A DNA stretch of 61,130 nt from Elusimicrobiota bacterium (lineage in GTDB: Bacteria > Elusimicrobiota > Elusimicrobia > UBA1565): NCBI GenBank assembly GCA_043819795.1, contig JBDREN010000030.1, positions 1-61,130 of the forward strand. Direction: 5' to 3'. The notes beneath the pieces were generated by a model. It was not told the origin of the DNA. It saw only the letters and a program-made list of their open reading frames with translations, and ran no database searches. A program made the position numbers and the translations under genes. The first letter of the stretch is position 1. Each line of letters opens with the position of its first letter. Of the stretch, positions 1 through 61,130 are shown piece after piece.

Positions 1-409
1 CGCACACGGCCCGGGCCGCTCCGCCGGCCCCGAGCACCACCGCGCGCGCCCCCCGCAGCTCGACGCCGCGCCGGGCCAGCGGGGCAAGGAAGCCCTCGAC
101 GTCGGTATTGTATCCCATCCGGCGGCCGTCCTGGAAACGGACGACGTTGACGGCCCCGACCTCCCGCGCCGTCGGGTCCGTCTCGTCGAGATGGCCCATC
201 ACCGCCACCTTATGCGGCAGCGTCACGTTCCAGCCGATCCACCGCCGGGAGCGCGCCTTTCCGAGCGCCTCCCCCAGCCGCTCCGGACGGAGCGCGAGCG
301 TCCGGTAGCGCAGCGGCCGCGCGAGCGCCGCGCTGAAGGCGCGGAAGATGTCGGGAGAGAGCGAGTGGCGCACCGGAAAGCCTATCACACCCGCCCAAGG
401 GACGCTCAC
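1..409 (-). CDS. aroE: Shikimate dehydrogenase, 3' end outside window
   Basis: Manual translation from a GTG overlapping the aroA stop: VSVPWAGVIGFPVRHSLSP...NVTLPHK...AVNVV...GYNTDVEGF, typical AroE motifs. Confidence 0.9.
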   Translation of the reverse strand, partial: MSVPWAGVIGFPVRHSLSPDIFRAFSAALARPLRYRTLALRPERLGEALGKARSRRWIGWNVTLPHKVAVMGHLDETDPTAREVGAVNVVRFQDGRRMGYNTDVEGFLAPLARRGVELRGARAVVLGAGGAARAVC

Positions 410-1749
410 CCAGCCAGCCTCCCGAGCTCTTCGAAGAACCCCGGATAGGAGACCGCCGCGCAATCGCCGTCCGACAGCGCCGTCTCGCCCTCGGCAGCCA
501 GCGCCGCGACCGCGAAAGCCATCGCGAGGCGGTGGTCCCCGCGCGTCTGGACCTCCCCCCCCTTGAGCCTGGCCGGCCCGCGCACGATGAGCGTGTCGGC
601 CTCGGCGCGGGCCTCCGCTCCCAGCGCGCGCAGGCCCGCGGCCGTCCCCTCCAGACGATCCGACTCCTTCAGGCGCAGCTCGCCGAGGCCCTCGATGCGC
701 GTCTCCCCATCGGCCAACGCGGCGAGCACGGCGAGCAGCGGGACCTCGTCGATCAGCGTCGGGATGAGGGAAGCCGGGACGCTCGTCGCCTTGAGGGGAG
801 CGTGATCGACGACGATGTCTCCGACCGGCTCGCGCCCGCTGGAGCCGCCGTCCTTGACCCGCACGGCCGCGCCCATCCGGCGGAGTACATCGAAGAAGCC
901 CAGGCGTGAAGGATTGAGCAGGACGCGGCGCAGCGTGACCGACGAGCCGGGGACTATCGCCGCGGCCGCCGCGAAGAACGCCGCCGAGGACGGGTCGCCC
1001 GGGACCGTCAGCGCCTTGCCGGAGCGGAGCGCGACGGAACGCACGCGGGCGGTCGTCCCCTCCCGGCTCACCGCGGGGGTCCCGTCCGAGCTCAGGAAAA
1101 GCAGCATTCGCTCGGTATGGTCGCGCGTTCCGTAGGGGTCCTCGACCCGGGTCTCGCCCTCGGCGTAGAGCCCCGCCAGAAGAAGGGCCGACTTGACCTG
1201 AGCGCTCGCCACCGGCAGGCGGTAGGAGAGGGCGGCGAGCGGCCGCTTTCCGGTCAGGCGGACCGGGGCATGCCCCAAGCCGGAGAGATCGAACGAAGCC
1301 CCCATTTGGGTGAGCGGCTCGGTCACCCGCTTCATCGGCCGGCGAGAAAGCGACGCGTCCCCGGCGAGGACGACCTCGAAGGGCTGGCCCGCGAGGACGC
1401 CCATCAACAGCCTCATCGTCGTCCCGGAGTTTCCGCAGTCCAGCTCGCGGACGGGCGCCTTGAGGCCGAGCAGGCCCAGGCCTCGGACAAGGACGGACGG
1501 CTCTTCGCCGGAAGCGCGGCCGCGATCGTCGCGGATCTCGGCTCCCAAAGCCTCGAGACAACGCCGAGTGGAAAGCACGTCCCGGCTCTCGGGAAGGTTG
1601 CGCACCCGGAGGTCTCCCTCGGCCAGCGTGCCCAGGATCAGCGCCCGGTGGGCGATGGACTTGTCGCCGGGGACCGCGACCCGGCCGCCGAGCGGACGGG
1701 CGGAAGGCCGGACCGTCCTGGCGCCCCGGCCTGAGGCGGGGTTCCTCAT
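406..1749 (-). CDS. aroA: 3-phosphoshikimate 1-carboxyvinyltransferase (EPSP synthase)
   Basis: PGDKSIAHR, DCGNSGTTMR, SAQVKSA, RDHTE, KESDR, DHRLAM; ATG overlaps aroF stop (ATGA). Confidence 0.96.
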   Translation of the reverse strand: MRNPASGRGARTVRPSARPLGGRVAVPGDKSIAHRALILGTLAEGDLRVRNLPESRDVLSTRRCLEALGAEIRDDRGRASGEEPSVLVRGLGLLGLKAPVRELDCGNSGTTMRLLMGVLAGQPFEVVLAGDASLSRRPMKRVTEPLTQMGASFDLSGLGHAPVRLTGKRPLAALSYRLPVASAQVKSALLLAGLYAEGETRVEDPYGTRDHTERMLLFLSSDGTPAVSREGTTARVRSVALRSGKALTVPGDPSSAAFFAAAAAIVPGSSVTLRRVLLNPSRLGFFDVLRRMGAAVRVKDGGSSGREPVGDIVVDHAPLKATSVPASLIPTLIDEVPLLAVLAALADGETRIEGLGELRLKESDRLEGTAAGLRALGAEARAEADTLIVRGPARLKGGEVQTRGDHRLAMAFAVAALAAEGETALSDGDCAAVSYPGFFEELGRLAG

Positions 1750-2762
1750 AGCTTGTATCCGAGCACGGGGCCCATCGCGCGCAGCTGCTTCATGAGCGCG
1801 GCGAACTGCTCGGGCAAGAGCGCCTGCGCCCCGTCGGAGAGGGCCTCGGCCGGCCTGTCGTGCACCTCGATCATCACCCCGTGCGCCGAGACCGCCGCCG
1901 AGGCGCGCGCGAGCGGCGCCACCTTGTCCCGCATGCCGGTGCCGTGGCTGGGATCCACGAACACGGGCAGGTGGCTGAGCTTGCGCACCACGGCCACGGC
2001 GTTGAGGTCGAGCGTGTTCCGCGTGTGGCTCGAGAAGGTCCGGATGCCGCGCTCGCAGAGGATCACCCGCTTGTTGCCCTCGGACATGAGGTACTCCGCG
2101 GACATCAGCCACTCGTCGATCGTCCCCGACATGCCGCGCTTGAGCATGACCGGCTTGTCGACGCGCCCCGCCTCCCGCAGGAGCCCGAAGTTCTGCATGT
2201 TGCGCGCGCCGATCTGGACGATGTCGGCGTACTTGCAGACGACCTCCAGCGAGCGCTGGTCGAGCGCCTCGGTGATGACCGGCAGGCCGGTCTCCTCGCG
2301 GGCGGCCGCGAGGATCTTCAAGCCGTCCTCGCCGAGACCCTGGAAGGCGTACGGGGAGCTGCGCGGCTTGAACGCCCCGCCGCGCAGGATGTGCGCGCCG
2401 GCGTCCTTGACCGCGCGCGCGATGCGCAGGGTCTGCTCCTCGCTCTCCACGGAGCACGGGCCGGCGATGACGACGAAGGAATCCCCCCCGATCTCGATCT
2501 TGCCGTTCACCTGGATCACGGTGTCGCCGTGCATGAAGTCCCGGCCCGCGAGCTTGTAGGGCTTGGTGACGGGGATCGCATGCTTGACCCCGGCAAGCAC
2601 CTCGAAATCGCGGGGGTCGAGCGGACGGGCGTTGCCGGTGATCCCGACGGCCGTGCTCTGGGATCCGGGGATGACGTGCGCCTTTAGGCCCATCCCCTCG
2701 ATGCGGCCCACCACGCCCTTGAGATGCTCGTCGGTGAAATCAGCGTCCAGCAGAATCAGCAT
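1746..2762 (-). CDS. aroF: DAHP synthase type I-beta with N-terminal regulatory domain
   Basis: IAGPCSVE, RGGAFKPRSSPYAFQG, QIGARNMQN, DPSHG. Confidence 0.95.
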   Translation of the reverse strand: MLILLDADFTDEHLKGVVGRIEGMGLKAHVIPGSQSTAVGITGNARPLDPRDFEVLAGVKHAIPVTKPYKLAGRDFMHGDTVIQVNGKIEIGGDSFVVIAGPCSVESEEQTLRIARAVKDAGAHILRGGAFKPRSSPYAFQGLGEDGLKILAAAREETGLPVITEALDQRSLEVVCKYADIVQIGARNMQNFGLLREAGRVDKPVMLKRGMSGTIDEWLMSAEYLMSEGNKRVILCERGIRTFSSHTRNTLDLNAVAVVRKLSHLPVFVDPSHGTGMRDKVAPLARASAAVSAHGVMIEVHDRPAEALSDGAQALLPEQFAALMKQLRAMGPVLGYKL

Positions 2763-2773
2763 GGGATAACTCC

Positions 2774-3599
2774 TTATGGTCGGCGGGCATTGCCGCCGCT
2801 CTTTTTCAGCGCGGAGACGAGGCTCCGCGCCAGCTCCGCCATGAGCCGCCCGGCTTCCTCCGGGGCGTGCTTCTCGACGAACTTGACCAGCGCGCTGCCC
2901 ACGACCACGGCGTCGACCCCGGCGAGGGCGGCGACGTCCCCGGCCTGATCGGGCGTCGAGATCCCGAAGCCCACGGCCACGGGCTTGTCAACGTGGCGGC
3001 GCACGCGCGCCAGCTCCCCGGCGAGCGTCTCGGAGAGGCGGGCGCGCTCCCCCGTGACCCCTAGCCGCGAGACGTAGTAGACGAAGCCGCTCGAGGCGGC
3101 GCTGATGCGCGGAAGCCTCTCCTCTGTCGTGGTGGGCGAAGCCAGGAACACGGTATCGATGCCCGCGCCCCGCAGGGTCTCCCCGTGGACGGCCGCCTCC
3201 TCCGGCGGCAGGTCGACGACGAGCACGCCGTCCACCCCGGCCTCTTTCGCCCGCGCGGCGAACGACTTCAGCCCCATCCGCAGCAGGGGGTTATAGTAGG
3301 TGAACAGCACGATCGGGGCCTCGCACCCCCGCGCGCGCTCGGAACGCACGAGATCGAGGATTTTGGCCAGGGTCGCGCCGGCCGCGAGAGCGCGCTCGGC
3401 CGCGCGCTGGTTGACCTTGCCGTCGGCGATCGGATCCGAGAACGGCACGCCGAGCTCCACGATGTCCGCGCCGGCGTCCGTCAGGGCCCGCAGGTAGCGG
3501 CCCGTCCACTCGAGCGACGGATCGCCGGCCGTGATATAGGGGATGAAGGCCGCGCGCCCCTCTTCGCGCGCCCGGCGCAGGGCCCGCGCGATCCGCCGC

Positions 3600-3607
<8 letters not shown>
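2774..3607 (-). CDS. trpA: Tryptophan synthase alpha chain
   Basis: [26 protein letters not shown]. Confidence 0.97.
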
Positions 3608-4810
<1,203 letters not shown>

Positions 4811-4814
<4 letters not shown>

Positions 4815-6277
4815 CGGTTTCCCTCGCCGCCGCCTTCGCGCCCTTCGGCGGCCCGGGGCGCCTCGATATCCCCGTAGGGACGCCGGACGGCCGCGAAGAA
4901 ATCGCGCAGCTTGCGCTCGTCCTTGACGCCCGGGCTGCGCTCGACGCCGCTCGAGACGTCCACGCCCCACGGCCGCACCTGCCGCACGGCCTCGCCCACG
5001 TTGGCCGGCGTGAGCGCGCCGGCGAGCAGCGTCCTCGGACGCTTGGCCGCCAGGCGCCCGGACAGGCCCCAGTCCACAGCCCCGGCGGGCGGGGATGTCC
5101 GCGGGCGGTCCACCAGCAGGTAGCCGGCCTCGCAACGCAGGGCGCGCTCGACGCCCTCCTCGCCGCCAAGGAAGACCGCCTTCACGCAGCGCTCCGGGCC
5201 CAGCGTCCGGCATAGGAGGTTCGTCTCCGCGCCGTGAAGCTGGATGAGGTCCAGCCCCAGCTCCCGGTCGACGCGCCGGATCTCCGCCTCCGGCTGATCC
5301 AGGAACACTCCGACCCGCAGGACCTTCTCCGGCAGGAGCGCCGTCACGCGCCGCGCCGCCTCGACGCTCACGCGGCGGGCCGAGCCCGGCGCGAAGATCA
5401 GCCCGACGGCCCAGGCCCCGAGCTCGGCGGCCGCGCACGCGTCGTCCGGCCGCGTGAGGCCGCAGATCTTGACGCGCGCCATGGGGCTTTCGGTCCCCAG
5501 CAGCTCGGCCAGAGCCCGGCCCGGGCTCCCGCTTTTGATGAGGTGCGTGCCGACGAGGAAGGCCTTGTAGCCGATCCGGAAAAGCTCCTCGATCTCCGCG
5601 CGCGTGCGGATGCCGCTCTCGCAGACGAGCGTCACGTCCCGGCCGGCCGCGCGCGCGGCGAGGCGGCGCGAGACATCGAGGTCCACCCGCAGGGTCTTGA
5701 GGTCCCGGTTGTTGACGCCGATGATCCTCGCGCCGCAGCCCAGCGCCGCCTCCATCTCCGCCCCGGTATGGACCTCGACGAGCGCCGAGAGCCCGAGCCG
5801 GCGCGCGGCGGCGAGCATCCGGCGCAGGCGCTCCTCCCCGAGGAGCGCGACGATGAGCAGCACGCAGTCCGCCCCGGAGACGCGCGCCTGCAGGAGCTGA
5901 TACTCGTCGATCAGGAAATCCTTCATGAGCAGGGGCAGCCCGACCTTGGCGCGGACGGCGGCCAGGTGATCCAGGCTGCCGCCGAAGAACTCCGGCTCGG
6001 TCAGCACCGAGACCGCCGCCGCCCCGTTGGCCGCGTAGTCCTCGGCCGTCGCCACGGGGTCGAGCCCCTCCGCGATCGCACCCGCCGACGGCGAGGCGCG
6101 CTTGACCTCGGCTATCACGCGCAGCCCTCCTTCGGCCAGGGCCGCCGCGAAGTCGAGAGGCTCGCGCGCGGCCGGGACGCGGGAACGCAGCGCCGCCTCG
6201 GAGACGCGCTCCTTCTCCCGCGCGAGACGCCCGCGGGTCGAGGCGGAAATCTTCTCGAGGACCGTGCCTCCGCTCAT
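4811..6277 (-). CDS. trpCF: Fused indole-3-glycerol phosphate synthase / phosphoribosylanthranilate isomerase
   Basis: [10 protein letters not shown] and GVNNRDL (TrpC) in the same ORF as [22 protein letters not shown] (TrpF). Confidence 0.92.
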
Positions 6278-6281
6278 CGGC

Positions 6282-7322
6282 TCATCCCGCCGCGCTCTCC
6301 CCGGAGGAGGCCGCGCGCAGCTTCCGGAGACGCTCGAGGACCCCGCGCGCGCGGCCGGAGGCGACGCTCTCGCGCGCGACCCGCACGCCTTCCTTGACCG
6401 AGCCCGCCCGGCCGGCCGCGACTATGGCCGCGCCGGCGTTGAAAAGCGTCCCGTCGAGCAGGGGCCCGCCGCGTCCCTCGAGCACGCCCTCCAGGGCGCG
6501 GGCGTTGGCGGCCGCGTCGCCTCCTTTGAGCGCCTCCAGGTCCGTCCGCGCGAGGCCGACGTCCTCGGGAGTCAGCTCCTCGGTCCGCACGTCCTTTCCC
6601 GCCTCGACGTGGCAGACGAAGGTGCGGCCGGTCAGGCTCATCTCGTCCATCCCGTCCTCGCCCCGGACCACCATCGCGCGCCGCGCTCCCAGATGCGACA
6701 GCACCCGGGCATAGGTCTCGAGCAGGCCGGCGTCGTAGATGCCCACGACCTGGCGCGTGACAAGGGCCGGGTTGGCCAGCGGCCCGAGCAGGTTGAACAC
6801 CGTGCGCACGCCGAGCCGCTTGCGGACCGGCGCGACGTGCCTCATCGCCGGATGATAGCGCGGGGCGAAGAAGAACCCGAAGCCGGCCTCCTCGATCGAG
6901 CGCCGCACCTCGTCGGGACCGGCGTCCACGGCCACGCCGAGCGCCTCGAGCACGTCGGCCGAGCCCGAGCGGCTCGAGACCGCGCGGTTTCCGTGCTTGG
7001 CCACGGCGACCCCGGCGCCCGCCGTCACGAGCGCGGCCGCCGTGGAGAAGTTGAAGGTATGCAGGCCGTCGCCCCCCGTCCCGCAGGTGTCGACGAGCGG
7101 GGAACGCTCGACGCGGACCGTGACCGCCTTGGCCCGCATGCCTTCCGCGAACCCGGCCAGCTCCTCCGGGCCGCAAGGGCGCTCGTTGAGAGCGAGGAGG
7201 AAGGACTCGATATCCTCCTCCGAGGCCTCGCCCGAGATGAGCACATCCATGGCCTCGCGGGCGCCCGCGCGTCCGAGCGCCCCCCCGCGGCGCACCGTCT
7301 CCAGGAAAGATCCGAGGCTCAT
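6282..7322 (-). CDS. trpD: Anthranilate phosphoribosyltransferase
   Basis: DTCGTGGDG, KHGNRAVSSRSGSAD, FNLLGPLANP. Confidence 0.96.
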   Translation of the reverse strand: MSLGSFLETVRRGGALGRAGAREAMDVLISGEASEEDIESFLLALNERPCGPEELAGFAEGMRAKAVTVRVERSPLVDTCGTGGDGLHTFNFSTAAALVTAGAGVAVAKHGNRAVSSRSGSADVLEALGVAVDAGPDEVRRSIEEAGFGFFFAPRYHPAMRHVAPVRKRLGVRTVFNLLGPLANPALVTRQVVGIYDAGLLETYARVLSHLGARRAMVVRGEDGMDEMSLTGRTFVCHVEAGKDVRTEELTPEDVGLARTDLEALKGGDAAANARALEGVLEGRGGPLLDGTLFNAGAAIVAAGRAGSVKEGVRVARESVASGRARGVLERLRKLRAASSGESAAG

Positions 7323-7972
7323 CGATTCTCCTTGCTCGCGCCCTTCGCCGCGCTCGAGCGCGCGGGCGCCCGCCGGCGGCCACGGGCGCCGGCCGGTCCT
7401 GGGCGCGTCTCCAGAGCCAGGAAATTCTTGAGAAGCCGCCGGCCCTCCCGAGTCAGCAGGGACTCGGGATGGAACTGCACGCCCTCGGCCGGATGGACGC
7501 GGTGCCGGATGCCCATGATCGTGCCGTCCTCGGCCTCCGCGGTGACCTTGAAGGCGCGCGGCAGCGTCCGGCGCTCGACGGCCAGCGAATGATACCGCGT
7601 GGCGTGGAACGGGTTCTTCAGGCCGCGGTACACGCGCTCGCCGTCGTGACGGATCTTGCTTATCTTGCCGTGCATGAGCCGCCGGGCGCGGACGATCCGG
7701 CCTCCGAAGGCCTGCGCCAGGACCTGGTGGCCGAGGCAGACCCCGAGGATCGGTATCTTGGCGGAGAAGGCCCGCGCGATGTCGAGGCAGAGGCCGGCGC
7801 CCTCGGGCCTGCCGGGCCCCGGCGAGAGCACGATCCCGGCCGGGCGCGCGAGCGCGATCTCTTCCAATGTGAGGGCGTCGTTGCGGCGGACGCGAACCTT
7901 GGCGCCCAGCTCCCGCAAGTGCTGGTAGAGGTTGTACGTGAAGGAGTCGTAGTTGTCGACCAGAAGGATCAC
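7319..7972 (-). CDS. trpG: Anthranilate synthase component II (glutamine amidotransferase)
   Basis: DNYDSFTYN, SPGPG, GVCLGHQ, RYHSL, QFHPES; GTG overlaps trpE stop. Confidence 0.95.
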   Translation of the reverse strand: MILLVDNYDSFTYNLYQHLRELGAKVRVRRNDALTLEEIALARPAGIVLSPGPGRPEGAGLCLDIARAFSAKIPILGVCLGHQVLAQAFGGRIVRARRLMHGKISKIRHDGERVYRGLKNPFHATRYHSLAVERRTLPRAFKVTAEAEDGTIMGIRHRVHPAEGVQFHPESLLTREGRRLLKNFLALETRPGPAGARGRRRAPARSSAAKGASKENR

Positions 7973-9459
7973 GTTCCCTCCGCGCTCCTGATGGCCTCGA
8001 ACATCGCCCGGGACTTGGCCCGGATCTCCCGCAGCTCGGCGACGGGCCGCGAGTCCGCCACGATGCCGGCGCCCGCCTGCACGACGGCCGCGCGCGAACG
8101 CCCTTTGCCGCGGACCATGAGGCTCCGGATCGCGATCGCCGAATCGAGGTTTCCCTGGAAGTCGTGGTAAAGCACCGCTCCGGCGTAGAAGCCCCGGGGG
8201 ACGGGCTCGATCTCGTTGACGAGCTGCATGGCCCGGATCTTCGGAGCCCCCGTCACCGTCCCGGCCGGGAAGCAGGCGCCGAACGCGTCCCACGCGGAGC
8301 ACCCGCGCCTCAGGCGCCCGCGCACGCTCGAGACCAGATGCATGACGTGCGAGAAGCGCTCCACCCGCATGAAGGAGGGTACCCGCACGCTCCCGGGACG
8401 CGCCACGCGGCCCACGTCGTTTCGTCCCAGGTCCACGAGCATGAGGTGCTCGGCCCGCTCCTTGACGCTGGCCAACAAGTCCCGCTCGTTCTTCGAGTCC
8501 TCCTCTTCGTCGGCGCCGCGCGGCCTGGTGCCGGCGATCGGCTGCGTCTCGACGACCCGGTCCTCGACCCGGACGAGCATCTCCGGCGAGGCGCCGAGCA
8601 GGGCCTCATCCGCCGTCCCCATGAAGAACATGTACGGCGAGGGGTTGATGGCGCGGAGCTTCCGGTATACCTCGAACGGCTCCGCGCGCAGGGGCACCTC
8701 GAAACGGTCCGAAAGCACGGCCTGGAAGATGTCGCCGGCCCGGATCCGGCCCTTAAGCCGGCGGACGCCCTCCAGGAAGGCTGCCTGGCCCAAGGCCGCC
8801 TTCGGCCGCCGGGGCGGCGCGGGGCGGCCGGGACGCTCGGGCGCGAGCGGGCGGCTCAGCCGGCGCTCCATCCGGTCGAGCGCGTCGCAGGCCTTCCGGT
8901 AGGCCCGGCCGACCGGCACGCTCCCGTCGGCCACGACGTTGGAGATGAGCAGCATCCGCTGGCGCAGGCGGTCGAAGGCCGCCACGTCCGCGAAGAGCAT
9001 CAGGCGCGCCTCGTCTCCCTCGGGCGGGCGCAGCGCGACCGTGGGCTCGAGGTGGCGGATCATCTCGTAACCCACGAAGCCCACGGCCCCCCCGCAGAAG
9101 CGCGGCAGGCCCGGCTCATGCGAGGCCCGGTACCGGCCGAGGCGCTGCCCGAGCGCGCGGAAGGGGCAGCCCCCCAGCGGGATATCCCGCCCCGCTCGCC
9201 GGACCCGCGCGGCTCCGTTCGCCACCGAGATCGTCTCGAATGGCCTGGCGCCGAGGAAAGAGTACCGGGCGTAGCGCTCGCCCCCCTCCACGCTCTCCAG
9301 CAGGAACGCGGGCTCGCCCGGCCGGGCCAGGCGCAGGAAGGCGGCCACCGGCGTGGTCATGTCCGCCGGCAGCTCGCGCACGAGCGGGACCACGTTGGCC
9401 CCCCCGCGCAAAGCCGCCCGGACCTGCCGCTCGGTCTTAAGCTGGTTTCGTCTCTTCAT
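7969..9459 (-). CDS. trpE: Anthranilate synthase component I
   Basis: LLESVEGG, NPSPYM, PIAGTRPRG, EHLMLVDLGRND, GAPKIRAM, QAGAGIVADS. Confidence 0.96.
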   Translation of the reverse strand: MKRRNQLKTERQVRAALRGGANVVPLVRELPADMTTPVAAFLRLARPGEPAFLLESVEGGERYARYSFLGARPFETISVANGAARVRRAGRDIPLGGCPFRALGQRLGRYRASHEPGLPRFCGGAVGFVGYEMIRHLEPTVALRPPEGDEARLMLFADVAAFDRLRQRMLLISNVVADGSVPVGRAYRKACDALDRMERRLSRPLAPERPGRPAPPRRPKAALGQAAFLEGVRRLKGRIRAGDIFQAVLSDRFEVPLRAEPFEVYRKLRAINPSPYMFFMGTADEALLGASPEMLVRVEDRVVETQPIAGTRPRGADEEEDSKNERDLLASVKERAEHLMLVDLGRNDVGRVARPGSVRVPSFMRVERFSHVMHLVSSVRGRLRRGCSAWDAFGACFPAGTVTGAPKIRAMQLVNEIEPVPRGFYAGAVLYHDFQGNLDSAIAIRSLMVRGKGRSRAAVVQAGAGIVADSRPVAELREIRAKSRAMFEAIRSAEGT

Positions 9460-9565
9460 GCCCCGCCTGGAAGCCCGCGCCGTCCGGTCCTCCAAACACT
9501 GAATTTTACGAAAATCGCCGCCTGATTATCGGGAAATCCGCGGGCGGCTGAGGCCGCCCTCCGTG

Positions 9566-9608
9566 AAAAGGCCGGGGCGCGGACCGCCCAACGGACGGCC
9601 CGCGCCCC
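9566..9608 (-). terminator. Probable intrinsic terminator of the histone gene
   Basis: GGGGCGCGG...CCGCGCCCC stem followed by CCTTTT on the minus strand, ~35 nt after the histone stop. Confidence 0.6.
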
Positions 9609-9643
9609 TATCGCATCCCAGCGGCACTCGCCGCGGAGGACGC

Positions 9644-9838
9644 TCAGTTGATGCAGAAGTCGTGCGCCCGGACTGTCTTGCGGCCGTTGGCCTTCGCGCG
9701 CTTCGTGGCCTGCTCCACGTACCAATAGACGATCTCGTTGAGGCCCTCGATCGCGTCCCCGGCCGTGTTGCAGTCAGCATTCTTAATGGCAGCCTTCACC
9801 TTGCTGCCGACCACCAGGATCTCTTTCTCTTTCGCCAT
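9644..9838 (-). CDS. Bacterial histone-fold protein (Bd0055/HBb-like), 64 aa
   Basis: ILVVGSKVKAAIK...NTAGDAIEGLNEIV...ATKRAKANGRKTVRAHDF, with the histone RKTV-x-x-x-D signature; RBS AAGGGGG; TATAAT at 9892-9897. Confidence 0.9.
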   Translation of the reverse strand: MAKEKEILVVGSKVKAAIKNADCNTAGDAIEGLNEIVYWYVEQATKRAKANGRKTVRAHDFCIN

Positions 9839-9928
9839 TCTTCCCCCTTAAATATAATCCGTCGCCATGAAGCGCCGGAAGTAATGCCGGAATTATAACC
9901 TATGCCCCGCCGGAATTCCAGTGGCCAT

Positions 9929-10012
9929 TTCAGCGCCGCAGGCCTGCCCTGCGGCGCTTACTCCCCTGCGTTCTCGGGGACTCCATCGCAAGAATGCCGT
10001 TTTCCTTCCAGC
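9929..10012. repeat. Repeat family 2, copy 1 (hairpin TCAGCGCCGCAGG-N5-CCTGCGGCGCTTA plus tail)
   Basis: Aligns over ~84 bp with 18469-18551. Confidence 0.85.
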
Positions 10013-10026
10013 CCTGCTTGCGGGGC

Positions 10027-12942
<2,916 letters not shown>

Positions 12943-12972
12943 GGTGTCAGCTCCTTGATGCATCCGTCCATC

Positions 12973-14394
12973 TCATACTATCGCCGCGGGCGGGGTCCCG
13001 TGGGCGGCTTCGGCGATCCGCCTGGCGGCCTCGCGGCCGGAACGCACGCAATCGGGGATGCCCACGCCCCTGTAGGACGAGCCCGCGAGGATGAGCCCCG
13101 GATACGCGGACAAGCGGTCGGTGATGCGCGCCAGCCGCGCCGAGTGCCCCACCAGGTACTGCGGGTTGGCGCCCGGCCAGCGATGGACCCGGACCGTCTC
13201 CGGCTCGCGGTCCAAGCCCATGATCTCTCTCAGATCGCGCCGTACCGCGCCGACGAGTTCCCCGTCCGACATGTCCAGGGTCCGTTCCCGGCCGGCTCCT
13301 CCCAGGAAGCACCGGATCAGGACCTTGTCGGGGGTCACGCGCAGGGGGAATTTCGTCGAGGTGAAGGTCGCCGCGACCACGGTCCGCGCTTCTCGGCGAT
13401 CCACGACGAACCCGAAGCCGTTCAAAGGGGGGGCGAAGCCCTCGGCCGGGTACCCCAGGCTAACGACCGCCGTTGACGTGAACGGAATGCCGGCCAGCTC
13501 GTCGGCAAGTCCCCCATCCAGGCTCCGGAGCAAACCCGCCGCCCTATCCGCCTGGACGGCCAGCACGGCCGCGTCCGCCTCGAGCGCGGAGCCGCCGGCC
13601 AGCTCGAAGCGCCAGCGTCCCGCCGGGGTCCTCGCCAGGGAGAGCGCCTCGCGGCGCGTCTCGGCCGCGCCGGGCGGCAGCCTCCCCGCCAGCGCCTCCA
13701 CGAGCTCGATCAAGCCGTTGCGCAGCGTCATGAACATCGTGATGTCCCCGGCCCCGCGTCCTTCGCTCGCGCTCCTTCGCCTCGCTCTGAGGCCCCTCAG
13801 AACGCTCCCGTGGCGCCGTTCCAGCTCCTTGAACTGGGGGAAGGTGCTCGCCAGGCTCAGGCGGTCGGGGTTCCCGGCGTAGATCCCCCCCAGCACGGGC
13901 CCGACGATCGTCTCAAGGGCCTCCCTCCCGAAGCGGCGGCGCGCCCAGTCGCCGAGCGACTCGTCGCGCGCCGGGTCGCCGCGGGGAACCAGCCACTCGA
14001 GGCCCATGCGCAGCTTGGCGGTCCACGGCACCACGTCGGAGGCGAGAAACGGCAGGATCTTGGTCGGGGCCAGAAGCATGAGCCCCTCGGGATAGCGGCG
14101 CAGCCGCCCCCGCGTGTAGATGTAGACGTCCTTGTTCCGGTCGCTCGTCGGGACCAGGCTGCCTTCGAGCCCGAGCTCGCGCGCGAGCTCGAGCGCCCAG
14201 GGCTTCGCCGTGATGAAGGAGTCCGGCCCTCCTTCAAGCACGAGGCCGCCGGTCCGCTCGCTGAGGATCTTTCCCCCGAGCCGCTCCGAACGCTCGAGCA
14301 GCCTGACCTCGAGGTCCCCGCGGGCTTTCCCGAGCTCATACGCGCAGGCGAGGCCCGCGACGCCTCCGCCCACCACGACGACCCGGGATCTCAC
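12973..14394 (-). CDS. hemY: HemY-type protoporphyrinogen/coproporphyrinogen oxidase
   Basis: VVGGGVAGLACA FAD motif, EGGPDSF, GIYAG, GVGIPDCV; GTG overlaps hemH stop. Confidence 0.93.
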   Translation of the reverse strand: MRSRVVVVGGGVAGLACAYELGKARGDLEVRLLERSERLGGKILSERTGGLVLEGGPDSFITAKPWALELARELGLEGSLVPTSDRNKDVYIYTRGRLRRYPEGLMLLAPTKILPFLASDVVPWTAKLRMGLEWLVPRGDPARDESLGDWARRRFGREALETIVGPVLGGIYAGNPDRLSLASTFPQFKELERRHGSVLRGLRARRRSASEGRGAGDITMFMTLRNGLIELVEALAGRLPPGAAETRREALSLARTPAGRWRFELAGGSALEADAAVLAVQADRAAGLLRSLDGGLADELAGIPFTSTAVVSLGYPAEGFAPPLNGFGFVVDRREARTVVAATFTSTKFPLRVTPDKVLIRCFLGGAGRERTLDMSDGELVGAVRRDLREIMGLDREPETVRVHRWPGANPQYLVGHSARLARITDRLSAYPGLILAGSSYRGVGIPDCVRSGREAARRIAEAAHGTPPAAIV

Positions 14395-15476
14395 CGGAGC
14401 GCCTCCCGAACCACCTCGGCCAAGGCGCGGCTGAGCGTCGCGGACGCGTTGAGGGCCTCGGCGCGCGCGAAGCTCACGCCCCGGCGCTCGGCCAGGCCCC
14501 GATAGAGGATGTCGTCGTCGTAGAGCGTCTCCATGTTGTCGGCGAGGAACCCGATCGGCGCCAGCAGCACGCTCCGGACGCCCTTGTCCGCGAGCTCGCC
14601 GATCACCTCGCCCGCGTCGGGCCCGAGCCAAGGATCATCGGCCGCTCCCAAGGCCTCGGAGGCGGGCCGCTCCCCGACGACTTCCGGAGGCGGCATTCCC
14701 TCGGCCGCGCCCACGCCCTCGGAGGCGGCATTTCCTCGGGTTAACCCTCGGTCACCGGAAGGCTCGGTCACACTTCCTCGCGGTAACGCTCGGTCGGTTA
14801 CGCGGCTCGCGCTCTGGTAGGCGAAACGCCAGTCGCCGTACCCGGCTTTGCGCGCGACCGCCCCGGCGGTGGCCTCGATCTGCCGGGAGTAAGGGTCATC
14901 CGCCGTCATAGAGCGCTTGGGCAGACTATGACCGGTGAGCAGTAGAACGGTGCCGGCGCGCATGGCCGCCGGGATCCGCGCGGAGGCTTCGCCGATCCGT
15001 TCGGCGAAGGCCTCGATCAGCAGGGGGTGGTCGCTCCAGCCGCGCACCGGGAGTATCTCCAAAGAAGCGGCCCGCTCGGCGACCGCGCGGGAGAGCGATC
15101 CCATGTAGGCGTCGAAACTCATCGGCGAACGGTATGGCGTCATCGGCAGCGCCACGACCGTTTCGTGGCCCCGCGCCGACATCCGCTCGACCGTGGAGGC
15201 GATGGTCGGCTCCGAATGCCGCATGCCGACGTACACGTCGAAATCGCCCTTCTCGCCGTCGAGCCGCGCCTGCAGCGCCCCGGCCTGGGCCTTGGTGATG
15301 TCGACGAGCGGCGAGCTCCGCCCCATCCTCCGGTAGCGCTCGGCGACGTCCCGGGCCAATTCATCCGGGACGGGCCGGCCGCCGCGGACCGCGCGCAGGA
15401 ACGCCGGGATGTCCTCGAGGCTCTCGGGGGCTCCATACGCCATAAGCAGGACCGCCACACGTCGTGCGCCCATCAT
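14391..15476 (-). CDS. hemH: Ferrochelatase carrying a ~52-aa repeat-derived insertion
   Basis: VLLMAYGAP, VGMRH, GHSLP, YQS...PWLGPD, PIGFLADNMETLYD. Confidence 0.92.
   Translation of the reverse strand: MMGARRVAVLLMAYGAPESLEDIPAFLRAVRGGRPVPDELARDVAERYRRMGRSSPLVDITKAQAGALQARLDGEKGDFDVYVGMRHSEPTIASTVERMSARGHETVVALPMTPYRSPMSFDAYMGSLSRAVAERAASLEILPVRGWSDHPLLIEAFAERIGEASARIPAAMRAGTVLLLTGHSLPKRSMTADDPYSRQIEATAGAVARKAGYGDWRFAYQSASRVTDRALPRGSVTEPSGDRGLTRGNAASEGVGAAEGMPPPEVVGERPASEALGAADDPWLGPDAGEVIGELADKGVRSVLLAPIGFLADNMETLYDDDILYRGLAERRGVSFARAEALNASATLSRALAEVVREALR
14638..14797 (-). repeat. Repeat family 1, in-frame copy inside hemH
   Basis: Modules nearly identical to 45500-45880; encodes DRALPRGSVTEPSG...EGMPPPEVVGERPASEALGAAD. 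Confidence 0.95.
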
Positions 15477-16513
15477 CGAGACGTCCACTCGTGCACCCAG
15501 TCCACGACCGCCCGCACGTGGCCGGGCGGGGTCTGAGGCAGGACGCCGTGCCCCAGGTTGAAGATGTGCCCGGGGCGTCCACCGGCGCGGCGGACCACGT
15601 CCCGGACCGCGGGCTTCAGCGCCCCGAGCGGCAGAAGCAGGTGCGTCGGGTCGAGGTTCCCTTGGATCGCCCGCCCGCGCCCCACGCGCCTCCAGGCCTC
15701 GTCGAGCGGCAGGCGCCAGTCCACACCGATGGCGTCGCCGCCGGCGTCGCGGAAGCTTTCGAGGAAAGGCGCCGTGCCCGTCCCGAAATGGACCGCGGGC
15801 ACGCCGGTCCGCGCGACGGCCCGCAGCACGCGGGCCGAATACGGCTGGACGAACCGTTCGTAATCCGTCTTCGACAGGGCCCCCACCCAGCTGTCGAACA
15901 GCTGGACCGCCTGAGCCCCGGCCGCGACCTGCGCCTTGAGATACTCGGCCGTCACGCCGGCCAGCTTCGTCATCAGGCTTCGCCAGAGCCCCGGCGCGGC
16001 GCGCATCATCGCTTTCGTATGGCGGTAGTCCCGGGAGGGCCCTCCCTCGATCATATAGCTGGCCAGAGTGAAGGGCGCGCCGGCGAATCCGATCAAAGGG
16101 ACCTCGCCGTCGAGCTCCCTGCGCACGGTCCTGACCGTCTCCAGGACGAAGCCCAGCCCCTCTCGCGGATCGGGCTCCCGCAGGCGCTCCACGTCCCGCG
16201 CCGCGCGCACCGGCGGCGTGACCGCGGGTCCCTCCCCCTTGAGGAACGCGAGGCGCAAGCCCATCGGACGAAGCGGCAGCAGGATGTCGGCGAAAAGGAT
16301 CGCCGCGTCCACCCCGAGGAGGCGGACCGGCTGCAGAGTCACCTCGGCCGCCGCCTCCGGGCTCTCGCAGAGCTCGAGCATGGAATATCGCGCGCGCAGG
16401 CGCCGGTACTGGGGCAGATAGCGACCGGCCTGCCGCATGAACCATACCGGGGTCGCGTCCACGGGCTTGCGCCGGCAGGCGCGCAGGAACCTCGTCTCCA
16501 CGGGAATTCTCAC
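15473..16513 (-). CDS. hemE: Uroporphyrinogen decarboxylase
   Basis: PVWFMRQAGRYLPQYR, IGFAGAPFTLASY, QLFDSW, FNLGHG. Confidence 0.97.
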   Translation of the reverse strand: MRIPVETRFLRACRRKPVDATPVWFMRQAGRYLPQYRRLRARYSMLELCESPEAAAEVTLQPVRLLGVDAAILFADILLPLRPMGLRLAFLKGEGPAVTPPVRAARDVERLREPDPREGLGFVLETVRTVRRELDGEVPLIGFAGAPFTLASYMIEGGPSRDYRHTKAMMRAAPGLWRSLMTKLAGVTAEYLKAQVAAGAQAVQLFDSWVGALSKTDYERFVQPYSARVLRAVARTGVPAVHFGTGTAPFLESFRDAGGDAIGVDWRLPLDEAWRRVGRGRAIQGNLDPTHLLLPLGALKPAVRDVVRRAGGRPGHIFNLGHGVLPQTPPGHVRAVVDWVHEWTSR

Positions 16514-16559
16514 GCCTTTATCGTATCATTTTCGCCCGATGGCCACGCGGGGGCCGGGT

Positions 16560-16587
16560 CTTCCTCGCGGTAGCGCTCGGTCGGCCG
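16560..16587 (-). repeat. Repeat family 1, short intergenic copy
   Basis: CTTCCTCGCGGTAGCGCTCGGTCGGCCG, one mismatch to 43917-43944. Confidence 0.8.
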
Positions 16588-16706
16588 CGCGCGCTATTTG
16601 ATATCATGGTGACGTTCGCAGGGAACTGATGGCGTCCTCGTTCGTACAAGAGGGCATGACAACACAAACGAATAGCCGCCCAGCGGCGGCACGCAGGGAG
16701 GACTCT

Positions 16707-17177
16707 ATGGCGGAGGCACGCGAGTTCAAACCGCTCAAGGAAGTCGGCACGATCCCCGTCACTGAATCGTCGGAGGTCCGGTTCTACGTCGACGAGTACA
16801 AGGGCTACCCCTACGCCTCGATCCGGACCTTCGTCAAGCGCGACAACTACGCCGGCCCCACGCGCTCCGGGCTGACGATGAACGTCGGCCTGCTCGGGAG
16901 CGTCCTCGAGGCGCTCGAGAAACTGCCGTCGGAGCCGGAGAGCACGGAAGACGTCGAGCTCGGGCGCTTCCCGAAGAAGACGGGCGTCGAGCTCGTCGTC
17001 CGGATCACGATCTACCAGGACACGACGGGGATCGATTTCCGGGAGTGGGTCGACGACGGCGTCTACAAGGGCTGGTCGAAGCGGGGAGTCCGCATCAGCT
17101 ACGGCGAGCTCGGGAAGGTGAAGCAGTACCTCAAGGAGATGTCGGCTTTTCTGAAGGCGAAGAAGGGAAAATCTTAG
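16707..17177 (+). CDS. Tandem PC4/YdbC-like ssDNA-binding protein
   Basis: Two PC4-like units (EYKGYPYASIRTF...PTRSGLTM; IYQDTTGIDFREW...WSKRGVRIS); GGAGG RBS. Confidence 0.75.
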   Translation: MAEAREFKPLKEVGTIPVTESSEVRFYVDEYKGYPYASIRTFVKRDNYAGPTRSGLTMNVGLLGSVLEALEKLPSEPESTEDVELGRFPKKTGVELVVRITIYQDTTGIDFREWVDDGVYKGWSKRGVRISYGELGKVKQYLKEMSAFLKAKKGKS

Positions 17178-18003
17178 CGGCGACCTTCTCCTCGATCCGC
17201 TTCATCAGCTCCCGCACGAAGGCGCGGTTCTCCCGGCCCTCGAGCATCCCCACGCCGTGCCCGGAGACCGCGCGCAGCAGCCAGCTCTCGCGGTGCCGCA
17301 GGAAGTGGGAGACGACCTCCGCCGACCTGAGAGCGTAGGGGTCGTTGAGCGACGCGGCCATGATCAGGGGCCGGTCGAAGGCGAGGACCGGCTCCCGGAT
17401 GAGAATCCCTTGATAGTCGTAGCCGGGTGAAAGCAGGATCGCGAACGGCACCGCCGGCTGCCGGACCGCCGCCCGCAGCGCCAGGTTGGCGCCGATGCTC
17501 GCGCCCGCGAGGACGACGCGCCGCGGCGGGATCCCCTCCCCATCCAGGAACTTGACCGCCGCGGCCAGGTCCATCTCGATCTTGGCCCAGTCCTCCGGCT
17601 CGTCGAACGTCGTGTAGCGCGGACCGCCGGACTCGCCGTGCCCGCGGGCGTCCAGCGCCAGGCTGCCCCAGCCGCGCTCGGCAAGTAACGCGGAGAACGT
17701 CCCCCATTCGCCGCGGCCCGCCCCGAGCCCGTGCAGCAGCACGAACACCGCGCCCCCCTCGGCCGGAACGTGGAAATCGGCCGCGATGCGGACCTTGTCC
17801 GCGGCCACGAACTCCACGCGCCGCGCCGCGTCTCGCCCGGGTTCCTCGGCAGACGCGTCGGGCTCGCCGGCGGGAGCCGCGGGGAGCCGGGAAGCCAGCG
17901 CCAGCAGAAGACCAAGGGCCCATCCCGCGCTGGGCCGAAATGCGCGGCCTGGATGGGACGAAGGCCCCTCCGGAAGCGGCGGCGATTCGGCTAAAATGTC
18001 CAT
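17131..18003 (-). CDS. Alpha/beta hydrolase, probably exported (start uncertain)
   Basis: LLHGLG, DARGHGES, nucleophile elbow GASIG, C-terminal GHG. Confidence 0.85.
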   Translation of the reverse strand: MDILAESPPLPEGPSSHPGRAFRPSAGWALGLLLALASRLPAAPAGEPDASAEEPGRDAARRVEFVAADKVRIAADFHVPAEGGAVFVLLHGLGAGRGEWGTFSALLAERGWGSLALDARGHGESGGPRYTTFDEPEDWAKIEMDLAAAVKFLDGEGIPPRRVVLAGASIGANLALRAAVRQPAVPFAILLSPGYDYQGILIREPVLAFDRPLIMAASLNDPYALRSAEVVSHFLRHRESWLLRAVSGHGVGMLEGRENRAFVRELMKRIEEKVAAKIFPSSPSEKPTSP

Positions 18004-18468
18004 ATGCGGTGCCTTCGAAGCTGGTGCGCCTCCTTTCTGGCGGGCGTCTTGGTCCTCGGCGCCGGGGCGACACCCGCGGCCGGCCACAACGCCCTCCGGA
18101 ACGCGGCCCTGACCGTGATCGCCGTGCGCCGGACAAGCACGGTCGAGGACCGCCACGCGGCCCTCGGGAAAGCGTTCGACGCCGCCCCGCGGTCCCTCCG
18201 CGATTCCGGGGAGCCCGGGGCGGGACGCCGATCCCTCTCTTCCGATGGGCGCTACTCCGTCCGCCGCAACTGGTTCCCGCCCTCGGGACGTTATCCCGCC
18301 CAAGCCCCGGCCTTCTCGATGCCGGATGTGTCGCTCCCGCCAGCCGCCCCCGGCCCCCTGGACCGCCTCCGGTCGGCGGCGCGAAGCGCCTTCGGGCCCT
18401 GGCGGGCCCTCCTCGAATACGCGTGGGGCGGCGCGTGGACCGGCGCGAGCGTCCTGCGCGCCCGGTAA
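18004..18468 (+). CDS. Hypothetical exported protein
   Basis: Signal-peptide-like N-terminus; TAAAAT 6 nt before the ATG; fills the gap between known genes. Confidence 0.5.
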   Translation: MRCLRSWCASFLAGVLVLGAGATPAAGHNALRNAALTVIAVRRTSTVEDRHAALGKAFDAAPRSLRDSGEPGAGRRSLSSDGRYSVRRNWFPPSGRYPAQAPAFSMPDVSLPPAAPGPLDRLRSAARSAFGPWRALLEYAWGGAWTGASVLRAR

Positions 18469-18551
18469 TTCAGCGCCGCAAGCTCGCCTTGCGGCGCTTA
18501 CACCTCGAGTTATCAAGAATCCCGTCGCAAGGATGCCGTTGCCCTTCCAGC
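18469..18551. repeat. Repeat family 2, copy 2
   Basis: TCAGCGCCGCAAG-N5-CTTGCGGCGCTTA...TCGCAAGGATGCCGTTGCCCTTCCAGC, aligns with 9929-10012. Confidence 0.85.
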
Positions 18552-18559
18552 GCCCGCAG

Positions 18560-19714
18560 CTAGCGCCAGGACTTCTCAGGACGCAGGCGCAGCCGGCCGA
18601 TGCGGAAGCGGTGCAGATTGATCCCGGGCTTCTCCCCGCTCACGAGCTGCGAGACCGTCCGGCCCACGAGCGGCGCGAACATCGGGCCGTTGCCCCCGAA
18701 ACCGGCCGCCACCCACGCGTTGGGCGTGCCGGGCAGCCGGTCGAGCAGGAAATCCCCGTCGGAGATGCGCGTGTAGTAGTGCGCCCTCCCCTCCATATCC
18801 GCGAAATCGGCCAGGTCCGGGATGAAGCCCTTGAGAAAAGCCCGGCACTTCCGCTCATAACCGTCGTCCGGGGGCACCGGCATCGCGGGATTGCGCTTCA
18901 CCGGGCCCTTGCGGTGGCAGCCCATCTTCAGGAAGCCGTGGATGTGGACGGGAAAGCCGTGGACCCCCTTCGCGGCCACCGCGAAGACCGGGAAGTGGGC
19001 CGGCCGGTAGCGCCCCTGGTTCCGGGGCGGCCGGAGGTACAGGCATTCCTGCTGGGTGATCGTCATCGGGACGCCCAGTTCGGAAAGGATCTCTTTGGTC
19101 CACGCGCCGGAGGCGAAGACGTAATTGGCGGCCCTCCAGGTCTTGCCTTTCGCGTCCCGCAGGCCCTGGACGCCGGCCTTGGTCCTGAGGATCTTGGCGA
19201 TCCGGACGCCGGGCTCGAGCCGTCCCCCGCTCTTCTCCACGCCCCGGGCGAAGGTCTCGATGGCCTTCTTCGCCCAGACCATGCCGCCGTCCGGGTGGAA
19301 AACCGCGAAGCGGAACGAGCGCGGCTTGAGCATGCGGTAGCGCTCGCAGACCTCCTTGGGTTTCAGCTTCTCGACCGGGATCCGCATCTCGCGGAGGACG
19401 TTGTAGGAGGCCTCCTCGTAGCGCCCGGGACCGACGGCCAGCTCCAGCATCCCGTTCTGAAGCAGGAGCTCGACGCGCGTATCGTGCTGGAACTGCTTCC
19501 AGAGCGGCTGGGTCCTGAGAGCGAGCTCCGTATAGAACGAGTCCTTCCCATGCGTGAGCCGGAACATGCGGGCGTGATCGTCCGACGAGCCTTGAGGGTT
19601 GGGGATGGCCACTTGGTCCATGACGAGGACCTTATGGCCTCGCCTGGACAGGCAATAGGCGGAGGCGGTCCCGATGATGCCTCCCCCCACGACGATCACG
19701 TCATAAGCGGCCAT
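18560..19714 (-). CDS. FAD-dependent oxidoreductase, monomeric sarcosine oxidase/SolA family
   Basis: YDVIVVGGGIIG, GSSDDHARMFR, GAW, DGDFLLD, GFGGNG. Confidence 0.85.
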   Translation of the reverse strand: MAAYDVIVVGGGIIGTASAYCLSRRGHKVLVMDQVAIPNPQGSSDDHARMFRLTHGKDSFYTELALRTQPLWKQFQHDTRVELLLQNGMLELAVGPGRYEEASYNVLREMRIPVEKLKPKEVCERYRMLKPRSFRFAVFHPDGGMVWAKKAIETFARGVEKSGGRLEPGVRIAKILRTKAGVQGLRDAKGKTWRAANYVFASGAWTKEILSELGVPMTITQQECLYLRPPRNQGRYRPAHFPVFAVAAKGVHGFPVHIHGFLKMGCHRKGPVKRNPAMPVPPDDGYERKCRAFLKGFIPDLADFADMEGRAHYYTRISDGDFLLDRLPGTPNAWVAAGFGGNGPMFAPLVGRTVSQLVSGEKPGINLHRFRIGRLRLRPEKSWR

Positions 19715-19826
19715 ACGAGTGGAAACTCCTATTTTTAAAGAATACAGATTATAACAAATTTGCGGCGGCGGGATTTGCGGGGGAAGCGCCTGGAATCCCT
19801 CGGCGCGTTTTTGTTACCTTAGCTCG

Positions 19827-21440
19827 ATGGGCACGCCCGAGCGACGTGCGGAACAAAACGCGCCACCGTCGTTCCCGACGCGACCCATCGCGATCGCCGT
19901 TCTCCTCCTCCTTCCCGGACTCGCGGCGCGGGGAGGGTCCCTGCGGGTCACCGCCTACGACGCCGAAGGCCGGCTCATGGACGCCGGGGCGCTCCTCCGG
20001 CACATCGCGCCGGCCGCCCGGAAGGAGACCGGCGTCCCTCCGGAAGAAAGCGGCCTTTACCTCACCGACCTCGAGGGCCGCGAGGCTCCCGGCCGGCCGT
20101 GGTGGGTGGCCGGCTCCACGACGCCGGCCTGGGCCTGGGAAGGCGCCGAGCGGGTCCGCGTCAGCATGCCCTGGCCGGTCGCCGAGGACGGCTTCTCGAC
20201 GGTCTCTCTCGACGGGGAGAGCCAAGGCTACGGTGAGGGCCAGAGCATCCTGCTCAACGAGCAGATCGCGCTCTGCGCCTACCGGCACATGCAGGAGTCG
20301 CTCAAGGAGCGGACCACGCGCTGGGAGCCGCGCTACGAGCCGGGTCCGCAGACGCGCGGCCTTGCGGACCGAGCCAAGAACGCGGTCGCGGAAGCGCGGG
20401 CCGCCCGCGCCCGGAGGGAGCAGGCGCGGCTCTTCGATAAGGCTCTGACGGAGATCTCAACCGCCTGGCAGCATATCCTCTTCGAGCACGGCCGGCAGGT
20501 CCTGCGGGACCCGGAACACGGGCCCCGGCTCCGACGGGGGCTTACGCTCGACGAAACGGTCGTGGACCGGATCAAAGAGTACGACTGGATCGCCAAGAAG
20601 GTGGCCGACGCCGGGGCCGACTGGGTGCGCCTTCCCTTCCGGTCGAACCCCGAGGACTTCTCCTACGCCCGGAGGAACTCCTTCAACCTCTACGACAAGC
20701 TCGTGGAGGCGCTGGTACGCAGGAAGGTCCGGGTCATGGGCTCGGTCCTCGACAGCATGCTCTGGCCCGGGGACGTCACGCCCGATCTATACCGGGAGCG
20801 GACCAGCAACCTCGTCCGGCATTTCAAGGACCGCATCCGAAGCTGGGAGATCGCCAGCGAGCCGAACGGGACCTGGCTCGGCGGCGCCGGGGGCCCCCTC
20901 TCCGACGAGACCGTCCTGCTGTCGATACAGAGGGCCGCCGTCGAGGTGAAACGCATCGACGCTTCGCTTGAGACCGTCGCCACCCTCCACTGGTGGGAAG
21001 GCACGGCCCCCGATGCCCGGCACGGGCTGCTCTCCTGGCTGCGCTGGAGCACGCCGCGCGGCTTCGGCAGAGGCATCGACGTCGTGGCCCTCAGCGTCTA
21101 CCCTCACCGCCACCCGCTCGGCCTCGCCTTCGGTCCGGTGTTCCGGGAGTTGCATCGCCTCTTCCCGGAGAAGCGCCTCATGCTCGGGGGCTGGAGCTTC
21201 GGCGACGACGCGAAAAAGGAGTCCCCGGGCTACTGGTGGCTGAAGCCCGGCACCCTGCCCAGAGACATGCAGGATGCGCGCAAGGACCTCGTGGTCCTCT
21301 TCGCCGGGTCCGCGGCGGCCATCCCCGCGAGCGTCGGGGGCGGATTCTTCTGGCCAACGCTCCAGCAGATGCTCCGCCCCGGCCGGAAGACCACGTCCCT
21401 CTACCGCACCTACAAGCGCACCCTCAAACGCCTGCGTTAA
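19827..21440 (+). CDS. Exported glycoside-hydrolase-like (clan GH-A TIM barrel) protein
   Basis: Signal peptide; GADWVRLPF, WEIASEPNG, DVVALSVYP. Confidence 0.6.
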   Translation: MGTPERRAEQNAPPSFPTRPIAIAVLLLLPGLAARGGSLRVTAYDAEGRLMDAGALLRHIAPAARKETGVPPEESGLYLTDLEGREAPGRPWWVAGSTTPAWAWEGAERVRVSMPWPVAEDGFSTVSLDGESQGYGEGQSILLNEQIALCAYRHMQESLKERTTRWEPRYEPGPQTRGLADRAKNAVAEARAARARREQARLFDKALTEISTAWQHILFEHGRQVLRDPEHGPRLRRGLTLDETVVDRIKEYDWIAKKVADAGADWVRLPFRSNPEDFSYARRNSFNLYDKLVEALVRRKVRVMGSVLDSMLWPGDVTPDLYRERTSNLVRHFKDRIRSWEIASEPNGTWLGGAGGPLSDETVLLSIQRAAVEVKRIDASLETVATLHWWEGTAPDARHGLLSWLRWSTPRGFGRGIDVVALSVYPHRHPLGLAFGPVFRELHRLFPEKRLMLGGWSFGDDAKKESPGYWWLKPGTLPRDMQDARKDLVVLFAGSAAAIPASVGGGFFWPTLQQMLRPGRKTTSLYRTYKRTLKRLR

Positions 21441-21523
21441 GGGCGTCTAAGGGCTTTGAGTTTTGTGACTTATTCCTCGCCGCAAGAATGGGTTTAGTCA
21501 CAAAACTCAAAGCCTGACGCCCT
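21440..21523. repeat. Long AT-rich inverted repeat
   Basis: Perfect 19-bp arms 21452-21470/21496-21514 plus outer 8-bp arms 21440-21447/21516-21523. Confidence 0.9.
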
Positions 21524-21598
21524 CCCTAAAGGTCCCTTGACAACCGATTACGCCGTCTTTACACTTTTAATAACCCCTCGACGGAGTGGTATCCGACA

Positions 21599-24082
21599 AT
21601 GAAACGCTCCTTGTCCCGACTCTTCTCGCCCTTCCTGGCGGCCCTGCTCCTGGCGCCGCAGCTGACCGCGCAGGCCGGCGGTTCGACCCCGCTTCTCGCC
21701 ATTCTCACCGGAATCAACCAGCAGGTCCAGAAAGCCGTGATAGAGGATGAGCGGGAGAAGGACTTGAGCTCGCCCAAGGTGAGCGTCGAAGTCGGCGCCG
21801 AGGCCACCGGCGAGATCGGAGTCGAGGGCGTCGGCCATAAGGCCGTCCAAAGAGGCGTGACGGACGCGGTGCAGAGTGTGGGGGCCGCCGTCAGCGAGGA
21901 GGCCGCCGAGTTCGCGGCCGCCGTCCAGAAGATCAGCGAGCAAGTCCTCGCGGCCAAGACGGAGGAGGAGCAAGTACAGATCCTGAGCCAAGAGGCTCCC
22001 GTGTTCGAAACCCTCTTTACTCGGCCGCCGCCGGAGGGGGTGCCGCCGGAGACCTACGACCGCATCAGCAACGAGGTCGCGGACCTCTGCAACCGGCTGG
22101 AGAACTACCGGTGCGGCCACGGGGTCTCCAGAAGAATCCTCGACAGGCAGCGCGACGGGGGCGAGAACGCGAAGCGTCCGGTCGTCCGCGACGCCCTCAA
22201 CAACCTGGCGGGCGCCCAATTGGGGATGGGCCGTTTCAAGGAGGCGGCCCAAAGCGCCACGCGCGTTACCCGCGCCCATGAGAACGACGAGCGGGCCTAC
22301 ACCACGCGCGCGCTGGCCTACTACCAGATGGGCAACTACGTTCAGGCCTTGGAGGACTCGAAGCGCGCCTTGGCGCTCAACGCGAACAACGAGTCCGCGT
22401 TCCAGATATCGAAGCTGTCGGCCGGCCGGATCACGAAGCCCGACGACCTGAGCCTGGACGCGAAGCAGCGGGCCGCGGCCGAGAAGATTTCCCGAGAATA
22501 CGAGGCGATGGTCCAGCAGCGCAACCAGATCGAGGCCGCGCAGAAGGCGGCCCCTCCGGTGGAGCTCCGCGCGGAGGCGCCTTCCGACCCGTCCGACCGC
22601 ATCGTAGACTCGCTGGCCCGGCAGGCCTCGAACAAGATCAAGCTCGGTGACTACCACGGGGCGATCCAGATCACGGACCGGGCCCTCGCGCGCAGCCCCA
22701 ACCACGTCGAGGCCCGCTACATGCGCGCGGCCGCCGAGAACATGACGGGGAACTATCCGGAGGCCGTCGCCCACGCCACCAAGGTCCTCTCGATGGACCC
22801 GCGCCACGCCCCGGCCCTGGATGCGCGCGCCGCGGCCTATCTCCAGCTCGGACGGCACCATGAGGCGCTGGCCGACGCGGACCGCGCGCTCGCAATCGAC
22901 CAGAAGGACGCCTACGCCCTGCGAAACCGCGCCCGAGCCAAGGAGAACCTCGGGGACTTGGCCGGGATGATCGCCGACTACCGTCAGGCGGCCGAGCTCA
23001 ATCCACAGTTCCAGGACGAGCTGCGCGAGCTCGCCGAAAAATACGCATTCAGCCTGGCCGCCGGGGGCGCGGAGGCCTCGCGGCCGGCCCCTGCGGAGCC
23101 AGGACGCAACCGCCGCTTCTTCGTGGTGCTGGTGAGCTCCTTGAGCGGCGGCCTGTTGATCGCCATCGGCCTGCTCCATATCGTCACGGGCGGGCGGGGC
23201 GGGCGGACCCTGCTCTCCAAGCTCACGGGGGGCGGAGAACCCGCCGGGGCGCTCGCGGCCGGGCCGGGGCTCGAGGCCGGCTTCCAGGTCCTCCGGACGC
23301 TGGGCAACGGCGGGATGGGCGTCGTCTACGAGGCGACGGACAAGGCCCTGGGGCGCAAGGTCGCGATCAAGAAGATGCGCGAGGAGATACAGCTCGACAA
23401 GCGCGAGCGGGCCCACTTCCTGCAGGAAGCCCGCATCGTCGCGGGCCTGCACCACCCGAACATCGTGGACATCCATTCGATCCTTGAGGACGGGGGGAAC
23501 CTCTACCTGGTCTTCGAGTACGTCGAGGGCCGGACGATCGACGAGCTGCTGGCGAGCAGGAAGCGCCTCGGGCTGAAGGAGGCGCAGTACGTCCTGCGCG
23601 GCGTCTGCAACGCTCTGGAGTACGCCCACAAGAAAGGCGTCGTCCACCGCGACCTGAAGCCCTCCAACATCATGGTCGATAAAGACGGGATCGTGAAAGT
23701 GATGGATTTCGGCATCGCCCGCCAGGCGAAGGACGCCCTGGCGAAATCCACGCAGACGCGGACCGTCGCCGGGACCCCGCAGTACATGGCTCCCGAGCAG
23801 GAGGAAGGGGTCGTCCGCAAGGAGTCCGACGTATTCTCGCTCGGCGCCTGCCTCTACGAGATGGCGACCGGGCAGCGCCCTTACCCCGCCCCGAGCACGA
23901 CGGGCTCGAAACTCAATAAACGCTACGCGCGGCCCTCGCGCGTGACCTCCGGCCTCCCGGAGGAGCTCGACTCGCTCATCGACGACGCCCTCGAGCCCGA
24001 CCCCGAGCAGCGGATCCATTCGGTCGCCGAGTTCCGCGCCCGCCTCGACGCCATCAAAGTCCCCAGTCAGCCGCAGGCCTGA
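21599..24082 (+). CDS. TPR-repeat, single-TM, C-terminal Hanks-type Ser/Thr protein kinase
   Basis: Signal peptide, TPR repeats, TM FFVVLVSSLSGGLLIAIGLLHIV, GNGGMGVVY, VAIK, HRDLKPSN, DFG, GTPQYMAPE. Confidence 0.93.
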   Translation: MKRSLSRLFSPFLAALLLAPQLTAQAGGSTPLLAILTGINQQVQKAVIEDEREKDLSSPKVSVEVGAEATGEIGVEGVGHKAVQRGVTDAVQSVGAAVSEEAAEFAAAVQKISEQVLAAKTEEEQVQILSQEAPVFETLFTRPPPEGVPPETYDRISNEVADLCNRLENYRCGHGVSRRILDRQRDGGENAKRPVVRDALNNLAGAQLGMGRFKEAAQSATRVTRAHENDERAYTTRALAYYQMGNYVQALEDSKRALALNANNESAFQISKLSAGRITKPDDLSLDAKQRAAAEKISREYEAMVQQRNQIEAAQKAAPPVELRAEAPSDPSDRIVDSLARQASNKIKLGDYHGAIQITDRALARSPNHVEARYMRAAAENMTGNYPEAVAHATKVLSMDPRHAPALDARAAAYLQLGRHHEALADADRALAIDQKDAYALRNRARAKENLGDLAGMIADYRQAAELNPQFQDELRELAEKYAFSLAAGGAEASRPAPAEPGRNRRFFVVLVSSLSGGLLIAIGLLHIVTGGRGGRTLLSKLTGGGEPAGALAAGPGLEAGFQVLRTLGNGGMGVVYEATDKALGRKVAIKKMREEIQLDKRERAHFLQEARIVAGLHHPNIVDIHSILEDGGNLYLVFEYVEGRTIDELLASRKRLGLKEAQYVLRGVCNALEYAHKKGVVHRDLKPSNIMVDKDGIVKVMDFGIARQAKDALAKSTQTRTVAGTPQYMAPEQEEGVVRKESDVFSLGACLYEMATGQRPYPAPSTTGSKLNKRYARPSRVTSGLPEELDSLIDDALEPDPEQRIHSVAEFRARLDAIKVPSQPQA

Positions 24083-24083
24083 A

Positions 24084-24308
24084 GTCAGCGCCGGTCGCGC
24101 GGAGCGCCGACCGGCGCTAGCACCTCTGGGTTATCAAGAGGATGTGCCCCGCTCCCCGCCCCTCTCCCCCGGGGAGAGGGAGCTCTCAGCCCCCTCGGCG
24201 AACCGGGGTTATCAGGAGGATGCGCCCCGCCGCCCGCCGAAGGCGGTTAGAGCCTCTTCACGACGCAAAGGTGTCAGCGGTCCAAGCGCAAAGCGCTTGG
24301 ACCGCTGA
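24084..24308. repeat. Cluster of hairpins and direct repeats, including a family 2 variant
   Basis: Hairpins at 24087-24118, 24160-24180 (CCCTCTCCCC/GGGGAGAGGG) and 24274-24308 (16-bp arms); 25-bp direct repeat at 24128 and 24206. Confidence 0.8.
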
Positions 24309-24343
24309 ATTCGGCCCTCGTCGGAATTTGGTAGAATATCGTC

Positions 24344-26990
24344 ATGCCAGCCGTCGGGAAGCAGGGGGGCGAGAGAACGCACGCCGACACCCCCCTGATG
24401 AGGCAATACAAGACGCTCAAGGCCGCCCACCCGCACGCCATCCTCTTCTTCCGTCTCGGCGACTTCTACGAGCTCTTCTACGAGGACGCCCAGAAGGCGA
24501 GCCCCATCATGGGCGTCGTCCTGACCAAACGCCAGGGCACCCCGATGTGCGGAGTGCCCCACCATTCGCACGCGAACTACCTCGCCAAGCTCCTGAAGGC
24601 CGGGTACAAGGTCGCCATCGCCGACCAGGTGGAGGACCCGTCCCAAGCCAAGGGCATCGTGCAGCGAGCCGTCACGCGGGTGGTGACGCCGGGGACGATC
24701 GTCGAGGATGAGCTCCTCCAGGGAGCCGCGACAAACTACCTGGTCACCCTCGAGGTCGACAGCGTGGGCTGGGGCCTCGCCTGCGCCGAAGTCTCGACCG
24801 GGGAGTTCTGGGCCACCCAGGCCATCGGCGACCACAACCACCTGCAGCTTTACTCGATCCTCGCCAAGCTCGATCCCGCGGAGCTGCTGGCCCCCCAAAA
24901 GGCCGTGGAGGAGCTCCGACTCAGGCACATCCTGAGCCCGCGGACCGTCATCTCGGAATGGAAGCGGACCCTCTCGGAAAGCGCGGTCCCGGATGCCTGG
25001 CCGAACCGGGATATCTGGCAGAACCGGCAGCTGGCGCTCAAGGCCGCCCTCACCACGCGCAGCTACCTGTCGGCGACCCAGACGCACCTGAAGGACATCC
25101 TCCGCCCGCGGTACCGGGAGTCGCTGCCCGAGATGCAGCTCGACGAGGCCGCGATCCGGACGCTGGAGCTCGTCGATTCGGTCGACGGCGGCCGCAAGCA
25201 CACGCTCTGGGGGGTGCTCGACAGGACCTGCACGCCCATGGGAAGCCGAAAGCTCAAGCACTGGATACTTCACCCCTCGACCGAGCTGCCCGAGATCGAG
25301 CGGCGCCTCAGCTGCGTGTCGGAGCTGGTGGAAAACAGCATCGCCCGCGGCAAGCTAAGGAGGTTCCTCGAGGAGATCGCGGACCTCGAACGGGTCATCA
25401 ACCGGATGGCGACTCGCTCGGCGACGCCGCGCGACCTGGCCGCCCTGCGCGACTCGCTGTTTCATATCCGCTCCCTCGAGGCGTGGCTCAAGGACGGCTC
25501 CTTCGCCTCGGCGCTCGCTTCGGCGGCCGACGGCCTTTCCGAGATCGAGAAGCCCCTCAAAGAGACCCGGGCGCTCCTGGACCGGGCGCTCGTCGACCAC
25601 CCGCCCGCGAAGCTCGCGGACGGGGGTCTTATCCGCGCCGGGGTCGACAAGACTCTGGACGAGCTCCGTGCCGTCAAGACCGACAGCCGCAAAATCCTCA
25701 AGCGCCTCGAGGATCGTGAGCGCGGCGAGACCGGCATCCCGTCTTTGAGGGTCGGCTATAATTCCGTCTTCGGCTACTACATCGAGGTCACCAAGACACA
25801 CACCGCCAAAGTCCCGGACCGCTACCTGCGCAAGCAGACGCTGACCAACGCCGAGCGCTACATCACCTCCGAGCTCAAGGAGCTCGAGGTCAAGATCCTC
25901 GGCGCCGAGGATAAGATCCTCCGAATCGAGGCGGGCCTGTTCGAGAAACTACGCGGCGACGTCCTCGGTCACGATGACGCCGTCAGCCGCTTCGCGGCCC
26001 TCATCGCCGAGCTCGACGTGCTCCACTCTCTCGCCGAGGCCGCCTCCGACAACGACTACGTGAAGCCGGAGGTGGATCTCTCCTACGAGCTGAGGATCGA
26101 GGACGGGCGTCATCCGATCGTCGAGGCGGCGCTGCCGTCAGGGACCTTCGTCCCGAACTCCATCGCGCTGGATGGGGCCGACCCGCAGGCGATGATCCTG
26201 ACCGGCCCGAACATGGGCGGCAAGTCGGTCTTCCTGCGCCAGAACGCGCTCATCGCGATCATGGCGCAGATGGGCAGCTTCGTGCCGGCCAAATCGGCCC
26301 GCGTCGGCGTCGTCGACAAGATCCTGACCCGCATCGGCTCGAAGGACCAGCTCGCCCGCGGCGAGTCGACGTTCATGGTCGAGATGCGCGAGACCTCCCA
26401 CATTCTCAAGGACGCGACCCTGCGCAGCCTGGTCCTCCTCGACGAGGTCGGGCGGGGGACGTCGACCTACGACGGGATCTCGATCGCGTGGGCCGTCATC
26501 GAGCATCTCAACAAGGCGGGGGCGGCCAAGGCCGAGGCCTCCTCCACGGAGGATTTTAGGCCGCGCGGGCCGCGCGTCGTCTTCGCCACCCACTACTTCG
26601 AGCTGACCGAGCTCGCCGACCTTCTGCCCGGCGTGCACAACATCAACGTCGAAGCGCGCGAGTGGACCAACGCCGAGGGGCGCACCGAGGTCATCTTCCT
26701 CCATAAGATCTCACCCGGACCGGCCGACCGCTCCTTCGGGATCCACGTCGCCGAGCTGGCCGGCGTCCCTCAGAGCTGTCTGAGCCGCGCGCGGGGAGAT
26801 CCTGCACGGCCTCGAGAACGAGGCGCGCGCGACGCCGCTCCCGTTCTCTGCCAAGCGGTCTCCGGAGCAGCCGAGCCTGCCGCTCTTCGACGAGCATCCG
26901 GTGCTCCACGAGATCCGCCTGCTCGACCCCAACGACCTGACCCCCCTCGCGGCCCTGGAGAAGCTCTCCGCGTGGAAGAAGCAGCTATGA
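24344..26990 (+). CDS. mutS: DNA mismatch repair protein MutS (+1 frameshift at ~26793-26796)
   Basis: TPLMRQY, FFRLGDFYELF, TGPNMGGKS, STFMVEM, DEVGRGTST, ATHYFEL; native C-terminus lies in a shifted frame ending TGA at 26990. Confidence 0.95.
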
Positions 26991-28834
26991 CGGCATCCGT
27001 CGTGCGTCCGCTCCCCGCCGACGTGGCCCGCCGGATCGCTGCCGGAGAGGTCATCGAGCGGCCCGCCTCAGTGCTCAAGGAGCTGCTCGAGAACGCGCTC
27101 GACGCGAGCGCCTCGAAGATATCGGTCGAGGTCCTGGGGGCCGGCCGGCAGCTCGTGCGGGTCTCGGACGACGGGGTCGGCATGGGGCCCGTGGACTGCC
27201 GGGCCGCGTTCGAACGCCACACGACGAGCAAAATCGCGAGGCTCTCGGACATCGAGACCCTCTCGACCTTCGGTTTTCGCGGAGAGGCCCTATTCTCCAT
27301 CGCCGCCGTCGCGAAGGTCTCGCTCACCAGCTGCCGCCGCGGCACGGGCAAGGGCTGGCGGGTCGAGATGCGGGGCGGCAGGCTCATCGCGGAGCGCGAG
27401 GCCCCCCCGGCGCAGGGGACGGCCGTCGAGGTACGCGACCTATTCTTCAACACGCCGGCCCGGTGCAAGTTCCTGAAGTCCGCCGCGTCCGAGCGGGGAC
27501 GCCTAGCCCGGGTCCTCGAAGAGGCCGCGCTGGCCAACCCCGGCGTCGCGTTCACCTACAAGTCCGAAGGGCGCGCGCTGCTCCGCTTCCCCGCGCACAA
27601 AGGGCTGGAGGGCCCCTCTGCGATGCGGGAGCGAGTCCGCGAGGTGCTCGGCGACACGCACGGCGACGGCATGCTGTTTGCCGAGGCCGGCCCGGCCTCG
27701 GGCGGGCTGTCGGTATCCGCGTTCGTCTCGCCCGCGGACGCGCTCCACGCCTCCCGGACCCTGCAGTTCTGCCTAGTGAACCGGCGGTCCGTGACGAACC
27801 GGACGGCCCAACAGGCGCTGTATCGCGCCTACGAGCCTTTCCGGCCGAAGAACCGCCATCCGGTGGCCGTCGTCTGCCTGTCGATCCCGCCCGACCGGAT
27901 CGACGTGAACGTCCACCCCACGAAACGCGAAGTACGCTTCCGGAACGACGGGGAAGTGTTCGAAGCCGTCGTCCGGGCTTTGTCAAAAGCCCTGCTGGAG
28001 TCCAAGGGCATCCCGACGCTGAAGGGCGGACATCCGGCCGTGGCCCGCGCGGCCGCGGCTCCGCCGCCGCACGGCCACTGGAGGGCGGGCGGCGTTGGCT
28101 CCCTCCCGGGACTTCGACACGACTTCCAGGCCTCGGGCGGGCGCGTGCGGGAGGGGACCGCGGCCTACGCCCCCACGCCGCCGAGCGCCGGAGCGCCGGA
28201 GCACGCCCTCCGGACGCCCGAGACGCGCCCATGGTTCGCCGATGCCGATTCCGCGCGCTTTCTCGGGCAGATCGAGCGCGCTTATCTGGTGTTCGAGGCC
28301 GAGGGCGGATTGCTCGTCATCGACCAGCACGCGGCCCAGGAGCGCGTGCTATTCGAACGCTACCTGACCGAGATCGAATCGGGGGCGGTATCGGTCCAGA
28401 AGCTCATGCTGCCCCTACCCGTCGAGCTCCCGGCGTCGGCCATCGCCGACGTGCTCTCCAGAAAGGGCCGCCTCCTGCGCGCCGGCTTCGCGGTGGAGCC
28501 GTTCGGGAAGACCACCCTGCACGTCACGAGCGTGCCGGCCCTGTTCCGGAAGGCGAAAGACGTCAGGGAGATGGTCCACAGCCTGCTCGACGGCCTGCTG
28601 GCGCCCGGCCCGGCCGCGGCCGACGTCCGGTACGACGCGACGGCCACGATCGCCTGCAAGGCCGCGGTGAAGGCCCACGATCCGCTGACCGCTCGCGAAG
28701 CCGTGCGCCTGCTGGAGGACCTGCGCCGATGCAAGGACGCCACCTGCTGTCCGCATGGGCGCCCGACGATGCTCTCGCTGGACCGGGGCGAGCTCGCCCG
28801 CCGCTTCGGACGCCCCGCCCCCCCGCCCCTCTAG
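26987..28834 (+). CDS. mutL: DNA mismatch repair endonuclease MutL
   Basis: IAAGEVIERPASVLKELLENALDA, TFGFRGEAL, DVNVHPTK, DQHAAQERVLFE, ACK, CPHGRP. Confidence 0.96.
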   Translation: MTASVVRPLPADVARRIAAGEVIERPASVLKELLENALDASASKISVEVLGAGRQLVRVSDDGVGMGPVDCRAAFERHTTSKIARLSDIETLSTFGFRGEALFSIAAVAKVSLTSCRRGTGKGWRVEMRGGRLIAEREAPPAQGTAVEVRDLFFNTPARCKFLKSAASERGRLARVLEEAALANPGVAFTYKSEGRALLRFPAHKGLEGPSAMRERVREVLGDTHGDGMLFAEAGPASGGLSVSAFVSPADALHASRTLQFCLVNRRSVTNRTAQQALYRAYEPFRPKNRHPVAVVCLSIPPDRIDVNVHPTKREVRFRNDGEVFEAVVRALSKALLESKGIPTLKGGHPAVARAAAAPPPHGHWRAGGVGSLPGLRHDFQASGGRVREGTAAYAPTPPSAGAPEHALRTPETRPWFADADSARFLGQIERAYLVFEAEGGLLVIDQHAAQERVLFERYLTEIESGAVSVQKLMLPLPVELPASAIADVLSRKGRLLRAGFAVEPFGKTTLHVTSVPALFRKAKDVREMVHSLLDGLLAPGPAAADVRYDATATIACKAAVKAHDPLTAREAVRLLEDLRRCKDATCCPHGRPTMLSLDRGELARRFGRPAPPPL

Positions 28835-28883
28835 CAGCCCGTGGCGAAAGTCTTCCGGGGCCTGCAATCGCCTGGAAGCGGCC

Positions 28884-29324
28884 TCAGGGCTCCGTCGCCG
28901 CCTCGAGCGAGCCCCGCTCGTAGATCCACTCGCGCAGGGTATCGACCTCCTTCTTCGCGAGTCCGAGCTCGGCCTCGTAACTCTCGAGGAACCGCAGGAA
29001 CCGCTCGTTCTCTTCGAGGCTGTGGGTCCCCTTCCGGTAGGCCCGGAAATAAGCTTGCCCGTGCTCGAGGAACTCCACCACCTCATGGAGGTCGCGCGCC
29101 AACTCGGCCGCGGTATGAAGCCTGCGCTTCTCGTGTCGCGGAGCGACCGGCGGCTTGTCGAGCCCGCGCCGTTCGGCCCCCTTGACGGGGTCTCGCGCCT
29201 GGGCGCCATCGTCCGAAGCGGGGGGTTGGGCCGTCCTTCCGAAATCCGGCCGCCGAGCGTGCGCGAACAGCAACAGGCCCGCCACCGCGACCATCCAGAG
29301 TGAACGTGCGCCTATAACTCTCAT
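28884..29324 (-). CDS. Hypothetical membrane-anchored protein
   Basis: N-terminal hydrophobic segment and helical C-terminus; TTGATT-16-TATAAT upstream (29389-29362). Confidence 0.6.
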   Translation of the reverse strand: MRVIGARSLWMVAVAGLLLFAHARRPDFGRTAQPPASDDGAQARDPVKGAERRGLDKPPVAPRHEKRRLHTAAELARDLHEVVEFLEHGQAYFRAYRKGTHSLEENERFLRFLESYEAELGLAKKEVDTLREWIYERGSLEAATEP

Positions 29325-29427
29325 GATCTTCCTCCCCCGCTCGCGCGGCCGTGAGTTCAAGATTATAGCGCCGGCAAGCCCAAAATCAAGGCCGAAATCT
29401 TGTGCCGAAATTCCCCAAAAATAGGTC

Positions 29428-29455
29428 TTGACGAGCGGCGGAAATGGGTTATACT
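29428..29455 (+). promoter_or_regulatory. Sigma70-type promoter TTGACG-16-TATACT
   Basis: Near-consensus hexamers, no plus-strand ORF downstream. Confidence 0.7.
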
Positions 29456-29460
29456 AAAAG

Positions 29461-29564
29461 TGCCGCCGAGTGGGTGCAAAGCCGTACCAGATCGGCGGAG
29501 GGTTCGAGGGCGCGAATAACGGTCCATACCAGAGACCCAAGTTATCGCGCCCTCTTCTTTTTTT
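29461..29564 (+). ncRNA. Candidate ~100-nt small RNA
   Basis: Promoter, two stem-loops and a T7 tail, no ORF. Confidence 0.55.
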
Positions 29565-29569
29565 GGGAA

Positions 29570-30052
29570 TCAGCCCCCAAAGAAAAAGCCGGCGAGGCCG
29601 AGTAGCGCCGCCCCGATAAGGGCGCCCACCGGTCCTCCGACGAGGAAGCCCACCCCCGCGCCCGTCACGGCCGCGCCCAGCGTCCACCACAGCCTGCCCG
29701 GTATTCCCTGAGCCTTGAGTCGGCCGTCCTTTCCGATCGGGGAGGGGGGTTCACCGATCCGGAGCTTCCCGCCGTTCTGCTGGCCCACGTGAAGGTTGGC
29801 CGTCCGTTCGCGGACGGCGGCTCCCTCGGGGACGTGGACAAGGGGTAGGGAGTAGCTCTGCCCCGGGATGGGGTCATCAAAACCCTTCCCGGCCCCGCGC
29901 TTGGCGGAGGCGGGATTGGCCGTCCGGGCCGCAAGCTCGCCGCTCGCGAACAGCGAATTGAGGCCGTCGAGAGTCTCCGCCCAGGCGGCGGCCGTGAAGG
30001 ACATGGCCACCACCAGCACGGCGACCGTGCGGTGAAGGGACAAGCGCGTCAT
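29570..30052 (-). CDS. Exported protein with C-terminal glycine-zipper membrane segment
   Basis: Signal peptide (AAWA); GAAVTGAGVGFLVGGPVGALIGAALLG. Confidence 0.7.
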   Translation of the reverse strand: MTRLSLHRTVAVLVVAMSFTAAAWAETLDGLNSLFASGELAARTANPASAKRGAGKGFDDPIPGQSYSLPLVHVPEGAAVRERTANLHVGQQNGGKLRIGEPPSPIGKDGRLKAQGIPGRLWWTLGAAVTGAGVGFLVGGPVGALIGAALLGLAGFFFGG

Positions 30053-30154
30053 TATTGGTATTGTACCAGCCGGGACCGGCCGGGCACTAAGCCCTTAGAC
30101 CCAATCGCCCGCCGTCTTACGGCCTATCCCAAATGGCCCGAAAGACCTGGGGGA

Positions 30155-30287
30155 ATAAGACGAGGGGCACCAGAGCTCTCCTCTTCAGCTCTCGTGCCCC
30201 CTTTGCTTCCCCGCCGGGCCCTCAGCAGGGGACGTCCACGACGTCTCCGACTCGGGCACGGGCCGAAACAGACCACCAGCCCCGCCC
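30155..30287 (-). ncRNA. Candidate ~130-nt structured RNA
   Basis: Downstream of TTGACA-16-TATACT; several hairpins ending in a long stem at 30164-30200. Confidence 0.45.
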
Positions 30288-30293
30288 GCTACA

Positions 30294-30321
30294 AGTATAA
30301 CCGGGTCCCGGATTTTGTCAA
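30294..30321 (-). promoter_or_regulatory. Sigma70-type promoter TTGACA-16-TATACT
   Basis: Perfect -35 and near-perfect -10. Confidence 0.75.
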
Positions 30322-30337
30322 GGCCCAGGGTGCTTCT

Positions 30338-30640
30338 TCAGGGCTGGTGCTTCTTCTTGAAGAGCGCCTCGAAAGACGCTTTCGCGTCGCCGGCCCCGGA
30401 GGTCCGTCTCGGCTCGCCGGCCGGTTCCGGATTATTGGGCCGGAAAAACTCGCAGAAATTGGCGCGCGTCTTGTCGACGACCACCTCGGCCCGCTCCTCG
30501 CGGCAGTCGTTGCCGCAGCCGGCGTCGTAGAGGGCGCAGTTGCGGCACACGCGCGTGTCGGTGTCGCAACCCGGACAGCTCTCCGAACGCGCGTAATCCG
30601 CTCCGAAAAGCTCGCGCCCGCACCCCCAGCAGCTACCCAT
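30338..30640 (-). CDS. Small cysteine-rich (zinc-binding-like) hypothetical protein
   Basis: CWGC, CPGC, CRNC, C...NFCEFF; GGAG RBS. Confidence 0.75.
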   Translation of the reverse strand: MGSCWGCGRELFGADYARSESCPGCDTDTRVCRNCALYDAGCGNDCREERAEVVVDKTRANFCEFFRPNNPEPAGEPRRTSGAGDAKASFEALFKKKHQP

Positions 30641-30670
30641 GGCCCCTCTTGATGCTCCGCCCGGATACTC

Positions 30671-31402
30671 TCAACGCATGCCCCAGACCGGATGCCACTG
30701 GGGGATGAGCCGGACCTCGCCAAGCCGAAACCGCGCCGCCCACAAGAACGCCAGCGCGCGCTCCGGAGGGATCGTGCCCACGCTCCGACCGGCGTGGCGG
30801 GTCGATGGCACGGGGGTCGCCGGCTGCAGGATCAGCGGCAACCGCGGGGCGTTCTCCTCCATAAGCCGGATGACCCGTTCCCACTCCTCCGACGCGGAGG
30901 CGTCGGTCAGGACCACTTTCACGAAGCCGCCGGCGGGCACGGCGCGCAGGAACTCGGCATGCGCGCTCCAGAGGGGGCGGCCCACGGCCGACGGCAGCTT
31001 GATGTTCACCGCGACCGCGTCCAGGATTCCCCTCACGCGAGCCAGCGCCTCCGGCAGCACCGCGTTGGTCTCAAGCTGGTTCTGGAAGCCCCGTCCGCGC
31101 GCCCAGACGAGCATTCCCCGCAGGAAGGCCGCCTGCAGCAGGGGCTCGCCCCCGGTCCACGATATCGTCGCGTGGCGGCGGCGGCTCTGCAGCGCCATGA
31201 TCCTGCCCTGGAGCCGCTCGCGGTCCCATAGCCTCCCCGAAGCCGGCCCAAGCGCGCCCGGCTCGTCGCAGTAGTCGCACCGAAGGTTACAGCCGCCCAG
31301 TCGGACGAAGATCTGCCGCTCGCCGAGTCGCAAGCCCTCCCCTTGGATCGAGGAGTAGACCTCCACGATCCGCGCCCGGTCCTCACGCGCCTTCGCGCCC
31401 AT
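30671..31402 (-). CDS. queE: 7-carboxy-7-deazaguanine synthase (radical SAM)
   Basis: SIQGEG, FVRLGGCNLRCDYCD, TGGEPLLQ, LETN, PQWH; adjacent to queC. Confidence 0.92.
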   Translation of the reverse strand: MGAKAREDRARIVEVYSSIQGEGLRLGERQIFVRLGGCNLRCDYCDEPGALGPASGRLWDRERLQGRIMALQSRRRHATISWTGGEPLLQAAFLRGMLVWARGRGFQNQLETNAVLPEALARVRGILDAVAVNIKLPSAVGRPLWSAHAEFLRAVPAGGFVKVVLTDASASEEWERVIRLMEENAPRLPLILQPATPVPSTRHAGRSVGTIPPERALAFLWAARFRLGEVRLIPQWHPVWGMR

Positions 31403-32085
31403 CAAGCCGCCCCTCCGGGAGCCGGATCGACCACGCCGGACTCGGCGAAACCCTTCGCCCGGAGCTTGCAGGAATCGCAGCGCCCGCAAGGCCGCCGCCC
31501 TCCCCGGTAGCAGGACCAGGTCAGCCCGAGCGGCACCCCCAGGCGCAGCGCCATCCGCACGATGCCGGCCTTGTCCTTGCGGAGCAGAGGCGCCTCGATG
31601 CGGAGGGGGGCTCCCTCGCAGCCCCGGCGGGTCCCCAGGACGGCGACGCGCCGGAAGGCGCGATAGAACTCGGGGCGACAATCGGGATAGCCCGAGGTGT
31701 CCAGACTGTTCGCCCCCACGACGACGGCCTCGGCGCCCACGGACTCCGCGAGCGAAAGCCCCAGGGCGACGAAGATCATGTTGCGGCCCGGGACATAGGT
31801 GCTGGGGATCGCGCCGCGCCCGATGCGGGACGGCCGCACGTCGGGAAGTCCCTTGCGCCGGTCCACCAGGGAGCTGACGCTCAGCCAAGGAAGCCGCATC
31901 CGGATCTCGTGGAAACGGGATCCCGCCGCGCGGGCCAGGCGCCTGGCCGCGAGCCGCTCCCGCTCGTGACGCTGGCCGTATCGCACGGTGAGCGCGTCGG
32001 TCCCGTAACCCTTCTCCCGCGCCCAGAACAGGCAGGTCGCGGAATCCAGGCCGCCCGAAAGCAGCACGACCGCGCGCCTGCTCAT
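31402..32085 (-). CDS. queC: 7-cyano-7-deazaguanine synthase
   Basis: LSGGLDS, YGQRH, TYVPGRN, YPDCR, TWSCY, CGRCDSC. Confidence 0.96.
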   Translation of the reverse strand: MSRRAVVLLSGGLDSATCLFWAREKGYGTDALTVRYGQRHERERLAARRLARAAGSRFHEIRMRLPWLSVSSLVDRRKGLPDVRPSRIGRGAIPSTYVPGRNMIFVALGLSLAESVGAEAVVVGANSLDTSGYPDCRPEFYRAFRRVAVLGTRRGCEGAPLRIEAPLLRKDKAGIVRMALRLGVPLGLTWSCYRGGRRPCGRCDSCKLRAKGFAESGVVDPAPGGAA

Positions 32086-32552
32086 TCGACGTCCCCCAGC
32101 GCCTCCAGAAGCAGGACCCGCGCCCTGAGTGCGATCCCGGGACGGGAGGACTCGCGCGGCCCCGCCACGTTGAGCACCTTGGGCCGCACGCGGAGCAGGA
32201 ATTCCCGCGCCCTCCCGGCCGCCTCCGGACCGTCGATGTCCACCACGCAGACCGGCTTGCCGTGGCGGCGCGCGAGCTCGCCCGTCAGCCGGGTGCCGCC
32301 GGTCGGCTCACCCGGGCAGAGGATCAGCGTCGCGTCCGCGCCGATAACGTTGCGCTCCGTGCGGACGGAGTAATCGGACGAGGCGCATTCGACCACCGGA
32401 TAGCGGTCCGGGATCCTCCCGTCCTCGGCCCGCCGGCCCTTGGGCGCCGCCCCCCCGCACGGCAGTCCCAGCTCGATAGCGGCGTCGAGCGCCCCGCGAT
32501 CCACGCCGGTCTGCCCGCCCGAGATGACCTTGATCAGGGCTCCCTTATGCAT
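32082..32552 (-). CDS. Putative molybdenum carrier / YpsA-like SLOG protein
   Basis: ISGGQTGVDRGALD, RTERNV, GGTRLT, LNVAGPRES. Confidence 0.85.
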   Translation of the reverse strand: MHKGALIKVISGGQTGVDRGALDAAIELGLPCGGAAPKGRRAEDGRIPDRYPVVECASSDYSVRTERNVIGADATLILCPGEPTGGTRLTGELARRHGKPVCVVDIDGPEAAGRAREFLLRVRPKVLNVAGPRESSRPGIALRARVLLLEALGDVE

Positions 32553-32941
32553 TCGAAGATGATGTGGCGGTAGCTCTCCACCTTGTAATGCCCGGATTCC
32601 AAAAGCTTGGCCGGGTCCAAATCGCTCGCTTGGAACGGGGTCACGGCGTCGTCCCGTGAGTACTCCTTGCGGATCCGGATCAGGTCCTTGCCTTCGCAAT
32701 ACCCCGCCATCTTCCTGAACGCCCTCGCGCGACGCTTCCGGACCAGCCAGACCGGCCCCTTCAGCGCGTAGCGCGCATGGCCCCCTCCCGGGTCGATCAG
32801 GCCGACCTCGGGGACCGGACCGCGGACGCGACGCCGCGTCTCCACGAACGAGGCCTCGCAACCCGAAGACGCCGCGAGAGCGGCCGCCGCGACCAGCACC
32901 CGCGCGGTACGGCGCAGTTGTTGGTCGCGGCGGATCCCCAT
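32534..32941 (-). CDS. Hypothetical lipoprotein
   Basis: Basic n-region, hydrophobic stretch, ASSG-C lipobox; overlaps both neighbours. Confidence 0.6.
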   Translation of the reverse strand: MGIRRDQQLRRTARVLVAAAALAASSGCEASFVETRRRVRGPVPEVGLIDPGGGHARYALKGPVWLVRKRRARAFRKMAGYCEGKDLIRIRKEYSRDDAVTPFQASDLDPAKLLESGHYKVESYRHIIFECIREP

Positions 32942-33351
32942 CAGCGACCGTCTTCAGCCCCGCGTGCCCGAGCGACGGCCTCGATCTCGATGAGGGCTCC
33001 CTTCGGCAGGGCGCTCACCTCCACCGCGGCGCGCGCCGGCGCCGGCGTCGGGAAAGCCTCGGCGTAGACCGCGTTCATCTCGCCGAACTGCGACAGGTCC
33101 TTGAGGTACACCGTCGTCTTCACGACATCCCGAAAGTCGAGACCGCACGCTTTCAGCACCCCGGCGAGGTTGTCGAGGACCCTGCGCGTCTGCTCGCGCA
33201 CGCCGCCCTCGACCATCTCTCCCGTAGCCGGCTCCAGAGGAATCTGGCCCGAAACGAAGACCCATCCGCCCGCGCGCACCGCCTGCGAGTACGGGCCGAT
33301 GGCGGCGGGCGCCTCCTCTGTACGGATCGCCTGCTTCGCTTCCGCGCTCAT
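32941..33351 (-). CDS. ridA: RidA/YjgF family enamine deaminase
   Basis: APAAIGPYSQA, SGQIP, VVKTTVYL, PARAAVEV, IEIEAVA. Confidence 0.93.
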   Translation of the reverse strand: MSAEAKQAIRTEEAPAAIGPYSQAVRAGGWVFVSGQIPLEPATGEMVEGGVREQTRRVLDNLAGVLKACGLDFRDVVKTTVYLKDLSQFGEMNAVYAEAFPTPAPARAAVEVSALPKGALIEIEAVARARGAEDGR

Positions 33352-33360
33352 GCTCCCTCC

Positions 33361-34842
33361 TTACGTATCTTCCGTCTCCGCTTCATGCCCCGCCAGGCCC
33401 GCCAGAGCTCCCGGCAACCGACCCTGGGGCTCGGCAACGCGGAGATAACGCGCCGCGGCGCCGACGCCCTCCAGAGTCTGCAAGACCGCGAACAGAATCC
33501 CCGCCAGAACGCCCCAGGCCCATAGACTGCACGCCAGAATGACCACTGGGAGCGGCACGCTCCAGTGGGCGGGCAGCCGTTTCGCGACCGTGGCGCAGAG
33601 CAGCGCGAGCACCGGGGCCGCTCCCAGAAGGGCGAATCGCGGATCGAACGCGCCGAAGCCGAAGCCCCGTTGGGCGAGACCTTCCGGTCCCGCGGGAAAC
33701 AGGGCGCTGCCCCGCTGCAGCGCGGGCAGCAGGCCCCGCCTCTCACGGGCCATCACGGCCGCGGCGAGATAGCCGCTGCGCAGACTGCCGGTCTCGAGGA
33801 TCCAGAAGAGCACCTTCGCGGGTGACTTCGCGCCAGCACCCCGCGCATAGCCGCGTAGCAGGAGGCGGTAGACGGCCTCAACCGGGACGAGCGCCGCGAA
33901 GACCGCGCCGCACAGAGCGAGTACCCACGGCAGGGACCGCAAAGACGCCGTCGCGGCGCACCCTTCCGGACGCCGGGCGAGTCCGGCGGCGAGAAGCGCT
34001 CCTGGACCGAAGAGACAGAACGCCGCGGCGAAATAAGCCCGGAACCACGTCTCGGAACCCGCGTAGAGAGGGCGGCCGATGAGCCATACCAGCGCGTCGA
34101 ATCCATAGCCCGCCAGGATCATGCCGAGGCAGAGCCACAGCAGGGCCGTCACGCAGAGGAAGACGCGCTGTCGCCGAAGCACCTTCCAGGCTGCGCTCGC
34201 CGACCTCCCCTCCTCCACGCCGCCGTCGAAGACGGGCAGCCCCATCTTGATCCAAACGAGCGCGGCCAGAGGGAGGACGACTATCCACAGCCATCGCAGG
34301 GCGCGCGTCGCGTGGAGCCGGAGCCCGGACGCGGACGCGTCCGGGGGCGGCAGGGTTTTCCGGGCCCCCGGCTCCTTCCACAAACGCAAGGCGCGGAGCA
34401 GATCCGCCGCCCCCCCGCGGACGCCGGGAGCCGAGTCGCGGGCCCCCGATCTCGCCGCCACGTCGAGCCGGGCCAGCCAGGTCTCGCGCACGGCTTTCTC
34501 GGGCAGCGAGCCGAAGCCGGCCAAGCCCCTCAGCGCCGGCCCCCGGACGCCGGGGTCGGCGTCCTCGGAAGCGGCGAGCAGCGTCTCGAGAGCCGCCGCG
34601 TCGCCGTGCTCTTTCAGGCGCACGGCCAACGCCTGAACGACCCAGAAGCGCTGATCCGGGCTCTCCGTCCCGCGATACAGCTCCGAAAGCCTCTCGGCGG
34701 CCGCCGGTGACGGGTCCGTCTCGAGACGTCGAAGGGCGTCCCCATCCCCTCCGGGCCCGGCGTGGACCGCCGCGGACAGCACGACCGCGCTCAGCAACGT
34801 CAGCGACCAGCGGCCAAGACGCGGAGCCCGGACCGGCCTCAC
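33361..34842 (-). CDS. Hypothetical protein with HEAT-like repeats and multiple TM helices
   Basis: Signal peptide, LLAASEDADPGVRGPALRGL, several hydrophobic segments; GTG overlaps rho stop. Confidence 0.6.
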   Translation of the reverse strand: MRPVRAPRLGRWSLTLLSAVVLSAAVHAGPGGDGDALRRLETDPSPAAAERLSELYRGTESPDQRFWVVQALAVRLKEHGDAAALETLLAASEDADPGVRGPALRGLAGFGSLPEKAVRETWLARLDVAARSGARDSAPGVRGGAADLLRALRLWKEPGARKTLPPPDASASGLRLHATRALRWLWIVVLPLAALVWIKMGLPVFDGGVEEGRSASAAWKVLRRQRVFLCVTALLWLCLGMILAGYGFDALVWLIGRPLYAGSETWFRAYFAAAFCLFGPGALLAAGLARRPEGCAATASLRSLPWVLALCGAVFAALVPVEAVYRLLLRGYARGAGAKSPAKVLFWILETGSLRSGYLAAAVMARERRGLLPALQRGSALFPAGPEGLAQRGFGFGAFDPRFALLGAAPVLALLCATVAKRLPAHWSVPLPVVILACSLWAWGVLAGILFAVLQTLEGVGAAARYLRVAEPQGRLPGALAGLAGHEAETEDT

Positions 34843-35834
34843 GTTCCTCCCTGGATCTCCGCCAGCAGCTTCTCGTTGGTCGGATACTGCCGCAGGAGCT
34901 CGTTGATCGACTTGGTCGCCTCGAGATCCGAAAAGTTGGCCAGCTTGCGGCGGAGGTCCCAGACGCGCTCCAGCGTCTTGGGGGGCAGCAGCAGCTCCTC
35001 GCGCCGGGTCCCCGAGCTCTTCACATGAATCGCCGGAAAGACGCGCACCTCGGCGGCGCGGCGGGAGAGCACGAGCTCCATGTTGCCGGTCCCCTTGAAC
35101 TCCTGGAAGATGACCTCGTCCATGCGGCTGTTCGTGTCGACGAGGATCGTCGCGAGGATCGTTATCGAGCCCCCCTCCTCGAGTTTGCGAGCCGCGCCGA
35201 AGAAGCGCCGCGGCACCTCCATCGCGCGCGAGTCCAGTCCGCCCGAGAGCGTCTTGGTCCCCGTGGCCGCCGTATTGTAGGCCCGCGCCAGCCGGGTCAG
35301 CGAGTCCAGGACGATCAGCACGTCCCGGCCCGCCGCGGCGTCGGCGATCGACTTTTGGTACACCCTGTCCGCTATGCGGATATGCTCGTCGTAGGCCCGG
35401 TCGCTGCAAGAGGCGAACATCTCGGCCTTCACGGCTCGCCGGAAGTCCGTCACCTCCTCGGGCCTCTCGTCGATCAGTAGGCAGTTGACGATCATCTTGG
35501 GCTCGGCCTTTTCGACGGCCTGGCAGAACTGCTTAAGGATCGTCGTCTTGCCCACCTTCGGCGGCGACACGATCAGGCCGCGCTGGCCCTTCCCGACCGG
35601 AGCCAGAAGGTCCACGGCCCGCATGGCCCATTCCCGGGAGCCGTCTTCGAACCGGATCCATTCGAACGGCGTCACCGGAGTCTTGCTGAGAAAGTCCTTC
35701 TCGGCTTCGGTGCGGCGCAGCACCGGCGCCCGGTCCGGCCGGCGGCGGGCCCCATGCGGCCGGTCCGGCCGGCGATGCCCTCCTTGCGGCCGCTGACCGC
35801 GTCGGCGTCTGCTATGATCGGATCTGTTTCTCAT
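34839..35834 (-). CDS. rho: Transcription termination factor Rho, short form (ATPase domain only)
   Basis: [66 protein letters not shown]. Confidence 0.9.
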
Positions 35835-37663
35835 CGGTCGTTCTCCTTGCCGGGGCTTAGAGCCCATTTCGGACGCCTCCAGCTGCGGCGAAACTCCTCC
35901 ATCGTCGCGGCGCGGGCGTCGTGCCGGTCTCCCCGGCCGTCCAAAAAAAGCACCCAGTCAAGCCGCTGGTCCGCGGTCCCGAACACCGCGTCGAATGTCC
36001 GGGCCAGCATGTTGGGCGACACCGACCGCCGGCCATAGACCCTCTCGCCCGGCGGCCGCAGGCCGCGCCCCTCATCATCCGGCGCGTAAGCGCGGTAGAT
36101 CAGCTCCGCGCTGGCGACCGCCTCGTCGGAGAGGAAATCGAACTGGTAGTCGTACGGCTTGCCGAACGCACGGAAGGCGCGCTCGAGCGCCCGGGCTTTT
36201 TCGCGCAGCCCGAGCCGAGGACGCAGAACGGCCAGGGCGTCGGCGGCGGCGACCCGGGAGAGGGGCGTCAGAACCACGCCGCCGGCGCGCTCGGAGGCCT
36301 CGAGCAGGCACGGGGCTCCGTCCTCCCCCTCTTCGGCGTTCCGGCGATACGCCTCCGAATGGCTCGCCCGCAGGCGCTCGTTCACCGCGTCCCCCTTGAA
36401 ATAGCGCCGGCGCTCATCCGCCGTCCCGGCGTAGAGCGCCGCATGGTGCCAGAATCCGGGCTGCCCGATGGCGCTCAGATACCGCTCGCGCCGCACAAGA
36501 AGGATGTCCCCCGGGACGAGCGCGCCGGCGACTTCCCGGGCCTGCTCCCGCGAGATCAGCACGTCGGGCCTCGGCCCGGAGGGCGCGTCCATCTGGAACC
36601 AGTATCGCAGCGTGTCGAGCGCGTAGACGACGCGCGAGCTCACCGATATCCCCTCCCATACCGGCAAGGGCAGCAGCAGGTTCCGGCGCGGCTCATACGG
36701 GGCCTTCACGGAGCCGTCCCAAGGGCCCGCCGCCGAGCGCAGCGCGAACGTGCCGGCGAAGGCTCCGTCGCGGACCAGCGCGAGCGCGGCGTCCGGCGGC
36801 ATGGGCCGGCGCCCGGAGCCCCGCGGCAGGAACTTGGCGTCGAGCTCCCGCTCGCGACGCCAGGACCGTAGCCCGCGTCCCACGCCTTTCTCGAGCGCCC
36901 GGGAGCCGCCGATGAATCGGTGGTAGGCGCGGACGGCGTCCGCCGCGTCCGAGGCCTCCGGGCCAAGAAAACGGCGTTCGAGCAGCGTGTAGCTGCCGGC
37001 AGGCAGGCCGAGTCCGCCGACGGGCTCGTCGAATAGTCTCCCGAGATTCGGGTCGCGGACACCGAGCTCCGTCCACTCCCGGACGAACCGCGCTTGGGCC
37101 AGGTAGGCGGCGTAGCCGACGAGGAAGGCGGCCTTTCTCTCAGCACCGTCCGCAAGTACGCCAAAGGCTCCGTAGCGAGCGAGCAGGGCGTCCAGCGCGA
37201 GCCAATAGTCCATCGCGCGGTTCCAAGCGCCGCGCGCCTCGGCACGGTACTCCTCGAAGAGGGAGGCCCGCTCGACGGCGGCCGGCGGGAACACCTGCGG
37301 ACGGCCGCGCGCGAAGCGAAGCGCCTCCAGCAGGCCCTTGCGCCAGCGCTCCAGCGCCTCGCTGTCCTCCGACAAGCGCTCCCAAAACCGGACCTCGAGG
37401 GGATGACGCCGGGCCCGCCCGCCGCCCTCCGGGACGGGTTCGCCGTCTTGGAGCAGCGGGTCCTCCCAGGGAGGCGCCGACGGGATGCCGAGATCGACCT
37501 CATCGGGCGCCTCGCCGCCCTCCACGGCGGCCGGCCAGCCCCGCGCCCCGCAGATCGAGAGCCCCAATACCAGCGCCGGCAGAGCCGCGAGCCGCCTCCG
37601 GCCGCTCCCCGACGACGTCCGGAGGCGGCACTTCCTCCCGGTAACGCTCGGTCGTCCGCTCAC
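35831..37663 (-). CDS. Exported YiiX/YebB-like permuted papain (NlpC/P60) family protein
   Basis: PGDILL, GFWHHAALY, GKPYDYQFDF, ASAELIY; GTG overlaps upstream stop. Confidence 0.75.
   Translation of the reverse strand: MSGRPSVTGRKCRLRTSSGSGRRRLAALPALVLGLSICGARGWPAAVEGGEAPDEVDLGIPSAPPWEDPLLQDGEPVPEGGGRARRHPLEVRFWERLSEDSEALERWRKGLLEALRFARGRPQVFPPAAVERASLFEEYRAEARGAWNRAMDYWLALDALLARYGAFGVLADGAERKAAFLVGYAAYLAQARFVREWTELGVRDPNLGRLFDEPVGGLGLPAGSYTLLERRFLGPEASDAADAVRAYHRFIGGSRALEKGVGRGLRSWRRERELDAKFLPRGSGRRPMPPDAALALVRDGAFAGTFALRSAAGPWDGSVKAPYEPRRNLLLPLPVWEGISVSSRVVYALDTLRYWFQMDAPSGPRPDVLISREQAREVAGALVPGDILLVRRERYLSAIGQPGFWHHAALYAGTADERRRYFKGDAVNERLRASHSEAYRRNAEEGEDGAPCLLEASERAGGVVLTPLSRVAAADALAVLRPRLGLREKARALERAFRAFGKPYDYQFDFLSDEAVASAELIYRAYAPDDEGRGLRPPGERVYGRRSVSPNMLARTFDAVFGTADQRLDWVLFLDGRGDRHDARAATMEEFRRSWRRPKWALSPGKENDR
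37600..37655 (-). repeat. Repeat family 1 copy at the 5' end of the YiiX-like gene
   Basis: GCCGCTCCCCGACGACGTCCGGAGGCGGCACTTCCTCCCGGTAACGCTCGGTC matches modules in hemH and mrdA. Confidence 0.85.
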
Positions 37664-38238
37664 GCCCACATCGCCTCCGCTCCGGGGAAGGCTGCCGGCC
37701 AGCGCGTATCGAGGGCTTTCAGCACGTGCCCCATCATCCGGACCGTCAGCGAAAGGACGGTCCGCGCGTCGGCGCCCGCATGCAGGTTCTCCGGGAAAAG
37801 GTGAGCCCAGGGAACCGCGGCGCGGCCTCCCCGCGTGAAGTCCCCGCATAAGGCCAACACCCTCCTGACCTCCTCTTCGGGTATGCCCCCCCGCCGGGCG
37901 CGCTCCAGCAGACGTTCCGAGGACCAGAGATCCTCCCACCGCGCATCGTCCGTCGCGTCGAGAACCACGGCGGCGTCGCGCTCCGCGTCCTCCGAGACGG
38001 CCACCCATCGCATGACCGCCGCCATCTCGATCAGATGACGCAGGACCGGCAGAGCCTCGTTCGGATGGTCCTGTCGGCACAGCTGGACGACGGCGTCGGC
38101 CAGAGCCAGCGACCTGCCCGCCCCGCCGGACATCAAAGACTCGGCCCTCAGGCCCCGGCGCAGCCGCGGTCCGACGCGGCACATGCCGTTGTCGATATAG
38201 GCCTTCGCCTGTCCGATCTTCTGTATCAGCTCCTGCAT
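37660..38238 (-). CDS. Hypothetical helical protein (DUF5677-like)
   Basis: ALPVLRHLIE motif; stop coupled to next gene. Confidence 0.55.
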   Translation of the reverse strand: MQELIQKIGQAKAYIDNGMCRVGPRLRRGLRAESLMSGGAGRSLALADAVVQLCRQDHPNEALPVLRHLIEMAAVMRWVAVSEDAERDAAVVLDATDDARWEDLWSSERLLERARRGGIPEEEVRRVLALCGDFTRGGRAAVPWAHLFPENLHAGADARTVLSLTVRMMGHVLKALDTRWPAAFPGAEAMWA

Positions 38239-38274
38239 CGCGTCTTGCCCCGCAAATACCCCCGCAAATACCCC

Positions 38275-38303
38275 TTGACCGACGAACCGCCCTGGCCTAT
38301 CAT
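38275..38303 (+). promoter_or_regulatory. Promoter TTGACC-17-TATCAT preceded by a 12-bp tandem repeat
   Basis: Hexamers upstream of the receiver gene; CCCCGCAAATAC x2 at 38248-38271. Confidence 0.55.
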
Positions 38304-38312
38304 ATGGTCAGA

Positions 38313-38697
38313 TATGGCGCGCATCCTGATTATCGACGACGACACCGAACTGGTGCAGATCCTCACCATGGCGCTGCAGTCCTGCCGGCACCAAGTCGCC
38401 TCGGCCGGAGACCCTGTGGCGGGGTTCGAGGTCTGCCGCAAGTTCCATCCGGACATCATCCTTCTCGACTACCATATGCCGGGGGACACCGGCGCCCACC
38501 TCTTCGAGACCTTCCGGCGCAACCAAGCGACCTCCCGCACCCCCATCCTCTTCATGAGCGCCATGGCCTCGCCGGAGCAAATCCTCGGGGAGGTGGCCGA
38601 TCCCGCCGTCTCCCGCTTCATCCCGAAGCCCATCAAGCTCGCCGAGTTGAAGAGGAACATCGGCGAGATGCTCGGCCCTGGCGGCGACGAGGCGTAG
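38313..38697 (+). CDS. Single-domain response regulator (receiver)
   Basis: ILIIDDD, DIILLDYHMP, PILFMSA, PKP. Confidence 0.92.
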
Positions 38698-38704
38698 CCG
38701 CCTC

Positions 38705-39523
38705 TCACGAGGCCAGCCTCACCACGCGCACGCGCGGGCTCGGGCCGCCGAGAAACCGCCTCGCCAAACGATGGAAGCGGTCCGGGCCGTCCGTCACGAA
38801 GAACGCTTCGGAGCCGCACCCGGAACGGCGCAGCAAGCCGTTCGCCGCCAGCAGGCCCTTCACCTCCAGCGCGGTCTCCTCTCCGGAATCCATGAGGCGG
38901 ACCTTGCGCCCCGCCACGCGCTGCAGGAGCCCCCTGATCAGCGGATAGTGCGTGCAGCCGAGGATCAGCACGTCCATCCTCGTGCGGAGCAGGGGACGGA
39001 GGTATTCGCCGGCCACACTCCGGGTCACCGGATGCCGCCACCACCCCTCCTCCACGAGCGGCACGAGAAGCGGGCACGCCGCCGCGACGATTCGCGGACC
39101 CCGCGCCAAGGCGCGCAAAGCCCTTTGGTAGGCGCCGCTCGCGACGGTCGCTTCGGTGCCGATGACCCCGATCGTCCCCGTCCTGCTCGCGGCGGCCGCC
39201 GCGCGAACGGCCGGATCGATGACGCCTACGACGGGGACCCGCAGGGCCGCCTTCAGCGCGGGCAGGGCCAGCGCGGAGGCGCTGTTGCACGCCACGACGA
39301 GCAGCTTGATCCGCTGTCGCTCCAGGAAACGGGCGATCTCGAAAGAGAACCGGGTGACGGCCTCTCGCGTCTTCGAGCCGTACGGGACGCGCGCCGTGTC
39401 CCCGAAATACAGCAGCCGGTCGGACGGCAGAGCACGCCGCAAAGCCTTGAACACGGTCAGCCCCCCCACCCCCGAATCGAAGACCCCGATGGCCCTCCCG
39501 GCGCCCCCCCCGCGGGCGGTCAT
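38705..39523 (-). CDS. murI: Glutamate racemase
   Basis: FDSGVGGLTV, PYGSK, VACNSAS, LGCTHYP. Confidence 0.96.
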   Translation of the reverse strand: MTARGGGAGRAIGVFDSGVGGLTVFKALRRALPSDRLLYFGDTARVPYGSKTREAVTRFSFEIARFLERQRIKLLVVACNSASALALPALKAALRVPVVGVIDPAVRAAAAASRTGTIGVIGTEATVASGAYQRALRALARGPRIVAAACPLLVPLVEEGWWRHPVTRSVAGEYLRPLLRTRMDVLILGCTHYPLIRGLLQRVAGRKVRLMDSGEETALEVKGLLAANGLLRRSGCGSEAFFVTDGPDRFHRLARRFLGGPSPRVRVVRLAS

Positions 39524-41154
39524 CGCGCCACCCCGCCGCGCCATCCCTTGCGCTGCGCGAACTCCAGGATGCCGGCGTAGAGTCCCTCGACGATCTTGCG
39601 GCGGTACTTCTTCGACTGGAGCTTCGCCTCGTCGCGCGCGTTCGAGAGGAACCCCGTCTCGACGAGGACCGCCGGGCTGTTCGCCCCGCGCAGGACATAA
39701 AAGTCCGCCTGCTTGACGCCGCGGTTCGGCATGTCCACGCGCTTCGCCCACGCCCGGGCCATCAGGCCCGCCAGCTCCGCCGCATCGTTGATGAACTCGG
39801 TCTTGGCCAGCGCGTACAGCAGTCCCGCCGTCTCGTCCTCGAGCGCGTCCTCACCCTCGAGGGCGAGGACCGAGTTCTCGAACTCGGCCAGCCGCTCCGC
39901 CTCCGGGTCCGAGGCCCTCTCCGAAAGGAAATATATCTCGAAGCCGGACTCGGCCCGGCTCGTGCTGGCGTTGCAGTGCAGGGATATGAAGAGGTCCGCC
40001 TTGAACTCGTTGGCCTTCTTCGACCTCTCGCCGAGCCTCACGAAGTTGTCGCCGGTGCGGATCAGGAGGATCTCGAAGATCTTCTCGACCTCGAGCAGCC
40101 GGGACAGCTCCCGGGCCGTCGCGAGATTGATGTCTTTCTCGAGCGTCCCGCGGCGCCCCACCGTCCCGCCGTCTTTGCCCCCATGCCCCGCGTCGATAGC
40201 GATGCGATAGACGCCCCTCGAGCTCCCGTCCGCCGCGCGCGGCGGGCTCTCGGCGGCCGCCTGGCCGTCGCGGATTCCCTCCGGATCGCCGCCGGCCGGC
40301 GGGGCTTCGGCGACCGCGGCGGTCCCGCTCCCCCGCTCCCCTTCGCGGGACTCCCGCAGCCCCGGCCCATCCGGAGCCTCGACATCGAGGCCCCCTTCGC
40401 GCGCCTGCACCGCCCCGCCCTCGGCCTCGGCACGGGCCACGTCGATGACGATCCGCCGCGGCTCTTTGAACTCACGGACCCGCCAGCCGTCGGCGCCCTC
40501 CTGCAGCTCCAAAGACAGGCGGGCCTGCTTCGACTCCTGATACAGGCGTATATAGTCGACGACGCCGTCCGTCACGTCGACCCGTTCGGACCAGTCGATC
40601 GTCCCGTTCGGTATGTCGATATCGAAACCCGATTTTCCGCGCCTCGAGGTCCGGTACCGAAGACCGTCGCCGAGCTCGAGCACGACCCGCGTGTGGTCCG
40701 CATGAGTGGACCACCTCAGGGGGCCCACGCTGCTGCGTTGGTCGACGAGGAGCAGCCGCGTCGTCGCGTTGAACCTCGAATCCACCCCGGCCAAGTCGGA
40801 GAAATGCCTCGTCGTGAAGAGCTCGATCGGGATGAACGCCCGGCTGGCGCGCACGATCATCGGCCGCGGCATCTCGACCCGCGTGTCGCCGACGATCGCC
40901 TGCTTGGACCCCGCCGTGAAACGCGCCAGCTTGCCCCGGAAGCTCAACCGCACCTCCTCCCGGACGGCATACCAATAGAGCCGCGCGCCGTACACGCGCG
41001 CCGCCTCCTTGGCCCCGAGATAGAACTCGTCGCCCGCCCGGTAGGCATCGATCGTCCCGTAGTACTTGCCCGACTTGACGATCTGAATCTCCTCGGCCGA
41101 GCTCCACGCGGCCAGGCCGCCCAGAGCCGTCACAAGCAGAAGCCTTGCGATCAT
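39520..41154 (-). CDS. N-acetylmuramoyl-L-alanine amidase (AmiC-like, AMIN domains)
   Basis: Signal peptide; IDAGHGGKD, EKDINL, FISLHCNA, AVLVETGFLSN. Confidence 0.93.
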   Translation of the reverse strand: MIARLLLVTALGGLAAWSSAEEIQIVKSGKYYGTIDAYRAGDEFYLGAKEAARVYGARLYWYAVREEVRLSFRGKLARFTAGSKQAIVGDTRVEMPRPMIVRASRAFIPIELFTTRHFSDLAGVDSRFNATTRLLLVDQRSSVGPLRWSTHADHTRVVLELGDGLRYRTSRRGKSGFDIDIPNGTIDWSERVDVTDGVVDYIRLYQESKQARLSLELQEGADGWRVREFKEPRRIVIDVARAEAEGGAVQAREGGLDVEAPDGPGLRESREGERGSGTAAVAEAPPAGGDPEGIRDGQAAAESPPRAADGSSRGVYRIAIDAGHGGKDGGTVGRRGTLEKDINLATARELSRLLEVEKIFEILLIRTGDNFVRLGERSKKANEFKADLFISLHCNASTSRAESGFEIYFLSERASDPEAERLAEFENSVLALEGEDALEDETAGLLYALAKTEFINDAAELAGLMARAWAKRVDMPNRGVKQADFYVLRGANSPAVLVETGFLSNARDEAKLQSKKYRRKIVEGLYAGILEFAQRKGWRGGVAR

Positions 41155-42935
41155 TCCAGAATGATGCGGTAATCCTCCCATTGCAGGTGCGCGTCGCTCA
41201 CGATCCGGATCTCGCGGTGCACGTTCTTCTCGATGGCCGCCTGCTTCGCCCGGAAGGCGTCCGCCAGCTGCGGATGCAGCACGAGCCGGATCTGCCCGCC
41301 CGGCCTCCCTTGCGTCAGCTCGTAGATCTCGCGCTGGATCCTGATCCGCATGCTCTCAGCCGACAGCACGCGCCCGGAGCCGAAGCACTCGGGGCACTCG
41401 TCGGTCATCAGGCTCACCGTCGACTCGCGCCGGCGCTCGCGGGTCATCTCGATGAGCCCCAGGCGCGTGATCGGCAGGATGCGTATCTTCGCCCGATCGC
41501 GCTTGACGGCCCGCGCGAGGGATTCCATGACCTTCTGCCGGTTCGACTGCTTCCGCATGTCGATGAAGTCTATCACGATGATGCCCCCGATGTTCCGCAG
41601 GCGCAGCTGGTGCGCCACCTCCTGGGCGGCCTCGACGTTCGTGGTCGTGACGGTCTCCTCCTGGGACTTGGATCCCGTGAAGCGCCCCGTGTTCACATCG
41701 ATGGCGCAGAGGGACTCCGCCTCCTGGATAACGATCGTCCCGCCGCTCGGCAAGGAGACCTTCGTCTGGCGGATCTTCTCGATCTGCGATTCGATATTGA
41801 ACGCGGTGAAGATCGGAGTCTTACCGTCGTAGAGCCGGACCCGGTCCTTGAGCCCGGGGGAGATCTTGCCGATGAAGTCGATCACGCCCTCGTACGCGTC
41901 CTTGCTGTTGAGCAGGTAGACGTAGACCTCGTCGGTCAGCAGATCGCGCGCGACCTGCAGCGCCACGTCCAGGTCCTTATGGAGCAGGCAGGGCGCCGGA
42001 TGCGACTCGAAGCGGCGTTCGATCGCCTCCCAGGTCCGCATCAGATAGTTCGCCTCGCGCCGGAGCTCCTCGTTGCTGGCGCCCTCGGCCTCCGTCCGAA
42101 CGACGACGCCCTTGCCCTTGAGCGTGTCATGCAAAAAGCGGTCGACGATCTCGGAGATCCGCTTGCGCTCCGCCTGATTCTCGATATGCTTGGAGATCCC
42201 GACGAACTGCGCGAAGGGCGTGAAAACAAGATAGCGGCCGGGCAGGGTGACATCCATCGTGACCTTCGCCCCCTTCGTGCCGATCGCCTCCTTGGCCACC
42301 TGTATCATGACCTCCTGGCCCTTTTTGAGCGTCTGGTCGATCGGCTTTCGGGTGTCACCGAGCACGTCCGAGATGTAGAGGTAGGCGTTCTTCTCGAACC
42401 CGATGTTGATGAAGGCCGATGAGATGCCCGGAAGGACGTTTTCGACCTTCCCCTTATAGATATTGCCCACGATGCTCCGCGCGTCCCGCCGCTCCCAGAG
42501 CAGCTCCGCGAGCCGGTCGTTCTCCACGATCGCGACGCGCGTCTCCTCGAACGAGGTATTCACGTAGATCTCCCGGCGGAAGCCCTGCCCCCCGCCCGAT
42601 TCCTCGGGAGCGCCGCCGGCGGCGCGGGTCTTTCTCCCTCGATCGCGCTGATCCTTGTCTCCGCCGCCCTGGCGCTGCCCGTGCTCGGATCGTCTCCGGA
42701 GCCGCCCGCCCCGACCGCGTCCGCGTTCGGGGCCCCTTTCCCTCGGCGGGGCCCCGGGTTTCCCGGACCGGCCGTCCTTGTCCGGCTCATAGCGGGCCAG
42801 AGCCTCGGCCATGTTCATATCGCCGTCATCCGCGGGCGGGTCCTTCGGATTCAACGCCGCGGACTCGTCCACCTTCCCGCCTTCCTGCAGATCCTTTCGG
42901 TCCTCTTCCATGAAATCCTCCTGCCGCGCCGACAT
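41151..42935 (-). CDS. rne: Ribonuclease E/G family
   Basis: GNIYKGKV S1 domain, AIDVNTG, LRLRNIGGIIVIDFIDM, CPECFG; disordered N-terminus. Confidence 0.92.
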   Translation of the reverse strand: MSARQEDFMEEDRKDLQEGGKVDESAALNPKDPPADDGDMNMAEALARYEPDKDGRSGKPGAPPRERGPERGRGRGGRLRRRSEHGQRQGGGDKDQRDRGRKTRAAGGAPEESGGGQGFRREIYVNTSFEETRVAIVENDRLAELLWERRDARSIVGNIYKGKVENVLPGISSAFINIGFEKNAYLYISDVLGDTRKPIDQTLKKGQEVMIQVAKEAIGTKGAKVTMDVTLPGRYLVFTPFAQFVGISKHIENQAERKRISEIVDRFLHDTLKGKGVVVRTEAEGASNEELRREANYLMRTWEAIERRFESHPAPCLLHKDLDVALQVARDLLTDEVYVYLLNSKDAYEGVIDFIGKISPGLKDRVRLYDGKTPIFTAFNIESQIEKIRQTKVSLPSGGTIVIQEAESLCAIDVNTGRFTGSKSQEETVTTTNVEAAQEVAHQLRLRNIGGIIVIDFIDMRKQSNRQKVMESLARAVKRDRAKIRILPITRLGLIEMTRERRRESTVSLMTDECPECFGSGRVLSAESMRIRIQREIYELTQGRPGGQIRLVLHPQLADAFRAKQAAIEKNVHREIRIVSDAHLQWEDYRIILE

Positions 42936-42965
42936 CCTTGTCGATCGCGGAACGGACGTCGCCCG

Positions 42966-43769
42966 CTAGGGTGTCAACAGCTCGCCGCTCGACGTCTCCG
43001 AATAAAGCTCCTGCCGGACGATACGGAATCCCTCCAGCGGCTCGGACGGGCCCGCTGGCGCCGCGGACGCCGATGCGTCGACGCGCGGCCCCGGACTCGG
43101 GGCGGATGCGCCCTCTCCAGACGGAGCAGCGACGCCCGCAAGAGCGGGGGGACCCAGCCGCAGCCAGTCACGTACGAGGGCCTCCGGTTTCACCGTCTGC
43201 TTCGGGCCGAACCGCAGCGTCAGGCCCAGGCATCCGGGGGCCGTCAGCGCCATGTTCAGTATCAGCGGGCGGGCGTCCACGCGCTCCACCCGGGTCCCGC
43301 CTTTCTTGAGCTTCTCGATCACGATCTCCTCGCGCCGCAGGAAATCCTCGAGCGTCCCCGCTCCGTCATCCGGAAACACGCCGCGGATCTCGTAGCGCAC
43401 CACGTTGACGCTTGCGTCAAGAGAGGGAAAGAACAGCGGGATGCGCCGGACGCCCACCATCGAGAGGCCCGTCTGCAAGGCCGGAGCCAGCGCCGAAGAC
43501 ACCTGCTTCGGCGCGAGCGCCGCGTCGAGCAGCAGATCGAAATACTCTGCGAGGCTCTCATAGCCCACCGAGATCGCCGGCCCGAAAGCCAGTTTCGGCC
43601 GCGGCCGCCTCCGCCGCCGATCCATCACGATCGGCAGTCCCGAGGCGAGCAACGCTCGCCGCAGCGACTCGATCTGCGCGAGATGCGTCAGGCGCCTCGC
43701 CTCCCCCCGGCGCGCCAGGCGCGCCCGGTAGCGGATTCGAGACGGCTTCTGAGCCCGTCTTTCAATCAC
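42966..43769 (-). CDS. Radical SAM-linked protein (TIGR03936/DUF2344-like)
   Basis: LTHLAQIESLRRAL, PRPKLAFGPAISVGYES.AEYFD; usual position between rodA and rne. Confidence 0.8.
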   Translation of the reverse strand: MIERRAQKPSRIRYRARLARRGEARRLTHLAQIESLRRALLASGLPIVMDRRRRRPRPKLAFGPAISVGYESLAEYFDLLLDAALAPKQVSSALAPALQTGLSMVGVRRIPLFFPSLDASVNVVRYEIRGVFPDDGAGTLEDFLRREEIVIEKLKKGGTRVERVDARPLILNMALTAPGCLGLTLRFGPKQTVKPEALVRDWLRLGPPALAGVAAPSGEGASAPSPGPRVDASASAAPAGPSEPLEGFRIVRQELYSETSSGELLTP

Positions 43770-43966
43770 GTGCCGTCCAGTCCTCCTTCCAAAGCGCCGA
43801 ACCGATCATTCGCTCCGGCGCAAAAACGGTCGACCGCTCCCCAACAACGTCTGGAGGCGGGCCGCTTCTCAACAGCGTCTGGAAGCGGCATTCCCTCGGG
43901 GTAACCCTCGGTCACACTTCCTCGCGGTAACGCTCGGTCGGCCGATCCCCCGTCAATAGAACGCAT
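43766..43966 (-). CDS. Possible 66-aa repeat-derived linker ORF
   Basis: ATG just inside the rodA end; TGA overlaps next GTG; encodes DRALPRGSVTEGYPEGMPLPD. Confidence 0.3.
   Translation of the reverse strand: MRSIDGGSADRALPRGSVTEGYPEGMPLPDAVEKRPASRRCWGAVDRFCAGANDRFGALEGGLDGT
43828..43944 (-). repeat. Repeat family 1 copy between rodA and the radical SAM-linked gene
   Basis: GGCATTCCCTCGGGGTAACCCTCGGTCACACTTCCTCGCGGTAACGCTCGGTCGG. Confidence 0.92.
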
Positions 43967-45290
43967 AGCGCCTCGAGTAGATGTTCGCGACGATTCCCAT
44001 CGAGAGCAGGGTGACGGCCAGGTTCGAGCCCCCGTAGGACACCAACGGAAGGGGGACCCCGGCCACCGGGACAAGGCCAAGACACATCCCCACGTTGACC
44101 AGCAGGTAGAACGCCGAGATCGCGGCCACGCCGCAGCAGACAAGGTACCCGTAGCGGTCCCGCGCGACCCGCGCCGTGTTCACGACCCGCCACAGCAGCA
44201 GCATGTACAGCGCCAGGACGGACATTGACCCGACGAACCCCATCTCCTCGCCGATGACGGCGTAGATGAAGTCCGTGTGGCGCTCGGGCAGGAAGCCCAG
44301 TCGCGACTGCGTGCCCGAGAAGACCCCCTTCCCCCAGAGTCCGCCCGAGCCGATGGCGATCTGCGCCTGTTGGACGTTGTAAGCGGCGCCCCGCGGATCC
44401 ACCTCCGGCACCAAAAACGCGACGAACCGGGCGCGCTGGTAGCCCTTCAGCTGGTGGTCGACGAGCGCTCCCGACCCGAGCCCGACCGCCAGGATGATGG
44501 CCGTCACGACGAAGTAAGGGGCCGGGGCATGAACGCGCAGCTGCAGCGCCAGCCTCCAGGCGATATAGACGACGAAGAAGATGCCGGCCACCGTCAGAAG
44601 CAGTGGAAGATCGAACTCCCGCAGCCGCAGAAAGAACCCCAGCGTCGCGGACGAGGCCGTCCACTCTGGCCGCAGAGACAGAAGCGTCCATAATAGGGGC
44701 AAAAAAAGCGCCACGGCGCCGTACGCGGTCATAGCCAGCAGGTGCGCGATATTCGCCCCGCCGCAGAAGAGCATCACCAAGAGCATGGGGAAGAACGTGA
44801 GCGCCGAGGAGAAATCCGGCTCCAACAGGATGAGCGCCAGGACCGGCAGCACGACGCCGAAGGCCCCCAGAACGTAGCCCACCGTGCTCGAGGCTTTTGC
44901 GCGGCGGTCGAGATAGGCCGCGAGGACGAGGATCATCACGATACGCGCGAACTCGGAGGGCTGAAAGGAGAAGTACGGGGACCGCAGCCATCCACGCGTC
45001 CCGCGCTGGACGTCCCCGACCAGGAGCACCAGAACCATGAGCCCGAGAGCAAGGATATAGAGGGTCTTCGACTGGTCCTGGAATATCTGGTAGTTGAAGC
45101 CCAGCCCAAAAACGAACAGCACGGTCCCGGCCCCGAGGGCGAGAAAATGGCGCTGCAGGATCTGCGAATAGTACGGCAACGGCGAGGCGGCCGACAGCAT
45201 GGCCACGCTCCCGACCAGGACAAGGCCCACGATAGCGCCCACGAGGGGCCAGTCGATGCGGCCGCGGAAGAGACCATGCTCCGATTTCAC
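43953..45290 (-). CDS. rodA: Rod shape-determining SEDS glycosyltransferase
   Basis: FQPSEF, EPDF, QIAIGSGG, LPERHTDFI, PLVSYGGS. Confidence 0.95.
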   Translation of the reverse strand: MKSEHGLFRGRIDWPLVGAIVGLVLVGSVAMLSAASPLPYYSQILQRHFLALGAGTVLFVFGLGFNYQIFQDQSKTLYILALGLMVLVLLVGDVQRGTRGWLRSPYFSFQPSEFARIVMILVLAAYLDRRAKASSTVGYVLGAFGVVLPVLALILLEPDFSSALTFFPMLLVMLFCGGANIAHLLAMTAYGAVALFLPLLWTLLSLRPEWTASSATLGFFLRLREFDLPLLLTVAGIFFVVYIAWRLALQLRVHAPAPYFVVTAIILAVGLGSGALVDHQLKGYQRARFVAFLVPEVDPRGAAYNVQQAQIAIGSGGLWGKGVFSGTQSRLGFLPERHTDFIYAVIGEEMGFVGSMSVLALYMLLLWRVVNTARVARDRYGYLVCCGVAAISAFYLLVNVGMCLGLVPVAGVPLPLVSYGGSNLAVTLLSMGIVANIYSRRYAFY

Positions 45291-47677
45291 TCTTGTTCTC
45301 CCGCGATGAGCGGCGTCTCCGGATCCGCGACGCCCCGCCGGCCGGCGTCCGGAGCCGGGGACTCGTTACGGGCCCGCCGTTCGAGGGGGCCGATCGGTCC
45401 CGAGGCCGTCCCGGGGCCGGGCCCGCTTCTCGGCTCGCCCCCCCCGCGCGGGGACGAAGCTTGTATGGAAGACTCCGCAAGAAGCTCGACAGCCCCCCGG
45501 GCCGCTCCCAAAGCCTCGGAGGCGGCACTTCCTCGGGGTAACCCTCGGTCGGCCGCTCCCAAAGCCTCGGAGGCGGCACTTCCTCGGGGTAACCCTCGGT
45601 CGGCCGCTCCCAAAGCCTCGGAGGCGGGCCGCTCGCCGACAATGTCCGGAGGCGGCATTCCCTCGGCCGTACCCACGGCCTCGGTTGCGGGTCGCTCCCC
45701 GACGACGTCTGGAGCCGACATTCCCTCGCCGGAAGGCTCGGTCACATTTCCTCGGGGTAACCCTCGGTCGGCCGCTCCCAAAGCCTCGGAGGCGGGCCGC
45801 TCGCCGACAACGTCCGGAGGCGGCATTCCCTCGCTGGAACGCTCGGTCACACTTCCTCGGGGTAACCCTCGGTCGGCCGTTGCTTGGTCCGGCCGGGAAC
45901 GGGGCGGTCTGCGGGCTGAAGTCAGGTTAAACGCCGCCTCGATGGCGCGTCGAGCGATAGGCCCGGCCGCCGAGGAGCCATGCCCGCCGTGCTCGACCAG
46001 GACGCTCACTGAGAAGCTGGGCTCCTCACCCTCCCGCCCCGCGAAAGCGACGAACCAGGCATGGTCCTCCCCGAGGGGGTTCTGGGAGGTGCCCGTCTTC
46101 CCATGGACGGCAAGGCCGGGTATATTCACCCTCCGGCCGGTCCCGTCCGTCACCACGCTCCGGAGGGCCCCGTGCAGAGCCTCCCACGTATCCGCGCGCA
46201 ACGCGACATGCCCCACCGCCTCGCCGCGATCCAGCGAGACGGTCCGCCCGTTGGGGTATTCCAGCTTGCTGGCGTAATAGGGGCGCCAGAAGGTCCCTCG
46301 ATTGGCGACGGCCGCGATCACGACCGCCATCTGTATCGGCGTCGCGAGAAGCTCTCCCTGGCCGATCGAGAGGTTCGCGGTGTCCCCGTCGTACCACCCG
46401 CGGTTGCGGGCCCGGCGAGCCTCGGGCCCGAAAAGATTCCCATCCTTCTCTCCGATAAGATCGATCCCCGTCTTGGCCCCGAGACGAAAGCGCCGGGCAT
46501 AGGACTCGATGAGGTCTCCCCCGGCGCGCAGGCCCATCTCATAGAAATATACGTCGCAGGAGTGCGTCAGCCCCTTCATCCACGCCACCCACCCGTGTCC
46601 CTTCTTCTGCCAGCACCGGAACGTGCGCCTGCCCAACCGGAACCACCCGCGGCAGAAAACCCGGTCCTCCGGCCGGACCCGCCGTTCTTCGAGCATCGCG
46701 GCGCCCACGATGATCTTGAACGTCGAGCCCGGGGAATACGTCCCCGAGATCGCCCGGTTGAACTCCGGCAGATTCGTGAGCTCGCTCTTCGCCCCGCCCC
46801 ATTCCGGCAGAAGAAATAAGTTCGGGTCATAGTCGGGCACGGACGCCAAAGCCAGGATCGAGCCATCACGCGGATCCAGGGCGACAACGGCGCCGCGCCC
46901 CGACGGCGAGTTCCGCAAGCCCTCCTCGACCGCCTCCTGGACGCGCGGATCGAGAGTGAGGTGAACATTGCCTCCGGGCTTCCAGGGGATCTGGCCGAGC
47001 TTCCGCTTGAGGTGTCCCTGGGCGTTCACCTCCATGCGGCTCTCTCCGTCGACGCCCCGCAGCACGGACTCATAGCGCTTCTCGAGCCCCGACTGCCCGA
47101 TCCACGAGTCCACCCGGTAACCGCCGCCCTTGAGCCGGCGCCAGCTCCGCTTGTCCATCTTGCCCAAATAGCCCAAAAGGTGTCCGGCGAACGCGCCTTT
47201 CGGATAGTAACGCCGCGCCTCCACGATCAGGTCCACGCCCGGATAGACGGTCTTGAGCTCCGACAACTTGAACATCGTCTTCAACGGAAGGCTCTCCGCC
47301 AAGTGGATGGCCGACCCTTCGCGCCGCGCCTCCTTCAGCAGCTCCAGCAGTCCATCCCGATCCCGGCGCAGCTCCTTCGACAGGCCTGCGGCCAGACCGC
47401 TCAGATGGGACGGGCCTTTGGCCTCGCCCGGCAGATAGATCAGCGAGAACGTCGGCCGGTTCGTCGCGATGACCCCCCCGTTGCGGTCGTAGATGCGCCC
47501 GCGCGGAGCCGTCTGCGGGATGATCTGAGTGCGGTTGCTTTCGGCCACTTGGGAATAGTAGACGTTCCTGATCACCTGGACGTGCAGCAGCCGCACGCCC
47601 AGGACGGCCACCGCGCAGTAGCAGACGACCCACAACAGGTTCAACCGCTCGTGAAGCGGGCCGCGCGCCGGTCTCAT
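45287..47677 (-). CDS. mrdA: Penicillin-binding protein 2 with repeat-derived C-terminal tail
   Basis: APRGRIYDRNG, STFK, SCD, KTGT; mreBCD-rodA synteny. Confidence 0.95.
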   Translation of the reverse strand: MRPARGPLHERLNLLWVVCYCAVAVLGVRLLHVQVIRNVYYSQVAESNRTQIIPQTAPRGRIYDRNGGVIATNRPTFSLIYLPGEAKGPSHLSGLAAGLSKELRRDRDGLLELLKEARREGSAIHLAESLPLKTMFKLSELKTVYPGVDLIVEARRYYPKGAFAGHLLGYLGKMDKRSWRRLKGGGYRVDSWIGQSGLEKRYESVLRGVDGESRMEVNAQGHLKRKLGQIPWKPGGNVHLTLDPRVQEAVEEGLRNSPSGRGAVVALDPRDGSILALASVPDYDPNLFLLPEWGGAKSELTNLPEFNRAISGTYSPGSTFKIIVGAAMLEERRVRPEDRVFCRGWFRLGRRTFRCWQKKGHGWVAWMKGLTHSCDVYFYEMGLRAGGDLIESYARRFRLGAKTGIDLIGEKDGNLFGPEARRARNRGWYDGDTANLSIGQGELLATPIQMAVVIAAVANRGTFWRPYYASKLEYPNGRTVSLDRGEAVGHVALRADTWEALHGALRSVVTDGTGRRVNIPGLAVHGKTGTSQNPLGEDHAWFVAFAGREGEEPSFSVSVLVEHGGHGSSAAGPIARRAIEAAFNLTSARRPPRSRPDQATADRGLPRGSVTERSSEGMPPPDVVGERPASEALGAADRGLPRGNVTEPSGEGMSAPDVVGERPATEAVGTAEGMPPPDIVGERPASEALGAADRGLPRGSAASEALGAADRGLPRGSAASEALGAARGAVELLAESSIQASSPRGGGEPRSGPGPGTASGPIGPLERRARNESPAPDAGRRGVADPETPLIAGEQE
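45500..45880 (-). repeat. Repeat family 1, largest array (two exact 51-bp units plus shuffled modules)
   Basis: GGCCGCTCCCAAAGCCTCGGAGGCGGCACTTCCTCGGGGTAACCCTCGGTC at 45500 and 45551, then further modules. Confidence 0.97.
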
Positions 47678-48144
47678 AATCGCATCGATCTTCTGACGAA
47701 AGCGAAGCCGAACGGACATACCAGAGAATTGTACAGCGGGTCCGCCAAGAAGGCTTTCCAGCCCACCCAGAGGAAGGTGCGCTCAAAGACGAGCCCGGCG
47801 AAGCCGAGGAACAGGAGGTACGCCGGCGTCAGGACCATCACGAACACGATCTGCGACGGCGCGCTCGCGACGTCCATTTGGCGACGCAGCATCCCGATGA
47901 AGTAGCCGACGAGCGTCAGCCCAAGCGCGTTCGCTCCGAAGACATGCGCGCTCAAGACATCGAGGAACAGCCCCCAAGCGAACCCGAAGCATTGACCCGC
48001 CACCGGTCCGCTGCTCGACGCGACCGCGATCGTCAGGATCAGAAGCACCTGGGGGGCGAGCCCGAAGAGAGGGAAATACGTGGACCACAGCCAGTGGGCC
48101 AGTATCCCGACGAAGAAGACGAAGGCTCCACCCAGATACCTCAT
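47674..48144 (-). CDS. mreD: Rod shape-determining protein MreD
   Basis: Hydrophobic, GFAWGLFLD; synteny. Confidence 0.88.
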   Translation of the reverse strand: MRYLGGAFVFFVGILAHWLWSTYFPLFGLAPQVLLILTIAVASSSGPVAGQCFGFAWGLFLDVLSAHVFGANALGLTLVGYFIGMLRRQMDVASAPSQIVFVMVLTPAYLLFLGFAGLVFERTFLWVGWKAFLADPLYNSLVCPFGFAFVRRSMRL

Positions 48145-49034
48145 CTGGCCTCCTCGATCGCGGGCTCGAGGATCATCACCTCCCTGAGCTTCGAGGCGGA
48201 GACGGTCGGCGTCACCTCGAGCGACTTGAAGGCCAGAAACGGGTCCTGCTTGAATTCCCGGGAGATCGTCCCGATCGGGATGTCCTGCGGGAACGTGGCG
48301 CTTGTCGGGGAAGTATAGACGGTCTCTCCCATGGAGAACTGCGCCTCGACCGGAAGGTAGTCCATCCGCAGCCTGAAGCCGCCTTGCCCCTGGATCAGGC
48401 CTTCCCAGGCCTCCGCCGGAAGATACGCGGCGACGGCGGACAGTTCGTCAGTTATCAGCCGGACGGTCGAGACGCGCGCTCCCACCGCGGTGACCCGGCC
48501 GACTACCCCCAGCTCCGCGCCGACGCTCCCGTCCGCGGAGACGGAGCCGTCCGATCGCCCTCCCCCCGAAGCTCCCGGGGCCCTCAGCCCGAGCACCGGG
48601 GCGTTGATCCGCACGCCGTCCTCCGAACCGGCATCGACCATCACCGAGCGATGCCAGTTGAGCGGATCCCGCTCCATGACCCGCGCCCACCGCACGACGC
48701 GCCCGCCCGCTGGCTTGATCCCCACGGCGGTGCGCAGCCGCTCGATCTCGCGGCGCAGCGACTCGGCCTCGGCCCGCACGAGCGCCGCCTCCTTGAGCTC
48801 CGTGCGCGCCTCCTGCAGCCGGATGTCCGCCGAGATCAGGCGCGCGGCTCGGGCCGGCAGATGCACGAGACGTTCGACGCCCCGGCTGCCGAGGAACGGG
48901 ATGGGGTCCAGGAGATAGGCGGCGCAGGCATGAAAGGCCCGCACCTTCCCCGTCAAAGGCAGGCAAAGGAGCACGATAGATAAGACGCTGAACGTAAGCA
49001 GCAGATAGTTCGCAACCCGCTTGTCGCGGTTCAT
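48141..49034 (-). CDS. mreC: Rod shape-determining protein MreC
   Basis: TM plus coiled coil, VDAGSEDGV, GVVGRV, FPQDIPIG; synteny. Confidence 0.9.
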   Translation of the reverse strand: MNRDKRVANYLLLTFSVLSIVLLCLPLTGKVRAFHACAAYLLDPIPFLGSRGVERLVHLPARAARLISADIRLQEARTELKEAALVRAEAESLRREIERLRTAVGIKPAGGRVVRWARVMERDPLNWHRSVMVDAGSEDGVRINAPVLGLRAPGASGGGRSDGSVSADGSVGAELGVVGRVTAVGARVSTVRLITDELSAVAAYLPAEAWEGLIQGQGGFRLRMDYLPVEAQFSMGETVYTSPTSATFPQDIPIGTISREFKQDPFLAFKSLEVTPTVSASKLREVMILEPAIEEAR

Positions 49035-49085
49035 CGCGCCCGCCAGGGAGGAGAGCCTCGGCAGGGCTCGCGGAAGAGCGGCGCG

Positions 49086-50135
<1,050 letters not shown>

Positions 50136-50148
50136 GTCTTGGGCCCGA

Positions 50149-50493
50149 TTATTGTACCAAGCGGATGAGCCCCTGCGGGGCGTTGTCGCCCGTCCGTCGC
50201 TCGAGACGCAGAATCTGCGTATACCCGCCGGGCCGGTCCTGATAGCGCCGCGCAAGGACGTCGAAGAGCTTCTTGTACGCGCCCTTGTCGTGGATCACCC
50301 TCCGGACTTGGCGGTGGTTGCCGCGCTTGGCCTGGGTGATGACCTTTTCCGCGAAAGGCCTTAGTTCTTTGGCCTTGGTGATCGTCGTCGTCACTCGCTC
50401 GCTCAGGATCAGGCTCGTCGCCATGTTGCGGAGCGTTGCCCGCCGGTGCGACGCCGTCCTGCCGAGCTTGTTCCCCCCGAGATTCTTGATCAT
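50149..50493 (-). CDS. rplQ: 50S ribosomal protein L17
   Basis: [17 protein letters not shown]. Confidence 0.96.
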
Positions 50494-50494
50494 A

Positions 50495-51499
50495 TCATAC
50501 CTGCATGCCGAGAGTGAGCCCCATATCCTTCAGCCGGTCCTTGATCTCGTCCAGGGACTTCTTCCCGAAGTTCTTCACCGCCAACAGCTCCTCCTCACGC
50601 CGCGTCACGAGCTCCCGCATCGTCTTGATGCGCGCCACTTTCAGGCAATTGGAGGCGCGGCTCGAGAGCTCGATCATGTCGACCGGCTGGCTCAAGACGT
50701 CGCGAAGCCGCGCGTCCAGCCCGCTGTCGCCCCCCCCGTCCACGCCTTCCGATCCGGCCTCGTATTGTTCGGCCCCCGGTTGTTGCTCGGCGGCATCCTC
50801 CTCGGGGATGAATATCTTCAGCGACTCGCGCAGCAGCTTCGAGGACCGGATCATCGCGTCGGCGGGACTGATCGATCCGTCGGTCCAGACCTCAAGGATA
50901 AGGCGGTCATAGTCCGTCACCTGCCCCACACGCGCGTTCTCGACGTCATAATGGACCTTGGCGACGGGGGAGAACAGCGCGTCCACCGGCAGGAAGCCGG
51001 CCGGCCAGTTCGCCTGCTCCTGGATCTCCTCCGCCGGAACGTAGCCCCGGCCGCGGGAGACCTCGATCTCCATGTCCAGCTTGCCGCCCGGCTCCATCGT
51101 CGCGATCACCAGGTCCGTGTTGATGACCTCGACGTTCGCGTTCTCCTGGATCAGCTCCGCCGTGACGGGCCCCTCCTTCTTCGCGGCCAGATAGATCGTC
51201 TCCGGCTCGTTCGAGAAGAGCTTGACTCGGAGCTTCTTGAGGTTCAGCAGGATGTTCATCACATCCTCGCGAACCCCGGTCAACGCCTGATACTCGTGCC
51301 GCGCCCCCTCGATGCGGACGCCGGTCACCGCCGCCCCCTCGAGGCTCGACAGCAGCACACGGCGCAGCGAATTGCCGACCGTGTGTCCATAGCCACGCTC
51401 GTAGGGCTCGGCCACGAACTTCGCGTAGCCTTCGGATATCGTCTTCTCGTCGACCGCAAGCTTCTGAGGCAGAATGAGTTCCTTGTAGATCACGTGCAT
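50495..51499 (-). CDS. rpoA: RNA polymerase alpha subunit
   Basis: ERGYGHTVGNSLRRVLLSS, KNFGKKSL. Confidence 0.97.
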   Translation of the reverse strand: MHVIYKELILPQKLAVDEKTISEGYAKFVAEPYERGYGHTVGNSLRRVLLSSLEGAAVTGVRIEGARHEYQALTGVREDVMNILLNLKKLRVKLFSNEPETIYLAAKKEGPVTAELIQENANVEVINTDLVIATMEPGGKLDMEIEVSRGRGYVPAEEIQEQANWPAGFLPVDALFSPVAKVHYDVENARVGQVTDYDRLILEVWTDGSISPADAMIRSSKLLRESLKIFIPEEDAAEQQPGAEQYEAGSEGVDGGGDSGLDARLRDVLSQPVDMIELSSRASNCLKVARIKTMRELVTRREEELLAVKNFGKKSLDEIKDRLKDMGLTLGMQV

Positions 51500-51545
51500 C
51501 CTCCTGGAGCCGGCACTCCTTCGGGAGGTGCCGGAAGATCGTTCG

Positions 51546-52172
51546 TCATCGAGAGTAGTACTCGACGATCAACTGGTCGTTGACCGAGAACGAGCTTTCG
51601 TCTCGGCCCGGTTCGTGGGCCAGTTTCGCGGAAAGCTGCTCGGCGTCGAACTCGATGAACGCGGGGCGCTGCGCCTTCTTCTGCGTGAAATCCAGCGCCA
51701 GCTTCACGTTCACGTTGTCCTTCAGCTTCGGATTGAGCGCGACCTCGTCCCCCACGCGGACATGATACGAGGGGACGTTGATGCTCTTCCCGTTGACCCG
51801 GACATGCCCGTGCTGGACCAGCTGGCGGGCCGTGCTCAGGCTCGTGGCGAACCCGCTGCGCCGCACGATGTTGTCAAGCCGGGTCTCCAGCGCCCGCAGA
51901 AGAACCGCCGCCGAGTTGCCCCGCGTCTTCGACGCCCGGTCCATCAAGCGCCGGAAGGGGCGCTCCGTCATCATGATCATCCGGCGGAGCTTCTGCTTTT
52001 CTCTTAGGCGGATCTGATACCCGGACGGCTTGCCCCGCTGCGGCTTCGCCATCCCGGGAGGGGTCGGACGGCTGTCGAGGACGCACTTCGTATAGCACTT
52101 CTCCCCCTTCAGAAAGAGCTTGGTTTGCTCCCTCCGGCATAGCCTACAGACGGCTTCGGTATACCTGGCCAT
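51546..52172 (-). CDS. rpsD: 30S ribosomal protein S4
   Basis: CRLCRRE, LETRLDN, ARQLVQHGH, IVEYYSR. Confidence 0.97.
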   Translation of the reverse strand: MARYTEAVCRLCRREQTKLFLKGEKCYTKCVLDSRPTPPGMAKPQRGKPSGYQIRLREKQKLRRMIMMTERPFRRLMDRASKTRGNSAAVLLRALETRLDNIVRRSGFATSLSTARQLVQHGHVRVNGKSINVPSYHVRVGDEVALNPKLKDNVNVKLALDFTQKKAQRPAFIEFDAEQLSAKLAHEPGRDESSFSVNDQLIVEYYSR

Positions 52173-52174
52173 GA

Positions 52175-52678
52175 CTACACTCTCCTCGCCTTCGGCGGAC
52201 GGCACCCGTTGTGCGGAACCGCCGAGACGTCTTTGAGCGTGACCACGCGCAGCCCCGCGGCCTCCAAGGCCCGGATGGCGGTCTCGCGGCCGGGGCCCGG
52301 CCCCCTCACGAATATCGCGACCTGCCTGACGCCCAGCTCCGCGGCGCGCCGGCCGGCCTTGGAAGCCGACATCTGCGCCGCGAACGGAGTGCCCTTCTTG
52401 GTGCCCTTAAAGCCGGACATACCCGAGGACGCCCAGCAAAGCACGTTGCCGCGGTCATCGGCGATGGTCACGATGGTGTTGTTGAACGAGGACTGGATGA
52501 ACACCTTCGCGAAGGTGACGGATTTCCAGCTCCGCTTCTGCCGAGGCGCGGTGCTCCGCGCCGCCGGCTGCGCCGCTTCAGGATTCTCATTCGAAGCCGG
52601 CCCTGGGGTCTTCTCTTTCGAAGCCGGCTCTGGGGACTTCTCTTTCGAAGCCGGCTCTGGGGTCTTCTCTTCTGCCAT
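52175..52678 (-). CDS. rpsK: 30S ribosomal protein S11 with repetitive N-terminus
   Basis: [26 protein letters not shown]. Confidence 0.97.
52590..52670 (-). repeat. 27-bp tandem repeat x3 in rpsK
   Basis: TTCGAAGCCGGCTCTGGGGTCTTCTCT units, encoding EKTPEPASK. Confidence 0.95.
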
Positions 52679-52706
52679 ACCCTGGTCCCTCCGATGAATG
52701 GGGCTG

Positions 52707-53096
52707 CTACTTCTTCGCCATGGCGAGCTTGCCGGAGCCCACCGTCTTTCGGCGGCCGCGACGGATGCGCGCGTTCGTCTTGGTCCTCTGGCCGCGCACC
52801 GGAAGGTTCCGGCGGTGCCGCACCCCCCGATAGGATCCGATCTCGATGAGGCGATGGATGTTCTGCTGCACCGCGCGGCGCAGCTCGCCCTCCACCCGGT
52901 ATTCCTTCGTGATGAGCGAACTGAGCAGGCCCACCTGGCTCTCTGTCAGGTTCCTGACCCGGGCGGCCGGATCGATCGTTCCGCTGAGCTTATCCAGGAT
53001 CTCCTTGGCCGTCACCGGCCCGATCCCATAAATGCGGCTCAGCGCGACGTCCACCCGCTTGTTCTGGGGAAGATCGACCCCCGCTATGCGTGCCAT
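52707..53096 (-). CDS. rpsM: 30S ribosomal protein S13
   Basis: [23 protein letters not shown]. Confidence 0.97.
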
Positions 53097-53105
53097 AACA
53101 ATCTC

Positions 53106-53219
53106 CTATCCCTGGCGTTGCTTGTGGCGGGGATTGGTGCAGATGACCCGCACCACCCGGCCGCGCCGGATGACTTTACACTTCTGACAGATCGGTTTGA
53201 CGCTTGCTCGGACTTTCAT
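53106..53219 (-). CDS. rpmJ: 50S ribosomal protein L36
   Basis: Manual translation [37 protein letters not shown]. Confidence 0.97.
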
Positions 53220-53239
53220 GGCTATTATCCCATAAACCT

Positions 53240-53458
53240 CTAACGTTCGCGATATACGATACGGCCCCTCGACAAGTCGTACGGAGACAACTCGACTTTC
53301 ACCGTATCACCCGGCATGATCTTGATGTGGTGGACGCGCATCTTGCCGGAAATGTGCGCCAGAATCGCCCGTTTACCGGGGATCTCCACCCGGAACATGG
53401 CGTTCCCCATCGACTCCACGATCTTCCCTTCGACCTCGATCTTATCTTCCTTAGGCAA
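53240..53458 (-). CDS. infA: Translation initiation factor IF-1
   Basis: [21 protein letters not shown]. Confidence 0.97.
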
Positions 53459-53511
53459 TCATGGCCTCCTGATGCGCTTCCCGGGAGGAACCCCGGGCCG
53501 CGGACCGCTTC

Positions 53512-54285
53512 CTAATCCGACCTCCCGGCCGTCAGGACCTCGGGATCCCCCTCCGTCACGGCGACCGTATGCTCGAAGTGAGCGGAAAGCCTTCCGTCGC
53601 AGGTCACGGCCGTCCACTGGTCGCCGAGCACCCGTACTTCCGGAGCGCCGGCGTTGACCATCGGCTCGAGCGCCAGGACCATGCCCGGCCGCAGGCGCAC
53701 TCCCGTGCCGGCCTTCCCGAAGTTCGGGACCGGCGGGTCCTCGTGGAGCGCGCGGCCGATGCCGTGTCCGACGAACTCGCGGACCACGCTAAACCCCGAC
53801 CTCTCGACGTAGCCCTGGATCGCCGCGCTGATATCACCGACCCGGCGATCGGACCTCATCTGCTCGATGCCCTTGTAAAGCGCCTCCCGCGTGATCTCGA
53901 GCAGCAGTCCGGCCTCCCGAGAGACCCTCCCCACGGGAACCGTCGTCGCCGTATCGGAGTAGAACCCCCGCAGAAAGCACCCGATGTCCAAGCTGACCAG
54001 GTCGCCCTCCTGGAGCATCCGGCCGGCCCGCGGGATCCCGTGAACGACCTCCTGGTTGACCGACGCGCACAGCGCCGCCGGAAAGCCCCGGTACCCCAGG
54101 AAGGCGGGCTTAGCCTTCCGCGCGCGAAGCTCAGCCTCGGCCAGCGAGTCCAGCTCGCCGGTGGAGACGCCGGGGGCTACGCGGGCGATCAGCGCCCCCA
54201 TCACCTCCGCCAGGGCGGCCCCCGCCTCGCGCATGAGGGAGAGCTCCTTGGCGCTCTTCAGATCCACGGACACCGGCCTGAACAC
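53512..54285 (-). CDS. map: Methionine aminopeptidase type I
   Basis: SVNQEVVHGIP, GHGIG..LHEDP, ALEPM, SAHFEHT. Confidence 0.96.
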   Translation of the reverse strand: MFRPVSVDLKSAKELSLMREAGAALAEVMGALIARVAPGVSTGELDSLAEAELRARKAKPAFLGYRGFPAALCASVNQEVVHGIPRAGRMLQEGDLVSLDIGCFLRGFYSDTATTVPVGRVSREAGLLLEITREALYKGIEQMRSDRRVGDISAAIQGYVERSGFSVVREFVGHGIGRALHEDPPVPNFGKAGTGVRLRPGMVLALEPMVNAGAPEVRVLGDQWTAVTCDGRLSAHFEHTVAVTEGDPEVLTAGRSD

Positions 54286-54287
54286 GG

Positions 54288-54383
54288 CTAAGAACCGCTC
54301 CTGGCCGCGAGGACCTCATCGATGGCGGCCGTCAGCGACCTGGTGACGTCCTCGGCCGGGCATCCGAGAAGGACGATCCTCAT
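54288..54383 (-). pseudogene. adk: Adenylate kinase remnant with large in-frame internal deletion
   Basis: MRIVLLGCP-AEDVTRSLTAAIDEVLAARSGS*, in the adk slot between secY and map. Confidence 0.75.
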
Positions 54384-54384
54384 C

Positions 54385-55719
54385 CTATCCCCCACCGACA
54401 TTGAACCACCGTCCGCCTCCGCCCACACGGCCCTTCTTCAGGAATCCCTCGTAGTTGCGCATGATCATATGGGACTCCAGCTTCACCATCGTGTCGAGAG
54501 CCACGCCGACCATGATCAACAGCGCCGTGCCGCCGAAATAGAACGGGATGTTGTATTTCCGCCGCGCGATCTCGGGCAGGACCGCGATGCAGGCCACGAA
54601 AAGCGCCCCGCCGAGCGTGATCCGCTCGAGGACCCACTCGATATAGCGGGCCGTCGGTGCCCCCGGCCGGATACCGGGGACGAACCCGCCCGACTTCTTC
54701 ATGTTCTCGGCGAGGTCCTCCGGGTTTATGCTCACCGAGTTGTAGAAATAGCAGAAAAACACGATCAGGCACCCGTAGGCCAACTGGTAGATCCACCCGC
54801 CCCGGTTCATGAAGCCCATGACCGCCTGACCCACCGGCGAATTCGGCATGAACTGGCCGATCGTCATCGGGACCGCGAGCAAGCTCACGGCGAAGATCAC
54901 CGCGATGACGCCCGATTGATCCACCTTCAACGGCAGGAAGCTCTGGGCGCCGCCGTACATCTTGCGACCGACGACGCGCTTCGCGTACTGCACCGGGATC
55001 TTCCGCTGTGCCGTCTCGACCCAGACGACAAGCAGGATGCCGGCCAGGATCACGCCCAGGATGAGCAGCGCCCGGATCAGCCCGATCTCCTCGGCCTGGA
55101 CCAGCTGGATGAGAGCCACGATCCCCCCCGGCATGACGTCGACGATCCCGGCGAAGATGATCAGCGAGATGCCGTTGCCGATGCCTTGCTCCGTCATCTG
55201 CTCGCCGAGCCACATGATGAATACCGTGCCCGTCGTGAGCGTCAGCACGGTGACGACGTAGAAGAACGGAGTCGGATCCGAGACGACCGGGATCCCGCCG
55301 GGCGTCGGCATCTTGGTGATCATGATCGTCAGGCCGAACGACTGGAAAGACGCCAGAAAGAGTGTCAAGTACCGCGTGAGCTGGTTGAGCTTGCGGCGTC
55401 CGAGTTCCCCTTCCTTATGGAGCCGATCCAGGTACGGCAGCACGTGCGCCCCGCCCAGCAGGCTCATGATGATCGAGGCGTTGATGTACGGCATGACGCC
55501 CATCGAGAATATGGAAAACTGGCCGAGCGCCCCGCCCGAGAATATGTTCAGGATGCCCAGCAGAGAGCTCGTCTGGGCCTGAAAGATCTGGCGCAACGCC
55601 TCGGCGTTGATGTTGGGGATCGGGATCGCCGCGCCCAGGCGATAAATCGCCAGACACCCGAAGGTGAACAGGATCCGCTTGCGCAGGTCCGGAACCTCGA
55701 GGATGTCCGATATCTTCAT
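54385..55719 (-). CDS. secY: Preprotein translocase SecY
   Basis: MGVMPYINASII, GIGNGISLIIFAG, IPVQY, PGIRPG, FGGTALLI. Confidence 0.98.
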   Translation of the reverse strand: MKISDILEVPDLRKRILFTFGCLAIYRLGAAIPIPNINAEALRQIFQAQTSSLLGILNIFSGGALGQFSIFSMGVMPYINASIIMSLLGGAHVLPYLDRLHKEGELGRRKLNQLTRYLTLFLASFQSFGLTIMITKMPTPGGIPVVSDPTPFFYVVTVLTLTTGTVFIMWLGEQMTEQGIGNGISLIIFAGIVDVMPGGIVALIQLVQAEEIGLIRALLILGVILAGILLVVWVETAQRKIPVQYAKRVVGRKMYGGAQSFLPLKVDQSGVIAVIFAVSLLAVPMTIGQFMPNSPVGQAVMGFMNRGGWIYQLAYGCLIVFFCYFYNSVSINPEDLAENMKKSGGFVPGIRPGAPTARYIEWVLERITLGGALFVACIAVLPEIARRKYNIPFYFGGTALLIMVGVALDTMVKLESHMIMRNYEGFLKKGRVGGGGRWFNVGGG

Positions 55720-56192
55720 CCCGAGCCTCGCTTCCGGCCGACGACCTCGGCGCTGCCGCCCGCCTTCTCGATCTTCTGCTGCGCGCTCTTGGAAAACGCG
55801 TGGGCCTGGACCTTCAAGGGCCTCGCGAGCTCGCCGTCGGCGAGGACCTTAACCGGCAGGCGGCCCTTGATCAGGCCATGGACCCGCAGGGCCTCGAGAT
55901 TGACCTCGTTCTGGTTCTTGAATACCCGCGCCAAATCCTCGATGTGCACCACCTGGAACTCGGTCCGGAACGCGGTGTTCCGGAAACCCCGCTTCGGGAT
56001 GCGCATGAACAGCGGGACCTGCCCCCCCTCGAACCGGGCGGACTTCCCGTCTCCGGAGCGGGAGCGCTGCCCCTTGTGGCCGCGCCCGCTCGTCTTTCCG
56101 CGCCCCGAGCCGAGCCCTTTGCCCAGCCGCTTGTGACCTCGGCGCGAGCCCCGCCCTGGAGCCAATGAATTCAGACCAATCGGAGTAGTCAT
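55716..56192 (-). CDS. rplO: 50S ribosomal protein L15
   Basis: GKTSGRGHKGQ, FEGGQ. Confidence 0.97.
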   Translation of the reverse strand: MTTPIGLNSLAPGRGSRRGHKRLGKGLGSGRGKTSGRGHKGQRSRSGDGKSARFEGGQVPLFMRIPKRGFRNTAFRTEFQVVHIEDLARVFKNQNEVNLEALRVHGLIKGRLPVKVLADGELARPLKVQAHAFSKSAQQKIEKAGGSAEVVGRKRGSG

Positions 56193-56264
56193 AATAATCC
56201 CCTCAAAATACGGACGTCCTATCGGCGGGCGGCATGGTCCGCCCGAAACGGGCGCGACAGAGCG

Positions 56265-56843
56265 TCATCCTCGTCCTCTCAGCTTCTGGATCGCCTCCCT
56301 AGTCTTCAGCTCCTTCAGCCCCTCGATCGTCGCGTAGACCATGCTGAAGTGGTTGTTGCTCCCGAGGCTCTTGGTCAGGATGTTTTTGACGCCGGCCGCC
56401 TCGAGCACGTTCCGTACCCCGCCGCCCGCGGTCACGCCGGTGCCCGGCGCCGCGGGCTTCATCCAGACCTTGCCCGCGCCGTAGACCCCGACGACCTCGT
56501 GCGGGATAGTGTCGTGGACGAGATCGAACTTCACCATGCTCTTGCGCGCCTTGGACGCCCCTTTCTGGATCGCGAACTGGATGTCCTTCGACTTGCCGAG
56601 ACCGCAGCCCACGGAGCCCTTCTTATCGCCGACAACGACGAGGATGCCGAACGAGAAGCGCTTGCCTCCCTTGACCGTCTTCGACACGCGATTGATCGAG
56701 ACGACGATCTCGGTAAGGCCCAGCTGCTCCGACTCGGTCTGGCGGCGGGGGAAGCGTCCCCGCCCCCCGGAGCGCCGAAAGCCCTGCCGTCCGGGCATCG
56801 ACCCCGGCCGCGCTGGAGCGGCGGTTCGTGTGTTTTCAACCAT
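56265..56843 (-). CDS. rpsE: 30S ribosomal protein S5
   Basis: [23 protein letters not shown]. Confidence 0.97.
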
Positions 56844-56886
56844 GGTGGGGCTTCTCCTTTGTCCGCTGGGAAATCATGACGTCATC

Positions 56887-57249
56887 CTAGAATTTGAGTC
56901 CCGCTTGGCGCGCGGCGTCGGCCAGCACCTTGACCCGCCCGTGGTAGATGTGGCCCCCGCGGTCGAAGACCACTCGCTCGACGCCGGCCTTCAACGCCTT
57001 CTCGGCGATGAGCTGCCCGACGATCTTCGCGTCCTTCATGTTCTTCGAGCATTTTCGGTCGCCCCGTATCTCCTTTGCCCGCGAGGACGCCGACGCGACG
57101 GTCACTCCCTTCACGTCGTCGATCACCTGCACGTAGAAATACTTGAGCGACCGGCGCACGCAGAGACGGGGAACGCCCCTGTCGCCTCGCCGGATGTGCC
57201 TCCGCGTCCGGTCCTTGCGGTACTTAAAACGAATCCGTTTGTCTTTCAT
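56887..57249 (-). CDS. rplR: 50S ribosomal protein L18
   Basis: VVFDRGG.IYHGRV. Confidence 0.96.
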   Translation of the reverse strand: MKDKRIRFKYRKDRTRRHIRRGDRGVPRLCVRRSLKYFYVQVIDDVKGVTVASASSRAKEIRGDRKCSKNMKDAKIVGQLIAEKALKAGVERVVFDRGGHIYHGRVKVLADAARQAGLKF

Positions 57250-57269
57250 GATGCCTGTGCCTCAGGTCC

Positions 57270-57845
57270 CTACTTCTTGGCCCCCACCCCGCCGGGGCCC
57301 GCGGCCGTCTTGCCGGCCTTGCGCTGCACCCGCTCGCCGTCATAGCGGATTCCCTTGCCCTTATAAGGCTCCGGTGGCTTGATGCGGCGGATCCGAGCCG
57401 CCGTCTGTCCTACAAGGTCCTTGTCGATCCCGCTGATGGTAAGCTTCGTCGCCTTCTTGTCGGACTCGACCTTCACGCCCTTCGGGACATCGAACTCGAC
57501 CGGATGCGACAGCCCCACGTTCAGGACGAGCTTCTGCCCCGAGACCTGGGCCTTATATCCGAGCCCGCGGATCTCGAGCATCTTCTTGAAACCCGCGTGG
57601 ACGCCCGACACAACGTTGGCCACCCTCGAGCGGGCCATCCCGTGGAGGGCGTTCACGTTGGGCGCCTCCGCTATCGCGACGGTCGTGGAGAGGACCAGAA
57701 CCTCGCCCTGCTGCTCCACCTTCACCTCCGGCGGGATCGTCAGCTGCAACTCCCCGAGGGGGCCCGTCGCCTTCACAAGAGAATCCTTGATCTGGACCCG
57801 GACCCCGGCCGGGATCGTGATCGGTGTCTTCCCGACGCGACTCAT
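57270..57845 (-). CDS. rplF: 50S ribosomal protein L6
   Basis: MSRVGK, PEPYKGKGIRY. Confidence 0.97.
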   Translation of the reverse strand: MSRVGKTPITIPAGVRVQIKDSLVKATGPLGELQLTIPPEVKVEQQGEVLVLSTTVAIAEAPNVNALHGMARSRVANVVSGVHAGFKKMLEIRGLGYKAQVSGQKLVLNVGLSHPVEFDVPKGVKVESDKKATKLTISGIDKDLVGQTAARIRRIKPPEPYKGKGIRYDGERVQRKAGKTAAGPGGVGAKK

Positions 57846-57876
57846 AATTCAAATCCTCCGTTTCCTCTCCGCCGTC

Positions 57877-58272
57877 CTACCATACCTGGCAAAGCACTTC
57901 CCCCCCCACTTTCTTCGCGCGCGCCTGCTTATCGGTCAGCAGCCCTTGCGAGGTGGAGAGGATCGTCACGGCGAACCCCCCGCCCCGCGGACGCGGGATA
58001 TCACGGTGGGACCGGTAGATGCGCAGCCCCGGGCGCGAGACCCGGCGGATGCCGCGGACGACGCGCTCCTTCGTGGGCGAATACTTCAGGAATATCCGCA
58101 AGGTGGACCTTTTGTCCTCGCCCATCAGCGTCTTGTAGTTCGCGATAAACCCCTCATCCTTAAGGATGCGCGCGATGCCGAGCTTCAGGCTCGACAGCGG
58201 CATGTCGACGCGATCCTTCAGCTTCGCGTTCGCGTTCCGGATACGTGTCAAGAAGTCCGCGACGATATCCAT
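57877..58272 (-). CDS. rpsH: 30S ribosomal protein S8
   Basis: ADFLTRIRNA, SRPGLRIY, GGEVLC. Confidence 0.97.
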   Translation of the reverse strand: MDIVADFLTRIRNANAKLKDRVDMPLSSLKLGIARILKDEGFIANYKTLMGEDKRSTLRIFLKYSPTKERVVRGIRRVSRPGLRIYRSHRDIPRPRGGGFAVTILSTSQGLLTDKQARAKKVGGEVLCQVW

Positions 58273-58282
58273 CTCCGCACCC

Positions 58283-58468
58283 CTACCAGGAAGATTTCCG
58301 CACGCCCGGGAGATGGCCCTGGTGCGCCATCTTCCGGAAGCAGATCCTGCAAAGCCCGAAGTCGCGCATGTACGCTCGAGGGCGCCCGCAGAGCTGGCAC
58401 CGGTTCCTGTAGCGCACGGCGAACTTCTGCGGCTTCTTCAGTTTAGCGACTATCGCATTCGTAGCCAT
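58283..58468 (-). CDS. rpsN: 30S ribosomal protein S14 type Z (zinc-binding)
   Basis: RCQLCGR, LCRICFR. Confidence 0.96.
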
Positions 58469-58474
58469 AAATCC

Positions 58475-59212
58475 TTACCCCTTGCCCGCTTCCTGCCCTC
58501 CGGCAGAAGCGGCCCTTTTCTTGAACGGCATGCCCATCCGGCCGAGGAACTCGAGCGCGTCCTTATCGGTGACGGCCGTCGTCACGAAAGTGATGTTCAT
58601 CCCCCGCGCCTTCGGCGACTTCTCAAGGTCGATCTCGGAGAAGATGTGATGCTCCCTGAGCCCGAGGTTATAGTTCCCCATCCCGTCGAACCCCTTCGGC
58701 TCGAGGCCCCGGAAGTCCCGAATGCGGGGGACCGCCGTCGATACGAGGCGGTCCAAGAACTCGTACATCCTGTCGCCCCGGAGCGTGACGCGCAGGCCGA
58801 TCGGCATCCCCTCGCGCAGCTTGAAGTTCGAGATCGACTTCTTCGCGCGCCGCACCTGCGGGAGCTGGCCGACGATCTGGCCCAGATCGTCACGCGCCGA
58901 GTCCAGCGCCTGGATGTTCTCCTTGGCCTCCGAGACCCCCATATTCACCACGATCTTCATGAGGCGCGGGACCTCAAACAGGTTCCCGAGCCCCGCATCC
59001 TTCATGATCTCCGGACCCACCTGCTCGAAGTAACGCCTTTTGAGCCGGGGCGCCTCCGTGATCTTCTCGATGACACCCCGGCCGCCCTTATCCTTCGCCT
59101 TGCCCTTCGCCTGCCCCTTGTCCTTCGCCTTGTCCTTCGCCTTGTCCTTCGCCTTATCCTTCCCCTGCGGCGCCTTCTGCTGTCCTTTTTTCTTTTCCTT
59201 TTCCTTAGCCAT
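58475..59212 (-). CDS. rplE: 50S ribosomal protein L5 with Lys-rich N-terminal extension
   Basis: KIVVNMG, FKLREG, RIRDFRG; KDKA 12-bp repeats at ~59087-59162. Confidence 0.97.
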   Translation of the reverse strand: MAKEKEKKKGQQKAPQGKDKAKDKAKDKAKDKGQAKGKAKDKGGRGVIEKITEAPRLKRRYFEQVGPEIMKDAGLGNLFEVPRLMKIVVNMGVSEAKENIQALDSARDDLGQIVGQLPQVRRAKKSISNFKLREGMPIGLRVTLRGDRMYEFLDRLVSTAVPRIRDFRGLEPKGFDGMGNYNLGLREHHIFSEIDLEKSPKARGMNITFVTTAVTDKDALEFLGRMGMPFKKRAASAGGQEAGKG

Positions 59213-59229
59213 GTCGACCTACACTCTAC

Positions 59230-59547
59230 TCAAAGGATCACTTCCGAGCACTTCCCGCAGACCCTGACCCGCTCGCCGGTGGAAAGTTTGTCCAGCCTGG
59301 GCCGGACCGGTTGTTCGCATTTCGGGCATACCAGCATCACATTCGACGCGTGGAGCGGCATCTCCTTCTGCTGGCGGCCGCCCGGCTCGGTCTGCGTCGG
59401 TTTGGAATGCTTCATGGCGACGTTGACCTTCGCCACGAGAACGCTGCCTTTCTCCGGAAAGACCTTGCGGACCTCTCCCTTCTTCCCTCGATCCTTTCCG
59501 GCCAGCACCAGGACCGTGTCTTTCTTCCTAATCTTGTACTTTCCCAT
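59230..59547 (-). CDS. rplX: 50S ribosomal protein L24
   Basis: KOW motif AGKDRGKKG, PLHASNV. Confidence 0.96.
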   Translation of the reverse strand: MGKYKIRKKDTVLVLAGKDRGKKGEVRKVFPEKGSVLVAKVNVAMKHSKPTQTEPGGRQQKEMPLHASNVMLVCPKCEQPVRPRLDKLSTGERVRVCGKCSEVIL

Positions 59548-59567
59548 AGCGCTCTCTTGGGCCCCCG

Positions 59568-59936
59568 TCAGAGAACCTCCGGGGCCAGGGATATGATTTT
59601 GAGGAACTCCTTATCGCGCAATTCGCGAGCCACGGGCCCGAATACGCGCGTGCCTTTCGGCTCGCCCTTCTCGTCGACCACGCAAGCCGCGTTGTCGTCG
59701 AAGCGAATGTGCGATCCGTCCTTCCTCTGGCGCGGATGCCGCATGCGGATGATCACGGCTCTCACGATCTCGCCTTTCTTGATCGCGCCGCGCGGTATCG
59801 CATCCTTGACCGAGCAGATGATGATGTCGCCCAAGGTCGCGTAACGCCGGGAGGTGCCGCCGAGCACCTTGAAGCACTGCAGCTTGCGCGCCCCGGAGTT
59901 GTCGGCTACGTCGAGGATTGTCTGAAGCTGAATCAT
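59568..59936 (-). CDS. rplN: 50S ribosomal protein L14
   Basis: [26 protein letters not shown]. Confidence 0.98.
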
Positions 59937-59957
59937 GTCTAGCCTCCCGGCCCCCCC

Positions 59958-60317
59958 TTACTCGGGCCCCGCGCCGGAGGCGCCTGCCGAGGCCGGAGCC
60001 GGAGCCGCCGCCGAGGCCGAGGGCTGCTTGGCGGCCCTCGGAGCCGCCTTCACGACCCGGACGAAGCGCCATCGCTTCAGCTTCGATAGCGGGCGGGTGC
60101 CCATGATCTCGATGAGGTCGCCCTTCTGCGACTCGTTCTTCTCGTCATGGACATAGAACTTCGCCCGTTTCTGGATGACCTTCTCGTAGCGCGGGTGCCG
60201 TGTGCGCCGCTCGACGCTGACGACACGCGTCTTGTCGGCCTTGTCCGAAAGCACGACGCCCACGAACCTATGGCGGCGGCCGCGTACCGGTTTATCAGCG
60301 GCAGAATCTGTCGTCAT
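59958..60317 (-). CDS. rpsQ: 30S ribosomal protein S17
   Basis: HPRYEK, HDEKN, TRPLSKLKRW. Confidence 0.96.
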   Translation of the reverse strand: MTTDSAADKPVRGRRHRFVGVVLSDKADKTRVVSVERRTRHPRYEKVIQKRAKFYVHDEKNESQKGDLIEIMGTRPLSKLKRWRFVRVVKAAPRAAKQPSASAAAPAPASAGASGAGPE

Positions 60318-60321
60318 GGCC

Positions 60322-60534
60322 TTACTCCTTGTTGGTTTCCAGCTCGCGTTTGCGAATCCACGTCTGAAGCCGAGCGATGTTCCGCCGCACCGCCCTCAAC
60401 TCGAGAGGATTCTGGAGAGGCGTAACCCTATGCTTGAACTGCAGCTTGAACCGCTTCGCCCGCAGCTGAGTCAGCTCCGCTCGAAGCTCGCCGACCGAAA
60501 GGCTCCTTTTGCGCTCCTTCTCTTTGCGTTTCAT
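60322..60534 (-). CDS. rpmC: 50S ribosomal protein L29
   Basis: [19 protein letters not shown]; synteny. Confidence 0.93.
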
Positions 60535-60947
60535 ATCTCTTCCCGAACCACGAACCTCGTCCTGATCGGCAGCTTGTGAGCCGCCCGCTTGAAGGCCTCG
60601 CGGGCGATCTGCTCGGGGACGCCGTCGACCTCGAAAAGGATGCGCCCCGGCTTCACCACCGCGGCCCAAGACTCGGGCGCCCCCTTGCCCTTCCCCATGC
60701 GGGTCTCGGCCGGATGCTTGGTTATCGCCTTGTCCGGGAAAAGGCGGACCCAGAGCTTGCCGCCCTTCTTCATGTGCCGGGTGACGGCGATGCGGCAAGC
60801 CTCGATCTGCCGGGCCGTAATCCACCTGGACTGCAGCGCCTTCAGCCCGTATTCCCCGAACGCGATCCGCGTCCCTCTCTTCGCGTAGCCCTTAATGTAA
60901 GGCTTCGTCTGCGGCTTCCTGTACTTGACTCGTTTAGGCATCAACAT
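60531..60947 (-). CDS. rplP: 50S ribosomal protein L16
   Basis: [20 protein letters not shown]. Confidence 0.98.
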
Positions 60948-60951
60948 CGGA

Positions 60952-61130
60952 TCAAGACTCCTTTGCGGCGTCCTCGTCGCCCTCCGGCGCAGGCGCGGGC
61001 GCGGGCGCTGACTCCTCGCCCGACAGCTGGGCGAGCGCTGACGCAGGCAACTCCGGCATGGCGGGAGCCTTCCCGCCAGCGGGCGCGGGCGCGGGCGCCG
61101 CCGCTGGTCCGGGCCCGGCGGCGGGCTGGG
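60952..61130 (-). CDS. rpsC: Pro/Ala-rich C-terminal tail, probably ribosomal protein S3 (partial)
   Basis: Open frame ending 4 nt before rplP; identity from synteny only. Confidence 0.65.

Follow-up and report, generated by a model that had tools for sequence, protein, structure and literature searches.

Double-hairpin repeats that enter genes in frame in an Elusimicrobiota genome and have a sister branch at start codons

What kind of sequence can enter unrelated genes again and again and leave their reading frames open? The question is raised by five repeat-bearing loci in a 61,130-nt contig of an Elusimicrobiota bacterium (the whole stretch, hereafter the window). A first-pass annotation had described them as shuffled combinations of four modules (A to D) in a single orientation. 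All five exist close to where it had placed them, all on the + strand (Table 1), with four exact occurrences of module A, three each of B and C, and two of D. Because R-hairpin matches scoring at least 24 number 58 in the genome and 0 in the reversed genome, and the pattern gives 55 matches against 0 for the reversed pattern, the loci are not a product of chance. Rather than shuffled modules, they are single, tandem or nested whole copies of one unit of 51 or 54 bp: A and B together make one 51-bp unit, C and the start of D form one of 54 bp, and D corresponds to the right half of a hairpin that has been interrupted. The unit consists of two abutting hairpins, left (L) and right (R); it runs from the foot of L to the foot of R, ends in GGTCG or GGTCA and is about 46–59 bp long across the family. 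Parsing the hemH, 37601 and 43833 loci into whole units leaves zero bases over, and no L hairpin was recognised beside the solo R hairpin next to hemE.

Table 1. Repeat copies in the window and the genes that carry or flank them
Feature	Position	Strand	Basis or remark
Triple nested Y array in hemH	14641..14796	+	three units removed in turn, 0 bases left
hemH array, outer 51-bp unit	14641-14665 + 14771-14796	+	nested parse
hemH array, middle 54-bp unit	14666-14703 + 14755-14770	+	nested parse
hemH array, inner 51-bp unit	14704-14754	+	nested parse
Solo R hairpin, intergenic between divergent hemE and PC4-domain gene	16560..16583	+	
Single 54-bp Y unit, probably at the N terminus of Peptidase_C92-domain gene	37601..37654	+	inferred start
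Peptidase_C92-domain gene, 54-bp unit likely ahead of predicted signal segment	35831..37663	-	
Nested 54[54] Y array, 108 bp, intergenic between rodA and DUF2344/TIGR03936 gene	43833..43940	+	
rodA, flanks the 43833 array	43953-45290		
DUF2344/TIGR03936 gene, flanks the 43833 array	42966-43769		
Y array in mrdA C-terminal tail, 375 bp = 125 codons	45501..45875	+	
hemH, ferrochelatase, 361 aa	14391..15476	-	Pfam + NCBIfam
mrdA, penicillin-binding protein 2, 810 aa	45287..47719	-	Pfam + NCBIfam

The hemH insert, 51[54[51]], is 156 bp or 52 codons long and is read antisense to the motif. The frame is open throughout, H183 and E316 are invariant in the alignment, and the QS..WLGP loop spans 60 aa here versus 6–12 aa in 23 relatives, whose insert-free loops represent the empty site. 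In the predicted structure (mean pLDDT 85.9 overall), values below 50 occur only at residues 224–277; the insert is predicted to add a disordered 52-residue loop to ferrochelatase, with a fold that, on this prediction, would accommodate it. The mrdA array is composed of stretches of 51, 51, 63 (truncated), 105 (nested, diverged) and 105 bp (nested), of which 168 bp were parsed by eye and not by script. Beyond the conserved motif, the mrdA tail measures 223 aa here versus 42–65 aa in relatives, a range based on the three loci, of 19 from relatives, in which the motif matched. The peptides DRGLPRGS, EGMPPP[DE]VVGERP and ASEALGAA do lie in open frames of hemH and mrdA, as had been noted; the idea that the repeats generate new peptide segments holds at the level of these frames, which would encode them. 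The single 54-bp copy is probably coding too: it is in frame with the Peptidase_C92 gene if that gene starts at a GTG (37663) overlapping the DUF5677 stop, and the gene caller had set the start downstream of the unit. Mis-assembly, a possibility that the first-pass annotation had itself raised, would mean that repeats were collapsed or misjoined into genes. The assembly is a draft of 241 contigs, and the left junction of the hemH insert is not spanned by any public contig; contigs from three studies do span the right junction, however, one of them identical over 14712-14952, the frames stay open, the copies in the window differ in sequence among themselves and dozens of in-frame copies occur in other genomes, which leaves an artefact barely credible.

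The form found in the window, which we call the Y branch, is 3n long and lies in frame within genes. Among distinct Y units, 130 of 135 have 3n lengths (a count that retains the 46-bp unit L048 and leaves out L373 and L377), and all seven length classes with more than one occurrence are 3n through compensating loop lengths (16+7 and 18+5; 19+7, 20+6 and 21+5; 22+7 and 23+6). Carriers make up 38 of 81 genomes of the order, with 0 for the reversed pattern. The highest count, 68 dispersed copies, is that of genome G209, and G021 (97% complete) has 27 R hairpins. Copies are also numerous in G000, G001, G009, G012, G014 and G027, and the related genomes G015, G003, G008 and G025 have none. At four of five G209 sites the unit is absent from congeners; these were too diverged, with linkers too variable, to define exact ends, for which nested copies were used instead. 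Further inserts, read by eye from translations, occur in L10, MiaB, TopA and RecQ of relatives. Stop-free frames are found in 61–105 of 114 units, depending on the frame, as is partly expected at 67% GC. Viral contigs gave 0 matches to the Y and X patterns, and plasmids only five weak partial matches (E 0.8–3).

Y copies sit in genes on both strands and use at least five frames. The single orientation reported earlier applies to the window; across the wider set of loci, in-frame copies are split 20 to 19 between the two strands. Rows L044, L048, L054, L083, L084 and L110, which probably match by chance in other phyla, had been removed from that set, and duplicate loci in G000 were also dropped before counting. 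With MITE-borne copies left out, all ten usable Y loci of G000 share the same skew strand, and one diverged copy on C49 has the opposite strand; the bias did not recur in G209 (17/34), a mixed picture as regards the preference for the lagging-strand template that an IS200/IS605 derivative would show. The earlier proposal of a dispersed, RPE-like family that inserts in frame into housekeeping genes is borne out, with empty sites in relatives, and we regard the repeat as very probably a mobile, translation-neutral element. The family is apparently undescribed: Rfam had 0 matches in the window, and the open-access literature searched had nothing on this family, nor on repetitive extragenic palindromes in Elusimicrobia.

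Compensatory changes preserve pairing in the R hairpin. Its terminal pair is C:G in 42, T:A in 23 and another combination in 4 of 69 distinct R hairpins, and the inner pairs are Watson–Crick in 42/44 and 33/44, a result matched by 0 of 5000 shuffles. No clear covariation was seen in the L hairpin, and the folding energy of single units is no better than that of shuffles (z -1.1 to +0.9).

A sister branch, X/Z, has the same R hairpin, and its units are mostly 3n+2 (53 bp). These copies sit at start codons in 48 of 55 independent gene families, against 20.5% of non-CDS RTGA sites as background, and in an unbiased metagenome scan using the right half only, 24 of 28 matches abut ATG or GTG. Each X/Z copy forms a mini-ORF with an ATGA overlap at either end and, in many cases, a Shine–Dalgarno sequence of its own; 64 of 67 mini-ORFs are open and 51 of 67 are 3n+2. 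ATGA is present at 37 of 38 X junctions, and stop/start overlaps occur at 23/38 versus 20/1500. Judging from sequence, the mini-ORF would keep the downstream gene translated. GTGA upstream is paired with ATGA downstream at about 10 X loci, which suggests that the element supplies the A; a single locus, L227, reads GTGA...GTGA. Targeting through similarity to the Shine–Dalgarno region was considered and rejected: X targets are neither enriched nor depleted for this sequence (19/58 versus 679/1528; L220, L234 and L233 were left out of X target counts). Given the start-codon branch, the family is MIRU-like as well as RPE-like, and combines both behaviours.

At starts, X is always in the sense orientation of the gene, as would suit a route linked to RNA or transcription, in which insertion takes place where paused RNA polymerase or initiating ribosomes expose the sense strand, or in which the element moves through an RNA copy and reverse transcription. 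Such a route would steer X to starts. A pause consensus is enriched at start codons. Seemingly leaderless genes make up 9/58 X targets versus 76/1528 background starts (home-made gene calls). Nevertheless, we consider it quite unlikely, given that Y uses both strands and at least five frames, a reverse transcriptase is present in only one of five carriers, and no Rfam family was matched.

The insertion sites carry their own signature. G occupies position -1 in 95 of 115 left flanks, and the bases 5′ of the insertion resemble the last bases of the unit itself (mostly CG or AG for Y, TCA for X); solo units ending in A follow G in 12 of 16 cases. Where a unit is nested in another family member, its last base is A but G precedes the unit, and nested copies therefore show no target duplication. 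The reading that we favour, with a probability of about one half, is a non-autonomous, selfish double-hairpin element whose movement, as single-stranded DNA, depends on a nuclease that recognises hairpins and is encoded elsewhere, most likely one of the HUH/Y1 type. IS200/IS605-type chemistry, as outlined in PMC6006769, uses a pair of hairpins and a short target and leaves no duplication, and fits the unit; a trans-acting HUH-type nuclease acting on single-stranded hairpins is our best guess for the mobiliser, held with less than even confidence. The enzyme would cut at the hairpin feet, and recognition of the short target to which the unit is joined would be aided by the terminal bases of the element itself. 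Units would nest and form tandems because they contain their own target, and selection would tune their lengths to remain translation-neutral, with a floppy loop as the neutral outcome for Y and relayed translational coupling for X. HUH chemistry alone leaves the start-codon preference unexplained. More speculatively, one element of ~50 bp with a shared recognition hairpin may lead two lifestyles, in frame at 3n and actively targeting start codons at 3n+2, with the target set by its own terminal bases; on that view, RPE-type and MIRU-type repeats would represent a single mechanism in two settings.

The first-pass annotation had suggested a search for a RAYT/TnpA-REP or other mobiliser near the copies, and none was linked to them. 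In G000, no solo L hairpin flanks a gene as in an autonomous copy, TnpB was not found, and RAYT-like genes carry their own, unrelated terminal repeats. No neighbouring gene recurs among about 114 loci. PF01797 had no match in G021 or G046, PF04986 matched in 0/5 carriers, though controls were also without a match, and IS91, reverse transcriptase and IS110 genes in five carriers are not linked to the unit. Among 39 Y1/Y2 loci (from the best 30 of >200 matches), one has an element nearby, an insertion inside an IS91-type gene, and no element lies within 1.5 kb of the Y1 loci.

Many copies nest inside other hairpin repeats, and the unit could be a hitchhiker moved by the small GIY-YIG nuclease of hairpin-repeat systems in these genomes. 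Small GIY-YIG genes are present in all five carriers, and in G046 units adjoin two of the four GIY-YIG matches, nested in host hairpin repeats that we take to be dRS3-like. That adjacency, however, arises via the host repeat; GIY-YIG matches also occur in 12 of 14 control genomes, and no unit lies near the small GIY-YIG genes of G000, G001, G021 and G084, so we judge this origin decidedly improbable. The lack of a detected mobiliser would also agree with copying that needs no dedicated enzyme, by polymerase template switching or by recombination or gene conversion where hairpins fold as DNA is replicated or repaired, with selection purging frame-breaking copies. Strong local clustering points the same way: five of ten independent Y loci lie within 61 kb (P about 5e-6 after correction), and local clustering is also seen in two unrelated repeat families. 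Both feet of the R hairpin also match, in a post hoc comparison, a motif near the ColE1 origin, presumably the ssiA/n'-pas priming site. Such a priming site is described in the available part of PMC3167613. We nonetheless find enzyme-free copying unlikely in view of the precise whole-unit nesting with ends fixed at the hairpin feet, the covariation of target bases with the element's own end, the dispersed copies in G209 and a start-codon enrichment far above neutral survival.

In-frame (RPE) and start-codon (MIRU) repeats have so far been separate curiosities whose mode of spread, in the source texts available, is not established. New here is that a single family yields both types, and that its ends are exact, its hairpin covaries, its target is short and compensating indels hold its lengths at 3n or 3n+2; movement and start-codon finding are therefore testable with a 51-base oligonucleotide. 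The reading frames suggest how core proteins, here ferrochelatase and PBP2, could gain new loops and tails, and in Elusimicrobiota the inserts lead gene-start calls and domain annotation astray. If the two-lifestyle reading is true, the family is a substrate for finding the enzyme.

How, then, does the family relate to known systems? As portrayed in the accessible portions of PMC6006769, PMC3733652 and PMC8266576, REP/BIME with TnpA-REP (RAYT) and non-autonomous IS200/IS605 derivatives share with it short imperfect hairpins, clusters, mosaics, some intragenic copies and a lack of target duplication, and by analogy the unit is a plausible single-stranded HUH substrate. The REP/BIME membership proposed in the first pass is nevertheless not upheld: on the same partial accounts, the unit differs in lacking the GTAG/CGTC tag, in forming head-to-tail and nested arrays rather than inverted, head-to-head dimers, in being mostly intragenic or at starts, and in flanking no RAYT or TnpA/TnpB that we found; of 39 Y1/Y2 transposase loci, 38 lack a neighbouring element. 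Its L and R hairpins, short target and absence of duplication recall an IS200/IS605 derivative, but it has no guide tetranucleotides (none of IS200 type was found 5′ of the L hairpin, where the left end begins), and no parent IS with the same ends was found. Unlike those of a MITE, its ends are the feet of two separate hairpins and not terminal inverted repeats, and there is no target-site duplication. Neisseria REP2, as far as PMC3184786 describes it in the text at hand, similarly has two internal stem–loops and supplies a ribosome-binding site and ATG to the gene downstream, but is longer and carries a promoter, and an in-frame coding branch is not reported for it there. RPEs (Ogata et al. 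2000, as summarised in parts of PMC10969869 and PMC3184786) are in-frame palindromic repeats in housekeeping genes; to judge from these summaries, the unit resembles them as a short palindromic repeat that enters unrelated housekeeping genes in frame and would add a recurrent peptide in a tolerated loop, with empty orthologous sites at dispersed in-frame insertions and with a mobiliser established for neither. At 51–57 bp, the unit is shorter than RPEs (about 105–150 bp, with a CGTC-tagged end, in those summaries) and has no CGTC tag; it also differs in its two abutting hairpins, self-nesting up to three deep, reading on both strands in at least five frames, start-codon sister branch and different phylum. 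MIRUs (Supply et al. 1997, as summarised in parts of PMC12548453 and PMC3184786) lie at start codons with a mini-ORF, and their units measure 51–54 and 77 bp, mostly 53 (PMC3558156). The R-hairpin pattern is not multi-copy in 201 Actinomycetes genomes (at most four scattered matches each). The X/Z branch, outside the window, resembles MIRUs in being mostly 53 bp, tandem-prone and placed at start codons, with a mini-ORF and a -4 overlap. Where those summaries describe tetranucleotide direct repeats for MIRU, X/Z has an apparent ATGA repeat to which the element would contribute the A, and X/Z differs further in belonging to Elusimicrobiota and in having an R hairpin in common with a 3n branch whose units enter coding sequences.

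The five repeat loci of the window are all present, with the motif on the plus strand at each, and the repeats are read through in frame in hemH and mrdA (identified by Pfam and NCBIfam), yielding the peptides named in the first-pass annotation. That annotation described shuffled modules; its observation stands and its interpretation is supported only in part, as the modules are pieces of one unit of two abutting hairpins. Each unit opens with the left hairpin, L (GCCGC...GCGGC; corresponding to module A or C); a single A base follows, and the remainder, through the final base, is the right hairpin, R, equivalent to module B. An interrupted R hairpin left its right half as module D. When whole 51- or 54-bp units were taken out one by one, the 156-bp hemH array parsed as 51[54[51]] (brackets denoting units nested one inside another) with 0 bases left over, and the copy at 37601 (one 54-bp unit) and the array at 43833 (54[54]) likewise left no remainder. 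Four units could be removed from the mrdA array, leaving 168 bp that, read by eye, comprise a truncated 63-bp start and a diverged nested pair.

Matches to R lie far beyond chance: at a score of at least 24, there are 58 in the draft genome (4.99 Mb, 66.8% GC) of which the window is contig C30, versus 0 in the reversed genome. Comparison of the copies indicates that R is conserved as a structure. Its terminal pair among 69 distinct sequences is C:G in 42 and T:A in 23, the remaining 4 having other bases, and its inner pairs are Watson–Crick in 42/44 and 33/44, a result equalled by 0 of 5,000 shuffles of sequences that are related rather than independent. Read on the minus strand, R has GA/GA internal loops, which could, we presume, form sheared purine pairs. 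No clear covariation was found in L, and single units folded no better than their shuffles.

Iterated BLAST located 34 loci in the genome of the window and a pattern search 55 R hairpins; the pattern occurs in 38 of 81 genomes of the order and 27 of 251 in a sample of the phylum. In the species collection it marks at least 118 stretches, almost all of them from Elusimicrobiota; none of the viral contigs searched has it. The highest number, 68 copies, is in genome G209 (by coordinates the same assembly as G001). Units of the branch found in the window, Y, have a length of 3n in 130 of 135 distinct sequences: all seven length classes that recur keep to 3n by offsetting one loop against another, and each of the five exceptions is a sequence seen once. 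A home-made coding test placed 39 of 119 arrays in frame and 24 in non-coding DNA, with 56 at an edge or undecided. The in-frame arrays divide 20 and 19 between the strands, so that the single orientation first reported holds within the window and not beyond it. In G209, 41 of 54 copies lie within called genes, with AAPKASEAALPRDSARS-like peptides in 27 and DRALSRGSAASEALGAA-like peptides in 12; open frames through units are expected in part from GC content alone. One 51-bp Y unit lies in frame within an IS91-type transposase gene, its motif strand being the sense strand, and others (L354, L375, L376 and L121) lie in short stretches resembling, by eye, reverse-complemented tRNA 3′ ends. A 54-bp Y unit is also carried inside a larger repeat with MITE-like ends (about 100 k-mer loci), with which it seems to have co-spread.

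The hemH array is an insert in an otherwise continuous gene. The two halves of hemH are adjacent in all 31 other genomes with a match, and the loop measures 60 residues here versus 6–12 in the 23 relatives matched by loop motif (6 were unmatched), or 8 once 52 residues are taken out. In an AlphaFold model of the product, pLDDT below 50 is confined to residues 224–277. Contigs from three public runs bridge the right junction, one with 0 differences across 14712–14952; none of the public-run contigs bridges the left. Of five G209 sites checked in congeners, four lack the unit and one is common to genome G010. Flanks in this comparison were too diverged for placing the unit ends, which were placed instead from copies nested in other family members. 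These nested copies show no target duplication, because G precedes 12 of 16 solo units that end in A. Insertion occurs at G|G/C: position −1 is G in 95 of 115 left flanks, in most cases preceded by C.

Sister branches X and Z share R with Y and have a different left hairpin (TGGTCGC...GCGACCA in X); none lies in the window. ATGA adjoins 37 of 38 X/Z arrays, and 36 of the 38 passed a gene-start test; the search pattern preset one start-codon base for 22 arrays from relatives, and in the 16 unbiased arrays of the window's genome ATGA adjoins all 16. An upstream stop overlaps the start at 23 of the 38, versus 20 of 1,500 random RTGA sites. A metagenome scan with the right half alone returned 28 loci, of which 24 adjoin ATG or GTG, 1 is cut off, 1 is interrupted and 2 are chance; by eye, the N-termini there resemble lepA, obgE, glyA, ptsH, ptsI, miaA and hemB. 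Pooled, 51 of 58 loci passed the gene-start test (48 of 55 independent gene families), and of the seven misses five open frames of 230–489 codons and two only 10 codons. By our own gene calls, starts make up only 20.5% of non-coding RTGA sites, so loss of frameshifting copies alone is insufficient to explain this placement. Read along the gene strand, each unit forms a mini-ORF, which is open in 64 of 67 and 3n+2 long in 51 (43 of them 53 bp), with GGAG or GAGG 4–9 bases ahead of the ATG in 40 of 67. At about 10 loci GTGA lies upstream and ATGA downstream; the A is therefore supplied by the element.

A few further matches were seen. L355–L358, L381 and L382 form a diverged branch, carried by a different taxonomic family within the class; its R loops are longer and C-rich, its left hairpin is different, and there are no evident start codons at its sites. 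A lone 46-bp two-hairpin match, single-copy in a genome titled Nomurabacteria, is chance or a stray. A longer repeat combining an R-like right end with a G/C-run hairpin is possibly a distant fourth branch.

The unit thus has ends fixed at its hairpin feet, a target like its own end, a habit of nesting and frame-tuned lengths. A trans-acting enzyme would recognize the folded single strand, chiefly R, and join the unit to its short target. The paired hairpins, the short target and the lack of duplication all match IS200/IS605-type HUH chemistry, as described in PMC6006769, and we therefore favour an enzyme of that class, at a probability of roughly 0.4. Counting against that class, searches turned up neither a parent element nor a linked mobilizer gene, carrier genomes G021 and G046 are without a PF01797 match, and the strand bias is 10/10 in the window's genome but 17/34 in G209, where 20-kb skew estimates are noisy. 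Among mobilizer candidates in five carriers, IS91 was found in 0, reverse transcriptase in 1 and IS110 in 1 (broken). The genome of the window has five RAYT-like genes (about 290–330 residues), most of them lying between inverted repeats of their own, which make up separate multi-copy families. Copying by replication or repair with no dedicated enzyme is a rival for which two points speak: 5 of 10 independent Y loci cluster in the window, and both R feet (9 + 8 bases) match a motif near a ColE1 origin, as 0 of 200 shuffles do in a post hoc test. A transcription- or RNA-linked route and small GIY-YIG nucleases as movers are further rivals to the HUH-type enzyme.

The genome carries two more short GC-rich repeat families, unrelated and each locally clustered, the 63-bp one strongly strand-biased (C-rich strand in 22 of 24). 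The window also holds simple tandem repeats unrelated to the hairpin family, and MutS and MutL joined in one 1,496-residue ORF. The MutS-like C-terminus lies in a different frame and its stop overlaps the mutL ATG, suggesting that a one-base slip in a G run, whether real or an assembly error, produced the fusion.

Positions of the features discussed, on contigs (C) of the window's genome, in the window or on individual sequence stretches (L)
Feature	Position	Locus
X/Z unit, example	C165:4085-4137	L164
Y unit in IS91-type transposase gene	C85:1183-1233	L040
Y unit in larger MITE-like repeat	C131:97, C50:97, C61:1, C142:4325, C231:14354, C37:10685, C190:40617	
Longer repeat with R-like right end	C102:33931, C190:34199, C90:17762	
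Lone two-hairpin match	L048:1484-1528	L048
ColE1-origin match	L352:1328-1359 (-)	L352
RAYT-like genes	C72, C102, C198, C96, C140	L032-L035, L037
~45- and 63-bp repeat families	C83, C218, C36 and C140, C155, C131	
12-bp tandem repeat	window 59086-59181	
27-bp tandem repeat	window 52584-52671	
MutS-MutL ORF	window 24344-28834 (+)	
MutS-like stop/mutL ATG overlap	window near 26987-26990	
G run of the presumed slip	window near 26793-26796	

The REP/BIME-like identity first proposed was rejected on comparison with PMC3733652 and PMC8266576; nor is the family a MITE. Our literature search found no description of this family, nor of both its behaviours united on a single hairpin that covaries, their lengths held at 3n and 3n+2 by compensation; each behaviour is already known by itself. 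Y behaves like the Rickettsia palindromic elements but lacks their size and tag, as given in PMC10969869 and PMC3184786. In 201 Actinomycetes genomes the R pattern gave at most 4 scattered matches per genome. MIRUs are described in PMC12548453 as repeats that 'insert themselves at start codons' and couple at −4, and most of them measure 53 bp (PMC3558156); X resembles them in behaviour, at start codons and in coupling.
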